A stretch of DNA of 64,000 nt from IMG/VR virus record IMGVR_UViG_3300035670_000028, positions 83,187-147,186 of that record; one strand, 5' to 3'. Of this stretch, positions 1 through 64,000 are shown piece after piece (the stretch's first letter is position 1; every line of letters begins with the position of its first letter). Origin of the DNA: a virus. The notes under the pieces were generated by a model. It saw only the letters and a program-made list of their open reading frames with translations, ran no database searches and was not told the DNA's origin. Made by a program: the position numbers and the translations under genes.

Positions 1-17
1 GGGCACAGCTTCGTGCC

Positions 18-689
18 ATGATCCTCGAGGTTCTCACTGAGGGTGAGGACGAGGGCGGTGATGAAGGCGGCGATGATCTCTTTGGTGACGCCGAGGGCGG
101 CGAAGACGAAGAGGGCGGAGATGAGGGCGGTGAGGAAGCGGGCGGCGAAGAGAGTGGAGATAAAGAGGGAGGAGATGAGGGTGGCGGCGAGGAAGGGGGT
201 GACGAGGAAGAAGCTGCCGACGACAGCGAAAAGGACGAGGAAAAGGAGCCTGAGCCCACAGGCCCGGTTGGAGACGAGGTCGATATCGCCCTGAAGGACG
301 TTATGGCTGACTTTGAGAAGCGCGCCCTGGACGCTGCAAAGGCGAAGGGAGAGCTCAAGCCTGTCGATGCGGTCAAGAAGGAGGGACGTGTGTCCCTTGC
401 ACGTCTACTGTTCGAGGAGGAGGAGACACCGCTCATGGACATGGGCACGTTCGCTGCAGATGTTGCTAGGCTCATCAGCAACTACGACTCCCTCATCGAC
501 ATGGAGGCAGTGATCTACACAAAGGCGAAGGATTTCCTGGAGAAGAAGTACGGCAAGGAGTACTCCGACCAGCTGGAGGATATACTCGCTCGTGAGTACA
601 ACATAGAATTCGACCACGAGTATGACCCAGAGAAAGCAGAGCAGCCGATCTTCGCAGTCGGCGCCACAGCGGCGGCCGCAGGCGCCTGA
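18..689 (+). CDS. Acidic G/E/D-rich hypothetical protein, possibly scaffold/prohead-associated; may begin upstream of the window
   Basis: 223-aa ORF with low-complexity acidic N-half and LARLLFEE motif. Confidence 0.7.
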   Translation: MILEVLTEGEDEGGDEGGDDLFGDAEGGEDEEGGDEGGEEAGGEESGDKEGGDEGGGEEGGDEEEAADDSEKDEEKEPEPTGPVGDEVDIALKDVMADFEKRALDAAKAKGELKPVDAVKKEGRVSLARLLFEEEETPLMDMGTFAADVARLISNYDSLIDMEAVIYTKAKDFLEKKYGKEYSDQLEDILAREYNIEFDHEYDPEKAEQPIFAVGATAAAAGA

Positions 690-1011
690 TCTCAATCGTC
701 GCCTGATCGACTATCAGACTCGTAAGTCGATCCATATCACTCTCACAAAGTCCACGCACGCAGATCTCAGGACCCTGCTCTTCAAGCGCGGCCTGTCCAT
801 GCAGGAGGTATTCAATCGGCTTGCGTCTCTCATCTGTGAGCAGAACCCACACCTTTCAAGGCTCCTCGACGGCATTGAGCTCGAGAAGAAGGAGCGGCAA
901 ATCAAGCAGGTTACACGCACAGACGCCGAGTCTATATTTGAGCTTATAGAGACAGCAAATCCCTTTGAGACTGAAGAGGACATAGAAGAGGAAGATGAGC
1001 ACATCGATTAA
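622..1011 (+). CDS. Hypothetical protein, possible ribbon-helix-helix-like; start uncertain
   Basis: KSIHITL strand followed by two amphipathic helices; no clean start codon after 689. Confidence 0.55.
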   Translation: MTQRKQSSRSSQSAPQRRPQAPDLNRRLIDYQTRKSIHITLTKSTHADLRTLLFKRGLSMQEVFNRLASLICEQNPHLSRLLDGIELEKKERQIKQVTRTDAESIFELIETANPFETEEDIEEEDEHID

Positions 1012-1366
1012 GAAAATAGTACTGGACATCATTGCGGGAGCAATTCAGCCTGTCTCAGGCTCGTCGCTGAGAATCGATGAGATGCAGAAGAAGATAGAGG
1101 ACCTCAGCGAGGAGAACACTAAGCTCAAGCGTCTCTATCTGAAGACCACTGTTGACATGAACAGCATGCAGGAGATTGTGAAGGTCATGGCAATGAATCA
1201 GGCACAGCTGGCGTCTGATCTCCACACGATATACACAGCTGTCAGGGACGCGGGCATCATCGAGGAGCTTGATGAGGAGGCACCCATGGAGACTGCTTCT
1301 GAGGCAACCTCAATGTGGGTCACGAGGTCAGGATCATTGGGCGGCACTGGCGGAATGCTAAACTGA
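995..1366 (+). CDS. Hypothetical coiled-coil protein
   Basis: ORF with GAGG SD, heptad pattern. Confidence 0.7.
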   Translation: MSTSIKKIVLDIIAGAIQPVSGSSLRIDEMQKKIEDLSEENTKLKRLYLKTTVDMNSMQEIVKVMAMNQAQLASDLHTIYTAVRDAGIIEELDEEAPMETASEATSMWVTRSGSLGGTGGMLN

Positions 1367-1391
1367 TCGCATACCTAATCTTGAGGTGCTC

Positions 1392-1796
1392 ATGACAGAG
1401 ATCAATCTGACAGGCCTCACGACTGCTACTAAGGGCACGTGGGCCTGGGTAAAAGAAAACTGGCTCACCCTGGTTCTTGCTGTTGCGCTCATTGGCTGTG
1501 CCTACGTAATGCTTTCTCAGAAGTCGGCAATGAATGCTGTGCTCGAGCAGTACAGGGCACAAATAACTGAGTCGCACAACGACATCACGCAGTTAGAGAG
1601 TGTCGTTGAGAGTGAGAGAACAGCCAGAGAGACAATGCAGCGTGAGTTCAATGAGAGGATCAATGAGATCGACGAGCGCTACACGAAGGCGATAAACGAC
1701 ATACGCAGGGATCGTGCACGACGGATCAGAGAGCTCATGGAAAACACTCCAGAGCTCGACAATCGATTCGGCGAAAGGTTTGGGATACCTGAATGA
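1392..1796 (+). CDS. Membrane-anchored coiled-coil protein (i-spanin-like)
   Basis: N-terminal TM (WLTLVLAVALIGCAYVML) then long coiled coil; GAGG SD. Confidence 0.55.
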   Translation: MTEINLTGLTTATKGTWAWVKENWLTLVLAVALIGCAYVMLSQKSAMNAVLEQYRAQITESHNDITQLESVVESERTARETMQREFNERINEIDERYTKAINDIRRDRARRIRELMENTPELDNRFGERFGIPE

Positions 1797-2377
1797 TGTT
1801 AGCAAAAAGAATAGTGTCGCTGCTGTGTGCCTGCACGCTCCTGGTGGGCTGCAATAGAACGCCACCCGTGAGTCCAGAGGCTAACTCAACATCTGGCGGT
1901 GAGGAGTCACTCCTCGCTCCCTTGGTCGAGGAAGCGCTCACAGAGCTGCCCCTCGTTGAGGCGCCCACCGTGGAGAGAAACACGTCAACCACAGCGAGGA
2001 GGTACCGTGTCACACTCGGCATGCCTGCTCCCGCGTCAGGACTTCTGCTGAACGATGAGGCGGAGGCGTACGTGTTCGCTGAGTCAGAGGCGTTTGAGGC
2101 AAGGTGTAGAGCAGCAATAACGTCCCAACGAGATAGGGACGCTGTTCGCCTCAGCCTGGAAGTCGGTGAGCTGCGTCTCCAGATGAACTCAGATCGAGAG
2201 CGCTTTCGGATTATTCTGGACGGCAGAGATAGGGAGATACAGCGTCTCATGAGCCTAAATGAGACCCTCTCCGGCAGCGCCGACGAGTTCCCCTTGGAGG
2301 AAGTGCTGCTTGGCATTGGTGCCCTCGCCGTTGGCCTTGTGGGTGGCTTTGCTGTAGGTTTCCTCTACAATCCCTGA
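1793..2377 (+). CDS. Lipoprotein with C-terminal TM helix (spanin-like)
   Basis: Lipobox LLVG-C, coiled coil, C-terminal hydrophobic helix; ATGA overlap with upstream gene. Confidence 0.55.
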   Translation: MMLAKRIVSLLCACTLLVGCNRTPPVSPEANSTSGGEESLLAPLVEEALTELPLVEAPTVERNTSTTARRYRVTLGMPAPASGLLLNDEAEAYVFAESEAFEARCRAAITSQRDRDAVRLSLEVGELRLQMNSDRERFRIILDGRDREIQRLMSLNETLSGSADEFPLEEVLLGIGALAVGLVGGFAVGFLYNP

Positions 2378-2435
2378 TCCTCCTGTAAATCATACGCATA
2401 TTTAGTAGAGTCCACAGAACGGACTGGAGATCACC

Positions 2436-3785
2436 GTGAAACTGAAGCACAGCACGCTCGAGAAGGCGATACGCGCCGCACTCTTTGAGGACATCACATA
2501 CCACATGCCTGACGTGGCCTACGGCATTCACGATAGGCCTGGCCCTAAAGAGGACACAGATCCTGACTTTAAGCCAACTGTTCCACCCCAGGTTCCACTT
2601 AAACCCACTGAGATGATGTCGACCCAGCTAGCGGACGAGAAGCCGCCTGTTGAGGATGAGAACTACGCGCCCACCTCCGTGTCAGATCTCAGGCAGGCAG
2701 CCTCTGCTCTCGCTTCAATGGTTCCACCTGATAAGGTTGAGCAGTTCTACAGGCAGATGCACAAGATGCTGGATGACGCGAAGACAGCAGACGCGGACGG
2801 AAAGACAGTTCGCTCCAAGCAGGTCCAGTCCGAGATTGAGGGTGAGGATGAGGAGGAAGGCATGATTTTGCGCAAGGAATCAAGGAAGAGGAACCGTAAG
2901 GTTGACATGCGGCGTGTTGCCGAGTCTATCCGAAAGCTCGCCAAGGTGATCAAGGAGGGACGCTGGGGCGACGAGCCGCTGGGCGCAGGTGATGAGAGAT
3001 CGAGGCTCCGGAGCCCATACGATCCCGAATACGCCAAGAGCAGGTACTACGATGAGCCTGAGTACCAGGACTTCAGCGACGTCGAGGAGGAGACAGCTCA
3101 GGAGGAGGTCGTTGAGGACGCTGATGAGTCGATCCTGAAGCAGCTCGCCCTTGAGTACGGCTTCGGCAAGGACGCCAACTCCATGAGGCAGGCGCTCCAC
3201 AGGCTGTTCAAGCTGATGAACTACATGATCACAAAGATCGGCGCGAAGAACATCGACATCATGATGGGAACTGTTGTGCCAGAGTTCGTGAACACTGCAG
3301 TTGAGGCAGGTATATTTGAGCCCGAGGACGCGACTGATCTAATGACCAATCCTGTTCACGTCAAGAAACTCGACTCGTTCAGGTTCTACTTCAATGAGCT
3401 CTATCGGCCCGTCTACCAGAAGCTTCGAGCTGGTGCTGAGAAGTCTGCACGTGATAAGATCGCGTCCCTCGGCATTCCAAAGGCCATTCAGGACACTGTT
3501 TTCAATCAGGCCACTGGTGGCGCTGAGAGGAAGATGTCGACCATCGTCAAGCGCCTCGAGAAGGCGGGGGTCTCAGCAGCTGATAAGCAGAAGGCGCTTG
3601 AGACAGTGCGTCAAAACTTCACAGCAATTCAGAAGGAGCTGAGCAACATTCCTGCAACCCTCTTGGACAGCGTGCACGATGAGGTCGACCGAATGGGAGA
3701 CAAGAAGAAGCAAGAGATGATTCTCAAGGCATTTGGTCTCACCAAGGAGTGGCAGGAGGAAGAAGCAGCACGTGCCAAGAGGTAA
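2436..3785 (+). CDS. Hypothetical tagged protein (putative virion-associated)
   Basis: 449-aa ORF, N-terminal LEKAIRAALFE motif, ATATTTA at 2398. Confidence 0.75.
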   Translation: MKLKHSTLEKAIRAALFEDITYHMPDVAYGIHDRPGPKEDTDPDFKPTVPPQVPLKPTEMMSTQLADEKPPVEDENYAPTSVSDLRQAASALASMVPPDKVEQFYRQMHKMLDDAKTADADGKTVRSKQVQSEIEGEDEEEGMILRKESRKRNRKVDMRRVAESIRKLAKVIKEGRWGDEPLGAGDERSRLRSPYDPEYAKSRYYDEPEYQDFSDVEEETAQEEVVEDADESILKQLALEYGFGKDANSMRQALHRLFKLMNYMITKIGAKNIDIMMGTVVPEFVNTAVEAGIFEPEDATDLMTNPVHVKKLDSFRFYFNELYRPVYQKLRAGAEKSARDKIASLGIPKAIQDTVFNQATGGAERKMSTIVKRLEKAGVSAADKQKALETVRQNFTAIQKELSNIPATLLDSVHDEVDRMGDKKKQEMILKAFGLTKEWQEEEAARAKR

Positions 3786-3787
3786 CA

Positions 3788-4207
3788 ATGCGTCGATTGC
3801 TCAAAGAGATGATGGAGAACTACCTGGACGATCTCGAGAGCCACACGCCTCAGATTCCTGAAGTTCCAATGCTCAGTAGGATGCCTGGCTCTCAGCAGCT
3901 CCCTGTCAAGCCACGCGCGACGACTTGGGTGGTCGACAAGAGCAAGAATTGCCTGCAGCGAACATTTGAGTTCGACTCTCACACTCGCATGTGCGACTTC
4001 GTTAGGGAGCTGCTCGACTATGAGATGTCGACGCAGCACTACGGCAGGATCCTGTGCGAGTTTCCAAGCGTGTCGATTGAGGTCCGGACCCACGATCTGG
4101 ACGCAGTGACAGAGCTCGACAAGGAGTACGCTAGACACTGCGACATGATTTTTGACGATGTGATTCACTTCCGACAGAATGAGAACTTTATAGATGACGT
4201 CTACTAA
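3788..4207 (+). CDS. Pterin-4-alpha-carbinolamine dehydratase-like (PhhB/PCD fold)
   Basis: LQRTFEF...F...QHY...V.V.THD..VTELD..A..D pattern; HH dyad altered to HY. Confidence 0.7.
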   Translation: MRRLLKEMMENYLDDLESHTPQIPEVPMLSRMPGSQQLPVKPRATTWVVDKSKNCLQRTFEFDSHTRMCDFVRELLDYEMSTQHYGRILCEFPSVSIEVRTHDLDAVTELDKEYARHCDMIFDDVIHFRQNENFIDDVY

Positions 4208-4643
4208 AAAACAGAAGATCGATGACGAGTGGTCAAGAGTGTCGCAGAATCCTGACAACATGATTGTGAGCGATGTCATTAAGGAGAGCATAGACAAGCT
4301 GCTCAGTGTCAAGGACACAGCGGTTTCATCAGTGCCACCAGTTGTCTCACTCTCTGGAGAGGGTATTGAGCTTAGCATGGAGATGAGCAGGATTGACATG
4401 GCACCCAATGGGTGGTCTGTGTCCTGCATTGCTGGGATGAGTGACGGATACTCTCTGATTGGCACAGATAGGAAGAAGTGGAAGAGGATAGCAGTCTGCG
4501 CTGAGCCAGGAGCAGCTCCTCTCTGGCAGGCAGACATAAGGGCTGATGTGATTCGCGTGGAGGTTGAATTCCCCGCAGCCACAGGTCTCAGCATTGTGAA
4601 TCTGTCTTGCTCCAACGAGCGTGAACAAACACGCGTACTGTGA
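4194..4643 (+). CDS. Hypothetical protein
   Basis: ORF in operon context. Confidence 0.6.
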   Translation: MTSTKKQKIDDEWSRVSQNPDNMIVSDVIKESIDKLLSVKDTAVSSVPPVVSLSGEGIELSMEMSRIDMAPNGWSVSCIAGMSDGYSLIGTDRKKWKRIAVCAEPGAAPLWQADIRADVIRVEVEFPAATGLSIVNLSCSNEREQTRVL

Positions 4644-4666
4644 ATATTTAAGGGCTGGAGACCAAG

Positions 4667-4882
4667 ATGTCACACCCAGAAGATGATTATCAGGACGACC
4701 TAAATGAGTCAGAGATGGCTCGAACCTTTCAGTTCGACAAGTTTGTCGAGGACCTCGAGCGTCGAGAGAGGCTCCGCCGAGAGATGTATGAGAACGTTCC
4801 GACAGACCACAACCAGCTGAACAGGCAGCGTGACGCTCAGAATCGAGAGCAGCTTCACAACAGAATTCGGTGGTCTCGATGA
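4667..4882 (+). CDS. Hypothetical protein
   Basis: GGAG SD, ATATTTA at 4644. Confidence 0.7.
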   Translation: MSHPEDDYQDDLNESEMARTFQFDKFVEDLERRERLRREMYENVPTDHNQLNRQRDAQNREQLHNRIRWSR

Positions 4883-5646
4883 GCACCAAGGACATTAAGT
4901 CCCTCGACATCCTTGTTAAGACTCTCGCCTCTCGAGTGATCAAGGAGACCCTATCACCGCTCCAGGGCAAGGAGACCGAGGAGGACCGCCAGCACGTGAT
5001 GGCCAAGGAGCTCCAGTCAATCCGCAAGGCGCCCAGGTCTAAGTCATCAAAGGACGAGGACCTCGAGGAGGCTGAGGACGAGGAGAAGAAGGAAGAGCCC
5101 TCAGATGATGAGGGTGAAGCTGAGTCTGCCCCTGAGGAGAAAAAGTCCTCTGAGTTCGTCTCCAAGAAGATTGCCACGGGCAAGGAGGAGCCAAAGAAGC
5201 CGAAGGCCGTGATTCCTGACCCCACAGAGATCAAGGACGTCACGTTCAATCAGGTCGTCAATATGATGAACATGATGCGATCAGGCAAGTCTGCGAAGGA
5301 TCCTGACACCAAGAAGAAGCTTGACTCCTACTTCAAGAACCTGAATCCCGGAGAGAAGCAGGCGCTCTTCGTGCTGTTAAGCGGTCTGACCCAGATTCTT
5401 GCAGGTGGTGTCGAGGGAGATGAGGCGCCTGATCCTGGCAAGGTTGGAATCAAGATACGGCCCAAGCCCTCTGACAAGGACCGACCTGCAAAGACGCCTG
5501 AGAAGGTCATGAAGACGCCCGGGTCACCTGCCTCCGTCACAAAGCCGACTCCTGCTGCCGATGAGAATCTTCCCATCATCGTGGGTGAGGCTGCTGATCG
5601 GTCAAATGTGCTGAACAGGGTTAGAAAACTTATGGTGAGGTCATGA
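4879..5646 (+). CDS. Hypothetical charged protein (putative virion-associated)
   Basis: ATGA overlap; LVKTLASRVIKE motif. Confidence 0.75.
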   Translation: MSTKDIKSLDILVKTLASRVIKETLSPLQGKETEEDRQHVMAKELQSIRKAPRSKSSKDEDLEEAEDEEKKEEPSDDEGEAESAPEEKKSSEFVSKKIATGKEEPKKPKAVIPDPTEIKDVTFNQVVNMMNMMRSGKSAKDPDTKKKLDSYFKNLNPGEKQALFVLLSGLTQILAGGVEGDEAPDPGKVGIKIRPKPSDKDRPAKTPEKVMKTPGSPASVTKPTPAADENLPIIVGEAADRSNVLNRVRKLMVRS

Positions 5647-5966
5647 AGATCACTAAGAAGCAGCTTAGGATGCTCATAGAGCAGGCGGTCGTTGAGAGTG
5701 TGACCGGCGAGAGAATGCACCGGTGCTTCCACGGTAATTTAGTCCCATGGGGCACGCAGGAGTGTGTTGACGATATCTCAGCGCGCATGGACGACGCGCG
5801 GGCAGTTCGAGACGAGTGCGACAACCGCACTGACAAGCGTGATTACTACAACGGCGTGCTCAAGGTGCTCCGGCGCGAGCTCCGTGACGCTCAGAAGGTG
5901 CTAGGTCTCAACGTCGAGTCCGATCAGCCCGAGGACGACAACATCCTGCTGGACGACGAGGTCTGA
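5643..5966 (+). CDS. Hypothetical tagged protein
   Basis: MKITKKQLRMLIEQAVVE N-terminus. Confidence 0.75.
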   Translation: MKITKKQLRMLIEQAVVESVTGERMHRCFHGNLVPWGTQECVDDISARMDDARAVRDECDNRTDKRDYYNGVLKVLRRELRDAQKVLGLNVESDQPEDDNILLDDEV

Positions 5967-5967
5967 C

Positions 5968-7251
5968 ATGGGCGGCGTAGCAGGACACCTCTCGCACCTC
6001 CATGAGTCAATGGACCTCACGTTCGGTGAGATCAAGAGCATCCTTCAGGATGTTGCCACGGCGAACATCAGCGCGCTCGAGAAGGTGGACGGACAGAACA
6101 TCTTCTTTGGCTGGGACGCGAAGACAGGCCAGGTCCGCACTGCTAGAAACTCCGGAGACATCGCGAAGGGCGGCATGACCCCCAAGGAGTACGCGGACAA
6201 GTGGAAGGGTCACCCAGCTGAGTCTGCGTTCATGAGCGGTTTCTCAGCGATTGAGCAGGCCATCAAGAGCATGAGCAAGAAGGACCTGACCGCGATCTTC
6301 GGCAAGAACAATGACAGGTACGTCAACGCTGAGATCATGTACAGCGGCAATCCCAACATGATCCAGTACGATGGAAACTACATCGTGGTGCACAACCTAC
6401 AGTCATTCGCCGGCGGTGAGCAGGGAGTCGTCGACACGGGAGAGTTCGACCAGCTTGTCGCCGCAATTGAGGGCTTCGATGCGAAGGTGTCTCGGCAGAA
6501 GTGGAAGGTGCACGGACCACAGCTCGTGGCGCTTAGGGACATCAGCGAGGGAAAGCACTACGACAGCCTAGTGGCAGCCCTTGATAGGGCATCAGGTGGA
6601 ATGTCCGACAGCGCGACAATCGGCGACTTTGTGGCTGAGAAGCTTCGTGCAGGCGCTGTGGGAAAACTGAAGATGCCCGAGGAGCGCAAGGAGCGGCTCA
6701 TCGCACGCATCATCGGCCTCACGCGCGGCGATGATCCAAAGTCCCTACCTGACCTCCGTGAGCTCAAGCAGGGACTGGACAAGGCGACGCAGGTCAAGAT
6801 CTCTGAGATGGCCTCCACATCCTCTGCCCGAGGCACAGCATCGGTGGTCGTTGCGCCCATTGAGCGTGCAATCAGTGACTTCGCCATTGAGGTGCTCAGG
6901 GGAATGCAGTCGTTCTTCGTCTCCGACCACGACACCGAGGTGCAGAGGCTGCGCGCTGAGCTCGAGGACGCAGTCAAGAAGCTGCAGTCCGCGAAGGGCG
7001 CCGACGCGAAGACAATAGGCGACATGCTTGTGAGGCATCTCGAGAAGCTGGGACACGTCGAGAACGTCGCGCAGTCCATCGAGGGTGTTGTCTTCGAGTA
7101 TCCTCCTGGCAGCAAGCAGCTCTACAAGCTTACAGGATCGTTCGCCATGGTCAATCAGATCATAGGACGTGCTCGACGGATGAGTGAGGGCGACGCACCT
7201 GTAACCGAGTCACGTAGTCGCGGATACTTAGCTGCATTCCTCCTAGGATGA
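5968..7251 (+). CDS. Ligase-like covalent nucleotidyltransferase-fold protein
   Basis: EKVDGQN (motif I KxDG), EGVVF (motif IV), YKL (motif V); HLSHLHE N-terminus. Confidence 0.6.
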   Translation: MGGVAGHLSHLHESMDLTFGEIKSILQDVATANISALEKVDGQNIFFGWDAKTGQVRTARNSGDIAKGGMTPKEYADKWKGHPAESAFMSGFSAIEQAIKSMSKKDLTAIFGKNNDRYVNAEIMYSGNPNMIQYDGNYIVVHNLQSFAGGEQGVVDTGEFDQLVAAIEGFDAKVSRQKWKVHGPQLVALRDISEGKHYDSLVAALDRASGGMSDSATIGDFVAEKLRAGAVGKLKMPEERKERLIARIIGLTRGDDPKSLPDLRELKQGLDKATQVKISEMASTSSARGTASVVVAPIERAISDFAIEVLRGMQSFFVSDHDTEVQRLRAELEDAVKKLQSAKGADAKTIGDMLVRHLEKLGHVENVAQSIEGVVFEYPPGSKQLYKLTGSFAMVNQIIGRARRMSEGDAPVTESRSRGYLAAFLLG

Positions 7252-7254
7252 CTC

Positions 7255-8454
7255 ATGCCCTACACAATCAAGAAAGAGAAGTGCAAGAAGTCAGACGGAG
7301 GCAGCGGCAGTCACAGGCTTCGATACACGGATAAGAGCGGAAAGAAGCACAGCTCCTGTCACTCATCCAAGAAGAGCGCGCAGGGATCAATTGCAGCGAT
7401 AGAGATGCGTCGAGAGGAAGACGAGATGAGTGTTAGGGAGGAAGTAATGTCTGAGATCTTATTGAGAGAGTCTATTCGTGTAATTTTAAGTGAAGCAGGC
7501 AATCTGTCAGCACGAGAAATGCAGAATAGAGCAAAGCGTTGGGATATCTTTCTACAAAAGATGAAAGAGAAGTCTCCGTTTTTTGATCTTGAAGACAATC
7601 AGTTTGTAATACCTGTCGCAGGAAATAAAGCACTTGTTTCAGCTCTCAAAACACAGGATCCTGATGCATACAATGCTGCATTTCAAAGTGGAATTACAAC
7701 GATTCCTCCTGGATCGATTTCGACTCCTTCTAATCTTAAGAAAACACCAGAGTTTGGAGGGCTGGCATCGGGTGCTAGACTAGCAAAAGAGCAAGGACAA
7801 ATCGATCAAATACAGGCAGCACTTGACTTAGTTTCTCCTGTCAATGTGTTTGTTGGAAACAAGAAGGCAAAAAATGTTGTTGCAGTTCAAAAAGTAGAAG
7901 GTACTCCAAAAGCAGATGCAGTTTTAGTCGATGAAGCAGGTAAAAAGGTTGCAGCTATATCTCTAAAAGATGCAGATACTCCTACACAGATGCAGCAGTG
8001 GGGAGGAATCGATAACTACGCTGATCATCCTGAAGTTATTGATTTCGTAAATGATCTTAAGGCAGTGCATGCAAATTCGCCCACAGGCAGAATTGAAACT
8101 GCATATTTTCGAAAGCTGAATGATCCTGAATTAGCTAGAAAAATATGTTATGGAAATGGCACAAGCTTTGAAAACAATTGTGACATGATTATTGCGTCCC
8201 AGGCACCAATTCAGATTAGTAGTTCAGGAAAAATAACAGCAACGAATATATTCTATGCGCCAGAAATACCGTCTGGTGAATGGGCACCTACTTTTTGGGC
8301 AACTTGGCGCACTGGCCGTGGTAAAAATCTGGGTCTAACAGATATTCGAGTTGGAGTTTATCCTCTTGCCTGGGGAAGCACAAGAGCAAACGAGCCGCTC
8401 CCATCATCTAAAAAATCTGCACGTACGACTAGATCAAGTAAAACCTCTAGATAA
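7255..8454 (+). CDS. Tagged PD-(D/E)xK-like nuclease fusion
   Basis: GTPKADAVL...ISLK motif; LLRESIRVILSE tag; AT-rich C-terminal DNA. Confidence 0.6.
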   Translation: MPYTIKKEKCKKSDGGSGSHRLRYTDKSGKKHSSCHSSKKSAQGSIAAIEMRREEDEMSVREEVMSEILLRESIRVILSEAGNLSAREMQNRAKRWDIFLQKMKEKSPFFDLEDNQFVIPVAGNKALVSALKTQDPDAYNAAFQSGITTIPPGSISTPSNLKKTPEFGGLASGARLAKEQGQIDQIQAALDLVSPVNVFVGNKKAKNVVAVQKVEGTPKADAVLVDEAGKKVAAISLKDADTPTQMQQWGGIDNYADHPEVIDFVNDLKAVHANSPTGRIETAYFRKLNDPELARKICYGNGTSFENNCDMIIASQAPIQISSSGKITATNIFYAPEIPSGEWAPTFWATWRTGRGKNLGLTDIRVGVYPLAWGSTRANEPLPSSKKSARTTRSSKTSR

Positions 8455-8473
8455 ACACAGCGAGTAGCTACAA

Positions 8474-8743
8474 ATGAAAAATTCATTAAGAACATCGATA
8501 AGAACAATTCTCAAGGAAGAGATCACCTCTGCCGACAAGAAGGAGATCGAGAAGATCGCCCGAAAGCAGGCAGAACTTACTCTCAGCCGCGAGCTTGGCC
8601 CGGACGTCATGAAGACCATTCGCGCTGAGGTCGAGAAGGTGACTGAGAAGACGCTCGGCGGCAAGGAGTCCCAGGCTCAGATCGAGGAGCTCGTGGTGGC
8701 AGTTGTCAAGCGCCTCTACAAGGACATCACGGTCGGCAGGTGA
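8474..8743 (+). CDS. Hypothetical tagged protein
   Basis: LRTSIRTILKEE N-terminus. Confidence 0.7.
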   Translation: MKNSLRTSIRTILKEEITSADKKEIEKIARKQAELTLSRELGPDVMKTIRAEVEKVTEKTLGGKESQAQIEELVVAVVKRLYKDITVGR

Positions 8744-8826
8744 CCAAGGAAGACCTCAAGTGGCCGCTAGGCCTCGTGCTCATGCTGTATATGCTGGGCT
8801 TCGCCCTGTACAGCAAGTTGTGCTGA
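8740..8826 (+). CDS. 28-aa membrane micropeptide (not in ORF track)
   Basis: GTGA overlap; MTKEDLKWPLGLVLMLYMLGFALYSKLC. Confidence 0.45.
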   Translation: MTKEDLKWPLGLVLMLYMLGFALYSKLC

Positions 8827-8912
8827 TGCCAGAGGTCCTATAGGACATCCGATTGCCGACCATGGTTATACCCATTCGTCGGATTCGAATCAATCTGTGA
8901 TCATTCTGGGGG

Positions 8913-9743
8913 TTACAGAATCGATCTGATGAGGGCTCGAAGCAGGGCCTCCGACTGCACCTTTGCTCCGCGCCGCTCGAGTGGGCAGCCGGCTGCGATC
9001 GATTGTGAGAGGATCGTGCCGATCTCCCGCTTGGCAGCGTCGGACATTGGTGGGAGAAGAGCTGAGAATCCCTTGATGTCGCCCTTGCACAGCATGTCTC
9101 TCATCTTGGTGCCGCTGATCTCCACGGTTGCAGTCCTGGGTATACCAACTCCTTGGATGCAGGGTGCCTCGCAGTCAGCTCCCACGCCAGCCCACAGGTC
9201 ACCGAACTGCGCCCTCATCGCCTCGTCCGGATAGTTGCCCACGATGTCCACACTGTCGGAGTAGATGCTGATCACAGTCTCGTCGACCCGTGCCGTCACA
9301 TTGAGGTAGGGCACTCTAAATGACTCACTTCCTGCGTCATATGCAGCCTTGAATGCCTCACACACCTCGAACACGTTCCTCACCGGTGCTGGGCCCACGC
9401 CGTCGTCTGGAGTGAGCAGCCTCACGCTGCTGGGAAGGTCGAGATTCGGTTTGAGAATGTTGGTCCAGATGTACTTCATGTCCGCCCCGAACACAGGGGT
9501 CTCACCGGGAGCGGGCACCTCAATCTTGCGGCCACCCTTTGTGAGAGGCCTCTTATCTGATGGGTCCTTGACCGACTTTGTGCCGCGACCAGAGTAGGAG
9601 ATGAACACACCCACCACGTCGTTCTCAGGAAGGGCTAGCTCCTTCGCAGCCTCTGTGACCCTTAGCCCTGCTGAGATCTGCACCAGCATGTGGTGCCCCG
9701 CGTGGTAGGGCTTCGCGCTCATAGGTACCAGACCAATTTTCAT
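8913..9743 (-). CDS. HxGH nucleotidylyl/cytidylyltransferase-like protein
   Basis: KPYHAGH and ISGTKMR motifs; C-terminal EALLRALIRSIL tag. Confidence 0.75.
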   Translation of the reverse strand: MKIGLVPMSAKPYHAGHHMLVQISAGLRVTEAAKELALPENDVVGVFISYSGRGTKSVKDPSDKRPLTKGGRKIEVPAPGETPVFGADMKYIWTNILKPNLDLPSSVRLLTPDDGVGPAPVRNVFEVCEAFKAAYDAGSESFRVPYLNVTARVDETVISIYSDSVDIVGNYPDEAMRAQFGDLWAGVGADCEAPCIQGVGIPRTATVEISGTKMRDMLCKGDIKGFSALLPPMSDAAKREIGTILSQSIAAGCPLERRGAKVQSEALLRALIRSIL

Positions 9744-9754
9744 GTGTTCTCTCC

Positions 9755-9791
9755 GGAGTATACTTAGCTGTGACAGCCATAACTATACTCC
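9755..9791. promoter_or_regulatory. Imperfect 37-bp palindrome holding two opposed ATANTTA promoter motifs
   Basis: GGAGTATA...TATACTCC arms; ATACTTA (+) at 9760, ATAGTTA (-) at 9786-9780, between divergent genes. Confidence 0.6.
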
Positions 9792-9812
9792 TGACCTGTC
9801 AAGAGATAACAG

Positions 9813-11093
9813 ATGAACGAGAGGCAGCTAAGAGGTGTGATACGACAGATTCTGCATGAGCAGAAAAGTCGAAGGACTCTTCTAGAGTACGGAGACGATG
9901 GCGATGGCGATGGCGGTGCACTCTATAAAGCATTTGTATCTCCATTTGTTGATGTCCTTCAGGCAACTAAACTCGCGAGTCAAGGCATTCTCAACTCGAT
10001 CAAGCTTGTTTTTAAGACACTAATCACGCTAAGTCCAAAGAAGCTTGTTGAGGCTCGAAATGACTACACAAAAGTCAAAGACACTCTAGACAAGGAATGG
10101 GGGCCTCTCATGAAGAAGGCCAGAGACTCTGTCGAGAACAGCGACTTTGGTCTTGTCACATTTGCAGTTGCTCCGAATCTATTTTTCGGGTATCAGCTTG
10201 CAAAGTTTGGAGCTGACGCGCCAGGAACCGTTGTTGATTATTTTGAGGGTGCTGGGTGGGACGTTCCTCTGGGTGAGTGGATAAGAAAGACACCCGATGA
10301 GAGAGACTCAAGTGGTAGAGGCGGAGGAGGACGTGACGATGATGAAAGTGAGGGTGGCATAATGAAGTCCCTCCGAACGTTCTTCTTTGGTGAGGGTGTT
10401 AGTAGCAAGATTGGACCTGACGGAAGACTGCTAAGCGAGGCAGAAGAGGATGAGAAAAAGCAAGACAAATCAGGCCTCTCTAAGTCCAACATCAATGAGA
10501 AGATTAACGAATACTTTGCAGAGACGGGCTTCGATAAGACGCTCGATGATCTAGCCGATCAGTTTGTGAAAGCAAAGCAAAATCACGCTGATAAGCTTGT
10601 TGCAGCCTCTAAGCAGCAGACAGACACTCTCAAGGCATTCGCAGCTGCGAAGGACATCCCTGAGTTCGAGAAGGTTATTGAGTCCTCAAAGAAGCTCGGC
10701 GCTGATGTCTCAGAAATACAGAAGAAAATTGATGAGCTCAAGAGAGACATCACAAAGAAGTCTGAGGATCTGCTCGAAGATCCAAAGTTCAAGGAAGACA
10801 TCAAGAAGAAAGCAAAGGGAAAAGAGCTTTCAGATGCCGACATGAAAAAGGCTACAGAAAATGCAGCAGCTAAGGCTGCTGAAGAGGCCATTGGTGAGCT
10901 CAAGAAAAGCGTGAGTGATGCCCTTAAAGAGTCATTCGACCAGATAAAAAAGCAGATACGAGATGAGCTGACAGATGACATGCCAGATCAAAAGAGCCCA
11001 TTCTACAAGGCATTTGCCGCATCACCTCGCGGTAAAGAGATTCTTGCAATAGTCGATAAAGCAGTCAACTCTGTGGGTCCCACCGGTGGATGA
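9813..11093 (+). CDS. Hypothetical tagged helical protein
   Basis: MNERQLRGVIRQILHE N-terminus, 426 aa. Confidence 0.8.
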   Translation: MNERQLRGVIRQILHEQKSRRTLLEYGDDGDGDGGALYKAFVSPFVDVLQATKLASQGILNSIKLVFKTLITLSPKKLVEARNDYTKVKDTLDKEWGPLMKKARDSVENSDFGLVTFAVAPNLFFGYQLAKFGADAPGTVVDYFEGAGWDVPLGEWIRKTPDERDSSGRGGGGRDDDESEGGIMKSLRTFFFGEGVSSKIGPDGRLLSEAEEDEKKQDKSGLSKSNINEKINEYFAETGFDKTLDDLADQFVKAKQNHADKLVAASKQQTDTLKAFAAAKDIPEFEKVIESSKKLGADVSEIQKKIDELKRDITKKSEDLLEDPKFKEDIKKKAKGKELSDADMKKATENAAAKAAEEAIGELKKSVSDALKESFDQIKKQIRDELTDDMPDQKSPFYKAFAASPRGKEILAIVDKAVNSVGPTGG

Positions 11094-11286
11094 TCTCCGC
11101 CTAATCATTCGTGAGATTCTGCTCGAGGAGTTCATCGGCAACAAGGGCGGAGTGAACTACTACCAGATGGGTGGCTCTATCGGAAAACCTGAGCTCTACA
11201 ATCTAGACTCCAAGGGAAGGCCCACAAGAGATCCGGGCGTCCCAGGACTCAAAAAGCGTAAGAGAAACAGAAAACGCAAAGAGTGA
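11086..11286 (+). CDS. Small tagged protein with basic tail
   Basis: LRLIIREILLEE. Confidence 0.65.
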   Translation: MDDLRLIIREILLEEFIGNKGGVNYYQMGGSIGKPELYNLDSKGRPTRDPGVPGLKKRKRNRKRKE

Positions 11287-11309
11287 CTCAAATATTTAGG
11301 AAAGACGCC

Positions 11310-12236
11310 ATGAATAGAAGAGAAGAGCAGGTAATCCGCGATTACGTTCGAATGCAGTTGATAGAGCAGCGTCTACACGAGGCGTCGCAGGGAATGCTAA
11401 CAAAAGCACTCGAGACTGTCACTGATAAGATTGAGTCCGTTCTGAGCAATCTCAGGCAGCTAGGCGGCGATCGCAAAGAGCTACTAGACACGCTCAAGAA
11501 GAACGATGGAACTGAAGCCCTGTCTGCTATTCAGAAACAGGGTGGTGATCTCACAAAACTTGTGAGTGTCCTAAAGACTGCTACACCTGAGCTCAAGGAG
11601 GGCACGAGAGCCCACCGACGTCACCTCCTCGCAGAGGCTAGAATGCGAGTAACAGACAGGAGGGTGCTCATCAATGAGTCACTGACACTTTTTGCTGCAA
11701 CAGGGCTAGTGTTTGCAATCATTGGTGGAATTCCACTTGTGCTTAAAGCACTGGGATGGATTGTTGGTAAGACAAAGTTTAAGTCAGCAGCAGAGAAGAT
11801 AAACAAGGCAGCTGAGTTCTTCCATCACCTCGAAGAGGCGTGGATGAGTCTCATTCCAAATAAGCCGCTCTACGCTGTCTACATAATGCTCGAGAGTAAA
11901 AATGAACCGGAGCGTGTTGCGAATCTCAAGATATATGAAGAGGATCCAGAGAATCCTGTTAAGGGCGGCGTTGGATCCAGATCAATGACATTTGAGGAAT
12001 TTGAAAAGTCAAAGCTGAAAGTTAAGTACGAGAAGTACGCTTACGCAATCATTATGCTGCCGTGGCTCATAAGCGGTCTCACACAGCTCCATCATGCACT
12101 GCATGGGTGGCTTGGTGCGGTGGAAGCCGCTGCCACCGCTGAGAAGACGTTGTTTGTGGGCACTGCCACTGCCGATGTTGTGACAAAGGGTGCTGCAGAG
12201 CTATCTGCTGCTGCTAAAGCGCTGTCTTCTGTCTGA
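11310..12236 (+). CDS. Tagged protein with hydrophobic segments
   Basis: IRDYVRMQLIE; TM-like LFAATGLVFAIIGGIPLVL; ATATTTA at 11292. Confidence 0.75.
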   Translation: MNRREEQVIRDYVRMQLIEQRLHEASQGMLTKALETVTDKIESVLSNLRQLGGDRKELLDTLKKNDGTEALSAIQKQGGDLTKLVSVLKTATPELKEGTRAHRRHLLAEARMRVTDRRVLINESLTLFAATGLVFAIIGGIPLVLKALGWIVGKTKFKSAAEKINKAAEFFHHLEEAWMSLIPNKPLYAVYIMLESKNEPERVANLKIYEEDPENPVKGGVGSRSMTFEEFEKSKLKVKYEKYAYAIIMLPWLISGLTQLHHALHGWLGAVEAAATAEKTLFVGTATADVVTKGAAELSAAAKALSSV

Positions 12237-12293
12237 TTTACAGATCTTCTGCGCACATTACTATTCTCTGAGATTTCTATCCTGGAGAGCGTA

Positions 12294-12659
12294 ATGTCGA
12301 AGACTGGCAAATCAAAGAAGTGGGTCCCACAAATTGAGTATGAGGAGGCAGAGAACGGCCTCACGTCCAACATACCATTTATCACTGTTCCAGACGGTGA
12401 GGAGATGCCTAGGATGCTCTTCGTCTTTGAGTCAAGGGACACGGGCGAGATCGAGCCAGGTCCGGAGGGTGAGGATGTGCCTGTGGTCGAGCTCAACCTG
12501 CATCAGTACGTGAACATGGTAAACCTGAAGATGGGTCTCACACCTGCTGAGTACGATAGAGTGCGGTTTGTTCTCGGCCTCGATCCCCTGAAGAAGGCTG
12601 AAGAGGCGGGCAAGAAGATAACAGATGCGGTTCGAAAGAAGGTTGAAGGATCTAACTGA
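12294..12659 (+). CDS. Hypothetical protein
   Basis: GGAG SD, ORF. Confidence 0.7.
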   Translation: MSKTGKSKKWVPQIEYEEAENGLTSNIPFITVPDGEEMPRMLFVFESRDTGEIEPGPEGEDVPVVELNLHQYVNMVNLKMGLTPAEYDRVRFVLGLDPLKKAEEAGKKITDAVRKKVEGSN

Positions 12660-12720
12660 CTTCAATGTAAACGATGCGAACTTCACATATAATTCCTTGC
12701 GGCTCTAGCAAGGAATACTA

Positions 12721-13383
12721 GTGGCATCAATTACAAGAGATATTGCAGTAAAGTCAATTCAGAGAATGACGCAGTTTCACAAAGAGACGAATGATCTCTT
12801 TGAGAAGTATGGCATGGATCTACTCTCTGATCTCGGAAGAAGAAATACTCTACTCTCTACTGCGCAAGAAAAATTCTTTAGTGATTCACTGAGAGAATCA
12901 GGCTATACTGTTTCCAGCGATGGTAGACCAGGACAGCCTGATATCATTGTGACAGATCCTGTAACAGGTCACACTTCTGAGCTAGAGTGCAAGCTAACAA
13001 CTAGAAACTCGTCAGGCGGTGTTGTTCTTCAGACAGATTATGAGACGCTGCAGAAGAAAGGGACACTCGACTACCTCTACGTGATTGCCAGCCCTGAGTT
13101 CACAGAGTTCTGTGTGCTATACTTCACAGGACTCACGTCGGATGACTTCAGGGTGCCGGCTGCTGGCTCTAGAGGCAAGGCGGGCATGGTCAAGCACCGG
13201 TGCTACAACAAAGCAACTGTTCTTATGGGTGAGTACAGGAGCCTGAGAGCTGATAATCTGTCACGCCTCGAATCGCTCATGGCGTCCAAAATTCCTCCGT
13301 GGAAGAGAAAAAAGTGTGAGAAGTCTCTAGAGTATTGGCGTTCAGCACCCGATCGGCATAGTGTTGTGCTGGAAACAATCTGA
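12721..13383 (+). CDS. PD-(D/E)xK restriction-endonuclease-like protein
   Basis: GQPDIIV...ELECK motif. Confidence 0.6.
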   Translation: MASITRDIAVKSIQRMTQFHKETNDLFEKYGMDLLSDLGRRNTLLSTAQEKFFSDSLRESGYTVSSDGRPGQPDIIVTDPVTGHTSELECKLTTRNSSGGVVLQTDYETLQKKGTLDYLYVIASPEFTEFCVLYFTGLTSDDFRVPAAGSRGKAGMVKHRCYNKATVLMGEYRSLRADNLSRLESLMASKIPPWKRKKCEKSLEYWRSAPDRHSVVLETI

Positions 13384-13428
13384 CAACACGCATAGTTAGA
13401 TTGGACACCAATATACTGGAGAATTTCT

Positions 13429-13929
13429 ATGAAGTTTGACGCAGATCGTTTCGCAAAGCTCGCAGGCCTTCCAGCTAGTGACAAGGCTGGGGCAGCTGCA
13501 CCAAAGTCCTCCGCCTCGCGCTCTGTTATGACTGAGGGCCGCCGCGCTGCAAGGGCAAAGGCTCCCGTGCTCAATGAGTCTGCAGAGGTTCAGAAGCTTC
13601 GTGCTATCATTCGCAGAGAGACTCTCTCTGTCATCAAGGAGATGCGCGAGGGCGCACTCAGCAGGGTTCAGGGGAAGAAGTCTCTGAACGAGGCGGTCAC
13701 AATGGGCTTCTACGGTCCAGGGTTCGGTGGCAAGTCCTTTATCCTCGGCGGTCCAATGACCTCAGCTTCTCGTTTCGCCAGCCTCAAGGAAGTTGACGAG
13801 ATGGACGAGGTCGACGAGATGGACGAGGTCGACGAGATGGACGAGGTCGACGAGATGGACGAGGTCGACGAGATGGACGAGGCAGACGACAAGCATGAGA
13901 TGGACGAGGCAGACGACGACGAAGAGTGA
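13429..13929 (+). CDS. Tagged protein with acidic DEMDEV repeats
   Basis: RFAKLAGL and LRAIIRRE motifs; ATAGTTA at 13392. Confidence 0.8.
   Translation: MKFDADRFAKLAGLPASDKAGAAAPKSSASRSVMTEGRRAARAKAPVLNESAEVQKLRAIIRRETLSVIKEMREGALSRVQGKKSLNEAVTMGFYGPGFGGKSFILGGPMTSASRFASLKEVDEMDEVDEMDEVDEMDEVDEMDEVDEMDEADDKHEMDEADDDEE
13795..13884 (+). repeat. 18-bp coding tandem repeat GACGAGATGGACGAGGTC (4 perfect + 1 near-perfect)
   Basis: Read directly. Confidence 0.95.
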
Positions 13930-13999
13930 TCTGATCTAGTTACATCTGCTTATACAATCGACTCACCTCCGAGTACAATATTGCTTGAGGTGAGTCGAA

Positions 14000-14404
14000 A
14001 TGCATAGTGTAGGTGATATTGTATTCATCGTCTCGAACAAGAAACGCCAGGTCTTTCCTGTGCAGGTCGTCGAGCAGGTGATTAGAAAGACACTTGAGGG
14101 TGAGCAGGTCACCTACAAGGTGAAGATTCCTGGTGCAGACACCAAGCCTGTCGATCTGCACGCAATCGATGGTACCGTTCACTTGTCACTCAAGGCTGTG
14201 CGGGAGTTCCTGTACTCTCAGGCGACAAGTGCAATCGATGAAGTCGTTAGCACTGCCCAGGAGCTGTGTGCCTCATTTGGGGGCGAACCTGACAACGGTC
14301 ATGTGACTGAGGCAGCTGCACACGAGAACGGCGCGTCCAACAAGGTAAAAGTGAAGCTAAGTGACGGGACCAGTGCAACGGTGACCCTACCTGATGTACA
14401 GTGA
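14000..14404 (+). CDS. Hypothetical protein with SH3/KOW-like N-terminus
   Basis: VGDIVFIV; GAGG SD. Confidence 0.7.
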   Translation: MHSVGDIVFIVSNKKRQVFPVQVVEQVIRKTLEGEQVTYKVKIPGADTKPVDLHAIDGTVHLSLKAVREFLYSQATSAIDEVVSTAQELCASFGGEPDNGHVTEAAAHENGASNKVKVKLSDGTSATVTLPDVQ

Positions 14405-14408
14405 TAAC

Positions 14409-15227
14409 ATGGCAGAACGCAAGACTCGAGTGCTCCTGATCGACGGTTACAACATGCTCCACCGCTCACGGAGCGGCTGGACAAAGGGCGAGAATCCCAT
14501 CATCTTCAACTTCTTCAGGTCCTTCCGTGCTGTCGTGGACAAGTTCAAGCCTGACGTCACCTACTTCGTCCTCGAGGGGCGACCTGTCAAGCGGCTCGAG
14601 ACGATGGCCGAGTACAAGGGGCAGCGCGAGTACCACGACCGCGACGACTTCAAACGACAGCGCAAGTGGATCATCCAGAAGCTCAAGGAACGCTTCCCGG
14701 TTCGTGTGGTTCGGCACCCCCACTACGAGTGCGACGACGTCCTCGCCGCGCTTGCAACAGTGCGTCACCCTGACGCCGACTGTGTCGTGGTGTCCTCTGA
14801 CACCGACTTCCACCAGCTCCTCCAGAGCCACAAGAGCCTCAAGCTGTTCAATCCCGTCAAGAAGGAGTTTGTTCAGACGCCGGAGCACGACTACGTGGTC
14901 TGGAAGGCCCTCCGCGGTGACTCGTCCGACAACATTCCCGGCTTCAAGGGTATCGGTGACAAGCGCGCCCTGCAGCTCGTTTCCGATCCTGCTGCCCTCG
15001 AGGAGTTTCTCGCCGAGCCCGGCAATCGCGAGCTGTTCGACCGCAATATCAGCATGATCAGGTTCCACGACCTCAGCGCAGAGCTGTCTGCTCTCGAGAC
15101 GCACTTCTGCGACGCCGAGGTCGACTGGCAGTCTGTTCGGACTGACTTCAATGACATGAAGTTCTTCTCCATCACGACTCCCAAGTCCTGGGACAAGTTC
15201 GTCAAGACATTCGACAGCCTCACCTGA
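14409..15227 (+). CDS. 5'-3' exonuclease / flap endonuclease (PolA N-terminal, T4 RNase H family)
   Basis: LLIDGYN, YKGQR, ECDD, SSDTD, GDSSDNIPGFKGIG motifs. Confidence 0.92.
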   Translation: MAERKTRVLLIDGYNMLHRSRSGWTKGENPIIFNFFRSFRAVVDKFKPDVTYFVLEGRPVKRLETMAEYKGQREYHDRDDFKRQRKWIIQKLKERFPVRVVRHPHYECDDVLAALATVRHPDADCVVVSSDTDFHQLLQSHKSLKLFNPVKKEFVQTPEHDYVVWKALRGDSSDNIPGFKGIGDKRALQLVSDPAALEEFLAEPGNRELFDRNISMIRFHDLSAELSALETHFCDAEVDWQSVRTDFNDMKFFSITTPKSWDKFVKTFDSLT

Positions 15228-15278
15228 TTTACCCAGCGCAGCGTGCAGATAGGATTTCTGCATTCCACGGAGGTATGT

Positions 15279-15473
15279 ATGACAGCTCGTAAGCCGGTGA
15301 GTGACCGGGATCTTGTATCACTTAGACAGCGCGGCCTGATCCTCGCTGAAGAGACTGCTTTCTGGCAGGACGGCGTTCTAACAGTAGAAAACCTTATCAA
15401 TAAGCAGCAGAGGCTACTGACAGTCGATGTCAGCACTCTACTAGAGTCAAATAGAAGGGTGCTAAAGGGCTGA
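15279..15473 (+). CDS. Small hypothetical protein
   Basis: GGAGG SD; TGATG coupling to groEL. Confidence 0.65.
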   Translation: MTARKPVSDRDLVSLRQRGLILAEETAFWQDGVLTVENLINKQQRLLTVDVSTLLESNRRVLKG

Positions 15474-17110
15474 TGACTGCATTTAAGAACCTCACGTTCG
15501 GGGATGAGGCCCGAGAGAAGATCCAGCGTGGCGTCAATATTCTCTCCGACGCTGTGAAGGTCACAATGGGTCCTCGAGGCCGCAACGTGATCATCGAGAG
15601 GGAGTCTGGCCCACCGCACCTGACGAAGGACGGCGTGACAGTCGCCCAGGCAATCGACCTCAGGGACAGGTTCGAGAATCTCGGAGCGCAGATGGTGAAG
15701 GAGGCCGCACAGCGGAGCGCCGAGATCGCAGGCGACGGCACCACGACCTCCACAGTCCTCGCCCAGGAGATCTACAACGAGGGCCTCAAGATGATCTCTG
15801 CGGGATTCGAGCAGTCAGAGGTGTGCAAGGGCATCACGGACGCCGCGGCCGCCGTGATTCAGTCCGTGTCAGAGATCTCACGCCCCATTGTGAGCGATGA
15901 GGACATCGTGCACGTCGGAACAATTTCCGCCAACGGGGACCGAGAGATCGGTGAGCTCATTGCTCGGGCCCTGTCATCGGTGGGTCGTGATGGCACGGTC
16001 ACTGTCGAGGAGGCGAAGGGATTTGAGTCGACCCTCGACGTGGTCGACGGCACCCAGATTCCGCGCGGCTACCTCTCACCCTACTTCGTCACCAACCACG
16101 ACAAGCTCCTGTGCGAGCTCGACAACCCGTACATCATTCTCGTCAACAAGACCATTTCCTCCATCAAGGAGCTGCTCCCGTTGCTCGAGCGCCTGCACAA
16201 TGAGAAGCGATCTGCCCTTCTCATATCTGACGACCTCGACGCCGAGGCACTGCAGGCACTTGCTGTCAATAAGTTGAAGGGCATCCTGTCCATCTGCGCA
16301 ATCAAGGCCCCGGAGTTTGGGGACACGCGGGTCCACACGTTCGACGACCTGTCGCTTCTCACCGGCGCGTCTGTGATCAATGCAGCGACACTTGACTCAG
16401 GCAAGGCATTTGACACACTCACACTCACCGCCTGCAAGAAGGCCATTGTCACCAAGACGTCGACTACGCTAGTGGGCTGCAAGCCACCCAGCGCCGACCT
16501 CCTCACAGAGCGTGTGAAGTCCCTCAGGGAGAAGCTCAGCGACCCCTCGCTGCAGGGTCCAGAGAGGGAAGTGACGCAGCGTCGGCTCTCAAGGATATCC
16601 GGAGGAGTCGCTGTGCTTCGTGTCGGTGGATCCACGGAGATTGAACTGAAGGAGCGCAAGGACAGGGTCGATGACGCACTCCACGCAACCCAGGCTGCAA
16701 TCGAGGAGGGCATTGTTCCTGGTGGTGGAACTGCCTTGATCCGCGCCTCGAAGTGCTTGGATAAGCTTGTACAAAGGGATGAGGACAGCTACAATTGTGG
16801 AGTTAGAATCATGAGGACAGCGTGTGAGGCTCCCATGAGGCAGATTATTCTTAACTCCGGCGTGTCACCAGACATTATTCTGGAGCGTGTAAAGAAGATG
16901 AAGGGAAGCCAGGGCTATGACGCTCGAGGCGAGACATACAAGGACCTGATCGCTGTGGGAATCATTGATCCCACGAAGGTCGTCAAGTCAGCTGTGAAGC
17001 ACGCAGCTTCCGTTGCGTGCAACCTTCTGTCCATCGGTGCTGCTGTCACTTACGATGTGAGAGAAGCTTCTGACGACATGTCACAAGATAGTTCGCTTTT
17101 GTTCGGTTAA
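15473..17110 (+). CDS. groEL: Chaperonin GroEL
   Basis: VKVTMGPRGRNV, TKDGVTVA, AGDGTTT, EEGIVPGGG, IIDP motifs. Confidence 0.97.
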   Translation: MTAFKNLTFGDEAREKIQRGVNILSDAVKVTMGPRGRNVIIERESGPPHLTKDGVTVAQAIDLRDRFENLGAQMVKEAAQRSAEIAGDGTTTSTVLAQEIYNEGLKMISAGFEQSEVCKGITDAAAAVIQSVSEISRPIVSDEDIVHVGTISANGDREIGELIARALSSVGRDGTVTVEEAKGFESTLDVVDGTQIPRGYLSPYFVTNHDKLLCELDNPYIILVNKTISSIKELLPLLERLHNEKRSALLISDDLDAEALQALAVNKLKGILSICAIKAPEFGDTRVHTFDDLSLLTGASVINAATLDSGKAFDTLTLTACKKAIVTKTSTTLVGCKPPSADLLTERVKSLREKLSDPSLQGPEREVTQRRLSRISGGVAVLRVGGSTEIELKERKDRVDDALHATQAAIEEGIVPGGGTALIRASKCLDKLVQRDEDSYNCGVRIMRTACEAPMRQIILNSGVSPDIILERVKKMKGSQGYDARGETYKDLIAVGIIDPTKVVKSAVKHAASVACNLLSIGAAVTYDVREASDDMSQDSSLLFG

Positions 17111-17113
17111 TAT

Positions 17114-17142
17114 GTGCAAAGTTCGCTCTAACGTGGTAGGAT
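17114..17142 (+). promoter_or_regulatory. GTGCAA-N17-TAGGAT promoter upstream of the sigma operon
   Basis: Matches recurrent GTGYAA-N17-TAnnnT motif. Confidence 0.6.
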
Positions 17143-17180
17143 GAATCAACCCCTGCAATCAATGCTAGGAGATACTTGAG

Positions 17181-17522
17181 ATGAGTAACAGACACAATAA
17201 CGCAAACAGAGACCGGCACCAGGATAATGACGACGTTGTTGTCGACAACACCTATGACGTGACCGGTAATACCTACACACGCCAGACGCTAGAAGCCCTC
17301 AGCGAGGGAGAGCTCGGACACATCGAGACCACGATGATTAGACACATCAATTCACTGCGTTCGAAGGGCAAGAAGACGTATCCTTACGAGGTGGAGCTCT
17401 GCTACGTTCAGGACGAGATCAATCGGCGGGCTGATATGATTGCTGCAGCCGCCGAGTACGCGAAGCGTCACAACCCGGGCTGGAGTCTTCAGGGCGATCA
17501 GGCCGGAGTTGACGCAGAATGA
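17181..17522 (+). CDS. Hypothetical protein
   Basis: AGGAG SD, ORF. Confidence 0.7.
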   Translation: MSNRHNNANRDRHQDNDDVVVDNTYDVTGNTYTRQTLEALSEGELGHIETTMIRHINSLRSKGKKTYPYEVELCYVQDEINRRADMIAAAAEYAKRHNPGWSLQGDQAGVDAE

Positions 17523-18298
17523 AGGACACTCTCGAATCATTCTTCCAGCAGGTTGGCAAGACTGATCTGCTTACACGTGACCAGGAGATCGAACTGTCCA
17601 AGCTCATCGAGTCGGGCGACAAGAGAGCCCGTGACAAGATGATCAAGGCCAACCTCCGGCTAGCCATCAGCATCGCCAAGCAGTACCAGAACAAGGGCTG
17701 CGACATGGAGGACCTGATCCAGGAGTCCTCCATCGGCCTGATCAAGGCGATCGATCGATTCGATTGGCGCCGCGGCTTCAAGTTCTCAACCTACGCCTGC
17801 TGGTGGATCAAGCAGTCCGTGCGTCGGCACATCGCTTCCCACAGTGCCTCCTTCAAGCTGCCTGCCTACGCGAAGAACATGATGTTCAAGATCCAGCAGG
17901 CGGCCGCCGAGTACGAGGAGGAGTTCGGTCAGCGACCCACGCAGCAGGAGATCGCAGATCTCCTCGGCGTCTCCACTGACATGATCAGCTCCATGATCGA
18001 CTGCGCGATGCCCACCGTGTCCATCGACAAGGCGATCGGTGCGGATGGCAGTGGCAACACCAAGACCCTGCGTGACGTCCTTCCTGATGACTCCGACCCT
18101 GTGGACGTCGTGATGGACAAGCAGAAGATTGTTGGTGTTCTGCGTCACGCGCTGAGCACACTCACTCCCCGTGAGGAGCGCATTGTTCGCCTTCGGTTTG
18201 GAATCGCCGAGGACGACAACGACACTGATAACTTTCCGATCACTGAGACAGAGTACAATGCACTTCTCGTTGAGAAGGCAGCTAAGGAGAAGCGCTGA
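17519..18298 (+). CDS. Sigma70-family sigma factor (regions 1.2-4.1; region 4.2 absent)
   Basis: ANLRL, DLIQE, GFKFSTYACWWIKQ, PTQQEIA, LTPREERIVRLRFGI. Confidence 0.93.
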   Translation: MKDTLESFFQQVGKTDLLTRDQEIELSKLIESGDKRARDKMIKANLRLAISIAKQYQNKGCDMEDLIQESSIGLIKAIDRFDWRRGFKFSTYACWWIKQSVRRHIASHSASFKLPAYAKNMMFKIQQAAAEYEEEFGQRPTQQEIADLLGVSTDMISSMIDCAMPTVSIDKAIGADGSGNTKTLRDVLPDDSDPVDVVMDKQKIVGVLRHALSTLTPREERIVRLRFGIAEDDNDTDNFPITETEYNALLVEKAAKEKR

Positions 18299-18591
18299 TG
18301 AGCATGCCCAAGGGTTTCAAGTCTCGAAAGGGTTACGCGACCATCACGGAGATTCCGGGTGGCATGGACTACCGGAGAATCGCGGAGCGAATGTCCGCTG
18401 ACGGCGACAAGATGAACCACGCGACCGCACGCAACGTCTTCCTCAAGGCGATGATGAAGATCGCTGGACCCATCCACGAGCTGTATCAGATGGACACCTC
18501 TGAGGATTCCGTGATGAGAACTGCGAAGGATCCGGAGTTTCAGGCAGGCGTTGTTGACATGCTGGATGAGTACGGTCCCAGCAAGATCTAG
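18298..18591 (+). CDS. Sigma region-4.2-like HTH protein
   Basis: GMDYRRIAERM...MNHATARNVFLKAMMKI; TGATG overlap and AAGGAG SD. Confidence 0.6.
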   Translation: MSMPKGFKSRKGYATITEIPGGMDYRRIAERMSADGDKMNHATARNVFLKAMMKIAGPIHELYQMDTSEDSVMRTAKDPEFQAGVVDMLDEYGPSKI

Positions 18592-18599
18592 GAGAGCAC

Positions 18600-18953
18600 A
18601 TGGCAAGAGGTCTTAAAATCGAGTGGCGGGTCTACAGTGCTCGCCGTCGAATTTCGGTGAAAGCGCTAATTGAGCAAGGCATCGTAACTGACTATGGCAG
18701 CTTTGTCGCCTACTGTGAGACGATGTCAGTCATTCCAATGTCGGAGTCTGACTTTAACGCAGAGGCTAGCCTTCACGTTAGAGTCTCTGTTGCTGAAGAA
18801 GCAGCGAACAAGGATGAGAAGTCTACTGATGCTCCTGCTAATGTGATTGAAGCCACTGTGTGGCTGGCGGGTGTAAAGGAGGAATTGCCGCCTGCACCTG
18901 AGGAGAAGAAGACGAGCAAGAAGCCCAAGAAGCAGGAAATCTCGCAGGACTGA
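18600..18953 (+). CDS. Hypothetical protein
   Basis: AGGAG SD. Confidence 0.7.
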   Translation: MARGLKIEWRVYSARRRISVKALIEQGIVTDYGSFVAYCETMSVIPMSESDFNAEASLHVRVSVAEEAANKDEKSTDAPANVIEATVWLAGVKEELPPAPEEKKTSKKPKKQEISQD

Positions 18954-18955
18954 TA

Positions 18956-19177
18956 ATGAGTCCGTTTATTAAGCGTGTGGTGTTCGGATGCACAATTGTG
19001 CTCAACACTGTTCTATTCGCTTATAACCTGCTTGAGAGGGAGGACATTCCCTCCGCAGCCCTCAATGTCTGCGTGTGCATCATCTCATGGATAGGCATCT
19101 ACTTTGTGAATGCCGCTGAACAACTGGATAAGCAACTAGGAAACACAACAGGAGAATACGATGACGACGATGAATAA
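18956..19177 (+). CDS. Small two-TM membrane protein
   Basis: Two hydrophobic segments. Confidence 0.6.
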   Translation: MSPFIKRVVFGCTIVLNTVLFAYNLLEREDIPSAALNVCVCIISWIGIYFVNAAEQLDKQLGNTTGEYDDDDE

Positions 19178-19412
19178 GGAAATCATTCACGAGCTGGTTG
19201 AGAAGGTGATCGACCTGGAGCACGAGATCAAGACCCTCCAGGAGAATCGCAAGGACATCCTTGACGAGTACAAGGACAAGATCGATCTCAAGGTGTTCAA
19301 CGCAGCCCTCAAGATCGCCCGCATCAAGGCGAAGCTGGCGCAGACCTCCGATGAGTCCCTCGACGAGGTGCTCGATGCGGTCGAGGACAAGATCTGCGTC
19401 AACGTGGGCTGA
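19161..19412 (+). CDS. GapR/DUF2312 (T4 DsbA)-like DNA-binding protein
   Basis: LEHEIKTLQENRKDI...DLKVFNAALKIAR pattern. Confidence 0.6.
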   Translation: MTTMNKEIIHELVEKVIDLEHEIKTLQENRKDILDEYKDKIDLKVFNAALKIARIKAKLAQTSDESLDEVLDAVEDKICVNVG

Positions 19413-19414
19413 AG

Positions 19415-20098
19415 ATGACTACACGAAAGGTCCTCAGCTATCCTGACCCCCGTCTCAGGGAGATCTCTGAGCCTGTCACGCAGTTCGACGACGAGCTCAA
19501 GACGATCGTCCAGGACATGGTGGACACCATCGAGGTGATGGGCGGGGCAGGTCTCGCAGCTCCGCAGATCGGTGTGCACAAGCGTGTCCTCGTGATCAAG
19601 AGCAAGCTCTTCGTCGAGGAGAGCCCCGACGCCTCCTACAGCCCAGAGACGTGGGTCCTGGTTAATCCTGTGATTCGTGCCTCTGGCAGCACCCAGCGTT
19701 GGTCCGAGGCGTGCCTCTCTGTGCCACTAGGCAGCGGCAATGTCGATCGGCACGAGGACGTCGAGGTGAAGTACCAGCGCCTCGACGGCACTGAGAACAC
19801 TGTCACTGTGAAGTGGCCCCTGTCAGGCGCCCTTCAACACGAGGCAGACCACCTGAACGGCATCCTCTACATCGACCACTTGGGTACCCTCGAGCGATCG
19901 CTCGTGGTCAGAAAGGTGGAGAAGATGCACAAGCGCCTGAGTGAGCTCGCCGAGGCGAAGAAGGAGCAGGAGATCCTGGACCTCAGGGGGTCAAAGGCTC
20001 TCCTCAAGTACAGGGCAGAGAAGGCTGGACAGGCGGTTCCCGAGAAGCGCCGCGACAAGCCCGGCAAGAAGTTCGGAAGACTAAAGAAGCGCAAGTGA
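19415..20098 (+). CDS. def: Peptide deformylase
   Basis: GAGLAAPQIG, EACLS, QHEADHLNG. Confidence 0.95.
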   Translation: MTTRKVLSYPDPRLREISEPVTQFDDELKTIVQDMVDTIEVMGGAGLAAPQIGVHKRVLVIKSKLFVEESPDASYSPETWVLVNPVIRASGSTQRWSEACLSVPLGSGNVDRHEDVEVKYQRLDGTENTVTVKWPLSGALQHEADHLNGILYIDHLGTLERSLVVRKVEKMHKRLSELAEAKKEQEILDLRGSKALLKYRAEKAGQAVPEKRRDKPGKKFGRLKKRK

Positions 20099-20110
20099 GA
20101 CTTGTGGTCG

Positions 20111-20147
20111 ACCAGCAGCACTCGACGAAAAAGAGTGCCGCTGGTTT
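20111..20147 (+). terminator. Hairpin, probable terminator
   Basis: ACCAGCaGCACTC...GAGTGCcGCTGGT followed by short T run. Confidence 0.55.
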
Positions 20148-20191
20148 GCCGTTTAAGTGCAATCCTAGATCAGACGGTGTAGTATTGAACC

Positions 20192-20356
20192 ATGGCTAAG
20201 GCAAAGAAGATCAACAAGCGAGGCATCGCCCGGTCGCACTTCTTTGCCACGGTGGGCGACCTTGCACGGTGGCGCGGTCGCACGGCTATTTTCAAGGACC
20301 AACGACTTGAGGCAGACCGCAGGGCGTGTCGTGTGAGGGTGACAGACCATGAGTGA
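20192..20356 (+). CDS. 54-aa basic protein, probably leaderless (not in ORF track)
   Basis: ATG 6 nt after GTGCAA-N17-TAGTAT (20157-20185). Confidence 0.6.
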   Translation: MAKAKKINKRGIARSHFFATVGDLARWRGRTAIFKDQRLEADRRACRVRVTDHE

Positions 20357-20618
20357 CATGAAGATGTTTGAGATATACATGTTCTCCGATCAGGTGAACA
20401 AGAGCGGCCACGGTGGCCACGTTCGATTCGTCGCCGCCAAGGACGAGCACGATGCTAGCCACAAGGTGGCCTTCGTGTGGGGACACTGGTGGCGCACGTG
20501 CGGCATCCGAGAGGTGGACATGCACTACTGGTGTGACACCCACTCCACCCTGGTGGAGGGCAAGTCTGCGCACTCACTGTCACTGCAGGCGTACAACGAG
20601 TACTGTGGAAAGGTCTGA
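20349..20618 (+). CDS. Hypothetical protein
   Basis: ORF, GAGG SD. Confidence 0.65.
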   Translation: MSDMKMFEIYMFSDQVNKSGHGGHVRFVAAKDEHDASHKVAFVWGHWWRTCGIREVDMHYWCDTHSTLVEGKSAHSLSLQAYNEYCGKV

Positions 20619-20628
20619 GGAGAGTCAC

Positions 20629-21855
20629 ATGCTGGTGAGCGAGATCCTGGAGAGTGTTCAGAATGAGTCGGGCTCCAACGCGAAGATGGAGATCCTCCGA
20701 CGACACAAGGGCAACAAGATCCTCGTGAAGGCACTTCGAATGGGGCACGACCCGTTCACGCCCTTTCACGTGGTGAAGGTTCCCGCTGTCACCAAGAAGC
20801 AGCGCGCCGCACTCTCCCAGGAGTCAGACCGCTGGGGAGGCTTCTTCACTGCGGCTGGCAAGTGTGCTGCCCGCAAGGTGACAGGCAACGCCGCAGTGGA
20901 GACGATCCATGCTGCCCTGTGCGGCGCCACGGAGGCTGAGGAGAAGTGGATGCGCAAGATCCTCAAGAAGCACATGGCGATCGGTGCGTCCGAGAAGACC
21001 ATCAACAAGGTGATGCCGGGCACCGTGCCCACCTTCGACGTGCAGCTCGCCCAGAAGTTCGAGGAGAAGCGCCTCGCGGGCCGAAAGCAGGTTGCTGTGG
21101 AACCCAAGCTGGACGGCATCCGGTGCTTCGCCGTGGTCCGAGACGGCAACGCCACCCTGTTCGCCCGCAGCGGCAAGCAGATCACCAACTTCGACGACAC
21201 GATCGGCGCGGAGCTCGCCACACTCGAGGACGGGTGCTACGACGGCGAGATCATGGGCAAGGACTTCACTGCCCTCATGCAGCAGGCCTACCGGAAGGAC
21301 GACGTTGACGTCAGGGACACTTACCTCGCCCTGTTTGATTATCTACCCATCGAGGAGTGGGATAGCAAGGAGACGGCCCTGGGCTGCTCCAAGAGGTACG
21401 CCGCCCTGAGCACCCGACTGAAGCCCGGGCTGAAGCACCTGCGCCTCGTGCCCCGCACCCTCACGGAGCCGAGCTACGGGCCGATCAAGGCGCTGCACGA
21501 CACGTACGTCTCCCAGGGCTACGAGGGCGCGATGGTGAAGGACGTCGAAGCGCCCTACCTTTTCGGCCGCGGTCACGAGGTGATGAAGCTCAAGGCCTTC
21601 CACGACGCCGACCTCCGGATCGAGGGGTTCATCGAGGGCACGGGCAAGCACGAGGGCAAGCTGGGATCTGTCCTGGTCGACTACGAGGGCGTGCAGGTGC
21701 AGGTGGGCTCCGGGTTCAGCGATGAGCTTCGAGAGCAGATCTGGGCTGACCAGAAGTCCTTCCTCGGCCGGATGATCGAGGTGCGGTACCAGGAGGTGAC
21801 TCCGGACGGCTCGCTGCGGTTTCCCACCTTCAAGTGCTTCCGAAATGATCGCTGA
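20629..21855 (+). CDS. ATP-dependent DNA ligase
   Basis: EPKLDGIR, DGE, EGAMVK, KLK, VGSG, SLRFP; GAGGAG SD before ATG 20629. Confidence 0.95.
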   Translation: MLVSEILESVQNESGSNAKMEILRRHKGNKILVKALRMGHDPFTPFHVVKVPAVTKKQRAALSQESDRWGGFFTAAGKCAARKVTGNAAVETIHAALCGATEAEEKWMRKILKKHMAIGASEKTINKVMPGTVPTFDVQLAQKFEEKRLAGRKQVAVEPKLDGIRCFAVVRDGNATLFARSGKQITNFDDTIGAELATLEDGCYDGEIMGKDFTALMQQAYRKDDVDVRDTYLALFDYLPIEEWDSKETALGCSKRYAALSTRLKPGLKHLRLVPRTLTEPSYGPIKALHDTYVSQGYEGAMVKDVEAPYLFGRGHEVMKLKAFHDADLRIEGFIEGTGKHEGKLGSVLVDYEGVQVQVGSGFSDELREQIWADQKSFLGRMIEVRYQEVTPDGSLRFPTFKCFRNDR

Positions 21856-21877
21856 CTGACTGATTACGCTGTCAACT

Positions 21878-21908
21878 CTCCGCTAGGCTCATACTTATGC
21901 TAGCGGAG
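21878..21908 (+). promoter_or_regulatory. ATACTTA promoter motif in the loop of an SD-sequestering hairpin
   Basis: CTCCGCTAG / CTAGCGGAG arms; 3' arm contains GGAG. Confidence 0.65.
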
Positions 21909-21918
21909 CAGGGTATAA

Positions 21919-22314
21919 ATGACAGCAAACAATCAGTACTACATGGGTGAGAACTTTGTGCCGGCGTATCAAATGTCGGCAACGCCCTTCGTCACATCTT
22001 CAAACGTGACGCTTGGACAGACGAAGGAGATAGCGTTCGGAAACGTGACCCGTTTCCTGATCGTCAAGAACACCGGCGCCTCGAGCACGATGTTGGCGGT
22101 GGGGTTCACACAGAACGGCCTCAAGCCTGCCAACTCCAACTACTTCCTGCTCAGCGGCTCCGAGGCATTCTCAGCTGAGCTTCGTGTGGACAGGGTGTTC
22201 ATCTCTGGCAGCGCCGGCGCCCCGAACTTCACAGTCGTGGCGGGCCTCACAGGCGTTGATCCTAGCAGGTTCCTCCTGGTCACCTCCTCAAACGGATTCA
22301 ACGGAGTAGGTTGA
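21919..22314 (+). CDS. Beta-rich putative structural protein
   Basis: S/T/G/N-rich beta pattern; ATACTTA upstream. Confidence 0.65.
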   Translation: MTANNQYYMGENFVPAYQMSATPFVTSSNVTLGQTKEIAFGNVTRFLIVKNTGASSTMLAVGFTQNGLKPANSNYFLLSGSEAFSAELRVDRVFISGSAGAPNFTVVAGLTGVDPSRFLLVTSSNGFNGVG

Positions 22315-22320
22315 GTCGAT

Positions 22321-23082
22321 ATGGCGGACAATGGCTTCGCCACCGGGTTTGGAACGAGCTTTGGTCCAGGTGGATTTGGCGCAGGATTCGCTGCAGCACC
22401 TGAAACTGCAGGTCCTATCTTGACTGGCCTTGTGCTGCAGTATGACATCGGCAATGCGACATCCTATCCTGGGTCTGGCAACACAGTGTACGATCTACAG
22501 GGAAACAGCAATGCCACACTGGTGAATTCACCCACGTACTCCAGCGGTTACTTACAGTTCGACGGCACGAACGAATACCTGATGACGAACACATCGCTCG
22601 CATCCAAGGTGACGACCGATATCACATCGATCTCGATGTGGGCATATCCAATGGACAACGGTGTACTCCTCAGCGAGCAAGGATCAACTTCTCTCAATGC
22701 TGGCTGGCACGACTCGCAGATGGAGATGGTGGCCGGCACGATGAATTTTGGAATGTGGAATGGCACGGGCATCACATCGATAACCTCAGCGATCGCCACA
22801 CCCCTCAACGCCTGGTACAACTTCACCATGGTGTACAATGGCACGAAGCTCACTGCCTACGTCAACGGTGCCAACGCAGGAGAAGTGACTTTTGCCCGCG
22901 TTAATCCAATCGAGGGTGGAACCGGAATACACTACGCGATCGCAGCGGAGGACTCTACTGATATGGGTGACGGTAGCTACGCCAACATGCGTCTAGGCCA
23001 GTTCCTAGTGTACAGTGTGGCACTCACAGCGGATCAAGTGCTGGAGAACTTCAACGCCACGAGAACCACCTATGGGATTTAA
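22321..23082 (+). CDS. LamG/concanavalin-like domain protein (putative tail/decoration)
   Basis: SYPGSG...FDG...W...W...YVNG...Y..AL pattern. Confidence 0.8.
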   Translation: MADNGFATGFGTSFGPGGFGAGFAAAPETAGPILTGLVLQYDIGNATSYPGSGNTVYDLQGNSNATLVNSPTYSSGYLQFDGTNEYLMTNTSLASKVTTDITSISMWAYPMDNGVLLSEQGSTSLNAGWHDSQMEMVAGTMNFGMWNGTGITSITSAIATPLNAWYNFTMVYNGTKLTAYVNGANAGEVTFARVNPIEGGTGIHYAIAAEDSTDMGDGSYANMRLGQFLVYSVALTADQVLENFNATRTTYGI

Positions 23083-23153
23083 GTGAGCGAAGACCCTGTC
23101 GAGTGTGCAAATTGACTCATTCGTGTGTTATACTGTTGACATAGGAGAAGCGC

Positions 23154-23537
23154 ATGAGCTCAACGTACGAGAGAAACAGGATGATCGCCCAGCTTAAGCT
23201 CCTCGAGGCCGGTGTGGTACCAGTCGATCGAGGCTTCCTCGCCTCTATCGCGAAGGGGCCTGCTAGACCCCTTAAGGTCGTTCGCGACAGCCTCTCGTCC
23301 CTCTCGCCGGAGGAACGTCGAAAGTCGACTCGCAAGTTCCGCAAGCTGCACCGCAAGGTTGCGAAGGAGCTCATGAAGAAGGCCAATCGCGTGGAGAAGG
23401 CTCGAGCCCGAGGAATGCAGGAGTTCCTTGCTGCGAGCGAAAAGGGCCCCTCGAGGCCCACACCCAAGTGCCATGATGCCAGAAACCGCGAGGTGTGGCA
23501 GTACTTCATGCACCTCGCCGCAACCGGAAAGATCTGA
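23154..23537 (+). CDS. Basic hypothetical protein
   Basis: AGGAG SD; GTGCAA...TATACT promoter at 23105-23134. Confidence 0.7.
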   Translation: MSSTYERNRMIAQLKLLEAGVVPVDRGFLASIAKGPARPLKVVRDSLSSLSPEERRKSTRKFRKLHRKVAKELMKKANRVEKARARGMQEFLAASEKGPSRPTPKCHDARNREVWQYFMHLAATGKI

Positions 23538-23572
23538 GGCGCATACTTATTGACATTGTCAGGAGTCAGCTG

Positions 23573-23830
23573 ATGGATCAGAGAACAATGAAGGCGAAGG
23601 AAGAGCTCGCGGTGTACAAGGCGATTAGCAGACTGCCCATGCAGGTCGAGGAGATGACCCTCCTACTCAAGAAGGACTTCGGACAGCTTGTGGTCGAGCA
23701 CGAGCTTGACCTCTGCCAGGGAAACATGATGCGTGCCTGGCTCATGTCCGAGGTGCGCCGGCACAAGATGCAGCACCTGAGTGGAAATCGAAGCCAAGAG
23801 GTTCAGGACCTCCTCGATCGCATGCTCTGA
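23573..23830 (+). CDS. Hypothetical protein
   Basis: AGGAG SD; ATACTTA at 23543. Confidence 0.65.
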   Translation: MDQRTMKAKEELAVYKAISRLPMQVEEMTLLLKKDFGQLVVEHELDLCQGNMMRAWLMSEVRRHKMQHLSGNRSQEVQDLLDRML

Positions 23831-23882
23831 TACAAATCGATTCTCCTGGCAATAATTGCCTCTGTTCCTAGAAGGAGGACAA

Positions 23883-24200
23883 ATGGCAGGATCTGATAGC
23901 ACAAACGCACCTGGGCGTCCATGGACGATTGTAGGCACATTCTCAACGTACGAGGCTGCTTCCGCAAAGGCAGCCCAGCACAAGGGCCCGAGGAACGTCG
24001 AGGTGAAGATCAAGAAGCTGTCGACAGGCTTCACGGTTCGAACTCGTCAGGAGGAGCGTGCGGCATCTCCTGTTCATCAGGAGTCCGCGCCCTCAGGCGC
24101 AGTGAAGAAGACCAAGATGAAGGCGAAGGAGCGGCGTGCTCTGGAGCGCAGCGCCAGCGCTGAGGACTCTCTTGATTCGCCTGCTGAAAAAACTTCCTAA
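23883..24200 (+). CDS. Hypothetical protein
   Basis: AAGGAGG SD. Confidence 0.65.
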   Translation: MAGSDSTNAPGRPWTIVGTFSTYEAASAKAAQHKGPRNVEVKIKKLSTGFTVRTRQEERAASPVHQESAPSGAVKKTKMKAKERRALERSASAEDSLDSPAEKTS

Positions 24201-24780
24201 CACCGTATACGTGGCAGTGTCAGGTGGTGTTGACTCGATGGCAGCACTTGACTTCGCCCGCCGCGGCAAGCGGGCAGTTCACGTGCTTCACTTCGACCAC
24301 GGCACAAAACACGGCTCCGAGGCGAGAAAGTTCATCGAGGCGTACTGCTCATCGGAGCGTATTCCTCTGACAATCTCATCACTGCAGCGTCCCAGGGATC
24401 CCAGTGAGTCACTAGAGGAGTACTGGCGCAATGAGAGGATCAGGTTCTTTAGGGAGCACACTGACGCTCCGATTGTGACAGCGCACCACTTGGACGATGC
24501 AGTTGAGTGGTGGATCTTCACCTCTCTTCACGGATCGCCTAGGCTCATGTCGTACAGTAATGACGCGACGGGTGTGATCAGGCCCTTCCTCGCGACGCCA
24601 AAGGACGAGCTTGTCTCGTGGTGTGAGAGGAAGGGTGTGCCGCACGTGAGCGATCCCAGCAATGAGTCGAGAAATCACAGCAGGAATAGGATTCGTCACG
24701 ATATTGTGCCGCATGCCCTCGTAGTCAATCCTGGGCTTCGGACTGTAATCAAGAAGAAGATTGTGGAGGAGCTAGGATGA
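24172..24780 (+). CDS. tilS: tRNA(Ile)-lysidine synthetase, minimal catalytic domain
   Basis: AVSGGVDS PP-loop, AHHLDD, IRP, DPSN, RNRIR; start estimated (TTG after GAGGA). Confidence 0.85.
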   Translation: MIRLLKKLPNTVYVAVSGGVDSMAALDFARRGKRAVHVLHFDHGTKHGSEARKFIEAYCSSERIPLTISSLQRPRDPSESLEEYWRNERIRFFREHTDAPIVTAHHLDDAVEWWIFTSLHGSPRLMSYSNDATGVIRPFLATPKDELVSWCERKGVPHVSDPSNESRNHSRNRIRHDIVPHALVVNPGLRTVIKKKIVEELG

Positions 24781-25085
24781 CTGACAAGAAGATATTCTAT
24801 ATTGTTGAGGCATTGCGGTGGGGTGATCGCGAGAGTCACTCATACATTGTTGGACTGTACAGTGAGCTCGACCGTGCGAAAGCCGCAGCCGATGCGCACT
24901 CAGAGTACCGCGGAGGTAAGTACTCTTGCCAGGTGTTCCAGTGCGCTGTTGATGAGGAAGTTGACACTGACTGGAATGCGTCACTTCTGTATGAGTCCAA
25001 GTGTGCATTTGAGATAGACAAGGACGCAGCAGACTTCAGGTCAATTCTTGAGACGCTCTCAAAGCGTGCAAAGGAGCGCCAGTGA
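24777..25085 (+). CDS. Hypothetical protein
   Basis: Coupled ORF. Confidence 0.65.
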   Translation: MTDKKIFYIVEALRWGDRESHSYIVGLYSELDRAKAAADAHSEYRGGKYSCQVFQCAVDEEVDTDWNASLLYESKCAFEIDKDAADFRSILETLSKRAKERQ

Positions 25086-25348
25086 ACGATAAGTCAGAAT
25101 CAGGTCTTAAAATCTCGCTGGCGATCTCCGGCATCATCTTGCTATTGGGCGCCATCTACCTAGCGTTCACCAGGGAGCAGAGATCCGCTGTGGAGAGAGT
25201 AGAGGCCCTTCGAAGACGGTGCGAGTCGACAGGCGGAGTGTACATTGAGGGCACATCTGGACCCTATGGCGGCGACACGCAGTTCTCCCTCTGCATTCCT
25301 GAGCGCGCATTCGAGTGCATCGACTCCGAGATAGTGGATGTCGAGTGA
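25082..25348 (+). CDS. Single-TM membrane protein
   Basis: Hydrophobic N-terminal helix; AAGGAG SD. Confidence 0.65.
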   Translation: MNDKSESGLKISLAISGIILLLGAIYLAFTREQRSAVERVEALRRRCESTGGVYIEGTSGPYGGDTQFSLCIPERAFECIDSEIVDVE

Positions 25349-25527
25349 TGGATGAAAAGGCCCACATTGATAGTATCGTCGTCGCGATCCGTCAGAGGAT
25401 GCGGGCCCGATGGCCAAAATTGCAAATTCTTCAGGAGCTTGGTAAACAAGTGCCCATGGACCTGCTATTCATATGCTACAAGGCAGCTGCCCTGATGGAG
25501 CGCGATTACGGCAGGAGAATGGACTGA
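25348..25527 (+). CDS. Small hypothetical protein
   Basis: TGATG coupling. Confidence 0.55.
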   Translation: MDEKAHIDSIVVAIRQRMRARWPKLQILQELGKQVPMDLLFICYKAAALMERDYGRRMD

Positions 25528-25537
25528 TCTTACTTAT

Positions 25538-25626
25538 AGAGGGGTGCGTGAGTGGTTGAAACGGCGGCACTGGAAATGCCGTGTGCCCGCAAAAGGGCAC
25601 CGGAGGTTCGAATCCTCTCCTCTCTG
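25538..25626 (+). tRNA. tRNA-Ser(GGA), CCA not encoded
   Basis: AGAGGGG/CCTCTCT acceptor stem, CTGGAAA loop, long variable arm, GGTTCGAATCC, G73. Confidence 0.93.
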
Positions 25627-25746
25627 CTAGAGACAGGGTGACGCATATTTAACGATTCATGCGATCACCACTTGATACCAAGGTAGTATGGGTGATGATA
25701 ATCACCACAGGACTAGTCATTTACTTCAGCATTTTTAGGTGATAAC

Positions 25747-26007
25747 GTGATCTGGAACTATAGAATCATAAGACACCACAGTTCTCACACAGGTGACACA
25801 GGTGATGTTTGGTTCGCTGTGCACGAGGTGTACTACGATGAATCAGACAATCCTGTTGGCATCACTGAGCGACCGATCGCACCGCAGGGTCAGACGTTAG
25901 AGGAGGTGCTGAAGGACATGGAGCTCATGAAAGCAGCTGCAGATAAGCCCACGTTGGATTACACGCTATTCTCTGACACGGAACGAGGTAACAATGACGG
26001 TGAGTAG
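25747..26007 (+). CDS. Hypothetical phage protein (WNYRII...HEVYY)
   Basis: ORF, motif typical of small phage proteins. Confidence 0.7.
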   Translation: MIWNYRIIRHHSSHTGDTGDVWFAVHEVYYDESDNPVGITERPIAPQGQTLEEVLKDMELMKAAADKPTLDYTLFSDTERGNNDGE

Positions 26008-26028
26008 AAAGTGTCCCTGTGATCATCT

Positions 26029-26286
26029 GTGTGCCTTCTGTGGAGTAGTCTTGTGAGCGGTGTGTACATGCATATGCAGGACGGACAGCTCTACCTGCTC
26101 AGGTGGGCACAAAGAGTCCTCACCTCACCGGCGCAGCTCGAGGCGATCGCCTACAATCAGCCTGGCCTTCGTGTGATTCAGGACGTCAATAGGATTGACT
26201 TTGTCACGCTGAGTCCTGAGGCGCTTCGCAGGCCCTCAGTTCCTCCAGTTGATCCCGCTTCCTCACCCCGGGGAGTTGACGAGTGA
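26029..26286 (+). CDS. Hypothetical protein (start uncertain)
   Basis: ORF. Confidence 0.45.
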   Translation: MCLLWSSLVSGVYMHMQDGQLYLLRWAQRVLTSPAQLEAIAYNQPGLRVIQDVNRIDFVTLSPEALRRPSVPPVDPASSPRGVDE

Positions 26287-26376
26287 TCGCGCTTTATTAC
26301 GGCATTCTCATCTCCTTGCTAATTCTTCCGCCGGCTGTCGCGATCAAATGCGATACCTATGTCAAGGAGGTTGTGT

Positions 26377-26595
26377 ATGAACAATCGTCTGCTAATGATA
26401 AAGGTGTTCCTGTGGCGGCTGGTGTCAATTCCGATATCAGCTATCGCGACCTATGTCTACACCGGTGAGATGAGGAGCTCGATCGAGCTCACAGTGATCC
26501 TCACCATTGTCCTCACCACATGTCAGTTTGTGTACGAGAAGATGTGGCGCGCGTTCTTGGTGGATAGGCTGAAAAAGGTTCTAAAGAAATTGTAA
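26377..26595 (+). CDS. Small two-TM protein (DUF2061-like)
   Basis: K...WR...TG...YEK.W pattern; AAGGAGG SD. Confidence 0.65.
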   Translation: MNNRLLMIKVFLWRLVSIPISAIATYVYTGEMRSSIELTVILTIVLTTCQFVYEKMWRAFLVDRLKKVLKKL

Positions 26596-26631
26596 AGACA
26601 CCTGACGCAATCTATAATATAAACATACTTC

Positions 26632-26714
26632 GGGCCGTTGGCGGAATTGGTCAAACGCAGTCGCCTCATAAGCGATCGCCTTCGGGTTTGGGGGTTCGAG
26701 TCCCTCACGGCCTA
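26632..26714 (+). tRNA. tRNA with CAT anticodon (Ile2-like) and long variable arm; CCA not encoded
   Basis: GGGCCGT/ACGGCCT stem, GTCGC-CTCATAA-GCGAT, 13-nt variable region, GGTTCGAGTCC, A73; TTGTAA-N17-TATAAT upstream. Confidence 0.88.
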
Positions 26715-26734
26715 CTAATTGTTGATTGAAAGAT

Positions 26735-27769
26735 ATGGAAACAGCTCTAAGTTTTGATGATGTGTTGCTGCTGCCGCAGCACTCCGATATCGCGCACAGG
26801 GGAGACATTGACATCAGCGTCGACCTCAAGAGATTCGGAAAGATTCGAAGCCCCATCATCTCCTCACCGATGGACACGGTGACAGGTGGACGTCTAGCAA
26901 AGATGATGTGGCACTTGGGAGGCCTAGGCATCATTCACCGCTACAACTCAGTGACATCACAGTGCGATGAGGTGGATACTGCCTGCACTACTTCAGGTGT
27001 CTCAAATCCCACACACCACTGCGGTGCTGCTGTGGGTGTGACAGGCGACTACCTTGAGCGCGCTGTGAGGCTTGTTGAGAAGGGCGCGTGCCTCATTTGC
27101 GTCGATGTCGCACACGGCGACCACTCACAGGTGGTGTACGCAGTCGAGAGAATCCGCAAGGAAGTGGGAAGCAGAGTCCACATCATGGCGGGCAATGTGG
27201 CGACTCGAGAGGGATTTGACCTGCTTGTCAGGTCGGGCGCGGACAGTGTTCGTGTTGGAATTGGCGGCGGATCGATCTGCAGCACACGCACACAGACAGG
27301 TCACGGCGCACCGACCCTGTGGTCCATCATTGAGTGCGCGAAGTCGGAGAACTCAGGCGAGGCAGCCATCATCGCAGACGGCGGCATTAAGACATCAGGT
27401 GACGCTGTCAAAGCTCTCGCGGCAGGAGCTGATGCTGTCATGCTGGGATCAATGCTGTCTGGAACTGATGAGACTCCGGGCGATCCTGTCTGGATGAACC
27501 TGCGGTCCTACAAGAAGTACAGGGGCATGGCCTCAGTGGAGGCACAGGTTTCCTGGAGGGGACACGCAGCCTCAGAGGAGGGTGTCACTGCATGGGTGCC
27601 CTGCAAGGGTCCGCTTCACGAGGTGCTCGGATCGATCGAGCGTGGAATTCGTAGCGGCCTCTCCTATTCCGGAGCAGTCAGCATCGCAAACCTGCAGGCA
27701 AAGGCGAAGTTTATGAGAATCACGCCTGCAGGTATACTAGAGAGCACTACACACATCAACAACATCTGA
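26735..27769 (+). CDS. guaB: IMP dehydrogenase / GMP reductase family, no CBS domains
   Basis: [39 protein letters not shown]. Confidence 0.9.
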
Positions 27770-27775
27770 GGTCAC

Positions 27776-28012
27776 ATGGATAATCAAGAGACAGCGACTA
27801 GCACTTCCTCACTTCTTGTCACTGCGCTGCAGAGCCACTTCAAGGCAAAGCGCGATCAGGCGGTGGCACACCTGAGCGTTTACATCAACAATCCGGTGGG
27901 AGTGGGCGACCACCAAAATCTCCTCAAGGAGTGTGTGGACCTAGTTGACCAGATCAGCGCAGCAGAGGAAAACATGCGTGTTGTTCAGAAGCTCTTCGTG
28001 AGGAAGGACTGA
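27776..28012 (+). CDS. Hypothetical phage protein (NPVGVGDH)
   Basis: GAGG SD. Confidence 0.7.
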   Translation: MDNQETATSTSSLLVTALQSHFKAKRDQAVAHLSVYINNPVGVGDHQNLLKECVDLVDQISAAEENMRVVQKLFVRKD

Positions 28013-28015
28013 GTC

Positions 28016-28231
28016 ATGCCCTCCATTAGAACAGGTGACAAGGTCTGCTTCATCATGAATATGAGCATGAAGGGCACAGTCGTTGAGACCTACGAGAGAC
28101 GGCACAACACAATGATGGTGGATGGCCCCCTCTCCACGTCAATATACGCGCGAGTTAGGCTGACTAATCCACGTCCGGGTGTCGATCCCCTCATCGAGTG
28201 CAGACTTCAGGATCTCATGCGAGATGACTGA
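28016..28231 (+). CDS. Small SH3/KOW-like protein
   Basis: IRTGDKV...GTV...DL. Confidence 0.65.
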   Translation: MPSIRTGDKVCFIMNMSMKGTVVETYERRHNTMMVDGPLSTSIYARVRLTNPRPGVDPLIECRLQDLMRDD

Positions 28232-28505
28232 CTCCGCATGGTGGCTCTATGTGGTTGAGTGCTCAGACGGCACTCTCTACTGTGGAGTCACCACGAGCAT
28301 TTCGCGGCGAGTGAGTGAGCACAACACTTCTCAACGTGGAGCGAAGTACACAAGATCACGGAGGCCTGTGAGCCTCGTCTACTCTGAGCAGTGCAGCAGC
28401 AGGTCAGACGCGCTCAGGAGGGAGGCCGCCTTCAAACGGATGACACGCAGGCAGAAATTGCACCTGATTCATCAATACGGTGCTGTTCTTTGTGCGATTC
28501 CATAG
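28224..28505 (+). CDS. GIY-YIG nuclease (stand-alone)
   Basis: LYVVECSDGTLYCG, HN, GAKYT, A.RRE. Confidence 0.9.
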   Translation: MTDSAWWLYVVECSDGTLYCGVTTSISRRVSEHNTSQRGAKYTRSRRPVSLVYSEQCSSRSDALRREAAFKRMTRRQKLHLIHQYGAVLCAIP

Positions 28506-28532
28506 TTACAATTGACGTGACATCCACGGGAG

Positions 28533-29102
28533 GTGATCATGAGAGTGTTAGTTATCTCTGGCGAAGTTTCCCTTCCGCGTCCGTTCGCCTACGGACTCAC
28601 TGGTGCCTCCGATGTGAAAACCATCGGAATCGTTGATCAGGACTTTCTAGCGCTATGTGAGAAATATGGAGACTCGAGGAGCATCTCATCGTCTGAGATG
28701 CAGAGCTTCATGAAGAGTGCAGTTGAGCACACAACAAGTGTTGTTCGAAACACAGACATTGATGTTGTCGTCGGCGTAGGATATGGTGCCCAGGTCCTAT
28801 CGAACCTCAACAATGCATATGAGTGGAGGGGCCCCTCTGTGTTTGTCTACTCTGAGGGCACTACACGTGTGAGTGTCACATCTAGGCCACTGCCGGAAGA
28901 GGTTGACTTTGACACTCGACCAGTTCGTTCAGTTGTAGTTGTTGTTGATGACTCCACACAGAAGATTGGCTCATCGGTCAAGAGAATATCTCAGGATCTA
29001 GACGTTGTCATGCACCTGAATGTGAGCTCAAAGATGTGGGACAGCTTGTTCTATAAACATGGAGTGATTTCAAGCTGTGTGCATTCAATTGCACTTCCGT
29101 AG
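28533..29102 (+). CDS. Hypothetical protein (degenerate alpha/beta-hydrolase-like)
   Basis: DVVVGVGYGA resembles GxSxGG without the serine. Confidence 0.55.
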   Translation: MIMRVLVISGEVSLPRPFAYGLTGASDVKTIGIVDQDFLALCEKYGDSRSISSSEMQSFMKSAVEHTTSVVRNTDIDVVVGVGYGAQVLSNLNNAYEWRGPSVFVYSEGTTRVSVTSRPLPEEVDFDTRPVRSVVVVVDDSTQKIGSSVKRISQDLDVVMHLNVSSKMWDSLFYKHGVISSCVHSIALP

Positions 29103-29103
29103 G

Positions 29104-29706
29104 TCACTCGTATGTAATGTACAATCCCTCTAAAGTTGCTGTGACATCATCTGTGGCTGTTGATGTTGCAGATATCTCCACTTCAATCCACGATCCTGTT
29201 GGATCTGACGATGAGACGTATGGTGCGTTTACAAACACATAGCCATTCGAATCTGTTATTGCTGTAAATGTTCCTAGTGTTGTTACCACGCCTATCGTCT
29301 TGAGACTCACAGTGCAGCTCACTTCTGTCAAGCCTGCGCCTGATGTCATGTAAATGAGTGCAGAAGCATCTGAACCTACGGTGCCTGCTGGCATGTAGAG
29401 ATATCCTGCCGTCGACGTGGTTGTATTTGGACTTGCATTAGCTGTCTTAGCTGTCACTGTCTCCGTGATGCTTACATTAGGACCCATGGGCGCGTCACGT
29501 GGTAATTGACAAGTCTGAACTATTCTGTCGTATAGAGACGTAACTGTCTCTGACGTGAAATATGAAGTTCCGTCACTTAGCCTGACAACAGTTTCACTTG
29601 TATTTGGATCCTGCTTGACTTCTAAAATTTCTGTGCAGTTGACATACACAGGAAGGAGACGATTTACACGCTGCTTGTCTTTTGCATTTACTAGTACTAG
29701 TGTCAT
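29104..29706 (-). CDS. Hypothetical T/S-rich protein with FlbD-like N-terminus
   Basis: ORF; ATACTTA on minus strand at 29721-29715. Confidence 0.65.
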   Translation of the reverse strand: MTLVLVNAKDKQRVNRLLPVYVNCTEILEVKQDPNTSETVVRLSDGTSYFTSETVTSLYDRIVQTCQLPRDAPMGPNVSITETVTAKTANASPNTTTSTAGYLYMPAGTVGSDASALIYMTSGAGLTEVSCTVSLKTIGVVTTLGTFTAITDSNGYVFVNAPYVSSSDPTGSWIEVEISATSTATDDVTATLEGLYITYE

Positions 29707-29782
29707 GATGCAACTAAGTATAGAACCGTGTATAAAATCATATAGGCGTGGCTAAACTAGACTAGGAGGTTAGATATGCCGA

Positions 29783-30139
29783 GTGTACTATCGGGCACGT
29801 GATCGGGCCATGAAGAATGGGCTGCCCTTTCACGTTGCAGCGGTCCTGAGACGGGCGGGTCAGATCGTCCGAATCGGCGTCAATTCCTTCAAGACGCATC
29901 CAAAGTTCATGCGCACTTACCCAGACGGCAGTAACGCAGCGCACATGCACGCCGAGATGGATGTCCTGCGTTTTGCGGAGCCTGGCGACGAGCTCGAGGT
30001 GATGCGATTCCGAAAGTGCGGTGAGTTTGGGATGGCAAAGCCCTGCAAGTACTGCATGCAGCACATCCTCGAATCTGGTGTGCGCAAGGTGAAGTACACA
30101 GATGAGTCTGGTGTCTGGAAGACTATTAAGATCAAGTGA
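29783..30139 (+). CDS. Zinc-dependent cytidine/dCMP deaminase-like protein
   Basis: HAE and PCKYC motifs. Confidence 0.85.
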   Translation: MYYRARDRAMKNGLPFHVAAVLRRAGQIVRIGVNSFKTHPKFMRTYPDGSNAAHMHAEMDVLRFAEPGDELEVMRFRKCGEFGMAKPCKYCMQHILESGVRKVKYTDESGVWKTIKIK

Positions 30140-30157
30140 TGCTTAGAATGGAGACTT

Positions 30158-30370
30158 ATGAATAATCTAGAAAAAGCAGACGAAGCGAGAGTGGGTGACA
30201 TCTGCAACTACTGGAACAAGACAGTGATTGTCCACAAGCTGGGACCTGAGCCTGGATGGGCTGAGGTTCTCAAGATCAAGAATCCCAACATTCCAAGCCA
30301 AGTTTCAGGCGTGCCATTTTCAGTTCGTCTCACACAGCTGAATATTGTGAAGCGGGCACGGACGTCTTAA
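30158..30370 (+). CDS. Small SH3/KOW-like protein
   Basis: RVGDIC; GGAG SD. Confidence 0.6.
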   Translation: MNNLEKADEARVGDICNYWNKTVIVHKLGPEPGWAEVLKIKNPNIPSQVSGVPFSVRLTQLNIVKRARTS

Positions 30371-30371
30371 T

Positions 30372-30650
30372 GTGGCCATCAAGTCTGGAGACGCTGTCCA
30401 ACTCAATCCTACGTCGATTTCATCACACTTTTTTGACCTACGACGCTTCTTTCCTGACGATGATGATTGGAATTTTATCAGCTCACTTCCAAGCACTGTG
30501 GGACTTGTTGTTAGAGTTCGGACAAGGGAGATGAGCTTTCCCACAATTGCTAGAGGGGTTGAGGAGGTAAGAGTTATTCAGACAGCAGAGGTTGTGTGGC
30601 CCAGTGGAAGGGTGAACAACTGCCCAGTTGAATTTTTGAATAGGGTCTGA
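30372..30650 (+). CDS. Small SH3/KOW-like protein
   Basis: IKSGDAV...GLVV...VVW..G...L.RV. Confidence 0.6.
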   Translation: MAIKSGDAVQLNPTSISSHFFDLRRFFPDDDDWNFISSLPSTVGLVVRVRTREMSFPTIARGVEEVRVIQTAEVVWPSGRVNNCPVEFLNRV

Positions 30651-30656
30651 TATACT

Positions 30657-30893
30657 ATGCCAGTGGAGAAGCTCATCACAATCAGCCTTCCTGAGAGGTC
30701 CATCGCGACACTTCTCAACATCGTCGAGCAGAACGTGAGAGATGCCGAGCAGGAGCTAAGCGTAGGTCTTCAGCACGAGGACACCAGCGTGATCGCTGAC
30801 TCAGAGGCTACTCTTCGTGCGCTGGATCCAATTTATCGTGAGCTAGCGCGGCTAGGAACCACAGAGGCGCGTCAAGGAGAGAAATACAGATGA
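30657..30893 (+). CDS. Hypothetical protein
   Basis: ORF. Confidence 0.6.
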   Translation: MPVEKLITISLPERSIATLLNIVEQNVRDAEQELSVGLQHEDTSVIADSEATLRALDPIYRELARLGTTEARQGEKYR

Positions 30894-31585
30894 CTCAGGA
30901 ATCGATTGAGATGCCACCACTAGTGGCAAAGTTTTTAAGCGAGGTTGTTCTAAAGATTAATCCTGACTTTCGAATCAGGAACAAGGCAAAGCCGGTTGGT
31001 CTTTACTCGTGGGTGAGGCCAATTGCAAAGATCTTCAACAAAGGATTTGACACTAGATACATCACTGTCATCAATGGCGAGTGTTGGTTTCCCGCGTCAT
31101 ACTTCGACAAGGATGGCACAAAGTTCATCGGTGACGATCGAAGAACTGTGGAGATTCTCGCGCATGAGGCTATTCACGAATTCGATCGTAAGCGACTGGG
31201 AACGATTCCTTTCACTTGCATGTATTTATTCCCACAGATACTCGCTGTGTTCTCTCTTCTTTCTGTTCTTGCTGTGTGGAACATGTGGTGGCTTCTCTGC
31301 CTCCTCTTCCTCTTATTTCTAGCACCCATTCCTGCACCTGGTCGTACTTGGATCGAGGTGCGCGGCTACAAGACCAACATGACCTTCAGCAGGATGAGTG
31401 GTTGGGATCCTTATCTTGTGTCATTTGGAATCATTGACACAAACTTTGTAGGTCCAAACTACTACTACATGATGCCCTTTCGCGACTGGGTCGCTAGGCG
31501 ACTGCTTGACTTCTCACATGAATCTGAGCCCATTTACGCGTCAATGATTGCCTGGTATAGGAAGAACATGATGGTGTCACCATGA
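30890..31585 (+). CDS. Membrane HExxH metallopeptidase-like protein
   Basis: HEAIH, hydrophobic hairpin, downstream E. Confidence 0.6.
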   Translation: MTQESIEMPPLVAKFLSEVVLKINPDFRIRNKAKPVGLYSWVRPIAKIFNKGFDTRYITVINGECWFPASYFDKDGTKFIGDDRRTVEILAHEAIHEFDRKRLGTIPFTCMYLFPQILAVFSLLSVLAVWNMWWLLCLLFLLFLAPIPAPGRTWIEVRGYKTNMTFSRMSGWDPYLVSFGIIDTNFVGPNYYYMMPFRDWVARRLLDFSHESEPIYASMIAWYRKNMMVSP

Positions 31586-31941
31586 GTGGCGAGAAGAAGT
31601 ATCAGGAGATTGCTGAGGAGATCGGTCGCCTCGTGCAGGAGAAGAACGAGGCGTACGGAGACTCATTCGGGCAGGCGTGCAGGATCCTCGAGGTACTGTA
31701 CCCCTGGGGAATCCAGCCGACGCAGTACAGGGACGCGCTAGCAATCACTCGAGTGATCGATAAGCTCTTCAGGCTGGCAAACAAGAAGGATGCCTTCGGA
31801 GAGTCTCCGTGGCGTGACATATGCGGCTACGCCATTCTTGGCGTGGCAAATGACGCTCGCGTAAATGAGAGCACAGATCTGCAGCGCTCCCAGTACATCG
31901 ACCCGTTCGAGGTCGTTGAAATTGTGAGGGAAGAAAAGTGA
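31582..31941 (+). CDS. Nucleotide-modification-associated domain protein (DUF1599-like)
   Basis: KNEAYGDSF, DKLFR, DICGYAIL. Confidence 0.7.
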   Translation: MSGEKKYQEIAEEIGRLVQEKNEAYGDSFGQACRILEVLYPWGIQPTQYRDALAITRVIDKLFRLANKKDAFGESPWRDICGYAILGVANDARVNESTDLQRSQYIDPFEVVEIVREEK

Positions 31942-32411
31942 CAGTAGGATTCACATGCGGATCATTTGATCTCCTTCACGCTGGTCATGCCCTCATGCTT
32001 GAGGAGGCAAGAAGTCACTGCGATAAGCTAATTGTGGGCCTACAGACAGACCCCACCATCGATCGTCCTGAGAAGAACAAGCCTATCATGAGCCTCTCAG
32101 AGCGGCTCATTTTGCTCAGGTCAATTCGATGGGTGGATGAAGTGTGCACGTACAGCACAGAGGCTGAGCTCTTCACTCTTCTCAAGAGCCTTATGCCTGA
32201 TGTGAGGATCATCGGCGCTGATTGGAAGGGAAAGCAGTTCACTGGGTGGGAGCTGCCAATTCGCGTGGTCTTCAACACACGAGACCACGAGTACTCAACG
32301 TCATCGCTCAGGCAGAGAGTCGCCGGCGCCGAGCTCGAGCGAGCTGCTTCAGATGCCCTTGCGCCCTACATGAAGGATGTGACAAAGCTACCTCAGAAGC
32401 AGCGACAGTGA
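31938..32411 (+). CDS. Cytidylyltransferase (TagD/RfaE-like)
   Basis: GSFDLLHAGH, ER...L...VDEV, GADW, STS. Confidence 0.9.
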   Translation: MTVGFTCGSFDLLHAGHALMLEEARSHCDKLIVGLQTDPTIDRPEKNKPIMSLSERLILLRSIRWVDEVCTYSTEAELFTLLKSLMPDVRIIGADWKGKQFTGWELPIRVVFNTRDHEYSTSSLRQRVAGAELERAASDALAPYMKDVTKLPQKQRQ

Positions 32412-32482
32412 CACCAGAATAATAGCTGTTCCTCCTCCGCACTGTCGACATATTTACTAGTGTTCCGCGGAGAGAGTGTCGC

Positions 32483-33313
32483 ATGCATCATTCTGGAGCA
32501 ACTTATCAATCACACACATGGGAGCCTGTGTTAGGCGACAGCGTTGTCAACACGAATCCGGGCTGCAAGCACAAGGGATCAGAGGGAATTGTTGTAGACA
32601 TTGCAGACCTCCCTAAGGACGCTGGAAAGACAGTTACCTACTGCTGCACAAACTCAGGTGACAATTGGTACAAGGGTGACTTTCTCACCAAGACGATGGA
32701 TCAGCTCTCGCCTCTCGGCGGCGCTGTAACTGAGGGCGCATCCTACCACGTTCACAAGGGAGTGGGCGTCGACAGGCCCATTTATCGTCCAGGCACTCCA
32801 AAGTTCTTTCAGCTCATGACTGAGATGCGGGCTCTCACCAATGCCGGCGTCTACGTGCCGAGGAGCGGGTGGGAGTCAGAGCTCCTATCGACAGACATTG
32901 GAAGGTGGGCAACTTTTGAGGGCAAGCGTGTGCCACTCGACTTTCCCATCCTGGAGAGATCAGGAGACTGGGACGGACCCTGCGAGAAGTGCAAGGAAGA
33001 GGTCGAGGCTGAGGAGAGTGTCCTGCCCGAGGCGAAGTACAAGGGCAAGGAGGTCGAGCTCGGGAAGCCCAAGAAGGGTTCCGGAGGCAAGGCGTACGTA
33101 TACGTTAGGGATGATAAGACAGGCAATGTAAAGAAGGTCTCGTTTGGATCTTCCATGCCCGACGCCATGGGTGACTCTGACGCTGCTAAAAAGCGTCGCA
33201 AGGCTTTCGGCGATCGACATAACTGCTCGGATAAGAAGGACAGAACGAAGCCGGGATATTGGGCATGCCGCGCGACCAAGTTCTTTGGTCGTAATATTTC
33301 AGGATGGTGGTGA
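32483..33313 (+). CDS. Multi-module phage hypothetical protein
   Basis: EAKYKGKEVEL...KVSFG...RHNC...GYWAC module; ATATTTA at 32450. Confidence 0.75.
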   Translation: MHHSGATYQSHTWEPVLGDSVVNTNPGCKHKGSEGIVVDIADLPKDAGKTVTYCCTNSGDNWYKGDFLTKTMDQLSPLGGAVTEGASYHVHKGVGVDRPIYRPGTPKFFQLMTEMRALTNAGVYVPRSGWESELLSTDIGRWATFEGKRVPLDFPILERSGDWDGPCEKCKEEVEAEESVLPEAKYKGKEVELGKPKKGSGGKAYVYVRDDKTGNVKKVSFGSSMPDAMGDSDAAKKRRKAFGDRHNCSDKKDRTKPGYWACRATKFFGRNISGWW

Positions 33314-33316
33314 CAC

Positions 33317-33772
33317 ATGCCTCGTCGAGCAGCACAAACAGCCGCGGTCAAGAAGCCTCGTAGAAGCTCTTCTAAACCCAAGCAGAAGAAGTCGACAGGT
33401 GGCGACTGCTACGAAGCAGCCGCTAACTTCATCATGCGCAGATCGACACTGCACATGATGTCAGGCGGTAAGGTGGGCGGAAGCGCCGAAGAGGTTGCGA
33501 ATTTCATCGTTGTTCACGCTGAGGTGATGGGTCAGGGCCCACTCGAGGGAACATCATTCGGTCACGCTTTCGTTATTGATACTGCATCTGACACGGTGAT
33601 CGATCAGTCCAACGGTAGAGACATCAGACTTCCTAGAATGATTTACTACGCGATCGGCGCAATTGAGGAGATAGGCAACTATCACGAGTACACGCCGGAA
33701 GAGGTCATGGAGAACCTCATCAAGTACAAGCACTATGGCCCCTGGGATCTCAAGACCTCCAGTGGACTTTGA
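33317..33772 (+). CDS. Hypothetical protein, possible Cys-His-Asp papain-like fold
   Basis: GDCYEAA...GHAF...VID. Confidence 0.55.
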   Translation: MPRRAAQTAAVKKPRRSSSKPKQKKSTGGDCYEAAANFIMRRSTLHMMSGGKVGGSAEEVANFIVVHAEVMGQGPLEGTSFGHAFVIDTASDTVIDQSNGRDIRLPRMIYYAIGAIEEIGNYHEYTPEEVMENLIKYKHYGPWDLKTSSGL

Positions 33773-33781
33773 GGAGAACCT

Positions 33782-34165
33782 GTGATGGACAAGGACAACA
33801 TTTTTACGATGGCCTCTGTGAAGGGTGCCTCCGTTAGCGCTGATGATCTCGCGACTGCTGAGGAAGCGCTGGCGGGTGCAGAAGTGTCTGAGGCTGTGTA
33901 CGAGCGAGTCAGGCGTGCAGTTCGAAAGACGCTGAGAGAGGACATCGGTAAGGTGTGGATGGACTACGGTCACTATGGCAGTGACACTGACGCGCCTCCC
34001 GACCACGACACATCCTCCTGGTCTCCCTTGGATGACGTTGAGGACGACGCGCGAGAAGTTCTCTCAGCACCCTATGTGAGTAGGAATAGGACAGTGGAGG
34101 CGAAGCTCCGTCTCAGAATTCGTGCAATCATGAAAGAGTCTAATCACCGCAGCAGGAAGTCATGA
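33782..34165 (+). CDS. Tagged hypothetical protein
   Basis: VRRAVRKTLRE and LRLRIRAIMKE. Confidence 0.7.
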   Translation: MMDKDNIFTMASVKGASVSADDLATAEEALAGAEVSEAVYERVRRAVRKTLREDIGKVWMDYGHYGSDTDAPPDHDTSSWSPLDDVEDDAREVLSAPYVSRNRTVEAKLRLRIRAIMKESNHRSRKS

Positions 34166-35664
34166 GACATCCTTTTAGCGAGACTCGTCTATCTGAGACG
34201 AAGTGGATTCGAACCTTTGCACGGAGCACACAGTCCAGTGAGCTCGTGTGGCATCGTGATCGAGAGGACAGAATTGTTCGGGTTGTTGAGGGAAGCGGCT
34301 GGATGCTCCAGATGGATGGACAGCTCCCGATAGACCTCAAGCCTGGATCCATTCACAGGATTCCTGCTCGATCTTGGCACCGCGTGATCATGGGTGAGAG
34401 CGCATCTGGTCTCACTGTGCTCGTTGAGAAGCTGAAGAAGGGTGATAAGGTAAAGGTCGACGGCAAGAAGGCAACAGTCAAAGTGCCTGACGGTCGAGGA
34501 GATCTTATCGGTGTGGACTTCGACGACCCTGATGACATGGAGATGGTTCCCTCGAAGGACGTCAAGAAGCTCAAGGAAGATAAGATAGGTTTTGGAAGCT
34601 ATGATACCTGGTCTGATCCAAGTGTGGCTTTCAAGGACAGCGACCTCAATGTTACAGACAAAGCGCAGAAGTTCGCCATGCTTATGGACAAGGTCGCTGA
34701 GGAGCTGGGTCTACCTGAGCCTGTGATCACGAGCGGCCTGCGCCCGCCAGATCGTCAAGTAAAAGCGATGCTAAATCTCTGGAAGAACCACGGATCGCAG
34801 TACGTGATCGATCTCTACGCTCAGAAGTGCAAGAGCTGCAGCGACGCTGCAGGACAGGTTGCTGAGGAGTTGGTCGCTCTTTGGGATGAGAACAAGATTC
34901 CTCTACTTGGTGGTGTGCCCAAGAGTGTTTTTAAGCAATCCATGGAAATAGTTGCAGGCAGTCCTATTTCTGAGCACCAGAACGGCAACGCGCTAGACTA
35001 CGGTATCAAGACAAACCCGGGTGACAACATCAAGAGAATGGTCGACCACATAGGAGGGAAGGGACTCGCCACGTACGAGCTTATCGATGAGACGCAGGGC
35101 CAGGCCCCACACTGGCACGTCAGCGTCTACTCAATTACGCCTTCGGGCATCAAGTACTTGGAGACACCAAACATGTCAGAGGCCAAGAAGAAAAAGATGC
35201 CGGGCGAGCCTGAGTATTACGTTGGCGACAAGTCAAAGAAGACCAAGAGCAACAAGCAGATGGCGCAGGAGATCAATAAGTGTGCCAAGGAGCCTCGTCC
35301 CAAGAGCTGCTACGACGAGTGGTCTGCCGACAAGACGTACAAGAAAAAGAAGAATGAGTCAGCTGACCTGGTGGATGATGTGCTCGACGAGGCGCTCGAC
35401 GACATGTTAGACGATATCCTGACAGAGAAGATCAGCGAGAAGACCAGGAAGACGCTCAAGAAGAAGGCTGAGAAGGCCAACATGCCCCTCGGAGCGCTCA
35501 CAGGCGTGTATAGGAAGGGACTTGCAGCGTGGCTCTCAGGACACAGACAGGGAGTGTCTCAGCATGCCTGGGCAATGGGAAGAACGAACAGTTTTATAAG
35601 GGGCGGCAAGGCTCGCAAGGTTGACAAGTCAGAGTGGAAAAAGGTCCAGAAGCACAGGAAGTGA
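34162..35664 (+). CDS. Multidomain protein: cupin + M15-type zinc peptidase + basic C-terminal domain
   Basis: WHRDRE..WHR cupin; ITSGLR...SEHQNGNALD...HWH peptidase. Confidence 0.7.
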   Translation: MRHPFSETRLSETKWIRTFARSTQSSELVWHRDREDRIVRVVEGSGWMLQMDGQLPIDLKPGSIHRIPARSWHRVIMGESASGLTVLVEKLKKGDKVKVDGKKATVKVPDGRGDLIGVDFDDPDDMEMVPSKDVKKLKEDKIGFGSYDTWSDPSVAFKDSDLNVTDKAQKFAMLMDKVAEELGLPEPVITSGLRPPDRQVKAMLNLWKNHGSQYVIDLYAQKCKSCSDAAGQVAEELVALWDENKIPLLGGVPKSVFKQSMEIVAGSPISEHQNGNALDYGIKTNPGDNIKRMVDHIGGKGLATYELIDETQGQAPHWHVSVYSITPSGIKYLETPNMSEAKKKKMPGEPEYYVGDKSKKTKSNKQMAQEINKCAKEPRPKSCYDEWSADKTYKKKKNESADLVDDVLDEALDDMLDDILTEKISEKTRKTLKKKAEKANMPLGALTGVYRKGLAAWLSGHRQGVSQHAWAMGRTNSFIRGGKARKVDKSEWKKVQKHRK

Positions 35665-35665
35665 C

Positions 35666-35977
35666 ATGAGCAAGCACCTGAGACAGCTTATACGTGAGGA
35701 ACTGCGTCGCCAGCAGCTCAATGAGTCAAAAATTGAAGCCGGCGCTGAGTACGATCGGACAAAGGAAGCACCGAAGAGGGCATTTGAGGCCATCCTGAAG
35801 CGAAAAGCCGCTGAGATGGGACCTAACATGCTCGGCCAGATGCGCCCAGGATCACCGGATCACCTGCGGCTCATCGAGGACGCGCTGGATGAGGCAGGAA
35901 TTGCTGACGCAGGCCTTCGGGGGCTCATCAGTGGCCCTTTCAAGATGATACCACCCCACTTCCTGCTTCGAATCTGA
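35666..35977 (+). CDS. Tagged hypothetical protein
   Basis: LRQLIREEL...LNE. Confidence 0.7.
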   Translation: MSKHLRQLIREELRRQQLNESKIEAGAEYDRTKEAPKRAFEAILKRKAAEMGPNMLGQMRPGSPDHLRLIEDALDEAGIADAGLRGLISGPFKMIPPHFLLRI

Positions 35978-36075
35978 TATTTGCCCGCTGAGAAGTGATA
36001 TTTAGACCGGTGTACAACTGATTGGAGTGCTTTAAGATGAGGAATCGCTCTTCTAACACAGCAGAGACAAGGAAG

Positions 36076-36705
36076 ATGCGCGATCTGCGCCTCTCCATCC
36101 GCCGCGCAATCAAAGAGTGCGGCATGGATGACACAATGCCCCACCCAGACGACTCAGCGATGATGTCCGATGAGCCCGCAGAGATGCACGGTCCCGAAGA
36201 GACAGGTGCCTTCGACGCGCCTGACGAGGAGCATCCCGGCTACATGCTGCTGGGCAACCTGAAGAAGCTAGCAGTCAAATCTGCTGAGCTGGCTGATCTC
36301 GCATCACCCTGGGATGATGCCGAGCCCTGGATTGAGAGCAAGGTGAACTCTGCAGCACAGCACATCGACGCGATCCACGACTACATCATGTACAGCGTCC
36401 TCGATCAGGACTTCGATGCCGAGGGGCACGAGGACATGATGCATGAGTGCGGCGAGATGATGGGCGACATGATGACAGAGCCTATGGGCCGCAATATGGG
36501 TGATGGCGGTCCTGCGACGATGGCACGGGGCCAGCTGTTCCAGATCGCTAAGAAGTCACAGTCACTTTCCGATCGGCTCACAGACGCTGACACCCTTCCG
36601 GAGTGGCTGCAGTCGAAGGTCGCCATGGCGTACCAGACGATCGCGACTGTAAGCGATTATCTCGACTACAAGATGATGAGAAATGACAGCGGTGATCCTG
36701 TCTAG
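36076..36705 (+). CDS. Tagged protein with a duplicated helical domain
   Basis: LRLSIRRAIKE; two copies of M..G.L...W..SKV..A...I....DY. Confidence 0.75.
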   Translation: MRDLRLSIRRAIKECGMDDTMPHPDDSAMMSDEPAEMHGPEETGAFDAPDEEHPGYMLLGNLKKLAVKSAELADLASPWDDAEPWIESKVNSAAQHIDAIHDYIMYSVLDQDFDAEGHEDMMHECGEMMGDMMTEPMGRNMGDGGPATMARGQLFQIAKKSQSLSDRLTDADTLPEWLQSKVAMAYQTIATVSDYLDYKMMRNDSGDPV

Positions 36706-36715
36706 GAGACATGAA

Positions 36716-37285
36716 ATGACGAAGCTTACTAAGACACAGCTACAGAGAGTAATCAAGGAGGAGCTAGCTGCTGTTCTCTCCATGGACACACTTCCCTTGT
36801 CGTTGGAGTCGGGCATGGGCGCCGACGTCTCCCTTGAGGAGGAGATGATGGGCCTTCTCGCTTGTCTCCGCTGCGCAGGTGTGTGGTTCCACGCCGCGCA
36901 CCACGTCACGAAGGGCACGGGCTTCATTGGCGACCACAAGGATCTGTATGGAGAGATCTACGGCGCTCTCAATGACGACTACGACGGCGCAGCTGAGAAG
37001 GCTGTGGGTCTCACTGGCAACGAGGACGTTGTCTGCCCACACTCAGTCATGGCCTTGGCGATCGACAAGATGGGCAAGTACCCCTCACCCTCAGGCGCCT
37101 CCGCGGCCTCAATTGCCTCGACGGGCCTCGAGATCATGCGTGACCTGAACGATCACGTTGAAACAGTCTTCAAGAATCTTGAGGAGACAGGCCAGCTTGC
37201 ACTAGGACTCAATGACTTCCTCGCTGCCGCTGCCAACGACTACACGAAGTACATTTACCTCCTTCAGCAGAGAGCAAAGGGATGA
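36716..37285 (+). CDS. Tagged Dps/ferritin-like protein
   Basis: H..H.VTKG..F..DH..LY..Y....D..AE; MTKLTKTQLQRVIKEEL. Confidence 0.75.
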   Translation: MTKLTKTQLQRVIKEELAAVLSMDTLPLSLESGMGADVSLEEEMMGLLACLRCAGVWFHAAHHVTKGTGFIGDHKDLYGEIYGALNDDYDGAAEKAVGLTGNEDVVCPHSVMALAIDKMGKYPSPSGASAASIASTGLEIMRDLNDHVETVFKNLEETGQLALGLNDFLAAAANDYTKYIYLLQQRAKG

Positions 37286-37288
37286 ACT

Positions 37289-38065
37289 ATGTCAATAAGT
37301 GACTACATACACAAGAGAATGTTGAAGCATGCCGGTCTGCTCAGTGAGAGTGCCACCGCTGAGAACTATAAGAAGGAGTGGGAGACTGCATTCAATCAGT
37401 ACAGTGATCTCTACAAAGATCTAAATCAAGTAAGACCTCGTGGAGTGAGCATGCAGAACATGTCAGTCGAGGATCTCAACGCTGAGATCGAAGACATGCG
37501 AGAGAGAATAAGTGCAAAGATTGCTGCGAAAGAGGCCGGCCTACCTGATCCTGAAGAGGAGTACAATAGACAGGGTGGCTACGGACAGTACGAGTCAAAG
37601 GGAACGAAACTGTCTCGCGGCAGCCTGCAGCAGATCATCAAGGAAGAGGTGTCTCGAGTCCTCTCTGAGATGGAGATCGTCAATGCGGACTCGGGAGAGA
37701 TTCTCACAGTCGATAAGCTCCCACCAAAGTATGCCGGCCGCCTAACGAAGGCTGACGGCTACGATGCCCTCTACGATCCGGACTTTGAGGCGCTGCGAAA
37801 GGATCTCACTCTTGATCCAGATACCGCACTGGATATGCTCGAGGAAGAGGCCGCAGAGATGTACGGAGATGTCCAGGGTGACCTAGGCACCGCGATCGAT
37901 ATGGCCATGGGCCTCAAGATGTCGTTCCCCAAGGAGTGGGCAGCAGCGCTCACCACCAGAAGAATCAAGGACATGTACTACGATGACATGGGACCAGACG
38001 GTGGTCCTGAGTACGATTCTCTGGACGATGCGTTGGCACGGTTCCTCGCAGAGCGCATGGGATGA
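37289..38065 (+). CDS. Tagged hypothetical protein
   Basis: RMLKHAGLLSE; LQQIIKEEVSRVLSE. Confidence 0.75.
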   Translation: MSISDYIHKRMLKHAGLLSESATAENYKKEWETAFNQYSDLYKDLNQVRPRGVSMQNMSVEDLNAEIEDMRERISAKIAAKEAGLPDPEEEYNRQGGYGQYESKGTKLSRGSLQQIIKEEVSRVLSEMEIVNADSGEILTVDKLPPKYAGRLTKADGYDALYDPDFEALRKDLTLDPDTALDMLEEEAAEMYGDVQGDLGTAIDMAMGLKMSFPKEWAAALTTRRIKDMYYDDMGPDGGPEYDSLDDALARFLAERMG

Positions 38066-38128
38066 TTTATACAATAGACAATACTTATAGCCAGTGATAT
38101 CTCGATAAATTATCTGAAAGGGTTAACA

Positions 38129-39175
38129 ATGCGTCTTACAGAGAGCCAGCTTAGATCGATTATCAGAAGAGCAGTCCTTCTCAACAGTAGAATAAGTGAG
38201 GGAACAGACGATGCAGTCGATCCTGCTGTTTCAGATAATATTAAGAAGGGACTAGATATAACTGCAGGTCCTTCTGATGTTATCAAGTATCTCAACGGCC
38301 CGGGAGTAGATCCTCGTGTGAGAGCTGTTCTTTCCATGGGATCAAAAGATGGTGAACCCGGCGATGAGAAAGCTTCACCAAAGACAACTAGTGTAAAGAT
38401 CGGCAGTCTAATACCCACACAGCGAGAGATTGAGCTTACAAAGTCCATTTCATATCCTCTCTCTAGTGTTAAGTCAATGAAGAAGATGTCAAGTGGTGGA
38501 ACACAGCGTGTGGGACCTCCTGGGAATGATTTTATCGTTATCAACGGAAATTTGATTATCGATGGTCACCATCGCTGGTCTTCACTATTCGCTGCTGCAG
38601 GACCCGATGCAGAGATCGCTGCAATCGACTTAGGAATGCCTGAGTCGAGCGCCGCTGAAGTTTTAGCTGCAGTGCAGGTCGCGATCGCTTCTACACTTAA
38701 GGGTGGCGAGAAGGTACCTGAGGCAAAAGCAGGGGGTAAGAATATTCTTGGCCAAAGTGCTGATGGAATCAAGTCTCTCATTGAATCTTCCGTGGGTGAA
38801 ACAACAGAGGCAGGAGAGCTCCTTTCAGACGATTTTGTTAAGCAATGCATGGAAGACGAAAAGCTTTCAAAGCACTTGGGAATTTCTGACGCCGGTGCAG
38901 ATTCTGTTGAGTCTGCACGTGAAGCCATTATTGGTAAGGTTTCTGAATTTCTTTCTCAAATGAACCAGCCAGCAGATGGCTCACCTCCCCGCGTAGACAT
39001 GCCACAGATTGATAAGGCGGGCGGTGGTGTAAAGGGTGTTATGAACGCGCTAGCGTCTGGAGATGTCAACTATAAGCCGCCCTTTGTCTCAAAGGAGTCT
39101 AGAACGCGCCCAAGAAATGATGATCAGATCGTCCTCGAGCGCTGGCAGAAGCTGGCCGGCCTGATTAAGGGCTGA
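38129..39175 (+). CDS. Tagged ParB/Srx-like domain protein
   Basis: LIPTQ...IIDGHHRW; both tag types. Confidence 0.75.
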   Translation: MRLTESQLRSIIRRAVLLNSRISEGTDDAVDPAVSDNIKKGLDITAGPSDVIKYLNGPGVDPRVRAVLSMGSKDGEPGDEKASPKTTSVKIGSLIPTQREIELTKSISYPLSSVKSMKKMSSGGTQRVGPPGNDFIVINGNLIIDGHHRWSSLFAAAGPDAEIAAIDLGMPESSAAEVLAAVQVAIASTLKGGEKVPEAKAGGKNILGQSADGIKSLIESSVGETTEAGELLSDDFVKQCMEDEKLSKHLGISDAGADSVESAREAIIGKVSEFLSQMNQPADGSPPRVDMPQIDKAGGGVKGVMNALASGDVNYKPPFVSKESRTRPRNDDQIVLERWQKLAGLIKG

Positions 39176-39186
39176 GATATTTAGCT

Positions 39187-39525
39187 GTGGAAGCTCACCT
39201 GTATACATATAGGGCACATGTGAGTGCCGTGTACGACGGTGACACGCTGACTGCTGACATTGATCTGGGCTTCTCTGTCGTGCTCCGTAGACAGTCCATT
39301 CGTCTCGCGCGTATTAATGCGCCCGAGGTGAGGGGCACGTCAGCTGAGATGGGAATTAGAAGCAGGGACGCCCTTAGGGACCGCGTCCTCGGCAAGGACG
39401 TCCTACTGCGCACAATCAAGGACTCACGCGAGAAGTACGGCAGGTGGCTCGGCGAGGTGTGGGTAGATGGCGTGTGTGTGAACGACTGGCTCCTTTCAGA
39501 AGGACTCGCTTTAAAATACACCTGA
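39187..39525 (+). CDS. Thermonuclease (SNase) family
   Basis: YDGDT, IRL..I.APE, KYGR.L, N..L...G.A. Confidence 0.9.
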   Translation: MEAHLYTYRAHVSAVYDGDTLTADIDLGFSVVLRRQSIRLARINAPEVRGTSAEMGIRSRDALRDRVLGKDVLLRTIKDSREKYGRWLGEVWVDGVCVNDWLLSEGLALKYT

Positions 39526-39590
39526 TACCGGACCGGGCGCACGATATTTAGCCTCGTAAACTCTCTATTTGCGGTATGAGGAGGCTTATC

Positions 39591-40403
39591 ATGAACCTGG
39601 GCATATGGGTGGATGATCCTGTGAAGGACGTTCAGACGTCAAAGTTCTGGGATAGCGTCAAGGAGCACGGCTTCACGACAGCTGCACTCATGCTTGAGAG
39701 CTCGAGTGATGGATTTGATCCCAAGTATAACGAGAGGACACTCGAGCTTGTGAAGGGAAGGGCACTGATTCGTGACATCGAGCTGGTGCTCACCGTGTGG
39801 CCCGAGCCCAACAGGAAGTACCTGCAGGAGTTTGAGGCGAAGATCGGAAGGCTGCTGTCCGCGTCAGGTGCTGCAGGCCTCGAGTTCGACTGCGAGGGCA
39901 ACTGGCTGAAGTCGAAGGTGAGAGGCTTCTCTTCACTTGACAAGGCAGGCGATGAGCTCGTTGCAGTTTTCAGCAGGGTCTCAGACAAGCACGAAGTGCG
40001 GACAGAGCTCACGACATATCCCTATCACGCAGAGAACAGTCGCGCCGCCGATGTCGCGCCGCACTGCAACAGGATCCTCCCGCAGGCATACAGCGTCAGG
40101 GGAAGGTCCGAGGGTGAGGTGCCCTGGGATGACAGGCTGGGCCCTGGAAACATGCAGAGACTGACTCTGGATAGGGCTCTGCAGGTTCCAGGTGTCGGAG
40201 GCCATGGTGGACCACTCGTCTCATGCGCCCTCGCTGCCTACGATCAGGAGTGGCCTGGACACACAGGCGAGGAGGCGATGAGGGTCGCTTACGACGCCGC
40301 TATGAAGTACAACCCAATGGAGATCAGATTCTGGAGCTCCAAGTGGGTGTTCGGTGTGAAGGCTAACGGATACGCTTCGAGATTCATAAAAGGAATTAGG
40401 TGA
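39591..40403 (+). CDS. Hypothetical protein, possible TIM-barrel glycoside hydrolase-like
   Basis: GLEFDCE, PQAY; adjacent to amidase. Confidence 0.55.
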   Translation: MNLGIWVDDPVKDVQTSKFWDSVKEHGFTTAALMLESSSDGFDPKYNERTLELVKGRALIRDIELVLTVWPEPNRKYLQEFEAKIGRLLSASGAAGLEFDCEGNWLKSKVRGFSSLDKAGDELVAVFSRVSDKHEVRTELTTYPYHAENSRAADVAPHCNRILPQAYSVRGRSEGEVPWDDRLGPGNMQRLTLDRALQVPGVGGHGGPLVSCALAAYDQEWPGHTGEEAMRVAYDAAMKYNPMEIRFWSSKWVFGVKANGYASRFIKGIR

Positions 40404-40407
40404 CAAT

Positions 40408-41097
40408 ATGACACGTGCGATTAGACACTTGGACCTGTGCGGCGAGCAGAAGAATCCTCCTCCACCCAAGGTGGGGCCGAAGGGCAAGGTGAATATTGCC
40501 CTCGTCAGGGCGGGAAAGGTTGTTGTCAGGAATCCTGCAACAGTCACAGGCATTGGAATCCACCAGACAGCCTGCGTGTTTGGGCCCTCTGCTGATCCTG
40601 AGAAGCGGTATAGGCGCGCACTAAATGTGCCCTGCCACGCCCTCGCTTTCAGGGACGGCGTGTTCGCCACTGCGTTCCCACTAGAGTGGTACATGTACCA
40701 CGGTAATGAGCTCAACGCGTTCTCTCTGGGCCTAGAGATTGAGGGTCACTACCCAGGCGTGCCTGATGATCCAGCCACACCCAAGCGCGAGGACATTCAG
40801 AGCACGTGGGGCGGAAATCCCACACCGTTCGATGATCTGGCAATCGAGACATCACGTGCCGCTCTCAAGCATCTTGTTGAGACTGGCAGAAACAAGAACA
40901 TGCCCATCCAGTACATCTGGGCGCACAGGCAGAGCAACGGTCAGAAGCCCAGTGACCCGGGCTACCAGATCTGGAAGCACGTGGTCCTCGAGTACGGCTG
41001 CACGCAGCTAGGCCTCAAGACCCAGTGCTCGAAGACGTGGCGCAACGGCAAGGCGATCCCAGCAGTGTGGGATCCCACTGCGACTGCCAAGTACTGA
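40408..41097 (+). CDS. N-acetylmuramoyl-L-alanine amidase (probable endolysin)
   Basis: IHQTA, H...N..SLGLE, AHR, DPG. Confidence 0.8.
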   Translation: MTRAIRHLDLCGEQKNPPPPKVGPKGKVNIALVRAGKVVVRNPATVTGIGIHQTACVFGPSADPEKRYRRALNVPCHALAFRDGVFATAFPLEWYMYHGNELNAFSLGLEIEGHYPGVPDDPATPKREDIQSTWGGNPTPFDDLAIETSRAALKHLVETGRNKNMPIQYIWAHRQSNGQKPSDPGYQIWKHVVLEYGCTQLGLKTQCSKTWRNGKAIPAVWDPTATAKY

Positions 41098-41138
41098 TGC
41101 TCCGTGTAAAATAAAGAGGGTCCAGGCTACAATTGTCT

Positions 41139-41939
41139 GTGCTCGACGTAAATCACCCGGGTTTCCACGATCCTGAGTACAGGAGACGCCGCGATCAAAT
41201 CGCCGAGTCCGCGAGGAGGTACGTGTTCCCCGGCCCCGTCGAGAGAGTCCAGTACACCTCGGCGGAGCAGGGAGTGTGGTCAAGCATCAATCAGATACTG
41301 CGACCCATGCACGATGAGCTCGCGTGCGACATGTATCTCAGGTCGCGTCCAATAGCGCAGCTTGACCCAGAGAGAATTCCTCAGCTTGACAGCATCAATA
41401 AGCGGCTGCTCTGGGAGACGGGCTTTCACCTCACACCTGTCGATGGGCTCGTGACGCCGCGCCTGTTCCTGTCCACACTGGCGGAGGGACGCATGCTCTG
41501 CACGCAGTACATCAGGCACCACAGCGTGCCCTTGTACACACCTGAGCCTGATGTCGTCCACGAGCTGCTGGGTCACGTTGTCATGTTCTTTGACCGCGAC
41601 TACTGTGACTTGAATAGGGACATCGGCAAGGCAGCGCGCGTGCTCTCAGATGACTCCCTGATTGAGCTTGAGAGGCTGTATTGGTATTCAATTGAGTTCG
41701 GCCTCGTGAGGGATCTGGGGGTCACCAGGGCGTTCGGAGCAGGGCTTCTGAGCTCGGCGGGTGAGATGGGCGCGATGGGCTCTGTGACCCACAGGCCCTT
41801 TGTCCCTGAGGAGATCGTCAGCACGCCGTACGACACTATGCACATGCAGAGCGCGCTGTTCTGCGCAGACTCTGTGGACCACATGTTTAGAGAGATCAGG
41901 AGGTACATTGGACACCTCCGCAGGAGGGAGAATGTCTGA
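41139..41939 (+). CDS. phhA: Phenylalanine-4-hydroxylase (pterin-dependent aromatic amino acid hydroxylase)
   Basis: HPGF.D..YR.RR, TQYIRH, YTPEPDVVHELLGH, YW..IEFGL, GAGLLSS; start 41133 or 41139. Confidence 0.93.
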   Translation: MLDVNHPGFHDPEYRRRRDQIAESARRYVFPGPVERVQYTSAEQGVWSSINQILRPMHDELACDMYLRSRPIAQLDPERIPQLDSINKRLLWETGFHLTPVDGLVTPRLFLSTLAEGRMLCTQYIRHHSVPLYTPEPDVVHELLGHVVMFFDRDYCDLNRDIGKAARVLSDDSLIELERLYWYSIEFGLVRDLGVTRAFGAGLLSSAGEMGAMGSVTHRPFVPEEIVSTPYDTMHMQSALFCADSVDHMFREIRRYIGHLRRRENV

Positions 41940-42204
41940 AGAAGTGAGAGAGCTGTGCGGTCTCAAGGTGGGTGACCACGTCTGGTTTGTGCTCAAGGAC
42001 GGACTTGCCCGCGTTGGGAAAGTGAGTGGATTCTTTCTGGAGGAGGGTCGTGAGCCTGCCGTGCACGTGTTTGACATGACCGACCAGCGACACCGCTACA
42101 TGGAGGCAGGTCAGCTTTCCTCTAAACCCCTGACCGACGCGAAGAAGAAACGCCACCGGAAGACGAAGGAGAAACCGCAGAGAAAAAGCACAAAGGTGTT
42201 TTAA
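41932..42204 (+). CDS. Small SH3/KOW-like protein
   Basis: LKVGDHVW...GKV. Confidence 0.65.
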   Translation: MSEEVRELCGLKVGDHVWFVLKDGLARVGKVSGFFLEEGREPAVHVFDMTDQRHRYMEAGQLSSKPLTDAKKKRHRKTKEKPQRKSTKVF

Positions 42205-42277
42205 GGCCGTGCAAAGTTGGTTCATACGTGATATTGTGAGCATGTGGCTGCAGCCACCGAGACAAGGAGCAATTAGA

Positions 42278-42511
42278 ATGTCACCCCATCACATCGCACT
42301 ACAGACCATTGCATGCTACGGTAGAGTTCGAACTGGCAACTTTCCAGACGACTCGCATCAGGCGCTCAGTGACTTGTGTGAAAATGGTGCCCTTGATATT
42401 ATTGAAGACGACTCAGGCGACACATGGTTCAAGCTGTCCGATCACGGCAAGGACCAGCTGCTCGAGCTGAACTGCCTCTTCAACTCCAACAACGCTGCGC
42501 AATTGAACTGA
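42278..42511 (+). CDS. Hypothetical protein (winged-helix-like)
   Basis: AAGGAG SD; L...G.....LS..G. Confidence 0.55.
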   Translation: MSPHHIALQTIACYGRVRTGNFPDDSHQALSDLCENGALDIIEDDSGDTWFKLSDHGKDQLLELNCLFNSNNAAQLN

Positions 42512-42512
42512 T

Positions 42513-42764
42513 ATGGCACTAGTCTCTCGCGCTCACGGCAAGCTTCTTGCAGCGGGGTTCCTGCCTTCACAGCAGACAGAGGACTACGAGCGATGGATCG
42601 ACGCATCACGCCGTGGAGACGACATCTCTTTCTACAAGAGTGGTAAATCTACAGACGTCTTCAGAGTTCACGGCCGTGAGCAGGACAAACCTGAGTTCGA
42701 TGAGTTCAACAGCTATTACACACAAAATCTGTCAGAGGCAATTCGAGTCAGCAGGTTCAAATGA
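42513..42764 (+). CDS. Hypothetical protein
   Basis: ORF. Confidence 0.6.
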   Translation: MALVSRAHGKLLAAGFLPSQQTEDYERWIDASRRGDDISFYKSGKSTDVFRVHGREQDKPEFDEFNSYYTQNLSEAIRVSRFK

Positions 42765-42967
42765 CAACACGCGCAAAGTGCAGTGAATGTGGCAGCTTCT
42801 TCTCCCCGCGGCGCCTCGCTCTTGGATACAGGACGTGCCTCGAGTGCGGCGAGCAGAGCATTCAAGTTGTCAACGAGCAGCGCAAGAAGCAGTGCGCTCC
42901 CGCCTACAACAAGGGCGCATACCAATTTATCACGGACATGCAGATGGTGAGGGACCTCGGACGATGA
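42761..42967 (+). CDS. Small C4 zinc-finger protein (DksA/TraR-like finger)
   Basis: CSEC...RRLALG...CLEC. Confidence 0.7.
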   Translation: MTTRAKCSECGSFFSPRRLALGYRTCLECGEQSIQVVNEQRKKQCAPAYNKGAYQFITDMQMVRDLGR

Positions 42968-43182
42968 AGAAGTTCAAGATCAGATACGAGATGGAGACTG
43001 TGCTCGACGTCGCCGCACTGTGGCCTGGTGGTGACGCTCCCGAAAATCCCACTGTCGACGATGTCGTTCGCCTCATCAACAAGTACGGAGGAATCTATCG
43101 AGTGCTTGACACATGGAACCTGCACCAGTGCGACAGTGACTGGAGCGTGACTGACTACACGACGACGGGAGCAATCAAGTGA
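42964..43182 (+). CDS. Hypothetical protein
   Basis: ATGA-coupled ORF. Confidence 0.6.
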   Translation: MKKFKIRYEMETVLDVAALWPGGDAPENPTVDDVVRLINKYGGIYRVLDTWNLHQCDSDWSVTDYTTTGAIK

Positions 43183-44126
43183 GTGATATTCGACTCGGCT
43201 ACGCGTGCATCAACATGGAGCTGCAGGAGTCCAAGGACAAGGTGCAGTGCAGCCGCGGCATGATCAGGCGCACCTTCGACAAGCAGGGGCTGCCTGCTGC
43301 CTCCAAGCTTGCCCTGGCCAATGTCACCGACCTCGCCCGTGTGATCAAGTGGAACAACGACAGGGGCATCAAGGTGTTCCGCATCACGTCCTGCCTGTTC
43401 CCATGGGCGAGCGAGTACAAGCTCGAGCAGCTCCCTGACTTCGAGCGCATCAGCAAGGCTCTGGCACACGCGGGCAAGCTCGCTCGAGACGCAGGCCAGC
43501 GGCTCTCCTTCCACCCAGGCCCTTTCAACATCCTCACCTCACCCAAGCAGAAGGTGGTGGACAACTCGTACATCGACCTCGAGATTCACGGTAAGATCTT
43601 CGACCTGATGGGCATGGCACGGGACCACTGGAGCAAGATCAACATCCACATTGGTGCCTCCTACGGCAGTCCCGTTGAGAGCATGGAGCGGTGGTGCCGC
43701 AACTTCGAGGGCCTGTCTGAGTCAGTGCGGTCCAGGCTCACCGTTGAGAACGACGACAAGCGGAGCCTCTATTCCGCCAAGATGCTGTATGAGGGCGTCT
43801 TCAAGCGGGTCGGCGTCCCGATCGTCTGGGACTCACACCACGACGAGCTCGGTCCCCAGGACAGCAGTCCCCAGGAAGCATTCTCGATGGCAGCAGCGTC
43901 CTGGCCCAAGGGGATACGTCCCGTGTGCCACCACTCGAACTCCAAGAAGCTGTTCGAGGACAGCACTGTTGCGGACAACGCTCACAGTGATTTCTACTTC
44001 AAGCCCTTTCCGGAGTTCGCAAAGGGCGTCGATGTCGTCCTCGAGGCGAAGGCGAAGGAGCGTGCTCTGTTCAAGTACACGAAGGACTTTGGTGGAGAGA
44101 GATGGACAACTTCGAGCACCAACTGA
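43179..44126 (+). CDS. uvsE: UV damage endonuclease
   Basis: LGYACIN, FRI.S.L.P, HPG.F, IHIG, ENDD, DSHH, HSD, EAK.KE. Confidence 0.93.
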   Translation: MSDIRLGYACINMELQESKDKVQCSRGMIRRTFDKQGLPAASKLALANVTDLARVIKWNNDRGIKVFRITSCLFPWASEYKLEQLPDFERISKALAHAGKLARDAGQRLSFHPGPFNILTSPKQKVVDNSYIDLEIHGKIFDLMGMARDHWSKINIHIGASYGSPVESMERWCRNFEGLSESVRSRLTVENDDKRSLYSAKMLYEGVFKRVGVPIVWDSHHDELGPQDSSPQEAFSMAAASWPKGIRPVCHHSNSKKLFEDSTVADNAHSDFYFKPFPEFAKGVDVVLEAKAKERALFKYTKDFGGERWTTSSTN

Positions 44127-44344
44127 AGGTTCTCATCAAGTACGTGCAGGATCGAATGTGTGCTGGTGCGTTCGTGATGTATCAGCCTGAGTTCATCACT
44201 ATTGCCTACTTTGATGCCAATGGTGGCCTGAACGTGCTAGCTGATGTGAAGCAGACAAATGATACCCTCTACACGTTCTCTCAGCTCTACGCTCAGATTA
44301 ACGAGAAGCTGCGTCTTAAGCGTGAGTTTGGGCACGAGATGTAA
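44102..44344 (+). CDS. Hypothetical protein
   Basis: GGAG SD. Confidence 0.6.
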   Translation: MDNFEHQLKVLIKYVQDRMCAGAFVMYQPEFITIAYFDANGGLNVLADVKQTNDTLYTFSQLYAQINEKLRLKREFGHEM

Positions 44345-44389
44345 ACTTCTGTTAGCACACCTATAGTATCATCTCACAGGAGAATTGAA

Positions 44390-44842
44390 GTGGAAAGAGT
44401 ACTGACAGATCCTATCGTCGTCAAGATCAAGCAGCTGCACGCCCATGCTGTGGTTCCCAAGTATCAGACGCCTGGCTCAGCCGGAGTCGACCTGCACGCT
44501 ATCGAGGACTGCGAGATCTGGATGGGAGCGCAGGCCATTATTTCAACTGGCATCGCCATGGCCATTCCACTTGGGTACGAGGGACAGATCAGGCCTCGAT
44601 CGGGTCTGGCAGCGAAGAAACTGATCACGGTGCTCAACAGTCCAGGCACAATCGACTCAGACTACCGCGGTGAGATCAAGGTGATCATGATCAACCACGG
44701 TGAGGGTCTCTTCAGGATCAAGAGGGGCGAGAGAATCGCACAGATGGTGTTCACACCGGTCGTCCGCGCTGAGTTCGAGGCAGTGGGAGACCTGGAAGAG
44801 ACTGAGCGCGGATCCGGTGGGTTCGGCTCTACCGGCAGATAA
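44390..44842 (+). CDS. dut: Trimeric dUTPase
   Basis: AGVDL, RSGLA, GTIDSDYRGE, RIAQ, RGSGGFGSTG. Confidence 0.97.
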   Translation: MERVLTDPIVVKIKQLHAHAVVPKYQTPGSAGVDLHAIEDCEIWMGAQAIISTGIAMAIPLGYEGQIRPRSGLAAKKLITVLNSPGTIDSDYRGEIKVIMINHGEGLFRIKRGERIAQMVFTPVVRAEFEAVGDLEETERGSGGFGSTGR

Positions 44843-44861
44843 TCTACACAGGAGAAATAGC

Positions 44862-45182
44862 ATGGCACTTAGAGAAATCAACAGCGAAGACATTGTGGGT
44901 ATCACACAGGATGGTAGGCTGACGATCGTGGACTGCTACGCACCGTGGTGTGGCCCATGCGGAGCTCTCATGCCCAGGCTCGAGGCGGTGAGCGTTGAGT
45001 ACGCTGATGTCAATTTTGTGAAGATCAATGCTGACAATAACCAGGAGTTCATGAAGGAGCACGAGATCCGAAGCATTCCGACCCTGCTCTTCTACAAGTC
45101 AGGTGAGGTGGTCCACACCATGCACGGTGTCCCGAATGAGAAACGGATCTGCGACAAGATCGAGGAGCTCCGGAGGGCTTGA
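44862..45182 (+). CDS. trxA: Thioredoxin
   Basis: WCGPC, SIPT. Confidence 0.92.
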   Translation: MALREINSEDIVGITQDGRLTIVDCYAPWCGPCGALMPRLEAVSVEYADVNFVKINADNNQEFMKEHEIRSIPTLLFYKSGEVVHTMHGVPNEKRICDKIEELRRA

Positions 45183-45400
45183 CACGGATGATGAGCAACT
45201 TCATCGAAGACCAATTGAAGTATCACACGTCCATGAAGCGCTTCGTGACCCGACTTCCGGCGAGGTTTCAGTGGACGATCCATAACGTGGTGGCGCACCC
45301 ACTCTCTGAATTGCTCTACCAATTGGGGTTCGAGGACTGGGGGAATTGGATCCATGATGAGACTGCGCCATATCACGAATCGGGTACCGGGAGAGGTTGA
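45179..45400 (+). CDS. Hypothetical phage protein (HNVVAHP)
   Basis: ORF. Confidence 0.6.
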   Translation: MTRMMSNFIEDQLKYHTSMKRFVTRLPARFQWTIHNVVAHPLSELLYQLGFEDWGNWIHDETAPYHESGTGRG

Positions 45401-45639
45401 CAATGCCGCATGAGGGTGATCTTCTCAGACTCGAGCCTGGGTTGAAGTGGCATAATGCCTACATTATTGATAGCAGCGATAACATCATCGAGGAAGTGCA
45501 TTTTAGGGAGGATGATGTTGCCTTGTTCCTTTCAGCCAGGCGTAGTGCCTGGGATCCGGATGGAATGAGGTACCGCTGTCTCGTGGGTGATAAGATCTTG
45601 CTGATCAACCCCAACTGTCTTAGGGAGGTGGCGAAGTGA
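45397..45639 (+). CDS. Small SH3/KOW-like protein
   Basis: EGDLL...LREV. Confidence 0.55.
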   Translation: MTMPHEGDLLRLEPGLKWHNAYIIDSSDNIIEEVHFREDDVALFLSARRSAWDPDGMRYRCLVGDKILLINPNCLREVAK

Positions 45640-46388
45640 GCGAAGCGTACCAGAAGAGAATCGAGCTGTACGGAGATGGGATCGGCAGTGTGGAGTACGT
45701 CCAGCACATGGGCACCGATCTCACGGTGGTGAACAGTGCTCGGGTGAGCTTCGGCAAGCACAAGGACGAGCTCGATGCCGGGGATGAGAAGCTCATTCGA
45801 TACCTGATCAAGCACCGGCACACCTCAACCTTAGAGCACAACCAGATCACATTTCGTTTCATGGTGCCCTTATATGTCGCAGCTCAGCATATGAGACACC
45901 GCACGTGGAGTTACAATTCCATCTCTCGCCGCTACACCGATGAGAACCTCCGCTTCTATGAGCCCCCCGCCTTCCGCACTCAGCACGCGAGCAACAGGCA
46001 GGCGAGCAACGCCAATGAGCGCATTGACCCCATGCTGAACCGGGAGGACGAGTCCCATCCCAAGTGGGGCGAGTGGATCAAGCCATATCACGCAGCCCAG
46101 GCTGTGCGGGATCACCACCTCTCCTCTGTCGAGCTCTATGAGAGGCTGCTCGCTTCAGGAGTGTGCCGTGAGCAGGCCCGAGGTGTCCTGCCGCAGAATC
46201 TCTACACTGAGTACTACGGCACTGTGGACGCCTCGAATCTCCTAAAGTTCATCGATCTTCGCACACACGAGGGAGCTCAGTGGGAGATCCAGCAGGTGGC
46301 GAAGGCGTGTCTAGACATTGCTACCGACCTGTGGCCTGTGACTGTTGGTGCGTATCGAGAGGTCCTGGAAAAGGGATCGCATAGTTAA
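45636..46388 (+). CDS. thyX: Flavin-dependent thymidylate synthase
   Basis: ARVS, RHR...SRRY, REQAR.VLP, AQWEI. Confidence 0.95.
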   Translation: MSEAYQKRIELYGDGIGSVEYVQHMGTDLTVVNSARVSFGKHKDELDAGDEKLIRYLIKHRHTSTLEHNQITFRFMVPLYVAAQHMRHRTWSYNSISRRYTDENLRFYEPPAFRTQHASNRQASNANERIDPMLNREDESHPKWGEWIKPYHAAQAVRDHHLSSVELYERLLASGVCREQARGVLPQNLYTEYYGTVDASNLLKFIDLRTHEGAQWEIQQVAKACLDIATDLWPVTVGAYREVLEKGSHS

Positions 46389-46392
46389 TCAC

Positions 46393-47046
46393 ATGAAGGT
46401 CGTCCTCTTCGGAAATCGGTACCTCCGCGACAGGGAAGAGGAAGTCCTGAATGCGCTTACACACACGCTGGGCCTAGGACTCGCATGTGGAATGTCAGCC
46501 GCACTGTTCTGGAGGGGCTCACAGCTCAGCAGCCTTCACGCTGCCGCTGGTCTGGCTTACGGCATCGCGCACGTCATCGTGTACCTAGCCTCAGTTGCCT
46601 ACCACTACGCTGAGCACCCACCGCTCAAGACGCGGCTCAGAGTGCTGGATCAGGCAGCAATCTACTCAGCGATCGCAGGCACATACACGCCCGTCCTCGC
46701 GCTGGGCATTCCCAGCCCATGGAACGCTGGACTGCTGATCCTCACTTGGACTGCGTGTTTGGTTGGGATCATCTACAAGGTGAGGCACTGGGATCAGCCT
46801 GAGCGCGGCTCACTGGCGACTTACCTCTCGTTTGCCCTCGCGGGATCCCTGCTGTTCCTGATCGTGGGATCTGGTCCCATCGACGAGTCACGCCGAGTCT
46901 TCATGGCGTCAGGCGTCCTCGATATTGCAGGACTAGCGTTCTACGTGTGGCACTACAAGAGATTCTTCCACACTGCATGGCACGTGCTGGTGATGATCGG
47001 AAACCTCGTGCACTTCTACGCCGTGTGGCACTACTTCATGGTGTGA
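46393..47046 (+). CDS. Hemolysin III / PAQR family membrane protein
   Basis: EE..N..TH, S..YH, LD...IY..IAGTYTP, H..WH..V...H. Confidence 0.88.
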   Translation: MKVVLFGNRYLRDREEEVLNALTHTLGLGLACGMSAALFWRGSQLSSLHAAAGLAYGIAHVIVYLASVAYHYAEHPPLKTRLRVLDQAAIYSAIAGTYTPVLALGIPSPWNAGLLILTWTACLVGIIYKVRHWDQPERGSLATYLSFALAGSLLFLIVGSGPIDESRRVFMASGVLDIAGLAFYVWHYKRFFHTAWHVLVMIGNLVHFYAVWHYFMV

Positions 47047-47791
47047 TGCGGTCGAGCTCATCGGACCTCGACCTCACGAAGAAGTGCTCGAGGTGCCGAT
47101 CCACAGCCCTACGAATGAGCCGAGTGTGCTCGTCTGTGGCGTGTCCTTCATCCGTGTTCCTGTTGATGTAGTCACGCAGGTATCGGGATGTCAGAGCCTG
47201 AAATGTGTCGGGCGTCACCTGGCACATTGGAAGGTACGAGTAGCTGCAGATCTCCTCCACTCGAGCGTCGATCTCGTGTGGGCAGAAGAGGTGATCCTCG
47301 AGCGACTGCTCATCCAGGCCAATCTCAGGTGACCAGTCGTGGACGCAGTGCTGCACAGCGTGCCTCAGCTCATGGACGAGTGTGGCCACTAGCTCAGCCC
47401 GTAGGCGGTCCATTGCACCCCAGCCCGGAGGCAGCACGATGTCGATCCTCACGATGGCGTCCCGTGCCAGCTCAGGATCGTCCGAGAGGTAAGTGTAACC
47501 CTCCACGCACATGTCACCCTGATCACCGCTCCTTATGCACACCTCGATCTCGAGGTCCTGCAGCTCATCGATCGGAAGTGTGAGGTCCTCCCTCGCCTCA
47601 GATCGCAGCGTGCTCCTGTCGTCCCTCACTGTGAGGTCCAGCGAGTCGTGCGTCACCTCGACGAGCCACTTGTCATCCGCGCTTCGATTGGACAGCCGCT
47701 GCGCTAGCGCACACATGCACTCGTCTGCGAAAGCTTCCGCTACCCGCCGCGTGTGCGTGTGACTCATTTGATTCTGCTGCTGCTCGTCCAT
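47036..47791 (-). CDS. HExxH zincin-like protein
   Basis: TLVHELRHAVQ...EIDA. Confidence 0.7.
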   Translation of the reverse strand: MDEQQQNQMSHTHTRRVAEAFADECMCALAQRLSNRSADDKWLVEVTHDSLDLTVRDDRSTLRSEAREDLTLPIDELQDLEIEVCIRSGDQGDMCVEGYTYLSDDPELARDAIVRIDIVLPPGWGAMDRLRAELVATLVHELRHAVQHCVHDWSPEIGLDEQSLEDHLFCPHEIDARVEEICSYSYLPMCQVTPDTFQALTSRYLRDYINRNTDEGHATDEHTRLIRRAVDRHLEHFFVRSRSDELDRITP

Positions 47792-47973
47792 AAAGTACCA
47801 TCACTAGTAAGTAGGCTATCCCATGTCTAGACCGCCTGTCCTATCATACACACCCACCGCGCTGTGTTCACACTGTACCATCCGTGACACACAGTAGTAT
47901 CTCCGTGCTATTCCCTGTCAAAAGATGTGAGGAACATAGGGGCCGGACACGGAAGCTTCTGGGATCATCCTGG

Positions 47974-48008
47974 TTCACTTCTCAGTTGTATTTTCGCAGA
48001 GAAGTGAA
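47974..48008. repeat. Perfect 10-bp inverted repeat overlapping a putative promoter
   Basis: TTCACTTCTC-N15-GAGAAGTGAA; TTGTAT-N17-TAAGAT overlaps. Confidence 0.7.
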
Positions 48009-48027
48009 TAAGATACCCAGAGGTCAC

Positions 48028-48279
48028 ATGTCATCATCTATGAAACGGGTAGCCAGGAAGCAGGAGCTTGCCAAGCGCAAAGCCGCAAGAAAGTCCATGC
48101 GTGTCATGGAGCGGGTGCTCAACAGCATGCCCAAGAACTGCTCACAGTGCAACAGAGAGTTTGATCCCAACGCGCCGAGGGCTCTTGACGAGTGGCGAGC
48201 AACAGTGTCGCCCACAGGTATATCTATAGCGTGCCCGCTTTGTTCCATCGCTCGCGGTGTACAGCAGGGCAGTTTGTGA
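48028..48279 (+). CDS. Small basic C4 zinc-binding protein
   Basis: CSQC...CPLC. Confidence 0.65.
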   Translation: MSSSMKRVARKQELAKRKAARKSMRVMERVLNSMPKNCSQCNREFDPNAPRALDEWRATVSPTGISIACPLCSIARGVQQGSL

Positions 48280-48341
48280 TATACTGATGCACTGTAGAAC
48301 GCTGAAGGTTTTCGCCTGCGCGACGCTACCAAGAGGAATAA

Positions 48342-48728
48342 ATGAAGTGTTTCAAGTACACTAATAGGCCCAAGTCCTATATCACAGTGAAGCTGCTTCA
48401 CGAGCCGCACGGCGAGGGGACAGACTCTGTCGTCTCAATCGGATGCACGCTCAAGGGTGACATGCAGAATCCAACGTGGAAGGTGCATGTTCCTGTCGAC
48501 CTCGCTGAGTCTGTGGGCCAGGAGCTCGTTCGTATCGCTCGAGCGGCCCGAGAAGAGAAGTCAAAGGCAGGCGCCCAGATAACACGAGCTCCTGTCCTGC
48601 GAAAGTGTGAGGATCCTTCGCCACCGGAGCAGAGAGCTGTGCCTCTCACACCGGATGAGATGAAGGCACACACTGACAAGGCTGTTGACGAGGGACGTGT
48701 CGTGAAGCGATCGAAGAGGGAGAGCTGA
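48342..48728 (+). CDS. Hypothetical protein
   Basis: GAGGA SD. Confidence 0.65.
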   Translation: MKCFKYTNRPKSYITVKLLHEPHGEGTDSVVSIGCTLKGDMQNPTWKVHVPVDLAESVGQELVRIARAAREEKSKAGAQITRAPVLRKCEDPSPPEQRAVPLTPDEMKAHTDKAVDEGRVVKRSKRES

Positions 48729-49067
48729 ATGCAGAAGAAGAAACTCGAAGTTCCTGTTAATCTGAACGAGGTGAAGGAGCATGAGGGGTTTGTGCTGGGT
48801 GAGACTGTCTACTGCCTCCGCTACCCTGACAAGCAGGCCTCGAGGGGCGAGATCTCACAGATCCACCTGGGTGAGCCTGTGGGACCGTACATCACCTACA
48901 GCTGTGAGGCGACTGGCCAGTTTAGGAAAGCACTCCTCTCCGAGACCTACAAGGAGCCACCAGTTAAAGTCAAATCAGACGCTGAGAAGTTTATTGCAAA
49001 GTCCCTTCGAAAGGATCAGGCCCACGCGCTCAAGCTCAAGGAGAAGGAGAAAGAGAAGGGCAAATGA
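48729..49067 (+). CDS. SH3-like hypothetical protein
   Basis: FVLGETVY...GEI. Confidence 0.6.
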   Translation: MQKKKLEVPVNLNEVKEHEGFVLGETVYCLRYPDKQASRGEISQIHLGEPVGPYITYSCEATGQFRKALLSETYKEPPVKVKSDAEKFIAKSLRKDQAHALKLKEKEKEKGK

Positions 49068-49279
49068 GAGTCGGCTCTCTTGTTAAAATGTCACCCAATG
49101 TGGGCGACGTATTGAATAGAGATCATCCTTTTTGCGGTCTGATATTCGATATCGAAAGAGGATTCTATAAGCGTAAGGGAAGTCCTTCATCTGACCGTGT
49201 GCACGTTCTGTGGTGCAACGGAGAGATTTCTGCTTGTCCCTGTGTCTGCGTTTTGGATATAAATCAGGAGAATGACTAA
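49064..49279 (+). CDS. Small SH3/KOW-like protein
   Basis: MRVGSLV...GLI...VLW..G. Confidence 0.6.
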   Translation: MRVGSLVKMSPNVGDVLNRDHPFCGLIFDIERGFYKRKGSPSSDRVHVLWCNGEISACPCVCVLDINQEND

Positions 49280-49455
49280 TGCTCTATGAATATGTGTGTA
49301 AGCGGTGTGACAGAGAGTTTGTTGAGGAGCAAAAGATGTCCGATCCCAAGATCGAGACGTGTGAGAAGTGCGGTGGGAGTGTTGAGCGCCAGATATCTGG
49401 CGCGCCCCTGTTCATCCTTAAGGGATCGGGTTGGTACAAGGACGGATACAAATGA
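49279..49455 (+). CDS. FmdB-family zinc ribbon protein, 58 aa (not in ORF track)
   Basis: MLYEYVCKRC...CEKCGG...LKGSGWY. Confidence 0.85.
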   Translation: MLYEYVCKRCDREFVEEQKMSDPKIETCEKCGGSVERQISGAPLFILKGSGWYKDGYK

Positions 49456-50180
49456 GCGTCCTCTGGCGTGATATATCACTCAGCGATCGGCTCGGAAGCC
49501 GACGTCTCATCGAACCATCTGAGTACGCTCGCATGCGAGTTAAGCAGAACGTGATCGCGCAGGAGAGTGAGTGTGGATATCAGCGCCAGACGGGCAGGAC
49601 TTTTCGAATGATGCTGCGTGTGATGGAGAACGCAAACAGGGGCAAGAGGACCCTAATTGTTGTGCACTCCAAGTCACAGAGCCGCATGCTGCACGAGCTG
49701 GCGAAGGACTGGATTGACCAGCTTGCCATTCAAGCGTCAGGTGCGAAGGAGTACAACAGCGGCTACCACATCATTGGAAAGGTTGCATCGAGCGGCCCAC
49801 TCATCAGCATTATGACAGCCGACCTGGGTGCCTTCGGCGGCGCCTCGTATGACTTCACTGTGGTTGACAATGCCATCACCGACATGTTCTACATGGGATA
49901 CAAGTCACCTCCACAGGGGCTGATCGACATGATGCTCAAACTGCAGAGCGTGCGTAATAGTGATGCCGCCCAGGAGGATGAGTTGATCTCGTCAGATGGG
50001 TCTCCTTGGCAGTCCGGTGACCTGTTCATGATGTCTGGCGCTAACGTGGTAGGCACTCTGCTGTCAGTTGACCGAGTTGGGGGCATACCTATCGGTCTCA
50101 AGGTGCTGTACGATCAGAACATGCTGCACTTCCCTTGGGAAGCGCTAGACGTCTTTCACAAGGTATCGAGCATCAGCTGA
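49452..50180 (+). CDS. Hypothetical protein with degenerate P-loop and C-terminal SH3-like domain
   Basis: RQTGRT; WQSGDLF. Confidence 0.6.
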   Translation: MSVLWRDISLSDRLGSRRLIEPSEYARMRVKQNVIAQESECGYQRQTGRTFRMMLRVMENANRGKRTLIVVHSKSQSRMLHELAKDWIDQLAIQASGAKEYNSGYHIIGKVASSGPLISIMTADLGAFGGASYDFTVVDNAITDMFYMGYKSPPQGLIDMMLKLQSVRNSDAAQEDELISSDGSPWQSGDLFMMSGANVVGTLLSVDRVGGIPIGLKVLYDQNMLHFPWEALDVFHKVSSIS

Positions 50181-50200
50181 TCGTCTCTAGGAGAAATGAA

Positions 50201-50935
50201 ATGAGGCCAAGGGCATATCTGTTTTTAATAGCAGCAGTCACATTATTTTTAGTTCTTTTCACGTTCCTATCACATGCTCACAGTGAGACACGAGGGGTTA
50301 TCTACGTTCCTGATCAAGAGACTCTACCCGCTGAGGTACCCACTCCACCCATCTTTGATAACCTCACGCTGATAGCCAAGGAAGAGGATCCGAAGCCAGA
50401 TGTGCGAATTCCACGATTTCGCCAGATGCAGCTCGCGCTAGCGCGCATATGTGTGAGCGAGGCAGGGTTTCAGGTTCGCACCAATGACTGCAACTTGATC
50501 TATCAGGCGCTGCGCACGAGGAGCAGCACGGGAGAGATCACCCTGGCGATCATGCGGTCGTACTCCAGGCGAAGCTTCGATCGCACGAGGACCGACAGGC
50601 GCAGGTGGATCGCTCACCTAAACCATGAGTTTAGAGAGCCGTCCGGCTGGGAGATTATTTCAGTGCCTTGGAGCACGAGGCGTCAGGGATTCATCAACGT
50701 GTACGAGTACGCAGGTCGCCTGATTCGAACACGTCCTGCTAACAAGTGCGGTGTCCGGGTCGATCACTGGGGAGCACCAGGATTTAGGAGAGAAATGCAC
50801 CTCGAGCAGGGCTGGAGACTAGTTGAGTGCGGTGAGACGCTGAATGATTTCTGGACTATGCCAAGAAGAGAGCGACGCACATCACGAGTAAATAGAGAAG
50901 TGATATCACATTCAGCAGATTCTGCTTCGCACTGA
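50201..50935 (+). CDS. Membrane-anchored protein, weakly cell-wall-hydrolase-like
   Basis: N-terminal TM; LARICVSEAG. Confidence 0.55.
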   Translation: MRPRAYLFLIAAVTLFLVLFTFLSHAHSETRGVIYVPDQETLPAEVPTPPIFDNLTLIAKEEDPKPDVRIPRFRQMQLALARICVSEAGFQVRTNDCNLIYQALRTRSSTGEITLAIMRSYSRRSFDRTRTDRRRWIAHLNHEFREPSGWEIISVPWSTRRQGFINVYEYAGRLIRTRPANKCGVRVDHWGAPGFRREMHLEQGWRLVECGETLNDFWTMPRRERRTSRVNREVISHSADSASH

Positions 50936-50978
50936 GTGTAAATCTACTTTGATGTGTCTATAATTGTGGAGAGGACTT

Positions 50979-51461
50979 ATGAATGAAATTCTTGAGCGAG
51001 ATCTTTACCTGAAGTATCCGAAGATCTTTAGAATGGAAACATCCGGAAGCGATCAGGATAACTTTTGCTCGCTTGACGTGAGTGACGGGTGGTATGATCT
51101 CATCAGTGAGCTCTGCAGCTGTATTCAGCATCACATCGACTGGAAGAACTGTGAGGGAAAGTACGAGTCGCACAAGAAGCACAGGACATCCGAGGAGCTT
51201 GAGAAGAGTAGAGTACCACAGGTAGTCGCGACTCAGGTGAAGGAGAAGTTCGCAGGACTTCGATTCTACTATACGGGTGGCGACGACGAAATCAGCGGAA
51301 TGATCACTCTGGCTGAATCATTTTCTGCCAGAATCTGTGAGACCTGTGGCTCACCTGGCAGAAAATCGGGCCCTGGATGGATTCGCACACTCTGTAAGAA
51401 GCACGCAGAGGAAGAGGGCAGGAAGCATGGAGACGCAGAAGAGGATACCGAAAACGGGTGA
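50979..51461 (+). CDS. Phage hypothetical protein (QVKEKFxxLRFY type) with C-terminal zinc motif
   Basis: GW, KEKFAGLRFY, CETCG...TLC..H; GTGTAA-N17-TATAAT upstream. Confidence 0.75.
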   Translation: MNEILERDLYLKYPKIFRMETSGSDQDNFCSLDVSDGWYDLISELCSCIQHHIDWKNCEGKYESHKKHRTSEELEKSRVPQVVATQVKEKFAGLRFYYTGGDDEISGMITLAESFSARICETCGSPGRKSGPGWIRTLCKKHAEEEGRKHGDAEEDTENG

Positions 51462-51636
51462 TCTTGTTCGTCAGAAGAATTCGCTGAGAGGCGATTATAG
51501 ATACGGCCATGTTCTCACAACATCGTATCCTCACCGGGACGATGCAGAGTGGACTGATCACAAGGTCTTCTGGTATGACGGCGGTGATGTGGCCTTTGAG
51601 TGGTGCGGACACCTGGAGGTGGTGAGCGATGAGTGA
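51427..51636 (+). CDS. Small SH3/KOW-like protein
   Basis: PKTGDLV...LEVV. Confidence 0.65.
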   Translation: METQKRIPKTGDLVRQKNSLRGDYRYGHVLTTSYPHRDDAEWTDHKVFWYDGGDVAFEWCGHLEVVSDE

Positions 51637-52006
51637 GCTAGACAGACACCTCGATGTGTACGATGACTACCACATTGGTGGGTACCCACGCCGTCTACCC
51701 ATAGACAAAAACCCGCCACTAGCCAAATGTGCAAAGCCATTCGATCTGCAGATCGGAGATCTTGTCTGCTGGGCAGGCACCCCTGGCAAGAACAAGCATC
51801 ATGACTGGTGGGTTAGACGATTTGGTGAGAACCCTATGGGAATAGTTCTAGACACTAGGTGGATGCTCTCAGACTGGGATCAGAAGGGCGTCACACTAAA
51901 TATTGCAGAGTGGCGCTATGTCGCAGAGGCTGCGATCATGTGGAGTAATGGTGAGCTCACGAACTCCTCGTTTGGTGCACTCAAGAGGAAGAGCCGAGCA
52001 AAGTAG
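51629..52006 (+). CDS. SH3/KOW-like protein
   Basis: LQIGDLV...GIV. Confidence 0.65.
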   Translation: MSELDRHLDVYDDYHIGGYPRRLPIDKNPPLAKCAKPFDLQIGDLVCWAGTPGKNKHHDWWVRRFGENPMGIVLDTRWMLSDWDQKGVTLNIAEWRYVAEAAIMWSNGELTNSSFGALKRKSRAK

Positions 52007-52056
52007 CCTGTACAACTGCGATCAGATGAATACTTATAGAGTGAAGGAGCTCTTGA

Positions 52057-52221
52057 GTGAGATACACTGAGGAGACATTCGAGGAGATCCAAAAGGACGG
52101 CAGTATCGTCCTACGCAAAGTGATTGTCCCCGTATACGTCCCAGTTGACCAGGAAATAAGCCAAGAGCGGGATAGAGGGCTGTTCGAGATACAAATCTGG
52201 GGAAACCCTTCAGCTGACTAG
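52057..52221 (+). CDS. 54-aa hypothetical protein (not in ORF track)
   Basis: AAGGAG SD; ATACTTA at 52030. Confidence 0.55.
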   Translation: MRYTEETFEEIQKDGSIVLRKVIVPVYVPVDQEISQERDRGLFEIQIWGNPSAD

Positions 52222-52229
52222 GCACGTGG

Positions 52230-52502
52230 ATGAGTTCGAAGCCTGAGAGAGATGTGCTGCCCCCCATGTGGCGCACTGGGGACCTGGTCATCATCAAAAT
52301 GGGAGACACAGGCGTTGAGGCTCCTGGCATCATCATTGAGACCTCGCGCGAGTGGATCAACCACATTGGCGGCGAGTGGTGCCACACTGCTCTCTGCCAG
52401 GGTGTCCTTCACAAGATAATAGAGAGCTTCTCGAAGCCGACACGGATTGTTCGAAGAGTGACTGACACATCGGAGGAGTTTTGGGACAAAGTAAGAAGAT
52501 AG
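52230..52502 (+). CDS. Small SH3/KOW-like protein
   Basis: WRTGDLV...GII. Confidence 0.6.
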   Translation: MSSKPERDVLPPMWRTGDLVIIKMGDTGVEAPGIIIETSREWINHIGGEWCHTALCQGVLHKIIESFSKPTRIVRRVTDTSEEFWDKVRR

Positions 52503-52702
52503 GCTTGGGCTCACTGGTTCAGATCGACCTCGATCCTCCCGATATGAAGACTCGTGTGGGTGTTGTGACCGACGTGATAAAAGTACTTCATCCCAGCTGG
52601 GACGAGCACCACGAGATAAAGACAGACTCGTATGAGGTGCTTGTCGATGGCGAGAAGATGATTATACACGGCATTAAGCGCCTCAGGCTAGTGGAGCGGT
52701 GA
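52481..52702 (+). CDS. Small SH3/KOW-like protein
   Basis: GLGSLV...GVV...YEVLVDG...LRLV; GGAGG SD. Confidence 0.65.
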   Translation: MGQSKKIGLGSLVQIDLDPPDMKTRVGVVTDVIKVLHPSWDEHHEIKTDSYEVLVDGEKMIIHGIKRLRLVER

Positions 52703-52911
52703 CACATGCACATCTGCCACGAGGAGATACTCGCGCTCCTATCCATCGTGCCGCTCGTCTCAGTCCACGTCCCTAAGCTCAGGGCCTGGATCCACAGGCG
52801 CCTTCGCGGGCGCTGCAAGCATTAATGCTTGCTCTCATCGAGAATAGATACATTTGTACACATCTGAGTATAATGTGGTTCCCTTAGTTGGGAAACGAAA
52901 GGTTATTAGAT

Positions 52912-53184
52912 ATGCAGAAGATTAGTTTTATGTTTGCGTTCGTTCTTGCTCTCTTCGTGGGTTGCAGTACTGCCGGTAATGAAGTCGACGCAGGCTGCAC
53001 GTCCTGCGCGCCCGCTGCAGCACCGGCGGCCACAGAGCCCGCTTCCGAGGCCGCGCCTGCCGCAGAGGTGCCCGCCGTTGAGGCTGCTCCAGTCGTTGAG
53101 AGCGTCGCACCCAATGATGCCGTCGTCGCCTCAGAGGCGCCAGCCCCTGAGGCCGCGCCTGCTGTGTCTGTAGAGACGCACTGA
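52912..53184 (+). CDS. Ala/Pro/Glu-rich lipoprotein
   Basis: Signal peptide with LFVG-C lipobox. Confidence 0.7.
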   Translation: MQKISFMFAFVLALFVGCSTAGNEVDAGCTSCAPAAAPAATEPASEAAPAAEVPAVEAAPVVESVAPNDAVVASEAPAPEAAPAVSVETH

Positions 53185-53205
53185 TAGCTCAGCGATCACA
53201 AGTTG

Positions 53206-53243
53206 GAAGGGCGTCCGGCTAGAGTCGGGCGCCCTTTCGATTT
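53206..53243 (+). terminator. Intrinsic terminator-like hairpin
   Basis: GAAGGGCGTCCGGC-TAGA-GTCGGGCGCCCTTTC. Confidence 0.75.
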
Positions 53244-53254
53244 AATGAGAGATC

Positions 53255-53551
53255 ATGACTGTTAACATGCAGCCAGGCGATCTGGTCAGGATTCTAGACG
53301 AGCACAGTAATTTGCTCGCTGTGGGTTTATACCTTGGAAGGGTTGTGCCTGAGCACGAAGGTATTACTTACGAGGAACTGCAGGAGGACCTATACGAATT
53401 CCGCAAGGAACAGAGGACTAGTCCCTTTTTCTACTCGGTGCCAATGGCATGGCACCATCGAGTCATCGTTGGCGGCAGAGTGACGCACCTAAACACTTCT
53501 TTCTTCACCCTGTTGCCTATTATGGACGATGAGAGTGAGTCTCCTGTGTAA
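53255..53551 (+). CDS. SH3/KOW-like protein
   Basis: MQPGDLVRI. Confidence 0.65.
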   Translation: MTVNMQPGDLVRILDEHSNLLAVGLYLGRVVPEHEGITYEELQEDLYEFRKEQRTSPFFYSVPMAWHHRVIVGGRVTHLNTSFFTLLPIMDDESESPV

Positions 53552-53580
53552 ATCTGGAAGCCCTGAGATATATTCTGAGC

Positions 53581-53913
53581 ATGACAGAGCAAGCTATCGA
53601 TAGACAACCTGAGCGGCGCCTCGCCCGCACAATCGCGCATGCGGTCGTGATGCACCTCCAAGATGAGTCAGGTGATGGTGACGCACACCTCACCATCAGC
53701 GACAGGTCCATGGCCTACGAGGTGAGGGAAGAGATCCTCAAGGAGTGCAAGTGGCTGAAGGACTGCACCGGGCTCATTACCCCTCCAGAGGGTGGCTCAT
53801 TCTTTATTCTTCTGTCTGACCAGTCGAATGAGAACATCACTATCACCGACAACATCAGCCTCGAGGTGCCCAGCTGGGTGGGCCTGAGAATTCGACACGG
53901 ACACTGGCGATGA
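53581..53913 (+). CDS. Hypothetical protein, probably leaderless
   Basis: ATG 6 nt after GTGTAA-N17-TATATT. Confidence 0.65.
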   Translation: MTEQAIDRQPERRLARTIAHAVVMHLQDESGDGDAHLTISDRSMAYEVREEILKECKWLKDCTGLITPPEGGSFFILLSDQSNENITITDNISLEVPSWVGLRIRHGHWR

Positions 53914-54122
53914 TAGACGAGGGTGATCTGGTTCGCCCCCGATTCACCAACGCCTTTCAGTCAGGGACGTCGGGCGCCTACAAAGTCACAGTGAATGATG
54001 TGGGCCTGGTCACTTTTGTGCAGCGCCCCGAAGATCGCCCCCGCGACGTCCTGTGTCTATTTAAGGAGCGCGCCTCCTGGTGGCATGTTGATGAGCTGGA
54101 GGTCGTGAGTGACAGAGGGTGA
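53910..54122 (+). CDS. Small SH3/KOW-like protein
   Basis: IDEGDLV...GLV...ELEVV. Confidence 0.65.
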   Translation: MIDEGDLVRPRFTNAFQSGTSGAYKVTVNDVGLVTFVQRPEDRPRDVLCLFKERASWWHVDELEVVSDRG

Positions 54123-54330
54123 ACTCGTGATGTACGGTCCGGAGTACACTCGATACATCGAGAAGTATCCGAGGCGAGACGGCCTGAGGGACCGCACTCA
54201 CGATGTGATGATAATTGTGAGGGGAAAATTCCCAGACGCAAAGCTTGACCTGGTCCTCGTCCTGGGGAACGGCGAGATATTTCCAACACACCTCCACTGG
54301 CTTGTCCCAGCGTGTGAGAATACTGTATGA
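54109..54330 (+). CDS. Small SH3/KOW-like protein
   Basis: TEGELV. Confidence 0.55.
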   Translation: MTEGELVMYGPEYTRYIEKYPRRDGLRDRTHDVMIIVRGKFPDAKLDLVLVLGNGEIFPTHLHWLVPACENTV

Positions 54331-54428
54331 TTTGCTAGTCATACTTTTGTATGACAAGTGAGCATGACAGGTGAGAATAAAGTCATCAACGCTGTGCAAT
54401 GATCCGCTGCCTATGTTATACTGATAGC

Positions 54429-54659
54429 ATGGCAATCAAACAACTGCAGAAGCGAACCGGCAAGATCGAGATCGACCTCACAGGCCCACAGGGGAACGCC
54501 TTTGTGCTCCTCGGTCTGGCAGAACGGCTCGGTCGGCAGATGGGCTACACGGCCCGGCAGATCGAGCTCATCCAGGACGAGATGCGGCTCGCTGACTACG
54601 AGTGCCTGCTGCAAACCTTCGACCGAGAGTTCGGTCACATTGTTGATCTCTACCGCTGA
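54429..54659 (+). CDS. Phage hypothetical protein (GPxGNAF), probably leaderless
   Basis: ATG 6 nt after GTGCAA-N17-TATACT. Confidence 0.75.
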   Translation: MAIKQLQKRTGKIEIDLTGPQGNAFVLLGLAERLGRQMGYTARQIELIQDEMRLADYECLLQTFDREFGHIVDLYR

Positions 54660-54667
54660 GGTGATAC

Positions 54668-55246
54668 ATGGGAATCGGAAAAATCGAACTGTCTGAAGCG
54701 CAGGGTGTGGCCCAGCGCGTCCTGAAGCACATCTCTCCCGCCATGGAGCGGATCGAGGTGGCTGGTTCCATCAGGCGTGGCAAGCCCGTGGTGGGTGACA
54801 TTGAGCTCGTGGGGATCCCATCCAATCGGGCCCGTCTCATCCGACTCCTGGGCGAGACCGGCGCCCACATCAAGCCCGGAGTTCCTGGGGCGGTGCCCTG
54901 GGATCCCAAGGAGGACGCGAAGTACATGCGTGTCCGCCTCGCCGAGGGCATGAACCTGGACCTGTTCCTTGCCTCCCACGAGAACTGGGGCGGACTGTAT
55001 CTCATGCGCACAGGCGGCGCAACTGGACCCGATGGGAGCTCCTTCTCTGGGTTCGTTCCCGGCATGTTCGGACGGTGGAAGAAGCTGTCGGGCGGCGGCC
55101 GAATGACCGGATGCCAGCCTACCACGAAGGACGGCGAGCAGCTGCCCCTCCGCGAGGAGCAGGACTTCTTCGATCTCCTCGGCATGGGGTTCGTGCCCCC
55201 GGAGGAGCGGGTCTCGAAGGCTGTGATCAAGAAGTACGCTCGCTGA
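54668..55246 (+). CDS. Minimal DNA polymerase X family protein
   Basis: AGSIRR...GDIE, D, TG, E...F..LG.....PEER. Confidence 0.8.
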   Translation: MGIGKIELSEAQGVAQRVLKHISPAMERIEVAGSIRRGKPVVGDIELVGIPSNRARLIRLLGETGAHIKPGVPGAVPWDPKEDAKYMRVRLAEGMNLDLFLASHENWGGLYLMRTGGATGPDGSSFSGFVPGMFGRWKKLSGGGRMTGCQPTTKDGEQLPLREEQDFFDLLGMGFVPPEERVSKAVIKKYAR

Positions 55247-55261
55247 GCGGAGGAGAGAGAA

Positions 55262-55747
55262 ATGGCTGAGTTCAAGATTACGGATCCTGAGATCATCAGG
55301 AAGCTCGATGCCCTCACGGAGGCGCAGCGGCAGGCGGTGGCAGATCAGCTCGAGGCCGATCTGAGGGCTGTGCACTCGGTTGTGGCAGAGGCGAAGGCAG
55401 CAATGGGTGCCCCCGCTCCCTGGAACCTGTTCCTCGATGATCTCCGGGATCCTCCCCCAGGCCGCGAGTGGGTGGTGTGCAGGAGCACCGAGGAGGCCCT
55501 GGCCGCTGTGGCTGAGAGGGGCATGCCCACCTTCGCCTCCCTGGATCACGATCTGGGAGGCGATGATACCACCATGGTGTTCCTCCGGCGGCTCGCTGCC
55601 GAGCACTGGGATGGGAGTTCCCCGCCCCCGGAGAGCGTGGTTCACAGCGCGAACCCGGTGGGAAAGATGAACATCATCTCCTTCATGGATAGCTGGCGGC
55701 GGAGCAGCTCGTTCATCCAGGGCCTCGGGCCCCGGGGTGGAGAGTGA
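55262..55747 (+). CDS. Receiver-like domain (cyclic-phosphate-processing type)
   Basis: LFLDDLR, SLDHDLG, HSANPVG. Confidence 0.8.
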   Translation: MAEFKITDPEIIRKLDALTEAQRQAVADQLEADLRAVHSVVAEAKAAMGAPAPWNLFLDDLRDPPPGREWVVCRSTEEALAAVAERGMPTFASLDHDLGGDDTTMVFLRRLAAEHWDGSSPPPESVVHSANPVGKMNIISFMDSWRRSSSFIQGLGPRGGE

Positions 55748-55756
55748 GGAGCAGCA

Positions 55757-56065
55757 ATGAGTAACACCTCAGAGTTCTACATCATCAACGATCGCTTTGC
55801 CGGCGAAATCCTCACCCAGTTCGATTACAACGATTCAGATGAGTGGCAGTGGGATGGCGATCACATCCTCGAAGATAGTGGCATTGAAGCGATCAACCGC
55901 TCTGCTCGTTTCGCCACAAGGGAGGAAGCAGCCAAGGCTCGGGATATCGTTGAGGTAGTTTTCAATCTGAATGGCATTCCAAAAAGCGAAAATGATTTCA
56001 TCGTGCTGAAGATCACATCCACAGTTAAGATCACTGAGGCTCTCGTTAACGAGGTTGAGCAATGA
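55757..56065 (+). CDS. Hypothetical acidic protein
   Basis: GAGGAG SD. Confidence 0.65.
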   Translation: MSNTSEFYIINDRFAGEILTQFDYNDSDEWQWDGDHILEDSGIEAINRSARFATREEAAKARDIVEVVFNLNGIPKSENDFIVLKITSTVKITEALVNEVEQ

Positions 56066-56541
56066 GCTGCAATACTGTTAGGCTCTGCCTGGGAGAGCGA
56101 AATGTGGGCCAGTTTGGCCTGAAGAATGTGGTGTGCGTGTTCGATCCACCGGAGCACGCACGGGCAGCGTACAAGGGAACGCCCCTCACTCCCGGTGAGA
56201 TATACCTCTACCTGGGCGAGATCTCGAACATGCCTGGCCATGGCGCATTCGCCACCAGCAAGGGCCAGGTGCTGTGGGGCTACCACACCGAGAACTTCTG
56301 GGTGGTGCTCGAGGGCGTGCAGATCGCAGCAGGCTCAGATCAGCACGGCTCAGAAACCCTCGATATCGATGAGCAGCACTACGAGCCTGAGCCCGAGGAG
56401 CCGGGCGTTGAGATCACCGAGGCAGAGGAGCGCGGGATCCGGTGGGCAATGGAGCTCATGGATCGCGCTGGGATCGGCGGAGGCTCGCTGGGGGATGCTG
56501 ATGAGCTCGCGGAGAGGATGCGCAAGGAGGGATTCAAGTGA
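56062..56541 (+). CDS. Hypothetical protein
   Basis: LGEISNMPGH...GYHT motif; coupled. Confidence 0.65.
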   Translation: MSCNTVRLCLGERNVGQFGLKNVVCVFDPPEHARAAYKGTPLTPGEIYLYLGEISNMPGHGAFATSKGQVLWGYHTENFWVVLEGVQIAAGSDQHGSETLDIDEQHYEPEPEEPGVEITEAEERGIRWAMELMDRAGIGGGSLGDADELAERMRKEGFK

Positions 56542-56589
56542 GGCCGCTTCCCTGATACACTCGGCCTCCTGAGCTTACAATGGAGGCAC

Positions 56590-57597
56590 ATGGATTACTC
56601 GAACTTTCTCACAATCGCTGCAGTTGGTGGATCCCTCGTATCGGCATGGGCGGTGCTCAAGTACGCGCTCCTGGGAACCTACCGGCTCAACAGCGATTCT
56701 GCCAGGAGGTTCCTCGATCGCATTAAGCGGGATTCAACATGGACCTGGGAGTTGGGCACCGAGCTCACCGTAGATCCAAAGTATCCTCTGGTGCACGAGA
56801 CACTGGCAGTGCTGCAGGGCATGCCCATCTTCTTCTCGAAGGTGGAGCGGCTCCTGACAGCAGGGTGGCAGGGTAAGGAGGAGATGTGCACCGTTACATT
56901 CCTCAGGTGGCACCGCACGAGGATGCTGCAGTACCTCACGAGAGAGATCACGCACAGCGCCATCACTGTCTCTGCTCTATCACCTGGGTGTGTTGATCGG
57001 CTGGGCGAGCTCGAGCCGGGTGGAATGAAAGAGTTCTTCCTGAACGAGGGGAGCTACGAGGACATTGAGGCTGATGTGGCCCAGGTTGCCCTGGGAGGTC
57101 TGAAGCGCACGAGCATGCTCCTGTACGGGCCACCCGGGAACGGCAAGACGAACTTCATCAGGCAGCTCGCCAGGAAGTACTCACTCCCGATCTACGTGAT
57201 CTACTTCAGTCCGGACTACAACAACCTCGATATTGCCCGCATGTTCTCAGAGGTGCCGAGGAGGTGTATCATCCTGTTCGAGGACTTCGACAACTACTTC
57301 GATGGCCGCACGTGCACCATGAAGAATGATCAGGTGAAGTTCACCTTCGACTCGATCATCAATGCCCTGGATGGCGTGCACAATGATTACAGGGGTGTGG
57401 TGTTCGCCATGACCGCGAACAATATCGACAGGATCGATCCTTCCCTGAAGTGCCGCCCATCCCGATTCAAGTTCGTGCGCGAGTTCGGAAATCCAGACCG
57501 GAAGCTCCGTGAGCGGATCCTGGGCTCTGCCGAGCGGGCAGAGGAGACTGAGGGCCTCTCCTTGGATGCGGTGTTCAACAGTCGAGAGAAGGCTTGA
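56590..57597 (+). CDS. Membrane-anchored AAA+ ATPase (BCS1-like)
   Basis: N-terminal TM, GPPGNGKT, ILFEDFD, N.LDG, TAN...D..L..RPSR. Confidence 0.88.
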   Translation: MDYSNFLTIAAVGGSLVSAWAVLKYALLGTYRLNSDSARRFLDRIKRDSTWTWELGTELTVDPKYPLVHETLAVLQGMPIFFSKVERLLTAGWQGKEEMCTVTFLRWHRTRMLQYLTREITHSAITVSALSPGCVDRLGELEPGGMKEFFLNEGSYEDIEADVAQVALGGLKRTSMLLYGPPGNGKTNFIRQLARKYSLPIYVIYFSPDYNNLDIARMFSEVPRRCIILFEDFDNYFDGRTCTMKNDQVKFTFDSIINALDGVHNDYRGVVFAMTANNIDRIDPSLKCRPSRFKFVREFGNPDRKLRERILGSAERAEETEGLSLDAVFNSREKA

Positions 57598-57603
57598 CGA
57601 CAA

Positions 57604-57864
57604 TTGAATCGCTACTTTAAATACGATCAGAGCATTTTGATCGTGTCTGAGTCGATTGTGTCCCACCTCAAGGGGACCAGCGATCCCATCACGCCCCTCG
57701 AAGAGTTGCAGAAAGACGTCGAGTGGCTGCGGTGGCGCATCAATGAGTGCTGGGATCCCTCTGAGGACCCGCACACGCAGCACTACGATGACCTCGTGCG
57801 CATGCTAGCAGCTGAGGCTGTCGATCTCTACGACCACTTCGTCGGCAATGGCGATAAAGTCTAG
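57604..57864 (+). CDS. Hypothetical protein
   Basis: ORF. Confidence 0.5.
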   Translation: MNRYFKYDQSILIVSESIVSHLKGTSDPITPLEELQKDVEWLRWRINECWDPSEDPHTQHYDDLVRMLAAEAVDLYDHFVGNGDKV

Positions 57865-57919
57865 AGACTAGTTACACAAAAGTAAAAGAGTTGCACTAGC
57901 TAGACAGCTACTTATCTTC

Positions 57920-58723
57920 ATGAGAAGGTACGCGTGGCTCAGCGACACTCACATGAATCTCTCTGCCCTCCCGTTTCTCAAGCGCCTCCACCTGATGGGG
58001 GTCAAGAAGATGGGAGCCGATGGCATCTTCATCACCGGCGACATCTCATCAGGTGACTGGCTTGAGTCAGACCTGCGCTTCCTGGCGAGGCACTTCGACG
58101 GTCCCATATACTTTGTCCTGGGCAACCACGATTACCACAAACGACACATTGCCTCAGTCCATGACGATATAAGGCGAGTCTGTAAGGATCATCCCAACCT
58201 GGTCTGGATGACAGAGGCAGGGATCGTTCCTCTCACCGAGGATGTGGCGCTCATCGGAACCGAGGGCTGGTACGATGCGATGCACGGCGATGAGAAGTTG
58301 TTGAGATACACCACAGACTGGTTCCTCACCTTCGACTTTCTCCATGAGAGGGGACACGAGCAGCGAGTCGACCTGTGGCGGGAGATGGCACAGGAGTCTG
58401 CACGAGTGATTGAGGAGAGGTTGACTGAGGCACTCGACACCTACAAGACCGTGTACATCATCACACACTTTCCGCCGTGGAAGGAGGCCACCCGTGATGT
58501 GGGCACGATCCTCGAGAAGTTCTGGCTCCCATACAACACGAATGTGGCGATGGGAGAGGCAATCGAGAGGGCAGTGGGCGGAAGGAGAAAGAAGCGTGTG
58601 ATCGTGCTCGCTGGACACACCCACACGCCGTGCAGGGTCCGTGTGAGCAACTCAATTGAGTGTGCAGTTGCGGGCGCTTCCTACTTCGGCAGGGTTCAAC
58701 CTGAAAGCACCATCATCGTCTGA
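57920..58723 (+). CDS. Calcineurin-like metallophosphoesterase
   Basis: SDTH, TGD, GNHD, THFPP, GHTH. Confidence 0.92.
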   Translation: MRRYAWLSDTHMNLSALPFLKRLHLMGVKKMGADGIFITGDISSGDWLESDLRFLARHFDGPIYFVLGNHDYHKRHIASVHDDIRRVCKDHPNLVWMTEAGIVPLTEDVALIGTEGWYDAMHGDEKLLRYTTDWFLTFDFLHERGHEQRVDLWREMAQESARVIEERLTEALDTYKTVYIITHFPPWKEATRDVGTILEKFWLPYNTNVAMGEAIERAVGGRRKKRVIVLAGHTHTPCRVRVSNSIECAVAGASYFGRVQPESTIIV

Positions 58724-58738
58724 CTTATACTTAGAGAA

Positions 58739-59251
58739 ATGCAGAGAAATTCTACGCTTCGCCGCCTCATACGAGAGATGCTCCTCACAGAGGACGCCAT
58801 TGAGATGGGTGCCATTCGCAAGTCGCTGGAGATGGTGAAGGGCAAGCAATTCAAGAAGGTGCTCGATGACACGAACGAGAAGATAGGCAAAGAGAAAGAC
58901 ACAAATCCTGAGGAAGTTGAGTCACTCAAGTCTGCTTTGAGCGTGCTCAACATGATCGCTCAAGCTCCCGAGGCTGTGAAGGCCCTTGAGAAGGGCATTA
59001 AGATCGAGGACCTCTACGCCGCTGCAGCGAAGATGAACGACAAGCAGAAGAAGATAAACGACCTCTGGGACCAGATGACGATCGATCCTGAGAAGTCTGC
59101 CGTTCTTGATAAGAGCATCATCGATGAGTTCACGAAGGAGATGCAGACCAAGGTGGCGAGACTTCCTGATGAGGCATTCCTACCGAACACTGATGAGCAG
59201 CTGGACGCCTACCTGAAGCAAAAGAAGGGCGTGCGAGTCTCAAAGGGTTGA
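58739..59251 (+). CDS. Tagged hypothetical protein
   Basis: LRRLIREMLLTE; ATACTTA at 58727. Confidence 0.75.
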   Translation: MQRNSTLRRLIREMLLTEDAIEMGAIRKSLEMVKGKQFKKVLDDTNEKIGKEKDTNPEEVESLKSALSVLNMIAQAPEAVKALEKGIKIEDLYAAAAKMNDKQKKINDLWDQMTIDPEKSAVLDKSIIDEFTKEMQTKVARLPDEAFLPNTDEQLDAYLKQKKGVRVSKG

Positions 59252-59256
59252 AACGT

Positions 59257-59796
59257 CTACTCCCAGTAGACGGTCTCACCACGTCTGTAGTGCTTTAGGT
59301 TTGCCTTTGCGTCCTCTCTCGTGAAGTGGTTGTCCTTCAGCGTGAGGAAGTTGTTGGGAAGAAGTGCGAACTGGCCGCTCTCGAGGCCAATGAGATTGAG
59401 TGGCTTGTGCTCAGATGGGTATCGGGAGAAACCGTCAGCCCAGTCAATCATGACTCCGGTGTGCCGACCCTTTGCCTTGAAAGGCGCGTGTACATCACAC
59501 TGCAGCCCCTCGAGGTACTTCGCGTAGAAAGTCTCAGTGTCGTCTCCCATTGAGGCCCAGGGCATGAGCTGCTCCCTCGATATGCTGAAGTCTGACGTGG
59601 TTGACATCGCGTGCAGTGGTAGTCCGCTCCAGTGAGCTCCCGACTCCAGGAACACGTGGCACATGAGCGTCTGATATTCCCTCGCGTACACGCCGTGCCA
59701 TATTCCCTGTGTGACGCCATCGGGCATGTTGAGACCGAGAAATTTGTTGCTCACGTTGACGTATATGTGAAATGGTAGGTTTGCGTGCTTTCCCAT
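59257..59796 (-). CDS. Hypothetical protein
   Basis: Clean minus-strand ORF; ESGA...LPL, EHK, GQFA..PNN motifs. Confidence 0.7.
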   Translation of the reverse strand: MGKHANLPFHIYVNVSNKFLGLNMPDGVTQGIWHGVYAREYQTLMCHVFLESGAHWSGLPLHAMSTTSDFSISREQLMPWASMGDDTETFYAKYLEGLQCDVHAPFKAKGRHTGVMIDWADGFSRYPSEHKPLNLIGLESGQFALLPNNFLTLKDNHFTREDAKANLKHYRRGETVYWE

Positions 59797-59876
59797 GGAA
59801 CAATATTACACAGTGATCTTTCTCGATAAACAATGTGAGGCGTGATGATACTTAAGATCACTTGAGGTAGACACAC

Positions 59877-61052
59877 ATGCGTAAGATTCCACTTAAGTTC
59901 TCCGACATTGATTTTGGTACCGATGAGTTTGGCTACATTGAGACAATGCCGGGTGAGGATCCTGATGACGCGGACATGAGGTACACTAAGTACCTCCGCG
60001 ACAAGGGCGTCATGGCTCGAGTGGATCAAATGGGCAACGTCGTTGTTGAGAGTGTGCAGAACAGGCACAGGCTTCTTCGAGAGACAATTCGGGCCCTGCT
60101 TAGGGAGACCGAGGGTGTCGTCACAACGGGAACACCAGTCCCAGGAGACGCTGATCCCAAGAGGCAGGCGCACATCTTTGACTTCGATGACACGCTCGGC
60201 CTCACAAAGAACTCGAATGGTGTCATGCTGTACAAGGATGGAAAGCCTGCTCACAAGACGAAGGAAGAGGCTGAGAAGTGGCTCAAGTCAATGGGCGTCA
60301 CCTCCAAGAACTATCTTGTTGGCCCTGGAGGTGAGGCATTTGAGACACCTGCAGGGCTCGATGGAATCGCAGCATACATTGACTCAGCGGGCCTCGCAAA
60401 GCTGCAGAAGCAGATTCCTCGCTCCCAGTCATCTGTGAGCCCAAATGCTCCTGTTGATAAGGAGGGCGAGTCTCTCTACATTGACTTCACACCCTCCGCC
60501 TATGTGGATGTCGACACGACAGATCCTATTGGCTCAACGATCCAGAAGCTAAAGACCGCAAACAGCCAGGGCTCTGAGACAATGGTTATCACGGCTCGAG
60601 CCTCTGACAAGAAAAAGCCCGGCGTCAATTTTGCAGGACAGAAAGTGGAACCCTCGAATGCTGAGGACATGCAGAAGTTTCTCTCCTCGCAGGGAGCGGC
60701 TCCGTCCCAGGGTGTGCTCGGCGTGCAGGGCGCGAACAAGGGAAATGAGATCATTAATAAGTTCTTCTCATCTAGATCACCAGATGAGCAGCCTGAGGAA
60801 GTTCACTTCTACGACGACCTCTCCAAGAACACGGAGGAGGTTGACGCAGCTGTCAGCGGAAAGGTTCCCGCCGAGACCTTCATCTACGGTCCAGGTGAGT
60901 TCGCCCACGATGAAGCTAGTCCGGACAATCCAAGCAAGTCATCACCTGCCAATCCTGAGCTCGTCGCCAAGCAGGACGAGGAGGGTGATGTCAAGAAGGA
61001 GGGTCTTGATCCCTACCTCGCCCGAATTCTCCAGCTGGCCGGTATCCGATAG
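59877..61052 (+). CDS. Tagged HAD-superfamily phosphatase
   Basis: FDFDDTL, ITAR, K, FYDD; both tag types; ATACTTA at 59848. Confidence 0.8.
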   Translation: MRKIPLKFSDIDFGTDEFGYIETMPGEDPDDADMRYTKYLRDKGVMARVDQMGNVVVESVQNRHRLLRETIRALLRETEGVVTTGTPVPGDADPKRQAHIFDFDDTLGLTKNSNGVMLYKDGKPAHKTKEEAEKWLKSMGVTSKNYLVGPGGEAFETPAGLDGIAAYIDSAGLAKLQKQIPRSQSSVSPNAPVDKEGESLYIDFTPSAYVDVDTTDPIGSTIQKLKTANSQGSETMVITARASDKKKPGVNFAGQKVEPSNAEDMQKFLSSQGAAPSQGVLGVQGANKGNEIINKFFSSRSPDEQPEEVHFYDDLSKNTEEVDAAVSGKVPAETFIYGPGEFAHDEASPDNPSKSSPANPELVAKQDEEGDVKKEGLDPYLARILQLAGIR

Positions 61053-61079
61053 CCCATACTTATCTTCAGGAGGTGCCAC

Positions 61080-61676
61080 ATGAGCACGTCATTGAAGATA
61101 CAGATAGGCATAGGAATCGCAATACTCGTCCTCGCGATCGCCGGAGTCATCTGGGGCATCTCGAGCCACAGTGAGCCCGGTCTCATGTCAGTGTGCTGGA
61201 GTCAAAGCACGGGCACAGCACTCTACGACTGCGAAGGCGGTGAGGAGATCAGGTGGCCCCGTGAGCGGATCCCACTCTCAGTCAGCACTGATGGCCTGAT
61301 AGGGGAGACGCAGACAGCGATCGACCTGATCAACAGTCAGGTGGGATGTGAGCTCCTGACGTACGCGATGTACGATGACACATCAAACGACATCATCATC
61401 ACCTCGGAGGGCGTGCTTGACCAGAGCACATCGAGGGGCGGCGCGACATGGCACCTGATGGACGGCACGAGGATGAGAGCTCGTATAGATCTCTATGCAC
61501 CCGGTGACCTGGCCCAGCGTGTCATCGTGCATGAGCTCGGGCACGCGCTAGGCCTAGCTCACGACTCTTATCCCGCCTCAATCATGTATCCCACACAGAG
61601 GAGCTCGACAGACCTCCAGTTCATTCGAGTGTCAGACAGCGACAGGGCACTGCTTCGAGATCTCTACTGCGATTGA
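61080..61676 (+). CDS. Matrixin-like (metzincin) metalloprotease with N-terminal TM
   Basis: HELGHALGLAH, Met-turn SIMYP. Confidence 0.88.
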   Translation: MSTSLKIQIGIGIAILVLAIAGVIWGISSHSEPGLMSVCWSQSTGTALYDCEGGEEIRWPRERIPLSVSTDGLIGETQTAIDLINSQVGCELLTYAMYDDTSNDIIITSEGVLDQSTSRGGATWHLMDGTRMRARIDLYAPGDLAQRVIVHELGHALGLAHDSYPASIMYPTQRSSTDLQFIRVSDSDRALLRDLYCD

Positions 61677-61928
61677 TCACGTCACAAAGTCAGTGCTCTT
61701 GAGGGCAAGCACGCGAATCATGCTCTCCCTAGACTTGATCTGTGAAAGTGTCTCCCTCTCTCTCTTGACACCATCAAGTGACTTTGGAGGCTGACCAAAC
61801 TCCCTGTACACGCCCTCCAGCAGAAACTGATGTATCTCAAGTTCTTCAAGTAAGACGTGCAGCATAAGAGTTCGCTCTAAACACTCACCGAACCCATGTT
61901 GAATCTTTTCATCGTCGTGTGATTTCAT
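61677..61928 (-). CDS. Hypothetical protein, probably leaderless
   Basis: ATACTTA on minus strand 5 nt before ATG. Confidence 0.55.
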   Translation of the reverse strand: MKSHDDEKIQHGFGECLERTLMLHVLLEELEIHQFLLEGVYREFGQPPKSLDGVKRERETLSQIKSRESMIRVLALKSTDFVT

Positions 61929-61957
61929 ACTTTTAAGTATGGTTTGTCAAATTGTGT

Positions 61958-61986
61958 GTGCAAGCAGAACAAAGCTGTGGTAGACT
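61958..61986 (+). promoter_or_regulatory. GTGCAA-N17-TAGACT promoter heading the GDLV array
   Basis: Matches recurrent motif. Confidence 0.6.
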
Positions 61987-62015
61987 TATAGCATGACACA
62001 AGAGGTCGCACAGCT

Positions 62016-62231
62016 ATGAGGATCGGTGATCTCGAGCACTTCGCCCCCGGAGATCTGGTCCGGATCTGCCTCCCTCGGAAGCAGCTCTCTCCTCCCCGAG
62101 TGGAGGCCCTCCGAGGCCAGGCTGGATTGATCGTGGCCACCCAGGGCTCCGGCTTCAATGTGAGGTTCGATGTTCTGGTGGGCGGCACCGTTCAAGAGGG
62201 TATCTTCGCCCTCGATCTGGAGCACGCGTGA
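62016..62231 (+). CDS. GDLV array member 1
   Basis: FAPGDLV...GLIV...DLE. Confidence 0.7.
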   Translation: MRIGDLEHFAPGDLVRICLPRKQLSPPRVEALRGQAGLIVATQGSGFNVRFDVLVGGTVQEGIFALDLEHA

Positions 62232-62410
62232 GCACACACAATTTCTCCCCCGGCGATCTCGTGTGCATCATTTATGGCTCCGCAGCTCCGAAGCCCTATC
62301 TCGTTATTGATGCGTGGATCTCCTTCGGGCAGCCTAGGTGCACGATCATCACATCCCGAGGCCCGGTTAGCCTGTGGGCGAGCGAGCTCTTTCGTGTGGA
62401 GGCACCGTGA
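62228..62410 (+). CDS. GDLV array member 2
   Basis: FSPGDLV...EL.RV. Confidence 0.7.
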   Translation: MSTHNFSPGDLVCIIYGSAAPKPYLVIDAWISFGQPRCTIITSRGPVSLWASELFRVEAP

Positions 62411-62613
62411 TGAACGGCGGCCTGAGGGTGGGAGATCTCGTTCGTGTTATCCGCGCTCCGGACCAGCCCAAGTGGGTTCGTGATCTCGCGGGCCAGGTGG
62501 GGATCGTGGTGGAGATCGGATCTCCCTCGAACACGCACGGTAGGAATGTGGTGGTGATCGGTGGCTCCCCACACCCGGGATTCCACCACCTCGATATGGA
62601 GAGGGTGCAGTGA
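62410..62613 (+). CDS. GDLV array member 3
   Basis: LRVGDLV...GIVV...DMERV. Confidence 0.7.
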   Translation: MNGGLRVGDLVRVIRAPDQPKWVRDLAGQVGIVVEIGSPSNTHGRNVVVIGGSPHPGFHHLDMERVQ

Positions 62614-62900
62614 TGGGCAGGCAGAGCATTTACACCCTCAGGCCCGGAGATCTCGTTCGCGTGCTGGCAACTCCGGATATCATGAGGAATTACCCTGATT
62701 ACGCCCACTGCACCGGCACAGTGATCGAGATCCGGCCCGATGAGTTCTACGCGGATACCCAGCGGCCCGATGGCGGCCCATGGCAGGTGGCGAGGATCTT
62801 CGTTCCCGGTGTGGGGAAGCGCTACGGTGGCTCACCCACGAAGGAGTGGAGCCTGAAAGTGTGGGGCGAGGATCTCGAGCTCCTGCAGGAGGCTGAGTGA
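62610..62900 (+). CDS. GDLV array member 4
   Basis: LRPGDLV...GTV...DLELL. Confidence 0.7.
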   Translation: MMGRQSIYTLRPGDLVRVLATPDIMRNYPDYAHCTGTVIEIRPDEFYADTQRPDGGPWQVARIFVPGVGKRYGGSPTKEWSLKVWGEDLELLQEAE

Positions 62901-63187
62901 TGATTGAAGTAGGTAAGCTCTATTCTTGCTCCAAATACTTCCTCCTGCTTTATCCAGATACAGATAGTGCTTCTCTTGCTTTTGAAGCTGGTAAAATCTC
63001 CGAACCTTTTCACGCTACCTACTACTGGAGCAAACAGTTTGGTAAATCTGTAAGCTATTGTAATCCAAAAACTCCTCTCCTTGTTCTCGCAGTAGAGGAA
63101 AAATATGTTGAGGTTCTGGTAGGAGATAAACGGGGTTGGATTATCAATATAGATTGGCTAGAGATTAAGGAGATCTCTTGCACATGA
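62897..63187 (+). CDS. Array member 5 (AT-rich, SH3-like)
   Basis: IEVGKLY...VLVGDKRGWI. Confidence 0.7.
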   Translation: MMIEVGKLYSCSKYFLLLYPDTDSASLAFEAGKISEPFHATYYWSKQFGKSVSYCNPKTPLLVLAVEEKYVEVLVGDKRGWIINIDWLEIKEISCT

Positions 63188-63390
63188 GCCCGCACCCCGG
63201 AGATCTCGTGAAGCTAACCTCAACTCAGGGCGCTGTGAGCATTGGCATCCTCATGGAGGAGAAGCACTCGCACGGCCTGGGCATGAAGGTGCCACCCACA
63301 ATGGTGATCTGGCAGGTTCTCATCCCGCAGGGGGTGTACTCCCACATTCGCGAGGAGGGGTGGAAGATCGAGGTGCTCAGTGCTGCCTGA
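63184..63390 (+). CDS. GDLV array member 6
   Basis: PHPGDLV...GIL...IEVL. Confidence 0.7.
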   Translation: MSPHPGDLVKLTSTQGAVSIGILMEEKHSHGLGMKVPPTMVIWQVLIPQGVYSHIREEGWKIEVLSAA

Positions 63391-63574
63391 GCCCGGCGAT
63401 CTGTGCAGGTGCAAGGAGGGGCGCGGATACTCCTGGTGGGGAGAGCACCTGTGGCTGATGGTGGAGCCTCAGGGCCCCCGCCGCCACGGTGTGATCTCTG
63501 CAGTGTTCCTCAGATCCGATGGCGATCTGATCGAGGCACCGGCATCATTCTTCGAGGTGATCGGTGGCGAGTGA
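63380..63574 (+). CDS. GDLV array member 7
   Basis: PEPGDLC...FEVI. Confidence 0.65.
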   Translation: MLPEPGDLCRCKEGRGYSWWGEHLWLMVEPQGPRRHGVISAVFLRSDGDLIEAPASFFEVIGGE

Positions 63575-63755
63575 TCGTATTCGTGCAGGAGATCTCGTGT
63601 GGGCGCTCGATGAGCACGGGATAACATCCACCCTCGGGCTCCTGATCCGGATGGGATTATCTAAATCCAACAATGATCTCGCCCTGGTTCTGGAGTGCAC
63701 AGGCAGGATCACATGGCACTACCTCACAGATCTAACACCGGTTGAGGATGAGTGA
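63564..63755 (+). CDS. GDLV array member 8
   Basis: IRAGDLV...GLL...DLTPV. Confidence 0.65.
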   Translation: MASDRIRAGDLVWALDEHGITSTLGLLIRMGLSKSNNDLALVLECTGRITWHYLTDLTPVEDE

Positions 63756-64000
63756 TGGGTAGGAAGAGGCGCAGCTTCGTATCGAGGATCAAGCCAGGGG
63801 CACTGGTAACCTGTGATAACAAGGTTCTGCCCTGCATGTGCACTGCGCTCGATCCCCACCAGGATCCCTGGAATGTTCCCCGCAAGGTGGCACTGGGGAG
63901 GGGTGAGGCTGCCCTCGTGGTGGAGAAGCACTCGCGCTCGATCGGTGCGCACATTCCGGTTTGGGTGCTGCTGATCAGGGGAGAGTTCGCCTTCGTGGAT
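63755..64000 (+). CDS. Array member 9, truncated by window end
   Basis: TGATG overlap; IKPGALV; frame open to the end. Confidence 0.6.
   Translation, partial: MGRKRRSFVSRIKPGALVTCDNKVLPCMCTALDPHQDPWNVPRKVALGRGEAALVVEKHSRSIGAHIPVWVLLIRGEFAFVD

Follow-up and report, generated by a model that had tools for sequence, protein, structure and literature searches.

Two short peptides on unrelated proteins of a large aquatic T4-like phage as candidate capsid-address signals, one resembling the tail of the prohead scaffold protein

Two short peptides, hereafter referred to as tag 1 and tag 2, recur on otherwise unrelated proteins of a large uncultured T4-like water phage, known from a 147-kb contig of which a 64,000-nt stretch (the window) was analysed. 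We consider it reasonably probable that both are removable capsid-address peptides, tag 1 being similar in kind to the T4 capsid targeting sequence (CTS) and tag 2 mimicking a scaffold tail. The new element is tag 2: sequence comparison shows that prohead scaffold proteins carry it as their conserved C-terminal tail. As one of the tags copies the tail of a head scaffold protein, the tags probably load their bearers into the capsid. We put forward more tentatively, as a suggestion for which the balance is slightly unfavourable, that a clade of large aquatic T4-like phages may use about one tenth of its genes for a plug-in system of capsid cargo; its two address peptides would be interchangeable and removable by the protease, and one would have been copied from the docking tail of the scaffold. 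The reference set consisted of G004 (a relative syntenic with the window phage), the control phage Mel-JY01, IMG/VR and 596 Gb of cellular genomes.

Distribution and conservation of tag 1

Tag 1 has the consensus M-K/R-I-T-x-x-Q-L-R-x-I-I-R-E-E. Its core, written as L[RQ]..I[RK], was matched 23 times in the ORFs of the contig, versus 2.2 ± 1.4 times (maximum 8) in 200 shuffles, and a profile made from these matches identified 21 contig ORFs at ≥9.6 bits. A six-frame scan of the 147-kb contig gave 23–25 matches, every one in a plausible coding frame; 22 lie on the plus strand and one on a real minus-strand gene. In the control phage, the first profile found nothing above 5.1 bits and the second a single match at 9.2 bits. 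The earlier note on this DNA had claimed the tags for about 20 proteins; 14 window proteins carry tag 1 at profile level (≥9 bits) and two others are weak (minus-strand ORF 8913, and an extra match at the C-terminus of ORF 24136), but the sites in ORFs 2436, 4879 and 11310 and the first copy in ORF 33782 matched neither profile.

On the plus strand, tag 1 forms the N-terminus of a 107-aa orphan (MKITKKQLRMLIEQ; 5643–5684; 16.2 bits with the second profile in the six-frame scan), an 89-aa protein (8474–8524; 19–20 bits), a 426-aa protein (9813–9869; 20.2 bits), the 66-aa protein of ORF 11086 (11089–11130; 19.7 bits), a 103-aa protein (35666–35716; 18.1 bits), a 209-aa protein (36076–36126; 16.7 bits), a weakly Dps-like 189-aa protein (36716–36769; 16.6 and 24.2 bits), the 348-aa DGHHRW (ParB/Srx-like) protein 38129 (38129–38182; 15–20 bits) and the 170-aa protein of ORF 58739 (58742–58795; 16.2 bits). 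On the same strand, it is internal in the 399-aa ORF 7255–8454 (residues 65–82; 7447–7500; 14.0 bits), the 166-aa protein 13429–13929 (residues 54–69; 13588–13635; 14.2 bits, with LNE upstream and IKE downstream), the 258-aa protein 37289–38065 (residues 109–125; 37613–37663; 14.6 bits) and the HAD-like 391-aa protein 59877–61052 (residues 63–79; 60063–60113; 11.7 and 9.4 bits), and lies near the C-terminus of ORF 33782–34165 (residues 105–122 of 127; 34094–34147; 17.4 bits). On the minus strand, a weak, borderline tag-1-like helix (ALLRALIRSIL followed by a stop codon; 8916–8957; 9.6 bits with profile 1 and 5.7 with profile 2) ends the 276-aa HxGH-motif protein (8913). In ORF 7255, the tag is located at the joint between an N-terminal 70-aa basic module and the remaining protein, and this module was found, by matching, to be a separate gene in G004 (ORF 176029–176268).

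Scanning IMG/VR for ITxxQLRxIIRxE yielded 109 stretches, nearly all preceded by M-K/R, although the pattern left these positions free; tag 1 is an exact N-terminal leader in its IMG/VR bearers and begins more than 100 small orphan proteins there. Outside the tag, column identity among 94 of these bearers was 7%, and no one Pfam or PHROG family united them. The tag is retained in phages of 42% and 54% G+C, on more than 100 contigs. At its conserved positions, all six Leu, all six Arg and all three Ile codons are used, and this free variation of synonymous codons indicates selection at the protein level. Homologues of the window phage or G004 were present at 98 of the 109 IMG/VR loci, and about 45 tag bearers were counted in G004. 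Tag-1 matches in the 596 Gb of cellular genomes were at chance level.

Tag 2, the scaffold tail and cleavage-type sites

The consensus of tag 2 is R-W/M/F/I-x-K/Q-L-A-G-I/L. All four sites previously claimed were recovered by regular expression, on the plus strand, and a fifth lies just upstream of the window. RFAKLAGL occupies residues 7–14 of the 166-aa protein 13429–13929 (13447–13470), at the protein terminus; RMLKHAGL, directly followed by LSE, residues 10–17 of the 258-aa protein 37289–38065 (37316–37339); RWQKLAGL, preceded by VLE and invariant in six orthologues, the C-terminus of the 348-aa protein 38129 (39140–39163); and RILQLAGI the C-terminus of the 391-aa protein 59877–61052 (61023–61046). 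These five matches in the contig, versus 0.36 expected, are each at most 17 residues from a protein end. Four of the five proteins also have tag 1 (p = 7e-4; this and the other p-values given here overstate independence, because many of the sequences counted are orthologues), and in the wider IMG/VR sample tag 1 was found on only about three of 35 non-scaffold tag-2 proteins.

The gene directly before the capsid gene ends in ..RWAVLAGIGK in G004 and ..RMKKLAGIVK in Mel-JY01. Likewise, 93 of 119 IMG/VR matches to RWxKLAGI sit 0–4 residues from the ORF end, and a gp23-type capsid gene directly follows 60 of the 74 testable ORFs ending in this motif. The R, W, L, A, G and I residues were invariant across 41 scaffold tails, and tag 2 is this conserved tail.

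Sites of the hydrophobic-x-Glu type accompany both tags. The free position 14 of tag 1 is Glu in 87 of 99 unique IMG/VR sequences, giving I-R-E, and [LI]xE ends at this residue (I12-R13-E14) in 82 of 94 proteins; among the same 94 proteins, 27 further [LI]xE sites end at residue 5 and 48 more at residues 19–22. Taken alone, [LI]xE inside tag 1 is weak evidence, because a helix rich in Glu, Leu and Ile readily yields such sites, and several internal or C-terminal copies of tag 1 have no clean site on both sides. For N-terminal tag 2, [LI]xE follows directly in eight of 12 unique cases, versus a 3% background (p = 3e-10). C-terminal copies on cargo end in LAGI-I/L-K/N-G/D-stop, with no Glu, and their RW is immediately preceded by sites of which LILE, AIME and LIVE are examples. 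A protease-type site thus placed would separate tag 2 from the body of the protein, on the cargo side. The scaffold proteins contain an invariant hydrophobic-x-Glu about 35 residues from their end, and the capsid proteins keep L58-x-E60, near the position of the T4 LTE65 site.

Genomic context and cargo proteins

ATAYTTA occurs 34 times on the plus strand of the contig and three times on the minus strand. Nearly all tag genes had been placed in units headed by this box; an association was confirmed, with a box within 100 nt upstream for 11 of about 25 tag genes, versus 16 of 185 others (Fisher p = 3e-5). On the plus strand of the window, boxes head the operon 4667–7251, which includes tag gene 5643 (box at 4644–4650), the operon 32483–35977, which includes tag genes 33782 and 35666 (32450–32456), and genes 36076, 36716 and 37289 (35998–36004); others lie 31 nt before 7255 (7224–7230), 53 nt before 9813 (9760–9766), 48 nt before 38129 (38081–38087), 12 nt before 58739 (58727–58733) and 29 nt before 59877 (59848–59854). 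As well as tag operons, sheath, tube and large tail genes of this contig are headed by the box, as are portal, scaffold, neck, sheath and tube genes in G004. The box behaves like a late promoter.

Capsid, portal and sheath proteins mark the lineage as T4-like. The contig covers an estimated 44% of the genome and its head module is absent, with no protease, scaffold or capsid gene in it, so the link from the tags to the head is drawn from relatives. Peptidase_S77, the T4 gp21-type prohead protease, was found in 11 of 14 tag-bearing records, among them G004 and all six that are at least 90% complete. A strict tag-1 profile gave no score above background on the N-termini of head-core and capsid proteins. 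With a tolerant profile, two small conserved genes beside the protease gene (N-terminus MAKITKRMLKGIVKE..) ranked 26–30 among 355 G004 N-termini, immediately below the true tags and higher than the control's 99th percentile.

The view that the cargoes are unrelated was upheld, as most pairs of tagged proteins resemble each other only within the tag; a set of four small proteins encoded upstream of the window shows mutual similarity over as much as 57–79 residues. Not all of the functional labels first given to them stood. A ParB/Srx-like assignment of protein 38129 is plausible from its invariant DGHHRW motif and weak fold matches, whereas the Dps-like (36716; E = 0.06 to PDB 2wla) and HAD-like (59877; DUF2608 below the cut-off) assignments are weak, and a family search for the “nuclease” and “HxGH transferase” cargoes found none. 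The cargoes are mostly orphans, for which “enzyme” is a putative label. In the predicted structure of 38129, both tags are helices (tag 1 at residues 5–22) on low-confidence arms outside the confident core. The replication and metabolic genes were indeed free of tags, with none on GroEL, ligase, RNR, helicase or UvsX.

Proposed mechanism, alternatives and known systems

The earlier proposal of a modular packaging signal is thus strengthened in part, by portable terminal peptides on unrelated genes with a candidate late promoter, the gp21-type protease of relatives, hydrophobic-x-Glu sites on the cargo side and the match of tag 2 to the scaffold tail. Both motifs would direct late proteins that have nothing else in common into the prohead during its assembly. 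Tag 2, as a copy of the gp22-type scaffold tail at either protein end, would dock where the scaffold tail docks, so that its bearer would be built into the core; the inner face of the capsid protein is the obvious candidate receptor. Tag 1, a basic amphipathic helix on a flexible arm, may play the role of the T4 CTS. Cleavage by the gp21-type serine protease at hydrophobic-x-Glu on the cargo side would next free, within the head, a cargo that may leave with the DNA. Its delivery into the host is conjecture.

It is possible, though unlikely, that only tag 2 is head-related and that tag 1 docks to a non-capsid hub, such as a late phage complex, the phage GroEL, the tail or baseplate, or a host target. 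The failure of the strict profile to find a head protein with tag 1 is in keeping with such a hub, as are the chaperonin encoded by the phage, the absence of tag 2 from most tag-1 proteins and the few IMG/VR tag-1 cargoes that are SLT or lysozyme-like (PHROGs class: baseplate hub or lytic tail proteins). Nevertheless, the scaffold-tail tag accompanies tag 1 on four of the five tag-2 proteins of the contig, I-R-E is formed at a position left free in the search, tag 1 is tied to lineages with the gp21-type protease, and in G004 the profile matches that rank next are those of the two genes adjoining the protease gene.

Two other explanations deny the peptide an address role. That gene shuffling left the shared N-terminus behind as a by-product, whether a 5' recombination joint for cassettes or a remnant of one duplicated ancestral gene, is highly improbable: tag genes do sit in variable islands, orthologous cargo has the tag elsewhere or lacks it, and some G004 ORFs have two tags in one frame, but free synonymous codons and a core nucleotide identity of only 49% argue against a joint at the DNA level, and the peptide is kept across the G+C range and contigs given above, with its N-terminal register and position-14 Glu conserved. 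The least probable reading makes tag 1 an arginine-rich helix that binds or condenses nucleic acid on small late proteins. Lys and Arg account for 29% of tag-1 residues 1–16, and the T4 internal proteins are themselves basic and DNA-associated (PMC9026906); however, the hydrophobic stripe I3, L8, I11 and I12 is invariant and the Gln and Glu residues are fixed, as is typical of a protein–protein helix, the tag is found on enzymes with folds of their own, and the terminal placement and adjacent Glu sites would be left unexplained.

The capsid-address reading has its closest parallel in T4, in which the CTS is carried by the internal proteins IPI–III and Alt and removed by the prohead protease gp21, and has been proposed in review as a general protein-loading route for T4-like phages (PMC9026906, PMC3012670). 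Like the CTS, tag 1 is a short N-terminal leader on unrelated proteins of a T4-type phage with a gp21-type protease, it ends in I-x-E at the sequence level, and its diverse, fast-evolving cargo is encoded by genes scattered outside the head cluster. Unlike it, tag 1 has 14–15 residues and is strongly basic, versus the 10-residue MKTYQEFIAE of T4, to which it has no significant similarity beyond a loose pattern (MK, T, Q, a hydrophobic residue and I-x-E). It also occurs internally and C-terminally, together with a second, unrelated tag, and its bearers number 23–25 on the 147-kb contig, with about 45 in G004, versus a handful in T4.

The herpesvirus protease and scaffold (UL26/UL26.5) have one common tail, which maturation removes, and in SaPI1 the CpmB protein mimics the C-terminus of the 80alpha scaffold. 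Similarly, tag 2 is a motif from the extreme C-terminus of a scaffold that recurs on other proteins, with a protease-type site just upstream; it differs in being present on several unrelated cargoes, at either protein end. The T4 prohead protease family is homologous to the herpesvirus protease (PMC9026906). T4's own gp22 ends differently from tag 2, in ..VYAKVASRF. Encapsulin cargo-loading peptides, short and terminal, send diverse cargo inside an HK97-fold shell, as proposed for the tags, but without sequence relation to them; the lineage consists of true tailed phages, which have a scaffold, a portal and a maturation protease, and its tags look removable. An encapsulin system was rejected, since the shell is a phage capsid protein of gp23 type whose gene is found with those for portal, protease and tail. 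In the jumbo phages phiKZ, 201phi2-1 and SPN3US, a gp21-like protease processes the inner-body and ejection proteins (PMC9026906, PMC5694885). There too, a gp21 homologue cleaves dozens of packaged proteins after Glu, but with S/A-x-E sites and long propeptides rather than a common short leader.

The polarity of the cleavage sites is a specific, testable prediction of the capsid-address reading, in which scaffold-tail mimicry is the proposed mechanism of cargo loading in T4-like phages. Two short peptides acting from either protein end would make any protein addressable to the head, possibly allowing foreign proteins to be loaded into phage capsids. Many anti-defence and take-over factors belong to the head-carried class, whose members homology searches detect only with great difficulty, since almost all of these cargoes are orphans. 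If the tags work as proposed, they would provide a sequence rule for listing the head-carried, and probably host-delivered, proteins of uncultured jumbo phages, and the proteins a phage injects could be read directly from its sequence.

The phage, its relatives and the ATAYTTA box

The source record (147 kb, with the window at bases 83187-147186; completeness 44% by CheckV) is that of a large T4-like myovirus, with genes for a neck protein, UvsX, a DnaB-type helicase, RNR and two tail-sheath paralogues in tandem (about 1030 aa each, contig 7330-13543). Its nearest cultured relative, as judged by the sheath, was Microcystis phage Mel-JY01 (36% identity), which served as a control. Neither a prohead protease gene nor a gp23-type capsid gene was found in the contig, and the head module is therefore missing from it. 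A complete relative, IMGVR_UViG_3300030419_008158 (284 kb, 42% G+C; hereafter G004), also has both sheath paralogues and was syntenic with the contig across the structural and replication genes, the core proteins displaying 50-77% identity. The G004 head module begins with a T4-type portal gene, a gene encoding 274 aa, a Peptidase_S77 (gp21-type) protease gene and five small family-less genes, and ends with a 543-aa acidic scaffold candidate followed by a gp23-type capsid gene. A search for related loci with the tagged protein 9813 (ORFs are named by their start in the window) yielded no close relative, and tblastn with a 404-aa tagged protein of the structural module gave no match in cultured phages. 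In the window, ORF 21919-22314 (+; 131 aa), with an ATAYTTA box ahead of it at 21891, shared 37% identity with the small gene that comes next after the prohead protease in G004 (82035-82439). It is apparently a copied head-module gene, far from the tail and neck genes of the contig.

The ATAYTTA box was present in 34 copies on the + strand and three on the minus strand, with 27 copies no more than 75 nt from a + strand start; no conserved element was found upstream of the copies. It precedes the sheath gene, the homologue of the G004 tube-position gene (genome 15410-15898) and large tail genes in the contig, and the portal, scaffold, neck, sheath and tube genes and a core gene in G004. From its sequence context, it behaves as a putative T4-style late promoter. 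The earlier note had placed nearly all the tagged genes in units headed by this box. A box lay within 100 nt of 11 of about 25 tag genes versus 16 of 185 others (p = 3e-5), and the remaining tag genes of the window lie farther downstream in ATAYTTA-headed operons. The tags share this promoter with virion genes. The claim that housekeeping genes are untagged was borne out, no tag and no box being associated with GroEL, ligase, RNR, helicase or UvsX; the GroEL-type chaperonin gene (Cpn60_TCP1, E = 5e-68) lies at window 15473-17110 (+).

Tag 1 as a leader peptide

Tag 1 is a mostly N-terminal basic amphipathic helix (consensus M-K/R-I-T-x-x-Q-L-R-x-I-I-R-E-E). Its core, L[RQ]..I[RK], matched 23 times in the contig ORFs versus 2.2 +/- 1.4 times in shuffles, and 21 contig ORFs scored at least 9.6 bits with the tag-1 profile. 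Six-frame scans gave 23-25 matches, every one in a credible coding frame, which indicates a low false-positive rate, and the Mel-JY01 control gave at most one borderline match. Among the sites put forward previously, the profile placed tag 1 firmly at 14 in the window (5643, 7255, 8474, 9813, 11086, 13429, the second copy in 33782, 35666, 36076, 36716, 37289, 38129, 58739 and 59877), whereas the C-terminal copy on 8913(-) was a weak match and those at 2436, 4879, 11310 and the first copy in 33782 were unsupported. The profile scan proposed as a check on the genome and its relatives recovered tag 1 on the contig and in G004. The canonical form MRITEGQLRRIIRQE also heads several further small proteins upstream of the window and two genes within the structural operon at the start of the contig. 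The final 18 residues of a PP-loop ATPase at 24136-24780 (+; TilS/QueC-like, E = 4e-34) matched weakly (5.7-11.7 bits), which may be due to chance. Two long ORFs on the minus strand (4347-5249 and 5328-5732) run across closely packed + strand genes (4194-4643, 4667-4882, 4870-5646 and 5643-5966); the + strand set, which includes a clear tag-1 gene, is more likely to be real. A 500-aa ORF at window 34162-35664 (+) had a weak cupin match and DUF5824, and its first 93 aa matched a G004 protein bearing an internal tag 1.

A scan of IMG/VR with a degenerate DNA pattern for ITxxQLRxIIRxE identified 109 stretches. M-K/R directly preceded nearly all of them, although the pattern made no such demand, and the match therefore marks the exact N-terminus. 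At positions left unconstrained, 97 of 99 unique sequences had K or R at position 2 and 87 had Glu at position 14. The bearers were small (median 115 aa), with 7% column identity outside the tag, and hardly any could be assigned to a Pfam or PHROG family, apart from two pentapeptide-repeat proteins and one SLT / "internal virion protein with endolysin domain". Of the 109 loci, 98 contained homologues of proteins from either this phage or G004. Peptidase_S77 was encoded in 11 of 14 tag-bearing records, including all six that were at least 90% complete; the three records without it were 32-44% fragments. In G004 itself, there were about 45 matches to tag 1, with 46 of 49 on the coding strand. 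A tblastn search with a 22-residue tag consensus returned nothing useful, because the query was too short.

A general bacterial motif was rejected, because bacterial and archaeal genome sequence (596 Gb) yielded only 20 stretches with the pattern, about chance level. Eight of these 20 correspond to an unrelated internal Streptomyces motif, AITRVQLREIIRREGL, a conserved segment near the C-terminus of a large protein family that matches the tag pattern by chance. About five true leaders in the cellular data sit on phage-looking MAG contigs, one of which equals an IMG/VR record in length. Tag 1 is a widespread, virus-specific N-terminal leader. A signal at the DNA or RNA level was likewise rejected, because every synonymous codon was in use where Leu, Arg and Ile are conserved (core nucleotide identity 49%).

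Variants of the leader were also observed. Four adjacent G004 paralogues (221025-226571) start with M-N/K-LLREYIR.LL.E, close to the LLRE.IR.LL form of window ORFs 7255 and 59877. The only tag-1-like matches in the Mel-JY01 genome, IIRAVIREEI and AIRKIIREEF, are repeats in a 190-aa protein (162421-162993) adjoining the tail lysozyme gene.

Tag 2 and the tail of the scaffold protein

The second tag described in the earlier note, R-W/M/F/I-x-K/Q-L-A-G-I/L, stood up well: R...[LH]AG[LIV] occurred five times in the contig versus 0.36 expected, each time no more than 17 residues from a protein end. By regular expression, 13429 and 37289 carry it at the N-terminus, and 38129 (a DGHHRW, ParB/Srx-like protein), 59877 (HAD-like) and a Lys/Ala/Glu-rich protein of 593 aa, encoded shortly before the window, carry it at the C-terminus. 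The main new result is that tag 2 is identical to the C-terminal tail of the scaffold protein itself. The G004 scaffold candidate ends in ..DRWAVLAGIGK, and the acidic protein whose gene immediately precedes the capsid gene in Mel-JY01 ends in ..ERMKKLAGIVK, the two being homologous across their C-terminal domains. Scanning IMG/VR for RWxKLAGI gave at least 119 matches; among those listed, 93 lay 0-4 residues from an ORF end, 15 were N-terminal and 11 were junk. A gp23-type capsid gene lay within about 100 nt downstream of 60 of the 74 C-terminal ORFs listed with enough downstream sequence, and R, W, L, A, G and I were invariant in an alignment of 41 scaffold tails. Other bearers were non-scaffolds, including the DGHHRW family of 38129, in which ERWQKLAGI was invariant in all seven members.

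The C-terminus of T4 gp22 differs from tag 2, and cultured homologues of the scaffold C-terminal domain were found only in Flavobacterium phage vB_FspM_immuto, Mel-JY01 and the uncultured LR756508 groups; a literature search found no virion proteome for vB_FspM_immuto, Mel-JY01 or LR756508. Co-folding of the G004 capsid protein with the last 50 residues of the scaffold, with alignments, gave a score of 0.01, which weighs neither for nor against contact between them. Two long Lys/Ala/Glu-rich low-complexity proteins, encoded by contig 80040-81821 (shortly before the window; ending in ..RILKLAGIKDEE, the scaffold-tail motif) and G004 15200-16573 (ending in ..RWQKLAGIK, the same motif), are candidate internal head proteins of high abundance. 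ATAYTTA lies 19 nt upstream of the G004 gene; none was found within 100 nt of the contig gene.

Predicted cleavage, cargo and function of the tags

T4 gp21 cleaves after the Glu of L/I-x-E, and replacement of the cut-site Glu with Asp stops processing, leaving targeting unaffected (PMC9026906). Of 94 tag-1 proteins, 82 had an [LI]xE ending at residue 14; additional sites ended at residues 5 and 19-22, with few beyond. N-terminal tag 2 was immediately followed by [LI]xE (LAGILKE, LAGIITE, LAGILQE; LSE in 37289) in 8 of 12 unique sequences, against a background of 3% for such a window; the p-values for this polarity overstate independence, because many of the sequences are orthologues. At the same positions, C-terminal tag 2 on cargo reads LAGI-I/L-K/N-G/D-stop, without Glu, and a protease-type site instead sits directly before its RW: LILE, AIME, LIVE or VLLE (VLE for 38129, and ISE for the 593-aa protein upstream). 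Some 35 residues from their ends, scaffold tails share an invariant hydrophobic-x-Glu, and the capsid proteins keep L58-x-E60, 27 residues ahead of a conserved VRR motif; the T4 LTE65 site lies 33 residues ahead of the same motif. The orientation rule of these predicted cut sites is what a removable address peptide would predict.

Tag positions differed between orthologous cargo proteins. Tag 1 precedes the domain of the HAD-like protein in this phage and follows it in G004, the G004 ParB-like protein has a 138-aa extension ahead of a degenerate tag, and the first 70 aa of 7255 form a separate gene in G004. Four G004 ORFs (273550-274377, 274326-275036, 185415-186140 and 283159-283842) contain two tag-1 copies in one frame, about 130-170 residues apart, and resemble pairs of tagged modules joined into a polyprotein. 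An AlphaFold model of 38129 (seven-sequence alignment, pTM 0.70) folded residues 80-316 at pLDDT 80-97, with tag 1 (helix 5-22) and tag 2 (helix 331-344) on low-confidence arms. Foldseek with this model retrieved nothing at E <= 0.001, giving only weak ParB-N, Noc and SerK rows, and sequence searches of Pfam, NCBIfam and the PDB left most cargoes without a name.

We consider it rather probable that these two removable peptides constitute a capsid-addressing system, one resembling the T4 capsid targeting sequence (CTS) and the other mimicking the scaffold tail, with greater confidence for tag 2 than for tag 1. The tags would bind a prohead component and be cut by the gp21-type protease, and the tagged proteins would be present in virions and might be ejected into the host. 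For tag 1, docking to a hub other than the capsid is a less probable reading, and binding of nucleic acid by the helix an unlikely one. Mel-JY01 has the tag-2 scaffold tail and lacks the tag-1 system, and with strict tag profiles, neither head-core proteins nor capsid N-termini scored above background; the capsid N-terminus (e.g. MKSFTIDQLAQGIRERH), tag-like by eye, was not significant with the strict or the tolerant profile. One link of tag 1 to the head comes from two small genes just downstream of the protease gene in five relatives (separated from it by one ORF of 119-180 aa in four), one product starting with MAK-I/L/M-T/S-K/R-x-M/D-L-K-x-I/L-V-KECLVEIL.E and the other with MAKKTKLTPALLKKLVLEE. 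With the tolerant profile, in which sequence number was down-weighted, the G004 pair ranked 26th-30th of 355 N-termini, immediately below the true tags and higher than the 99th percentile for the Mel-JY01 control. Tag 1 was also carried by four of the five tag-2 proteins of the contig (p = 7e-4), but by only about 3 of 35 in a wider IMG/VR sample.

That the sharing of tags is a by-product of gene shuffling is unlikely. The cargoes are unrelated to one another: in most pairs of tagged contig proteins, the BLAST match was restricted to the tag, reaching 57-79 residues among four small proteins upstream of the window. Both motifs are portable and selected at the protein level, and they are confined to this phage lineage, which carries a gp21-type protease.

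Full-text literature searches for QLRRII, LRRIIRE, RWQKLAG and RIIREE found no paper, and no Pfam or PHROGs family is built on either motif. Capsid targeting by a short leader is an established principle for T4 (PMC9026906, PMC3012670), in which IPII and IPIII both start with MKTYQEFIAE, and the CTS has been suggested to be a general device of T4-like phages (PMC9026906). In a capsid-addressing system, tag 1 would act similarly to the T4 CTS, and tag 2 would work by mimicking the scaffold tail.
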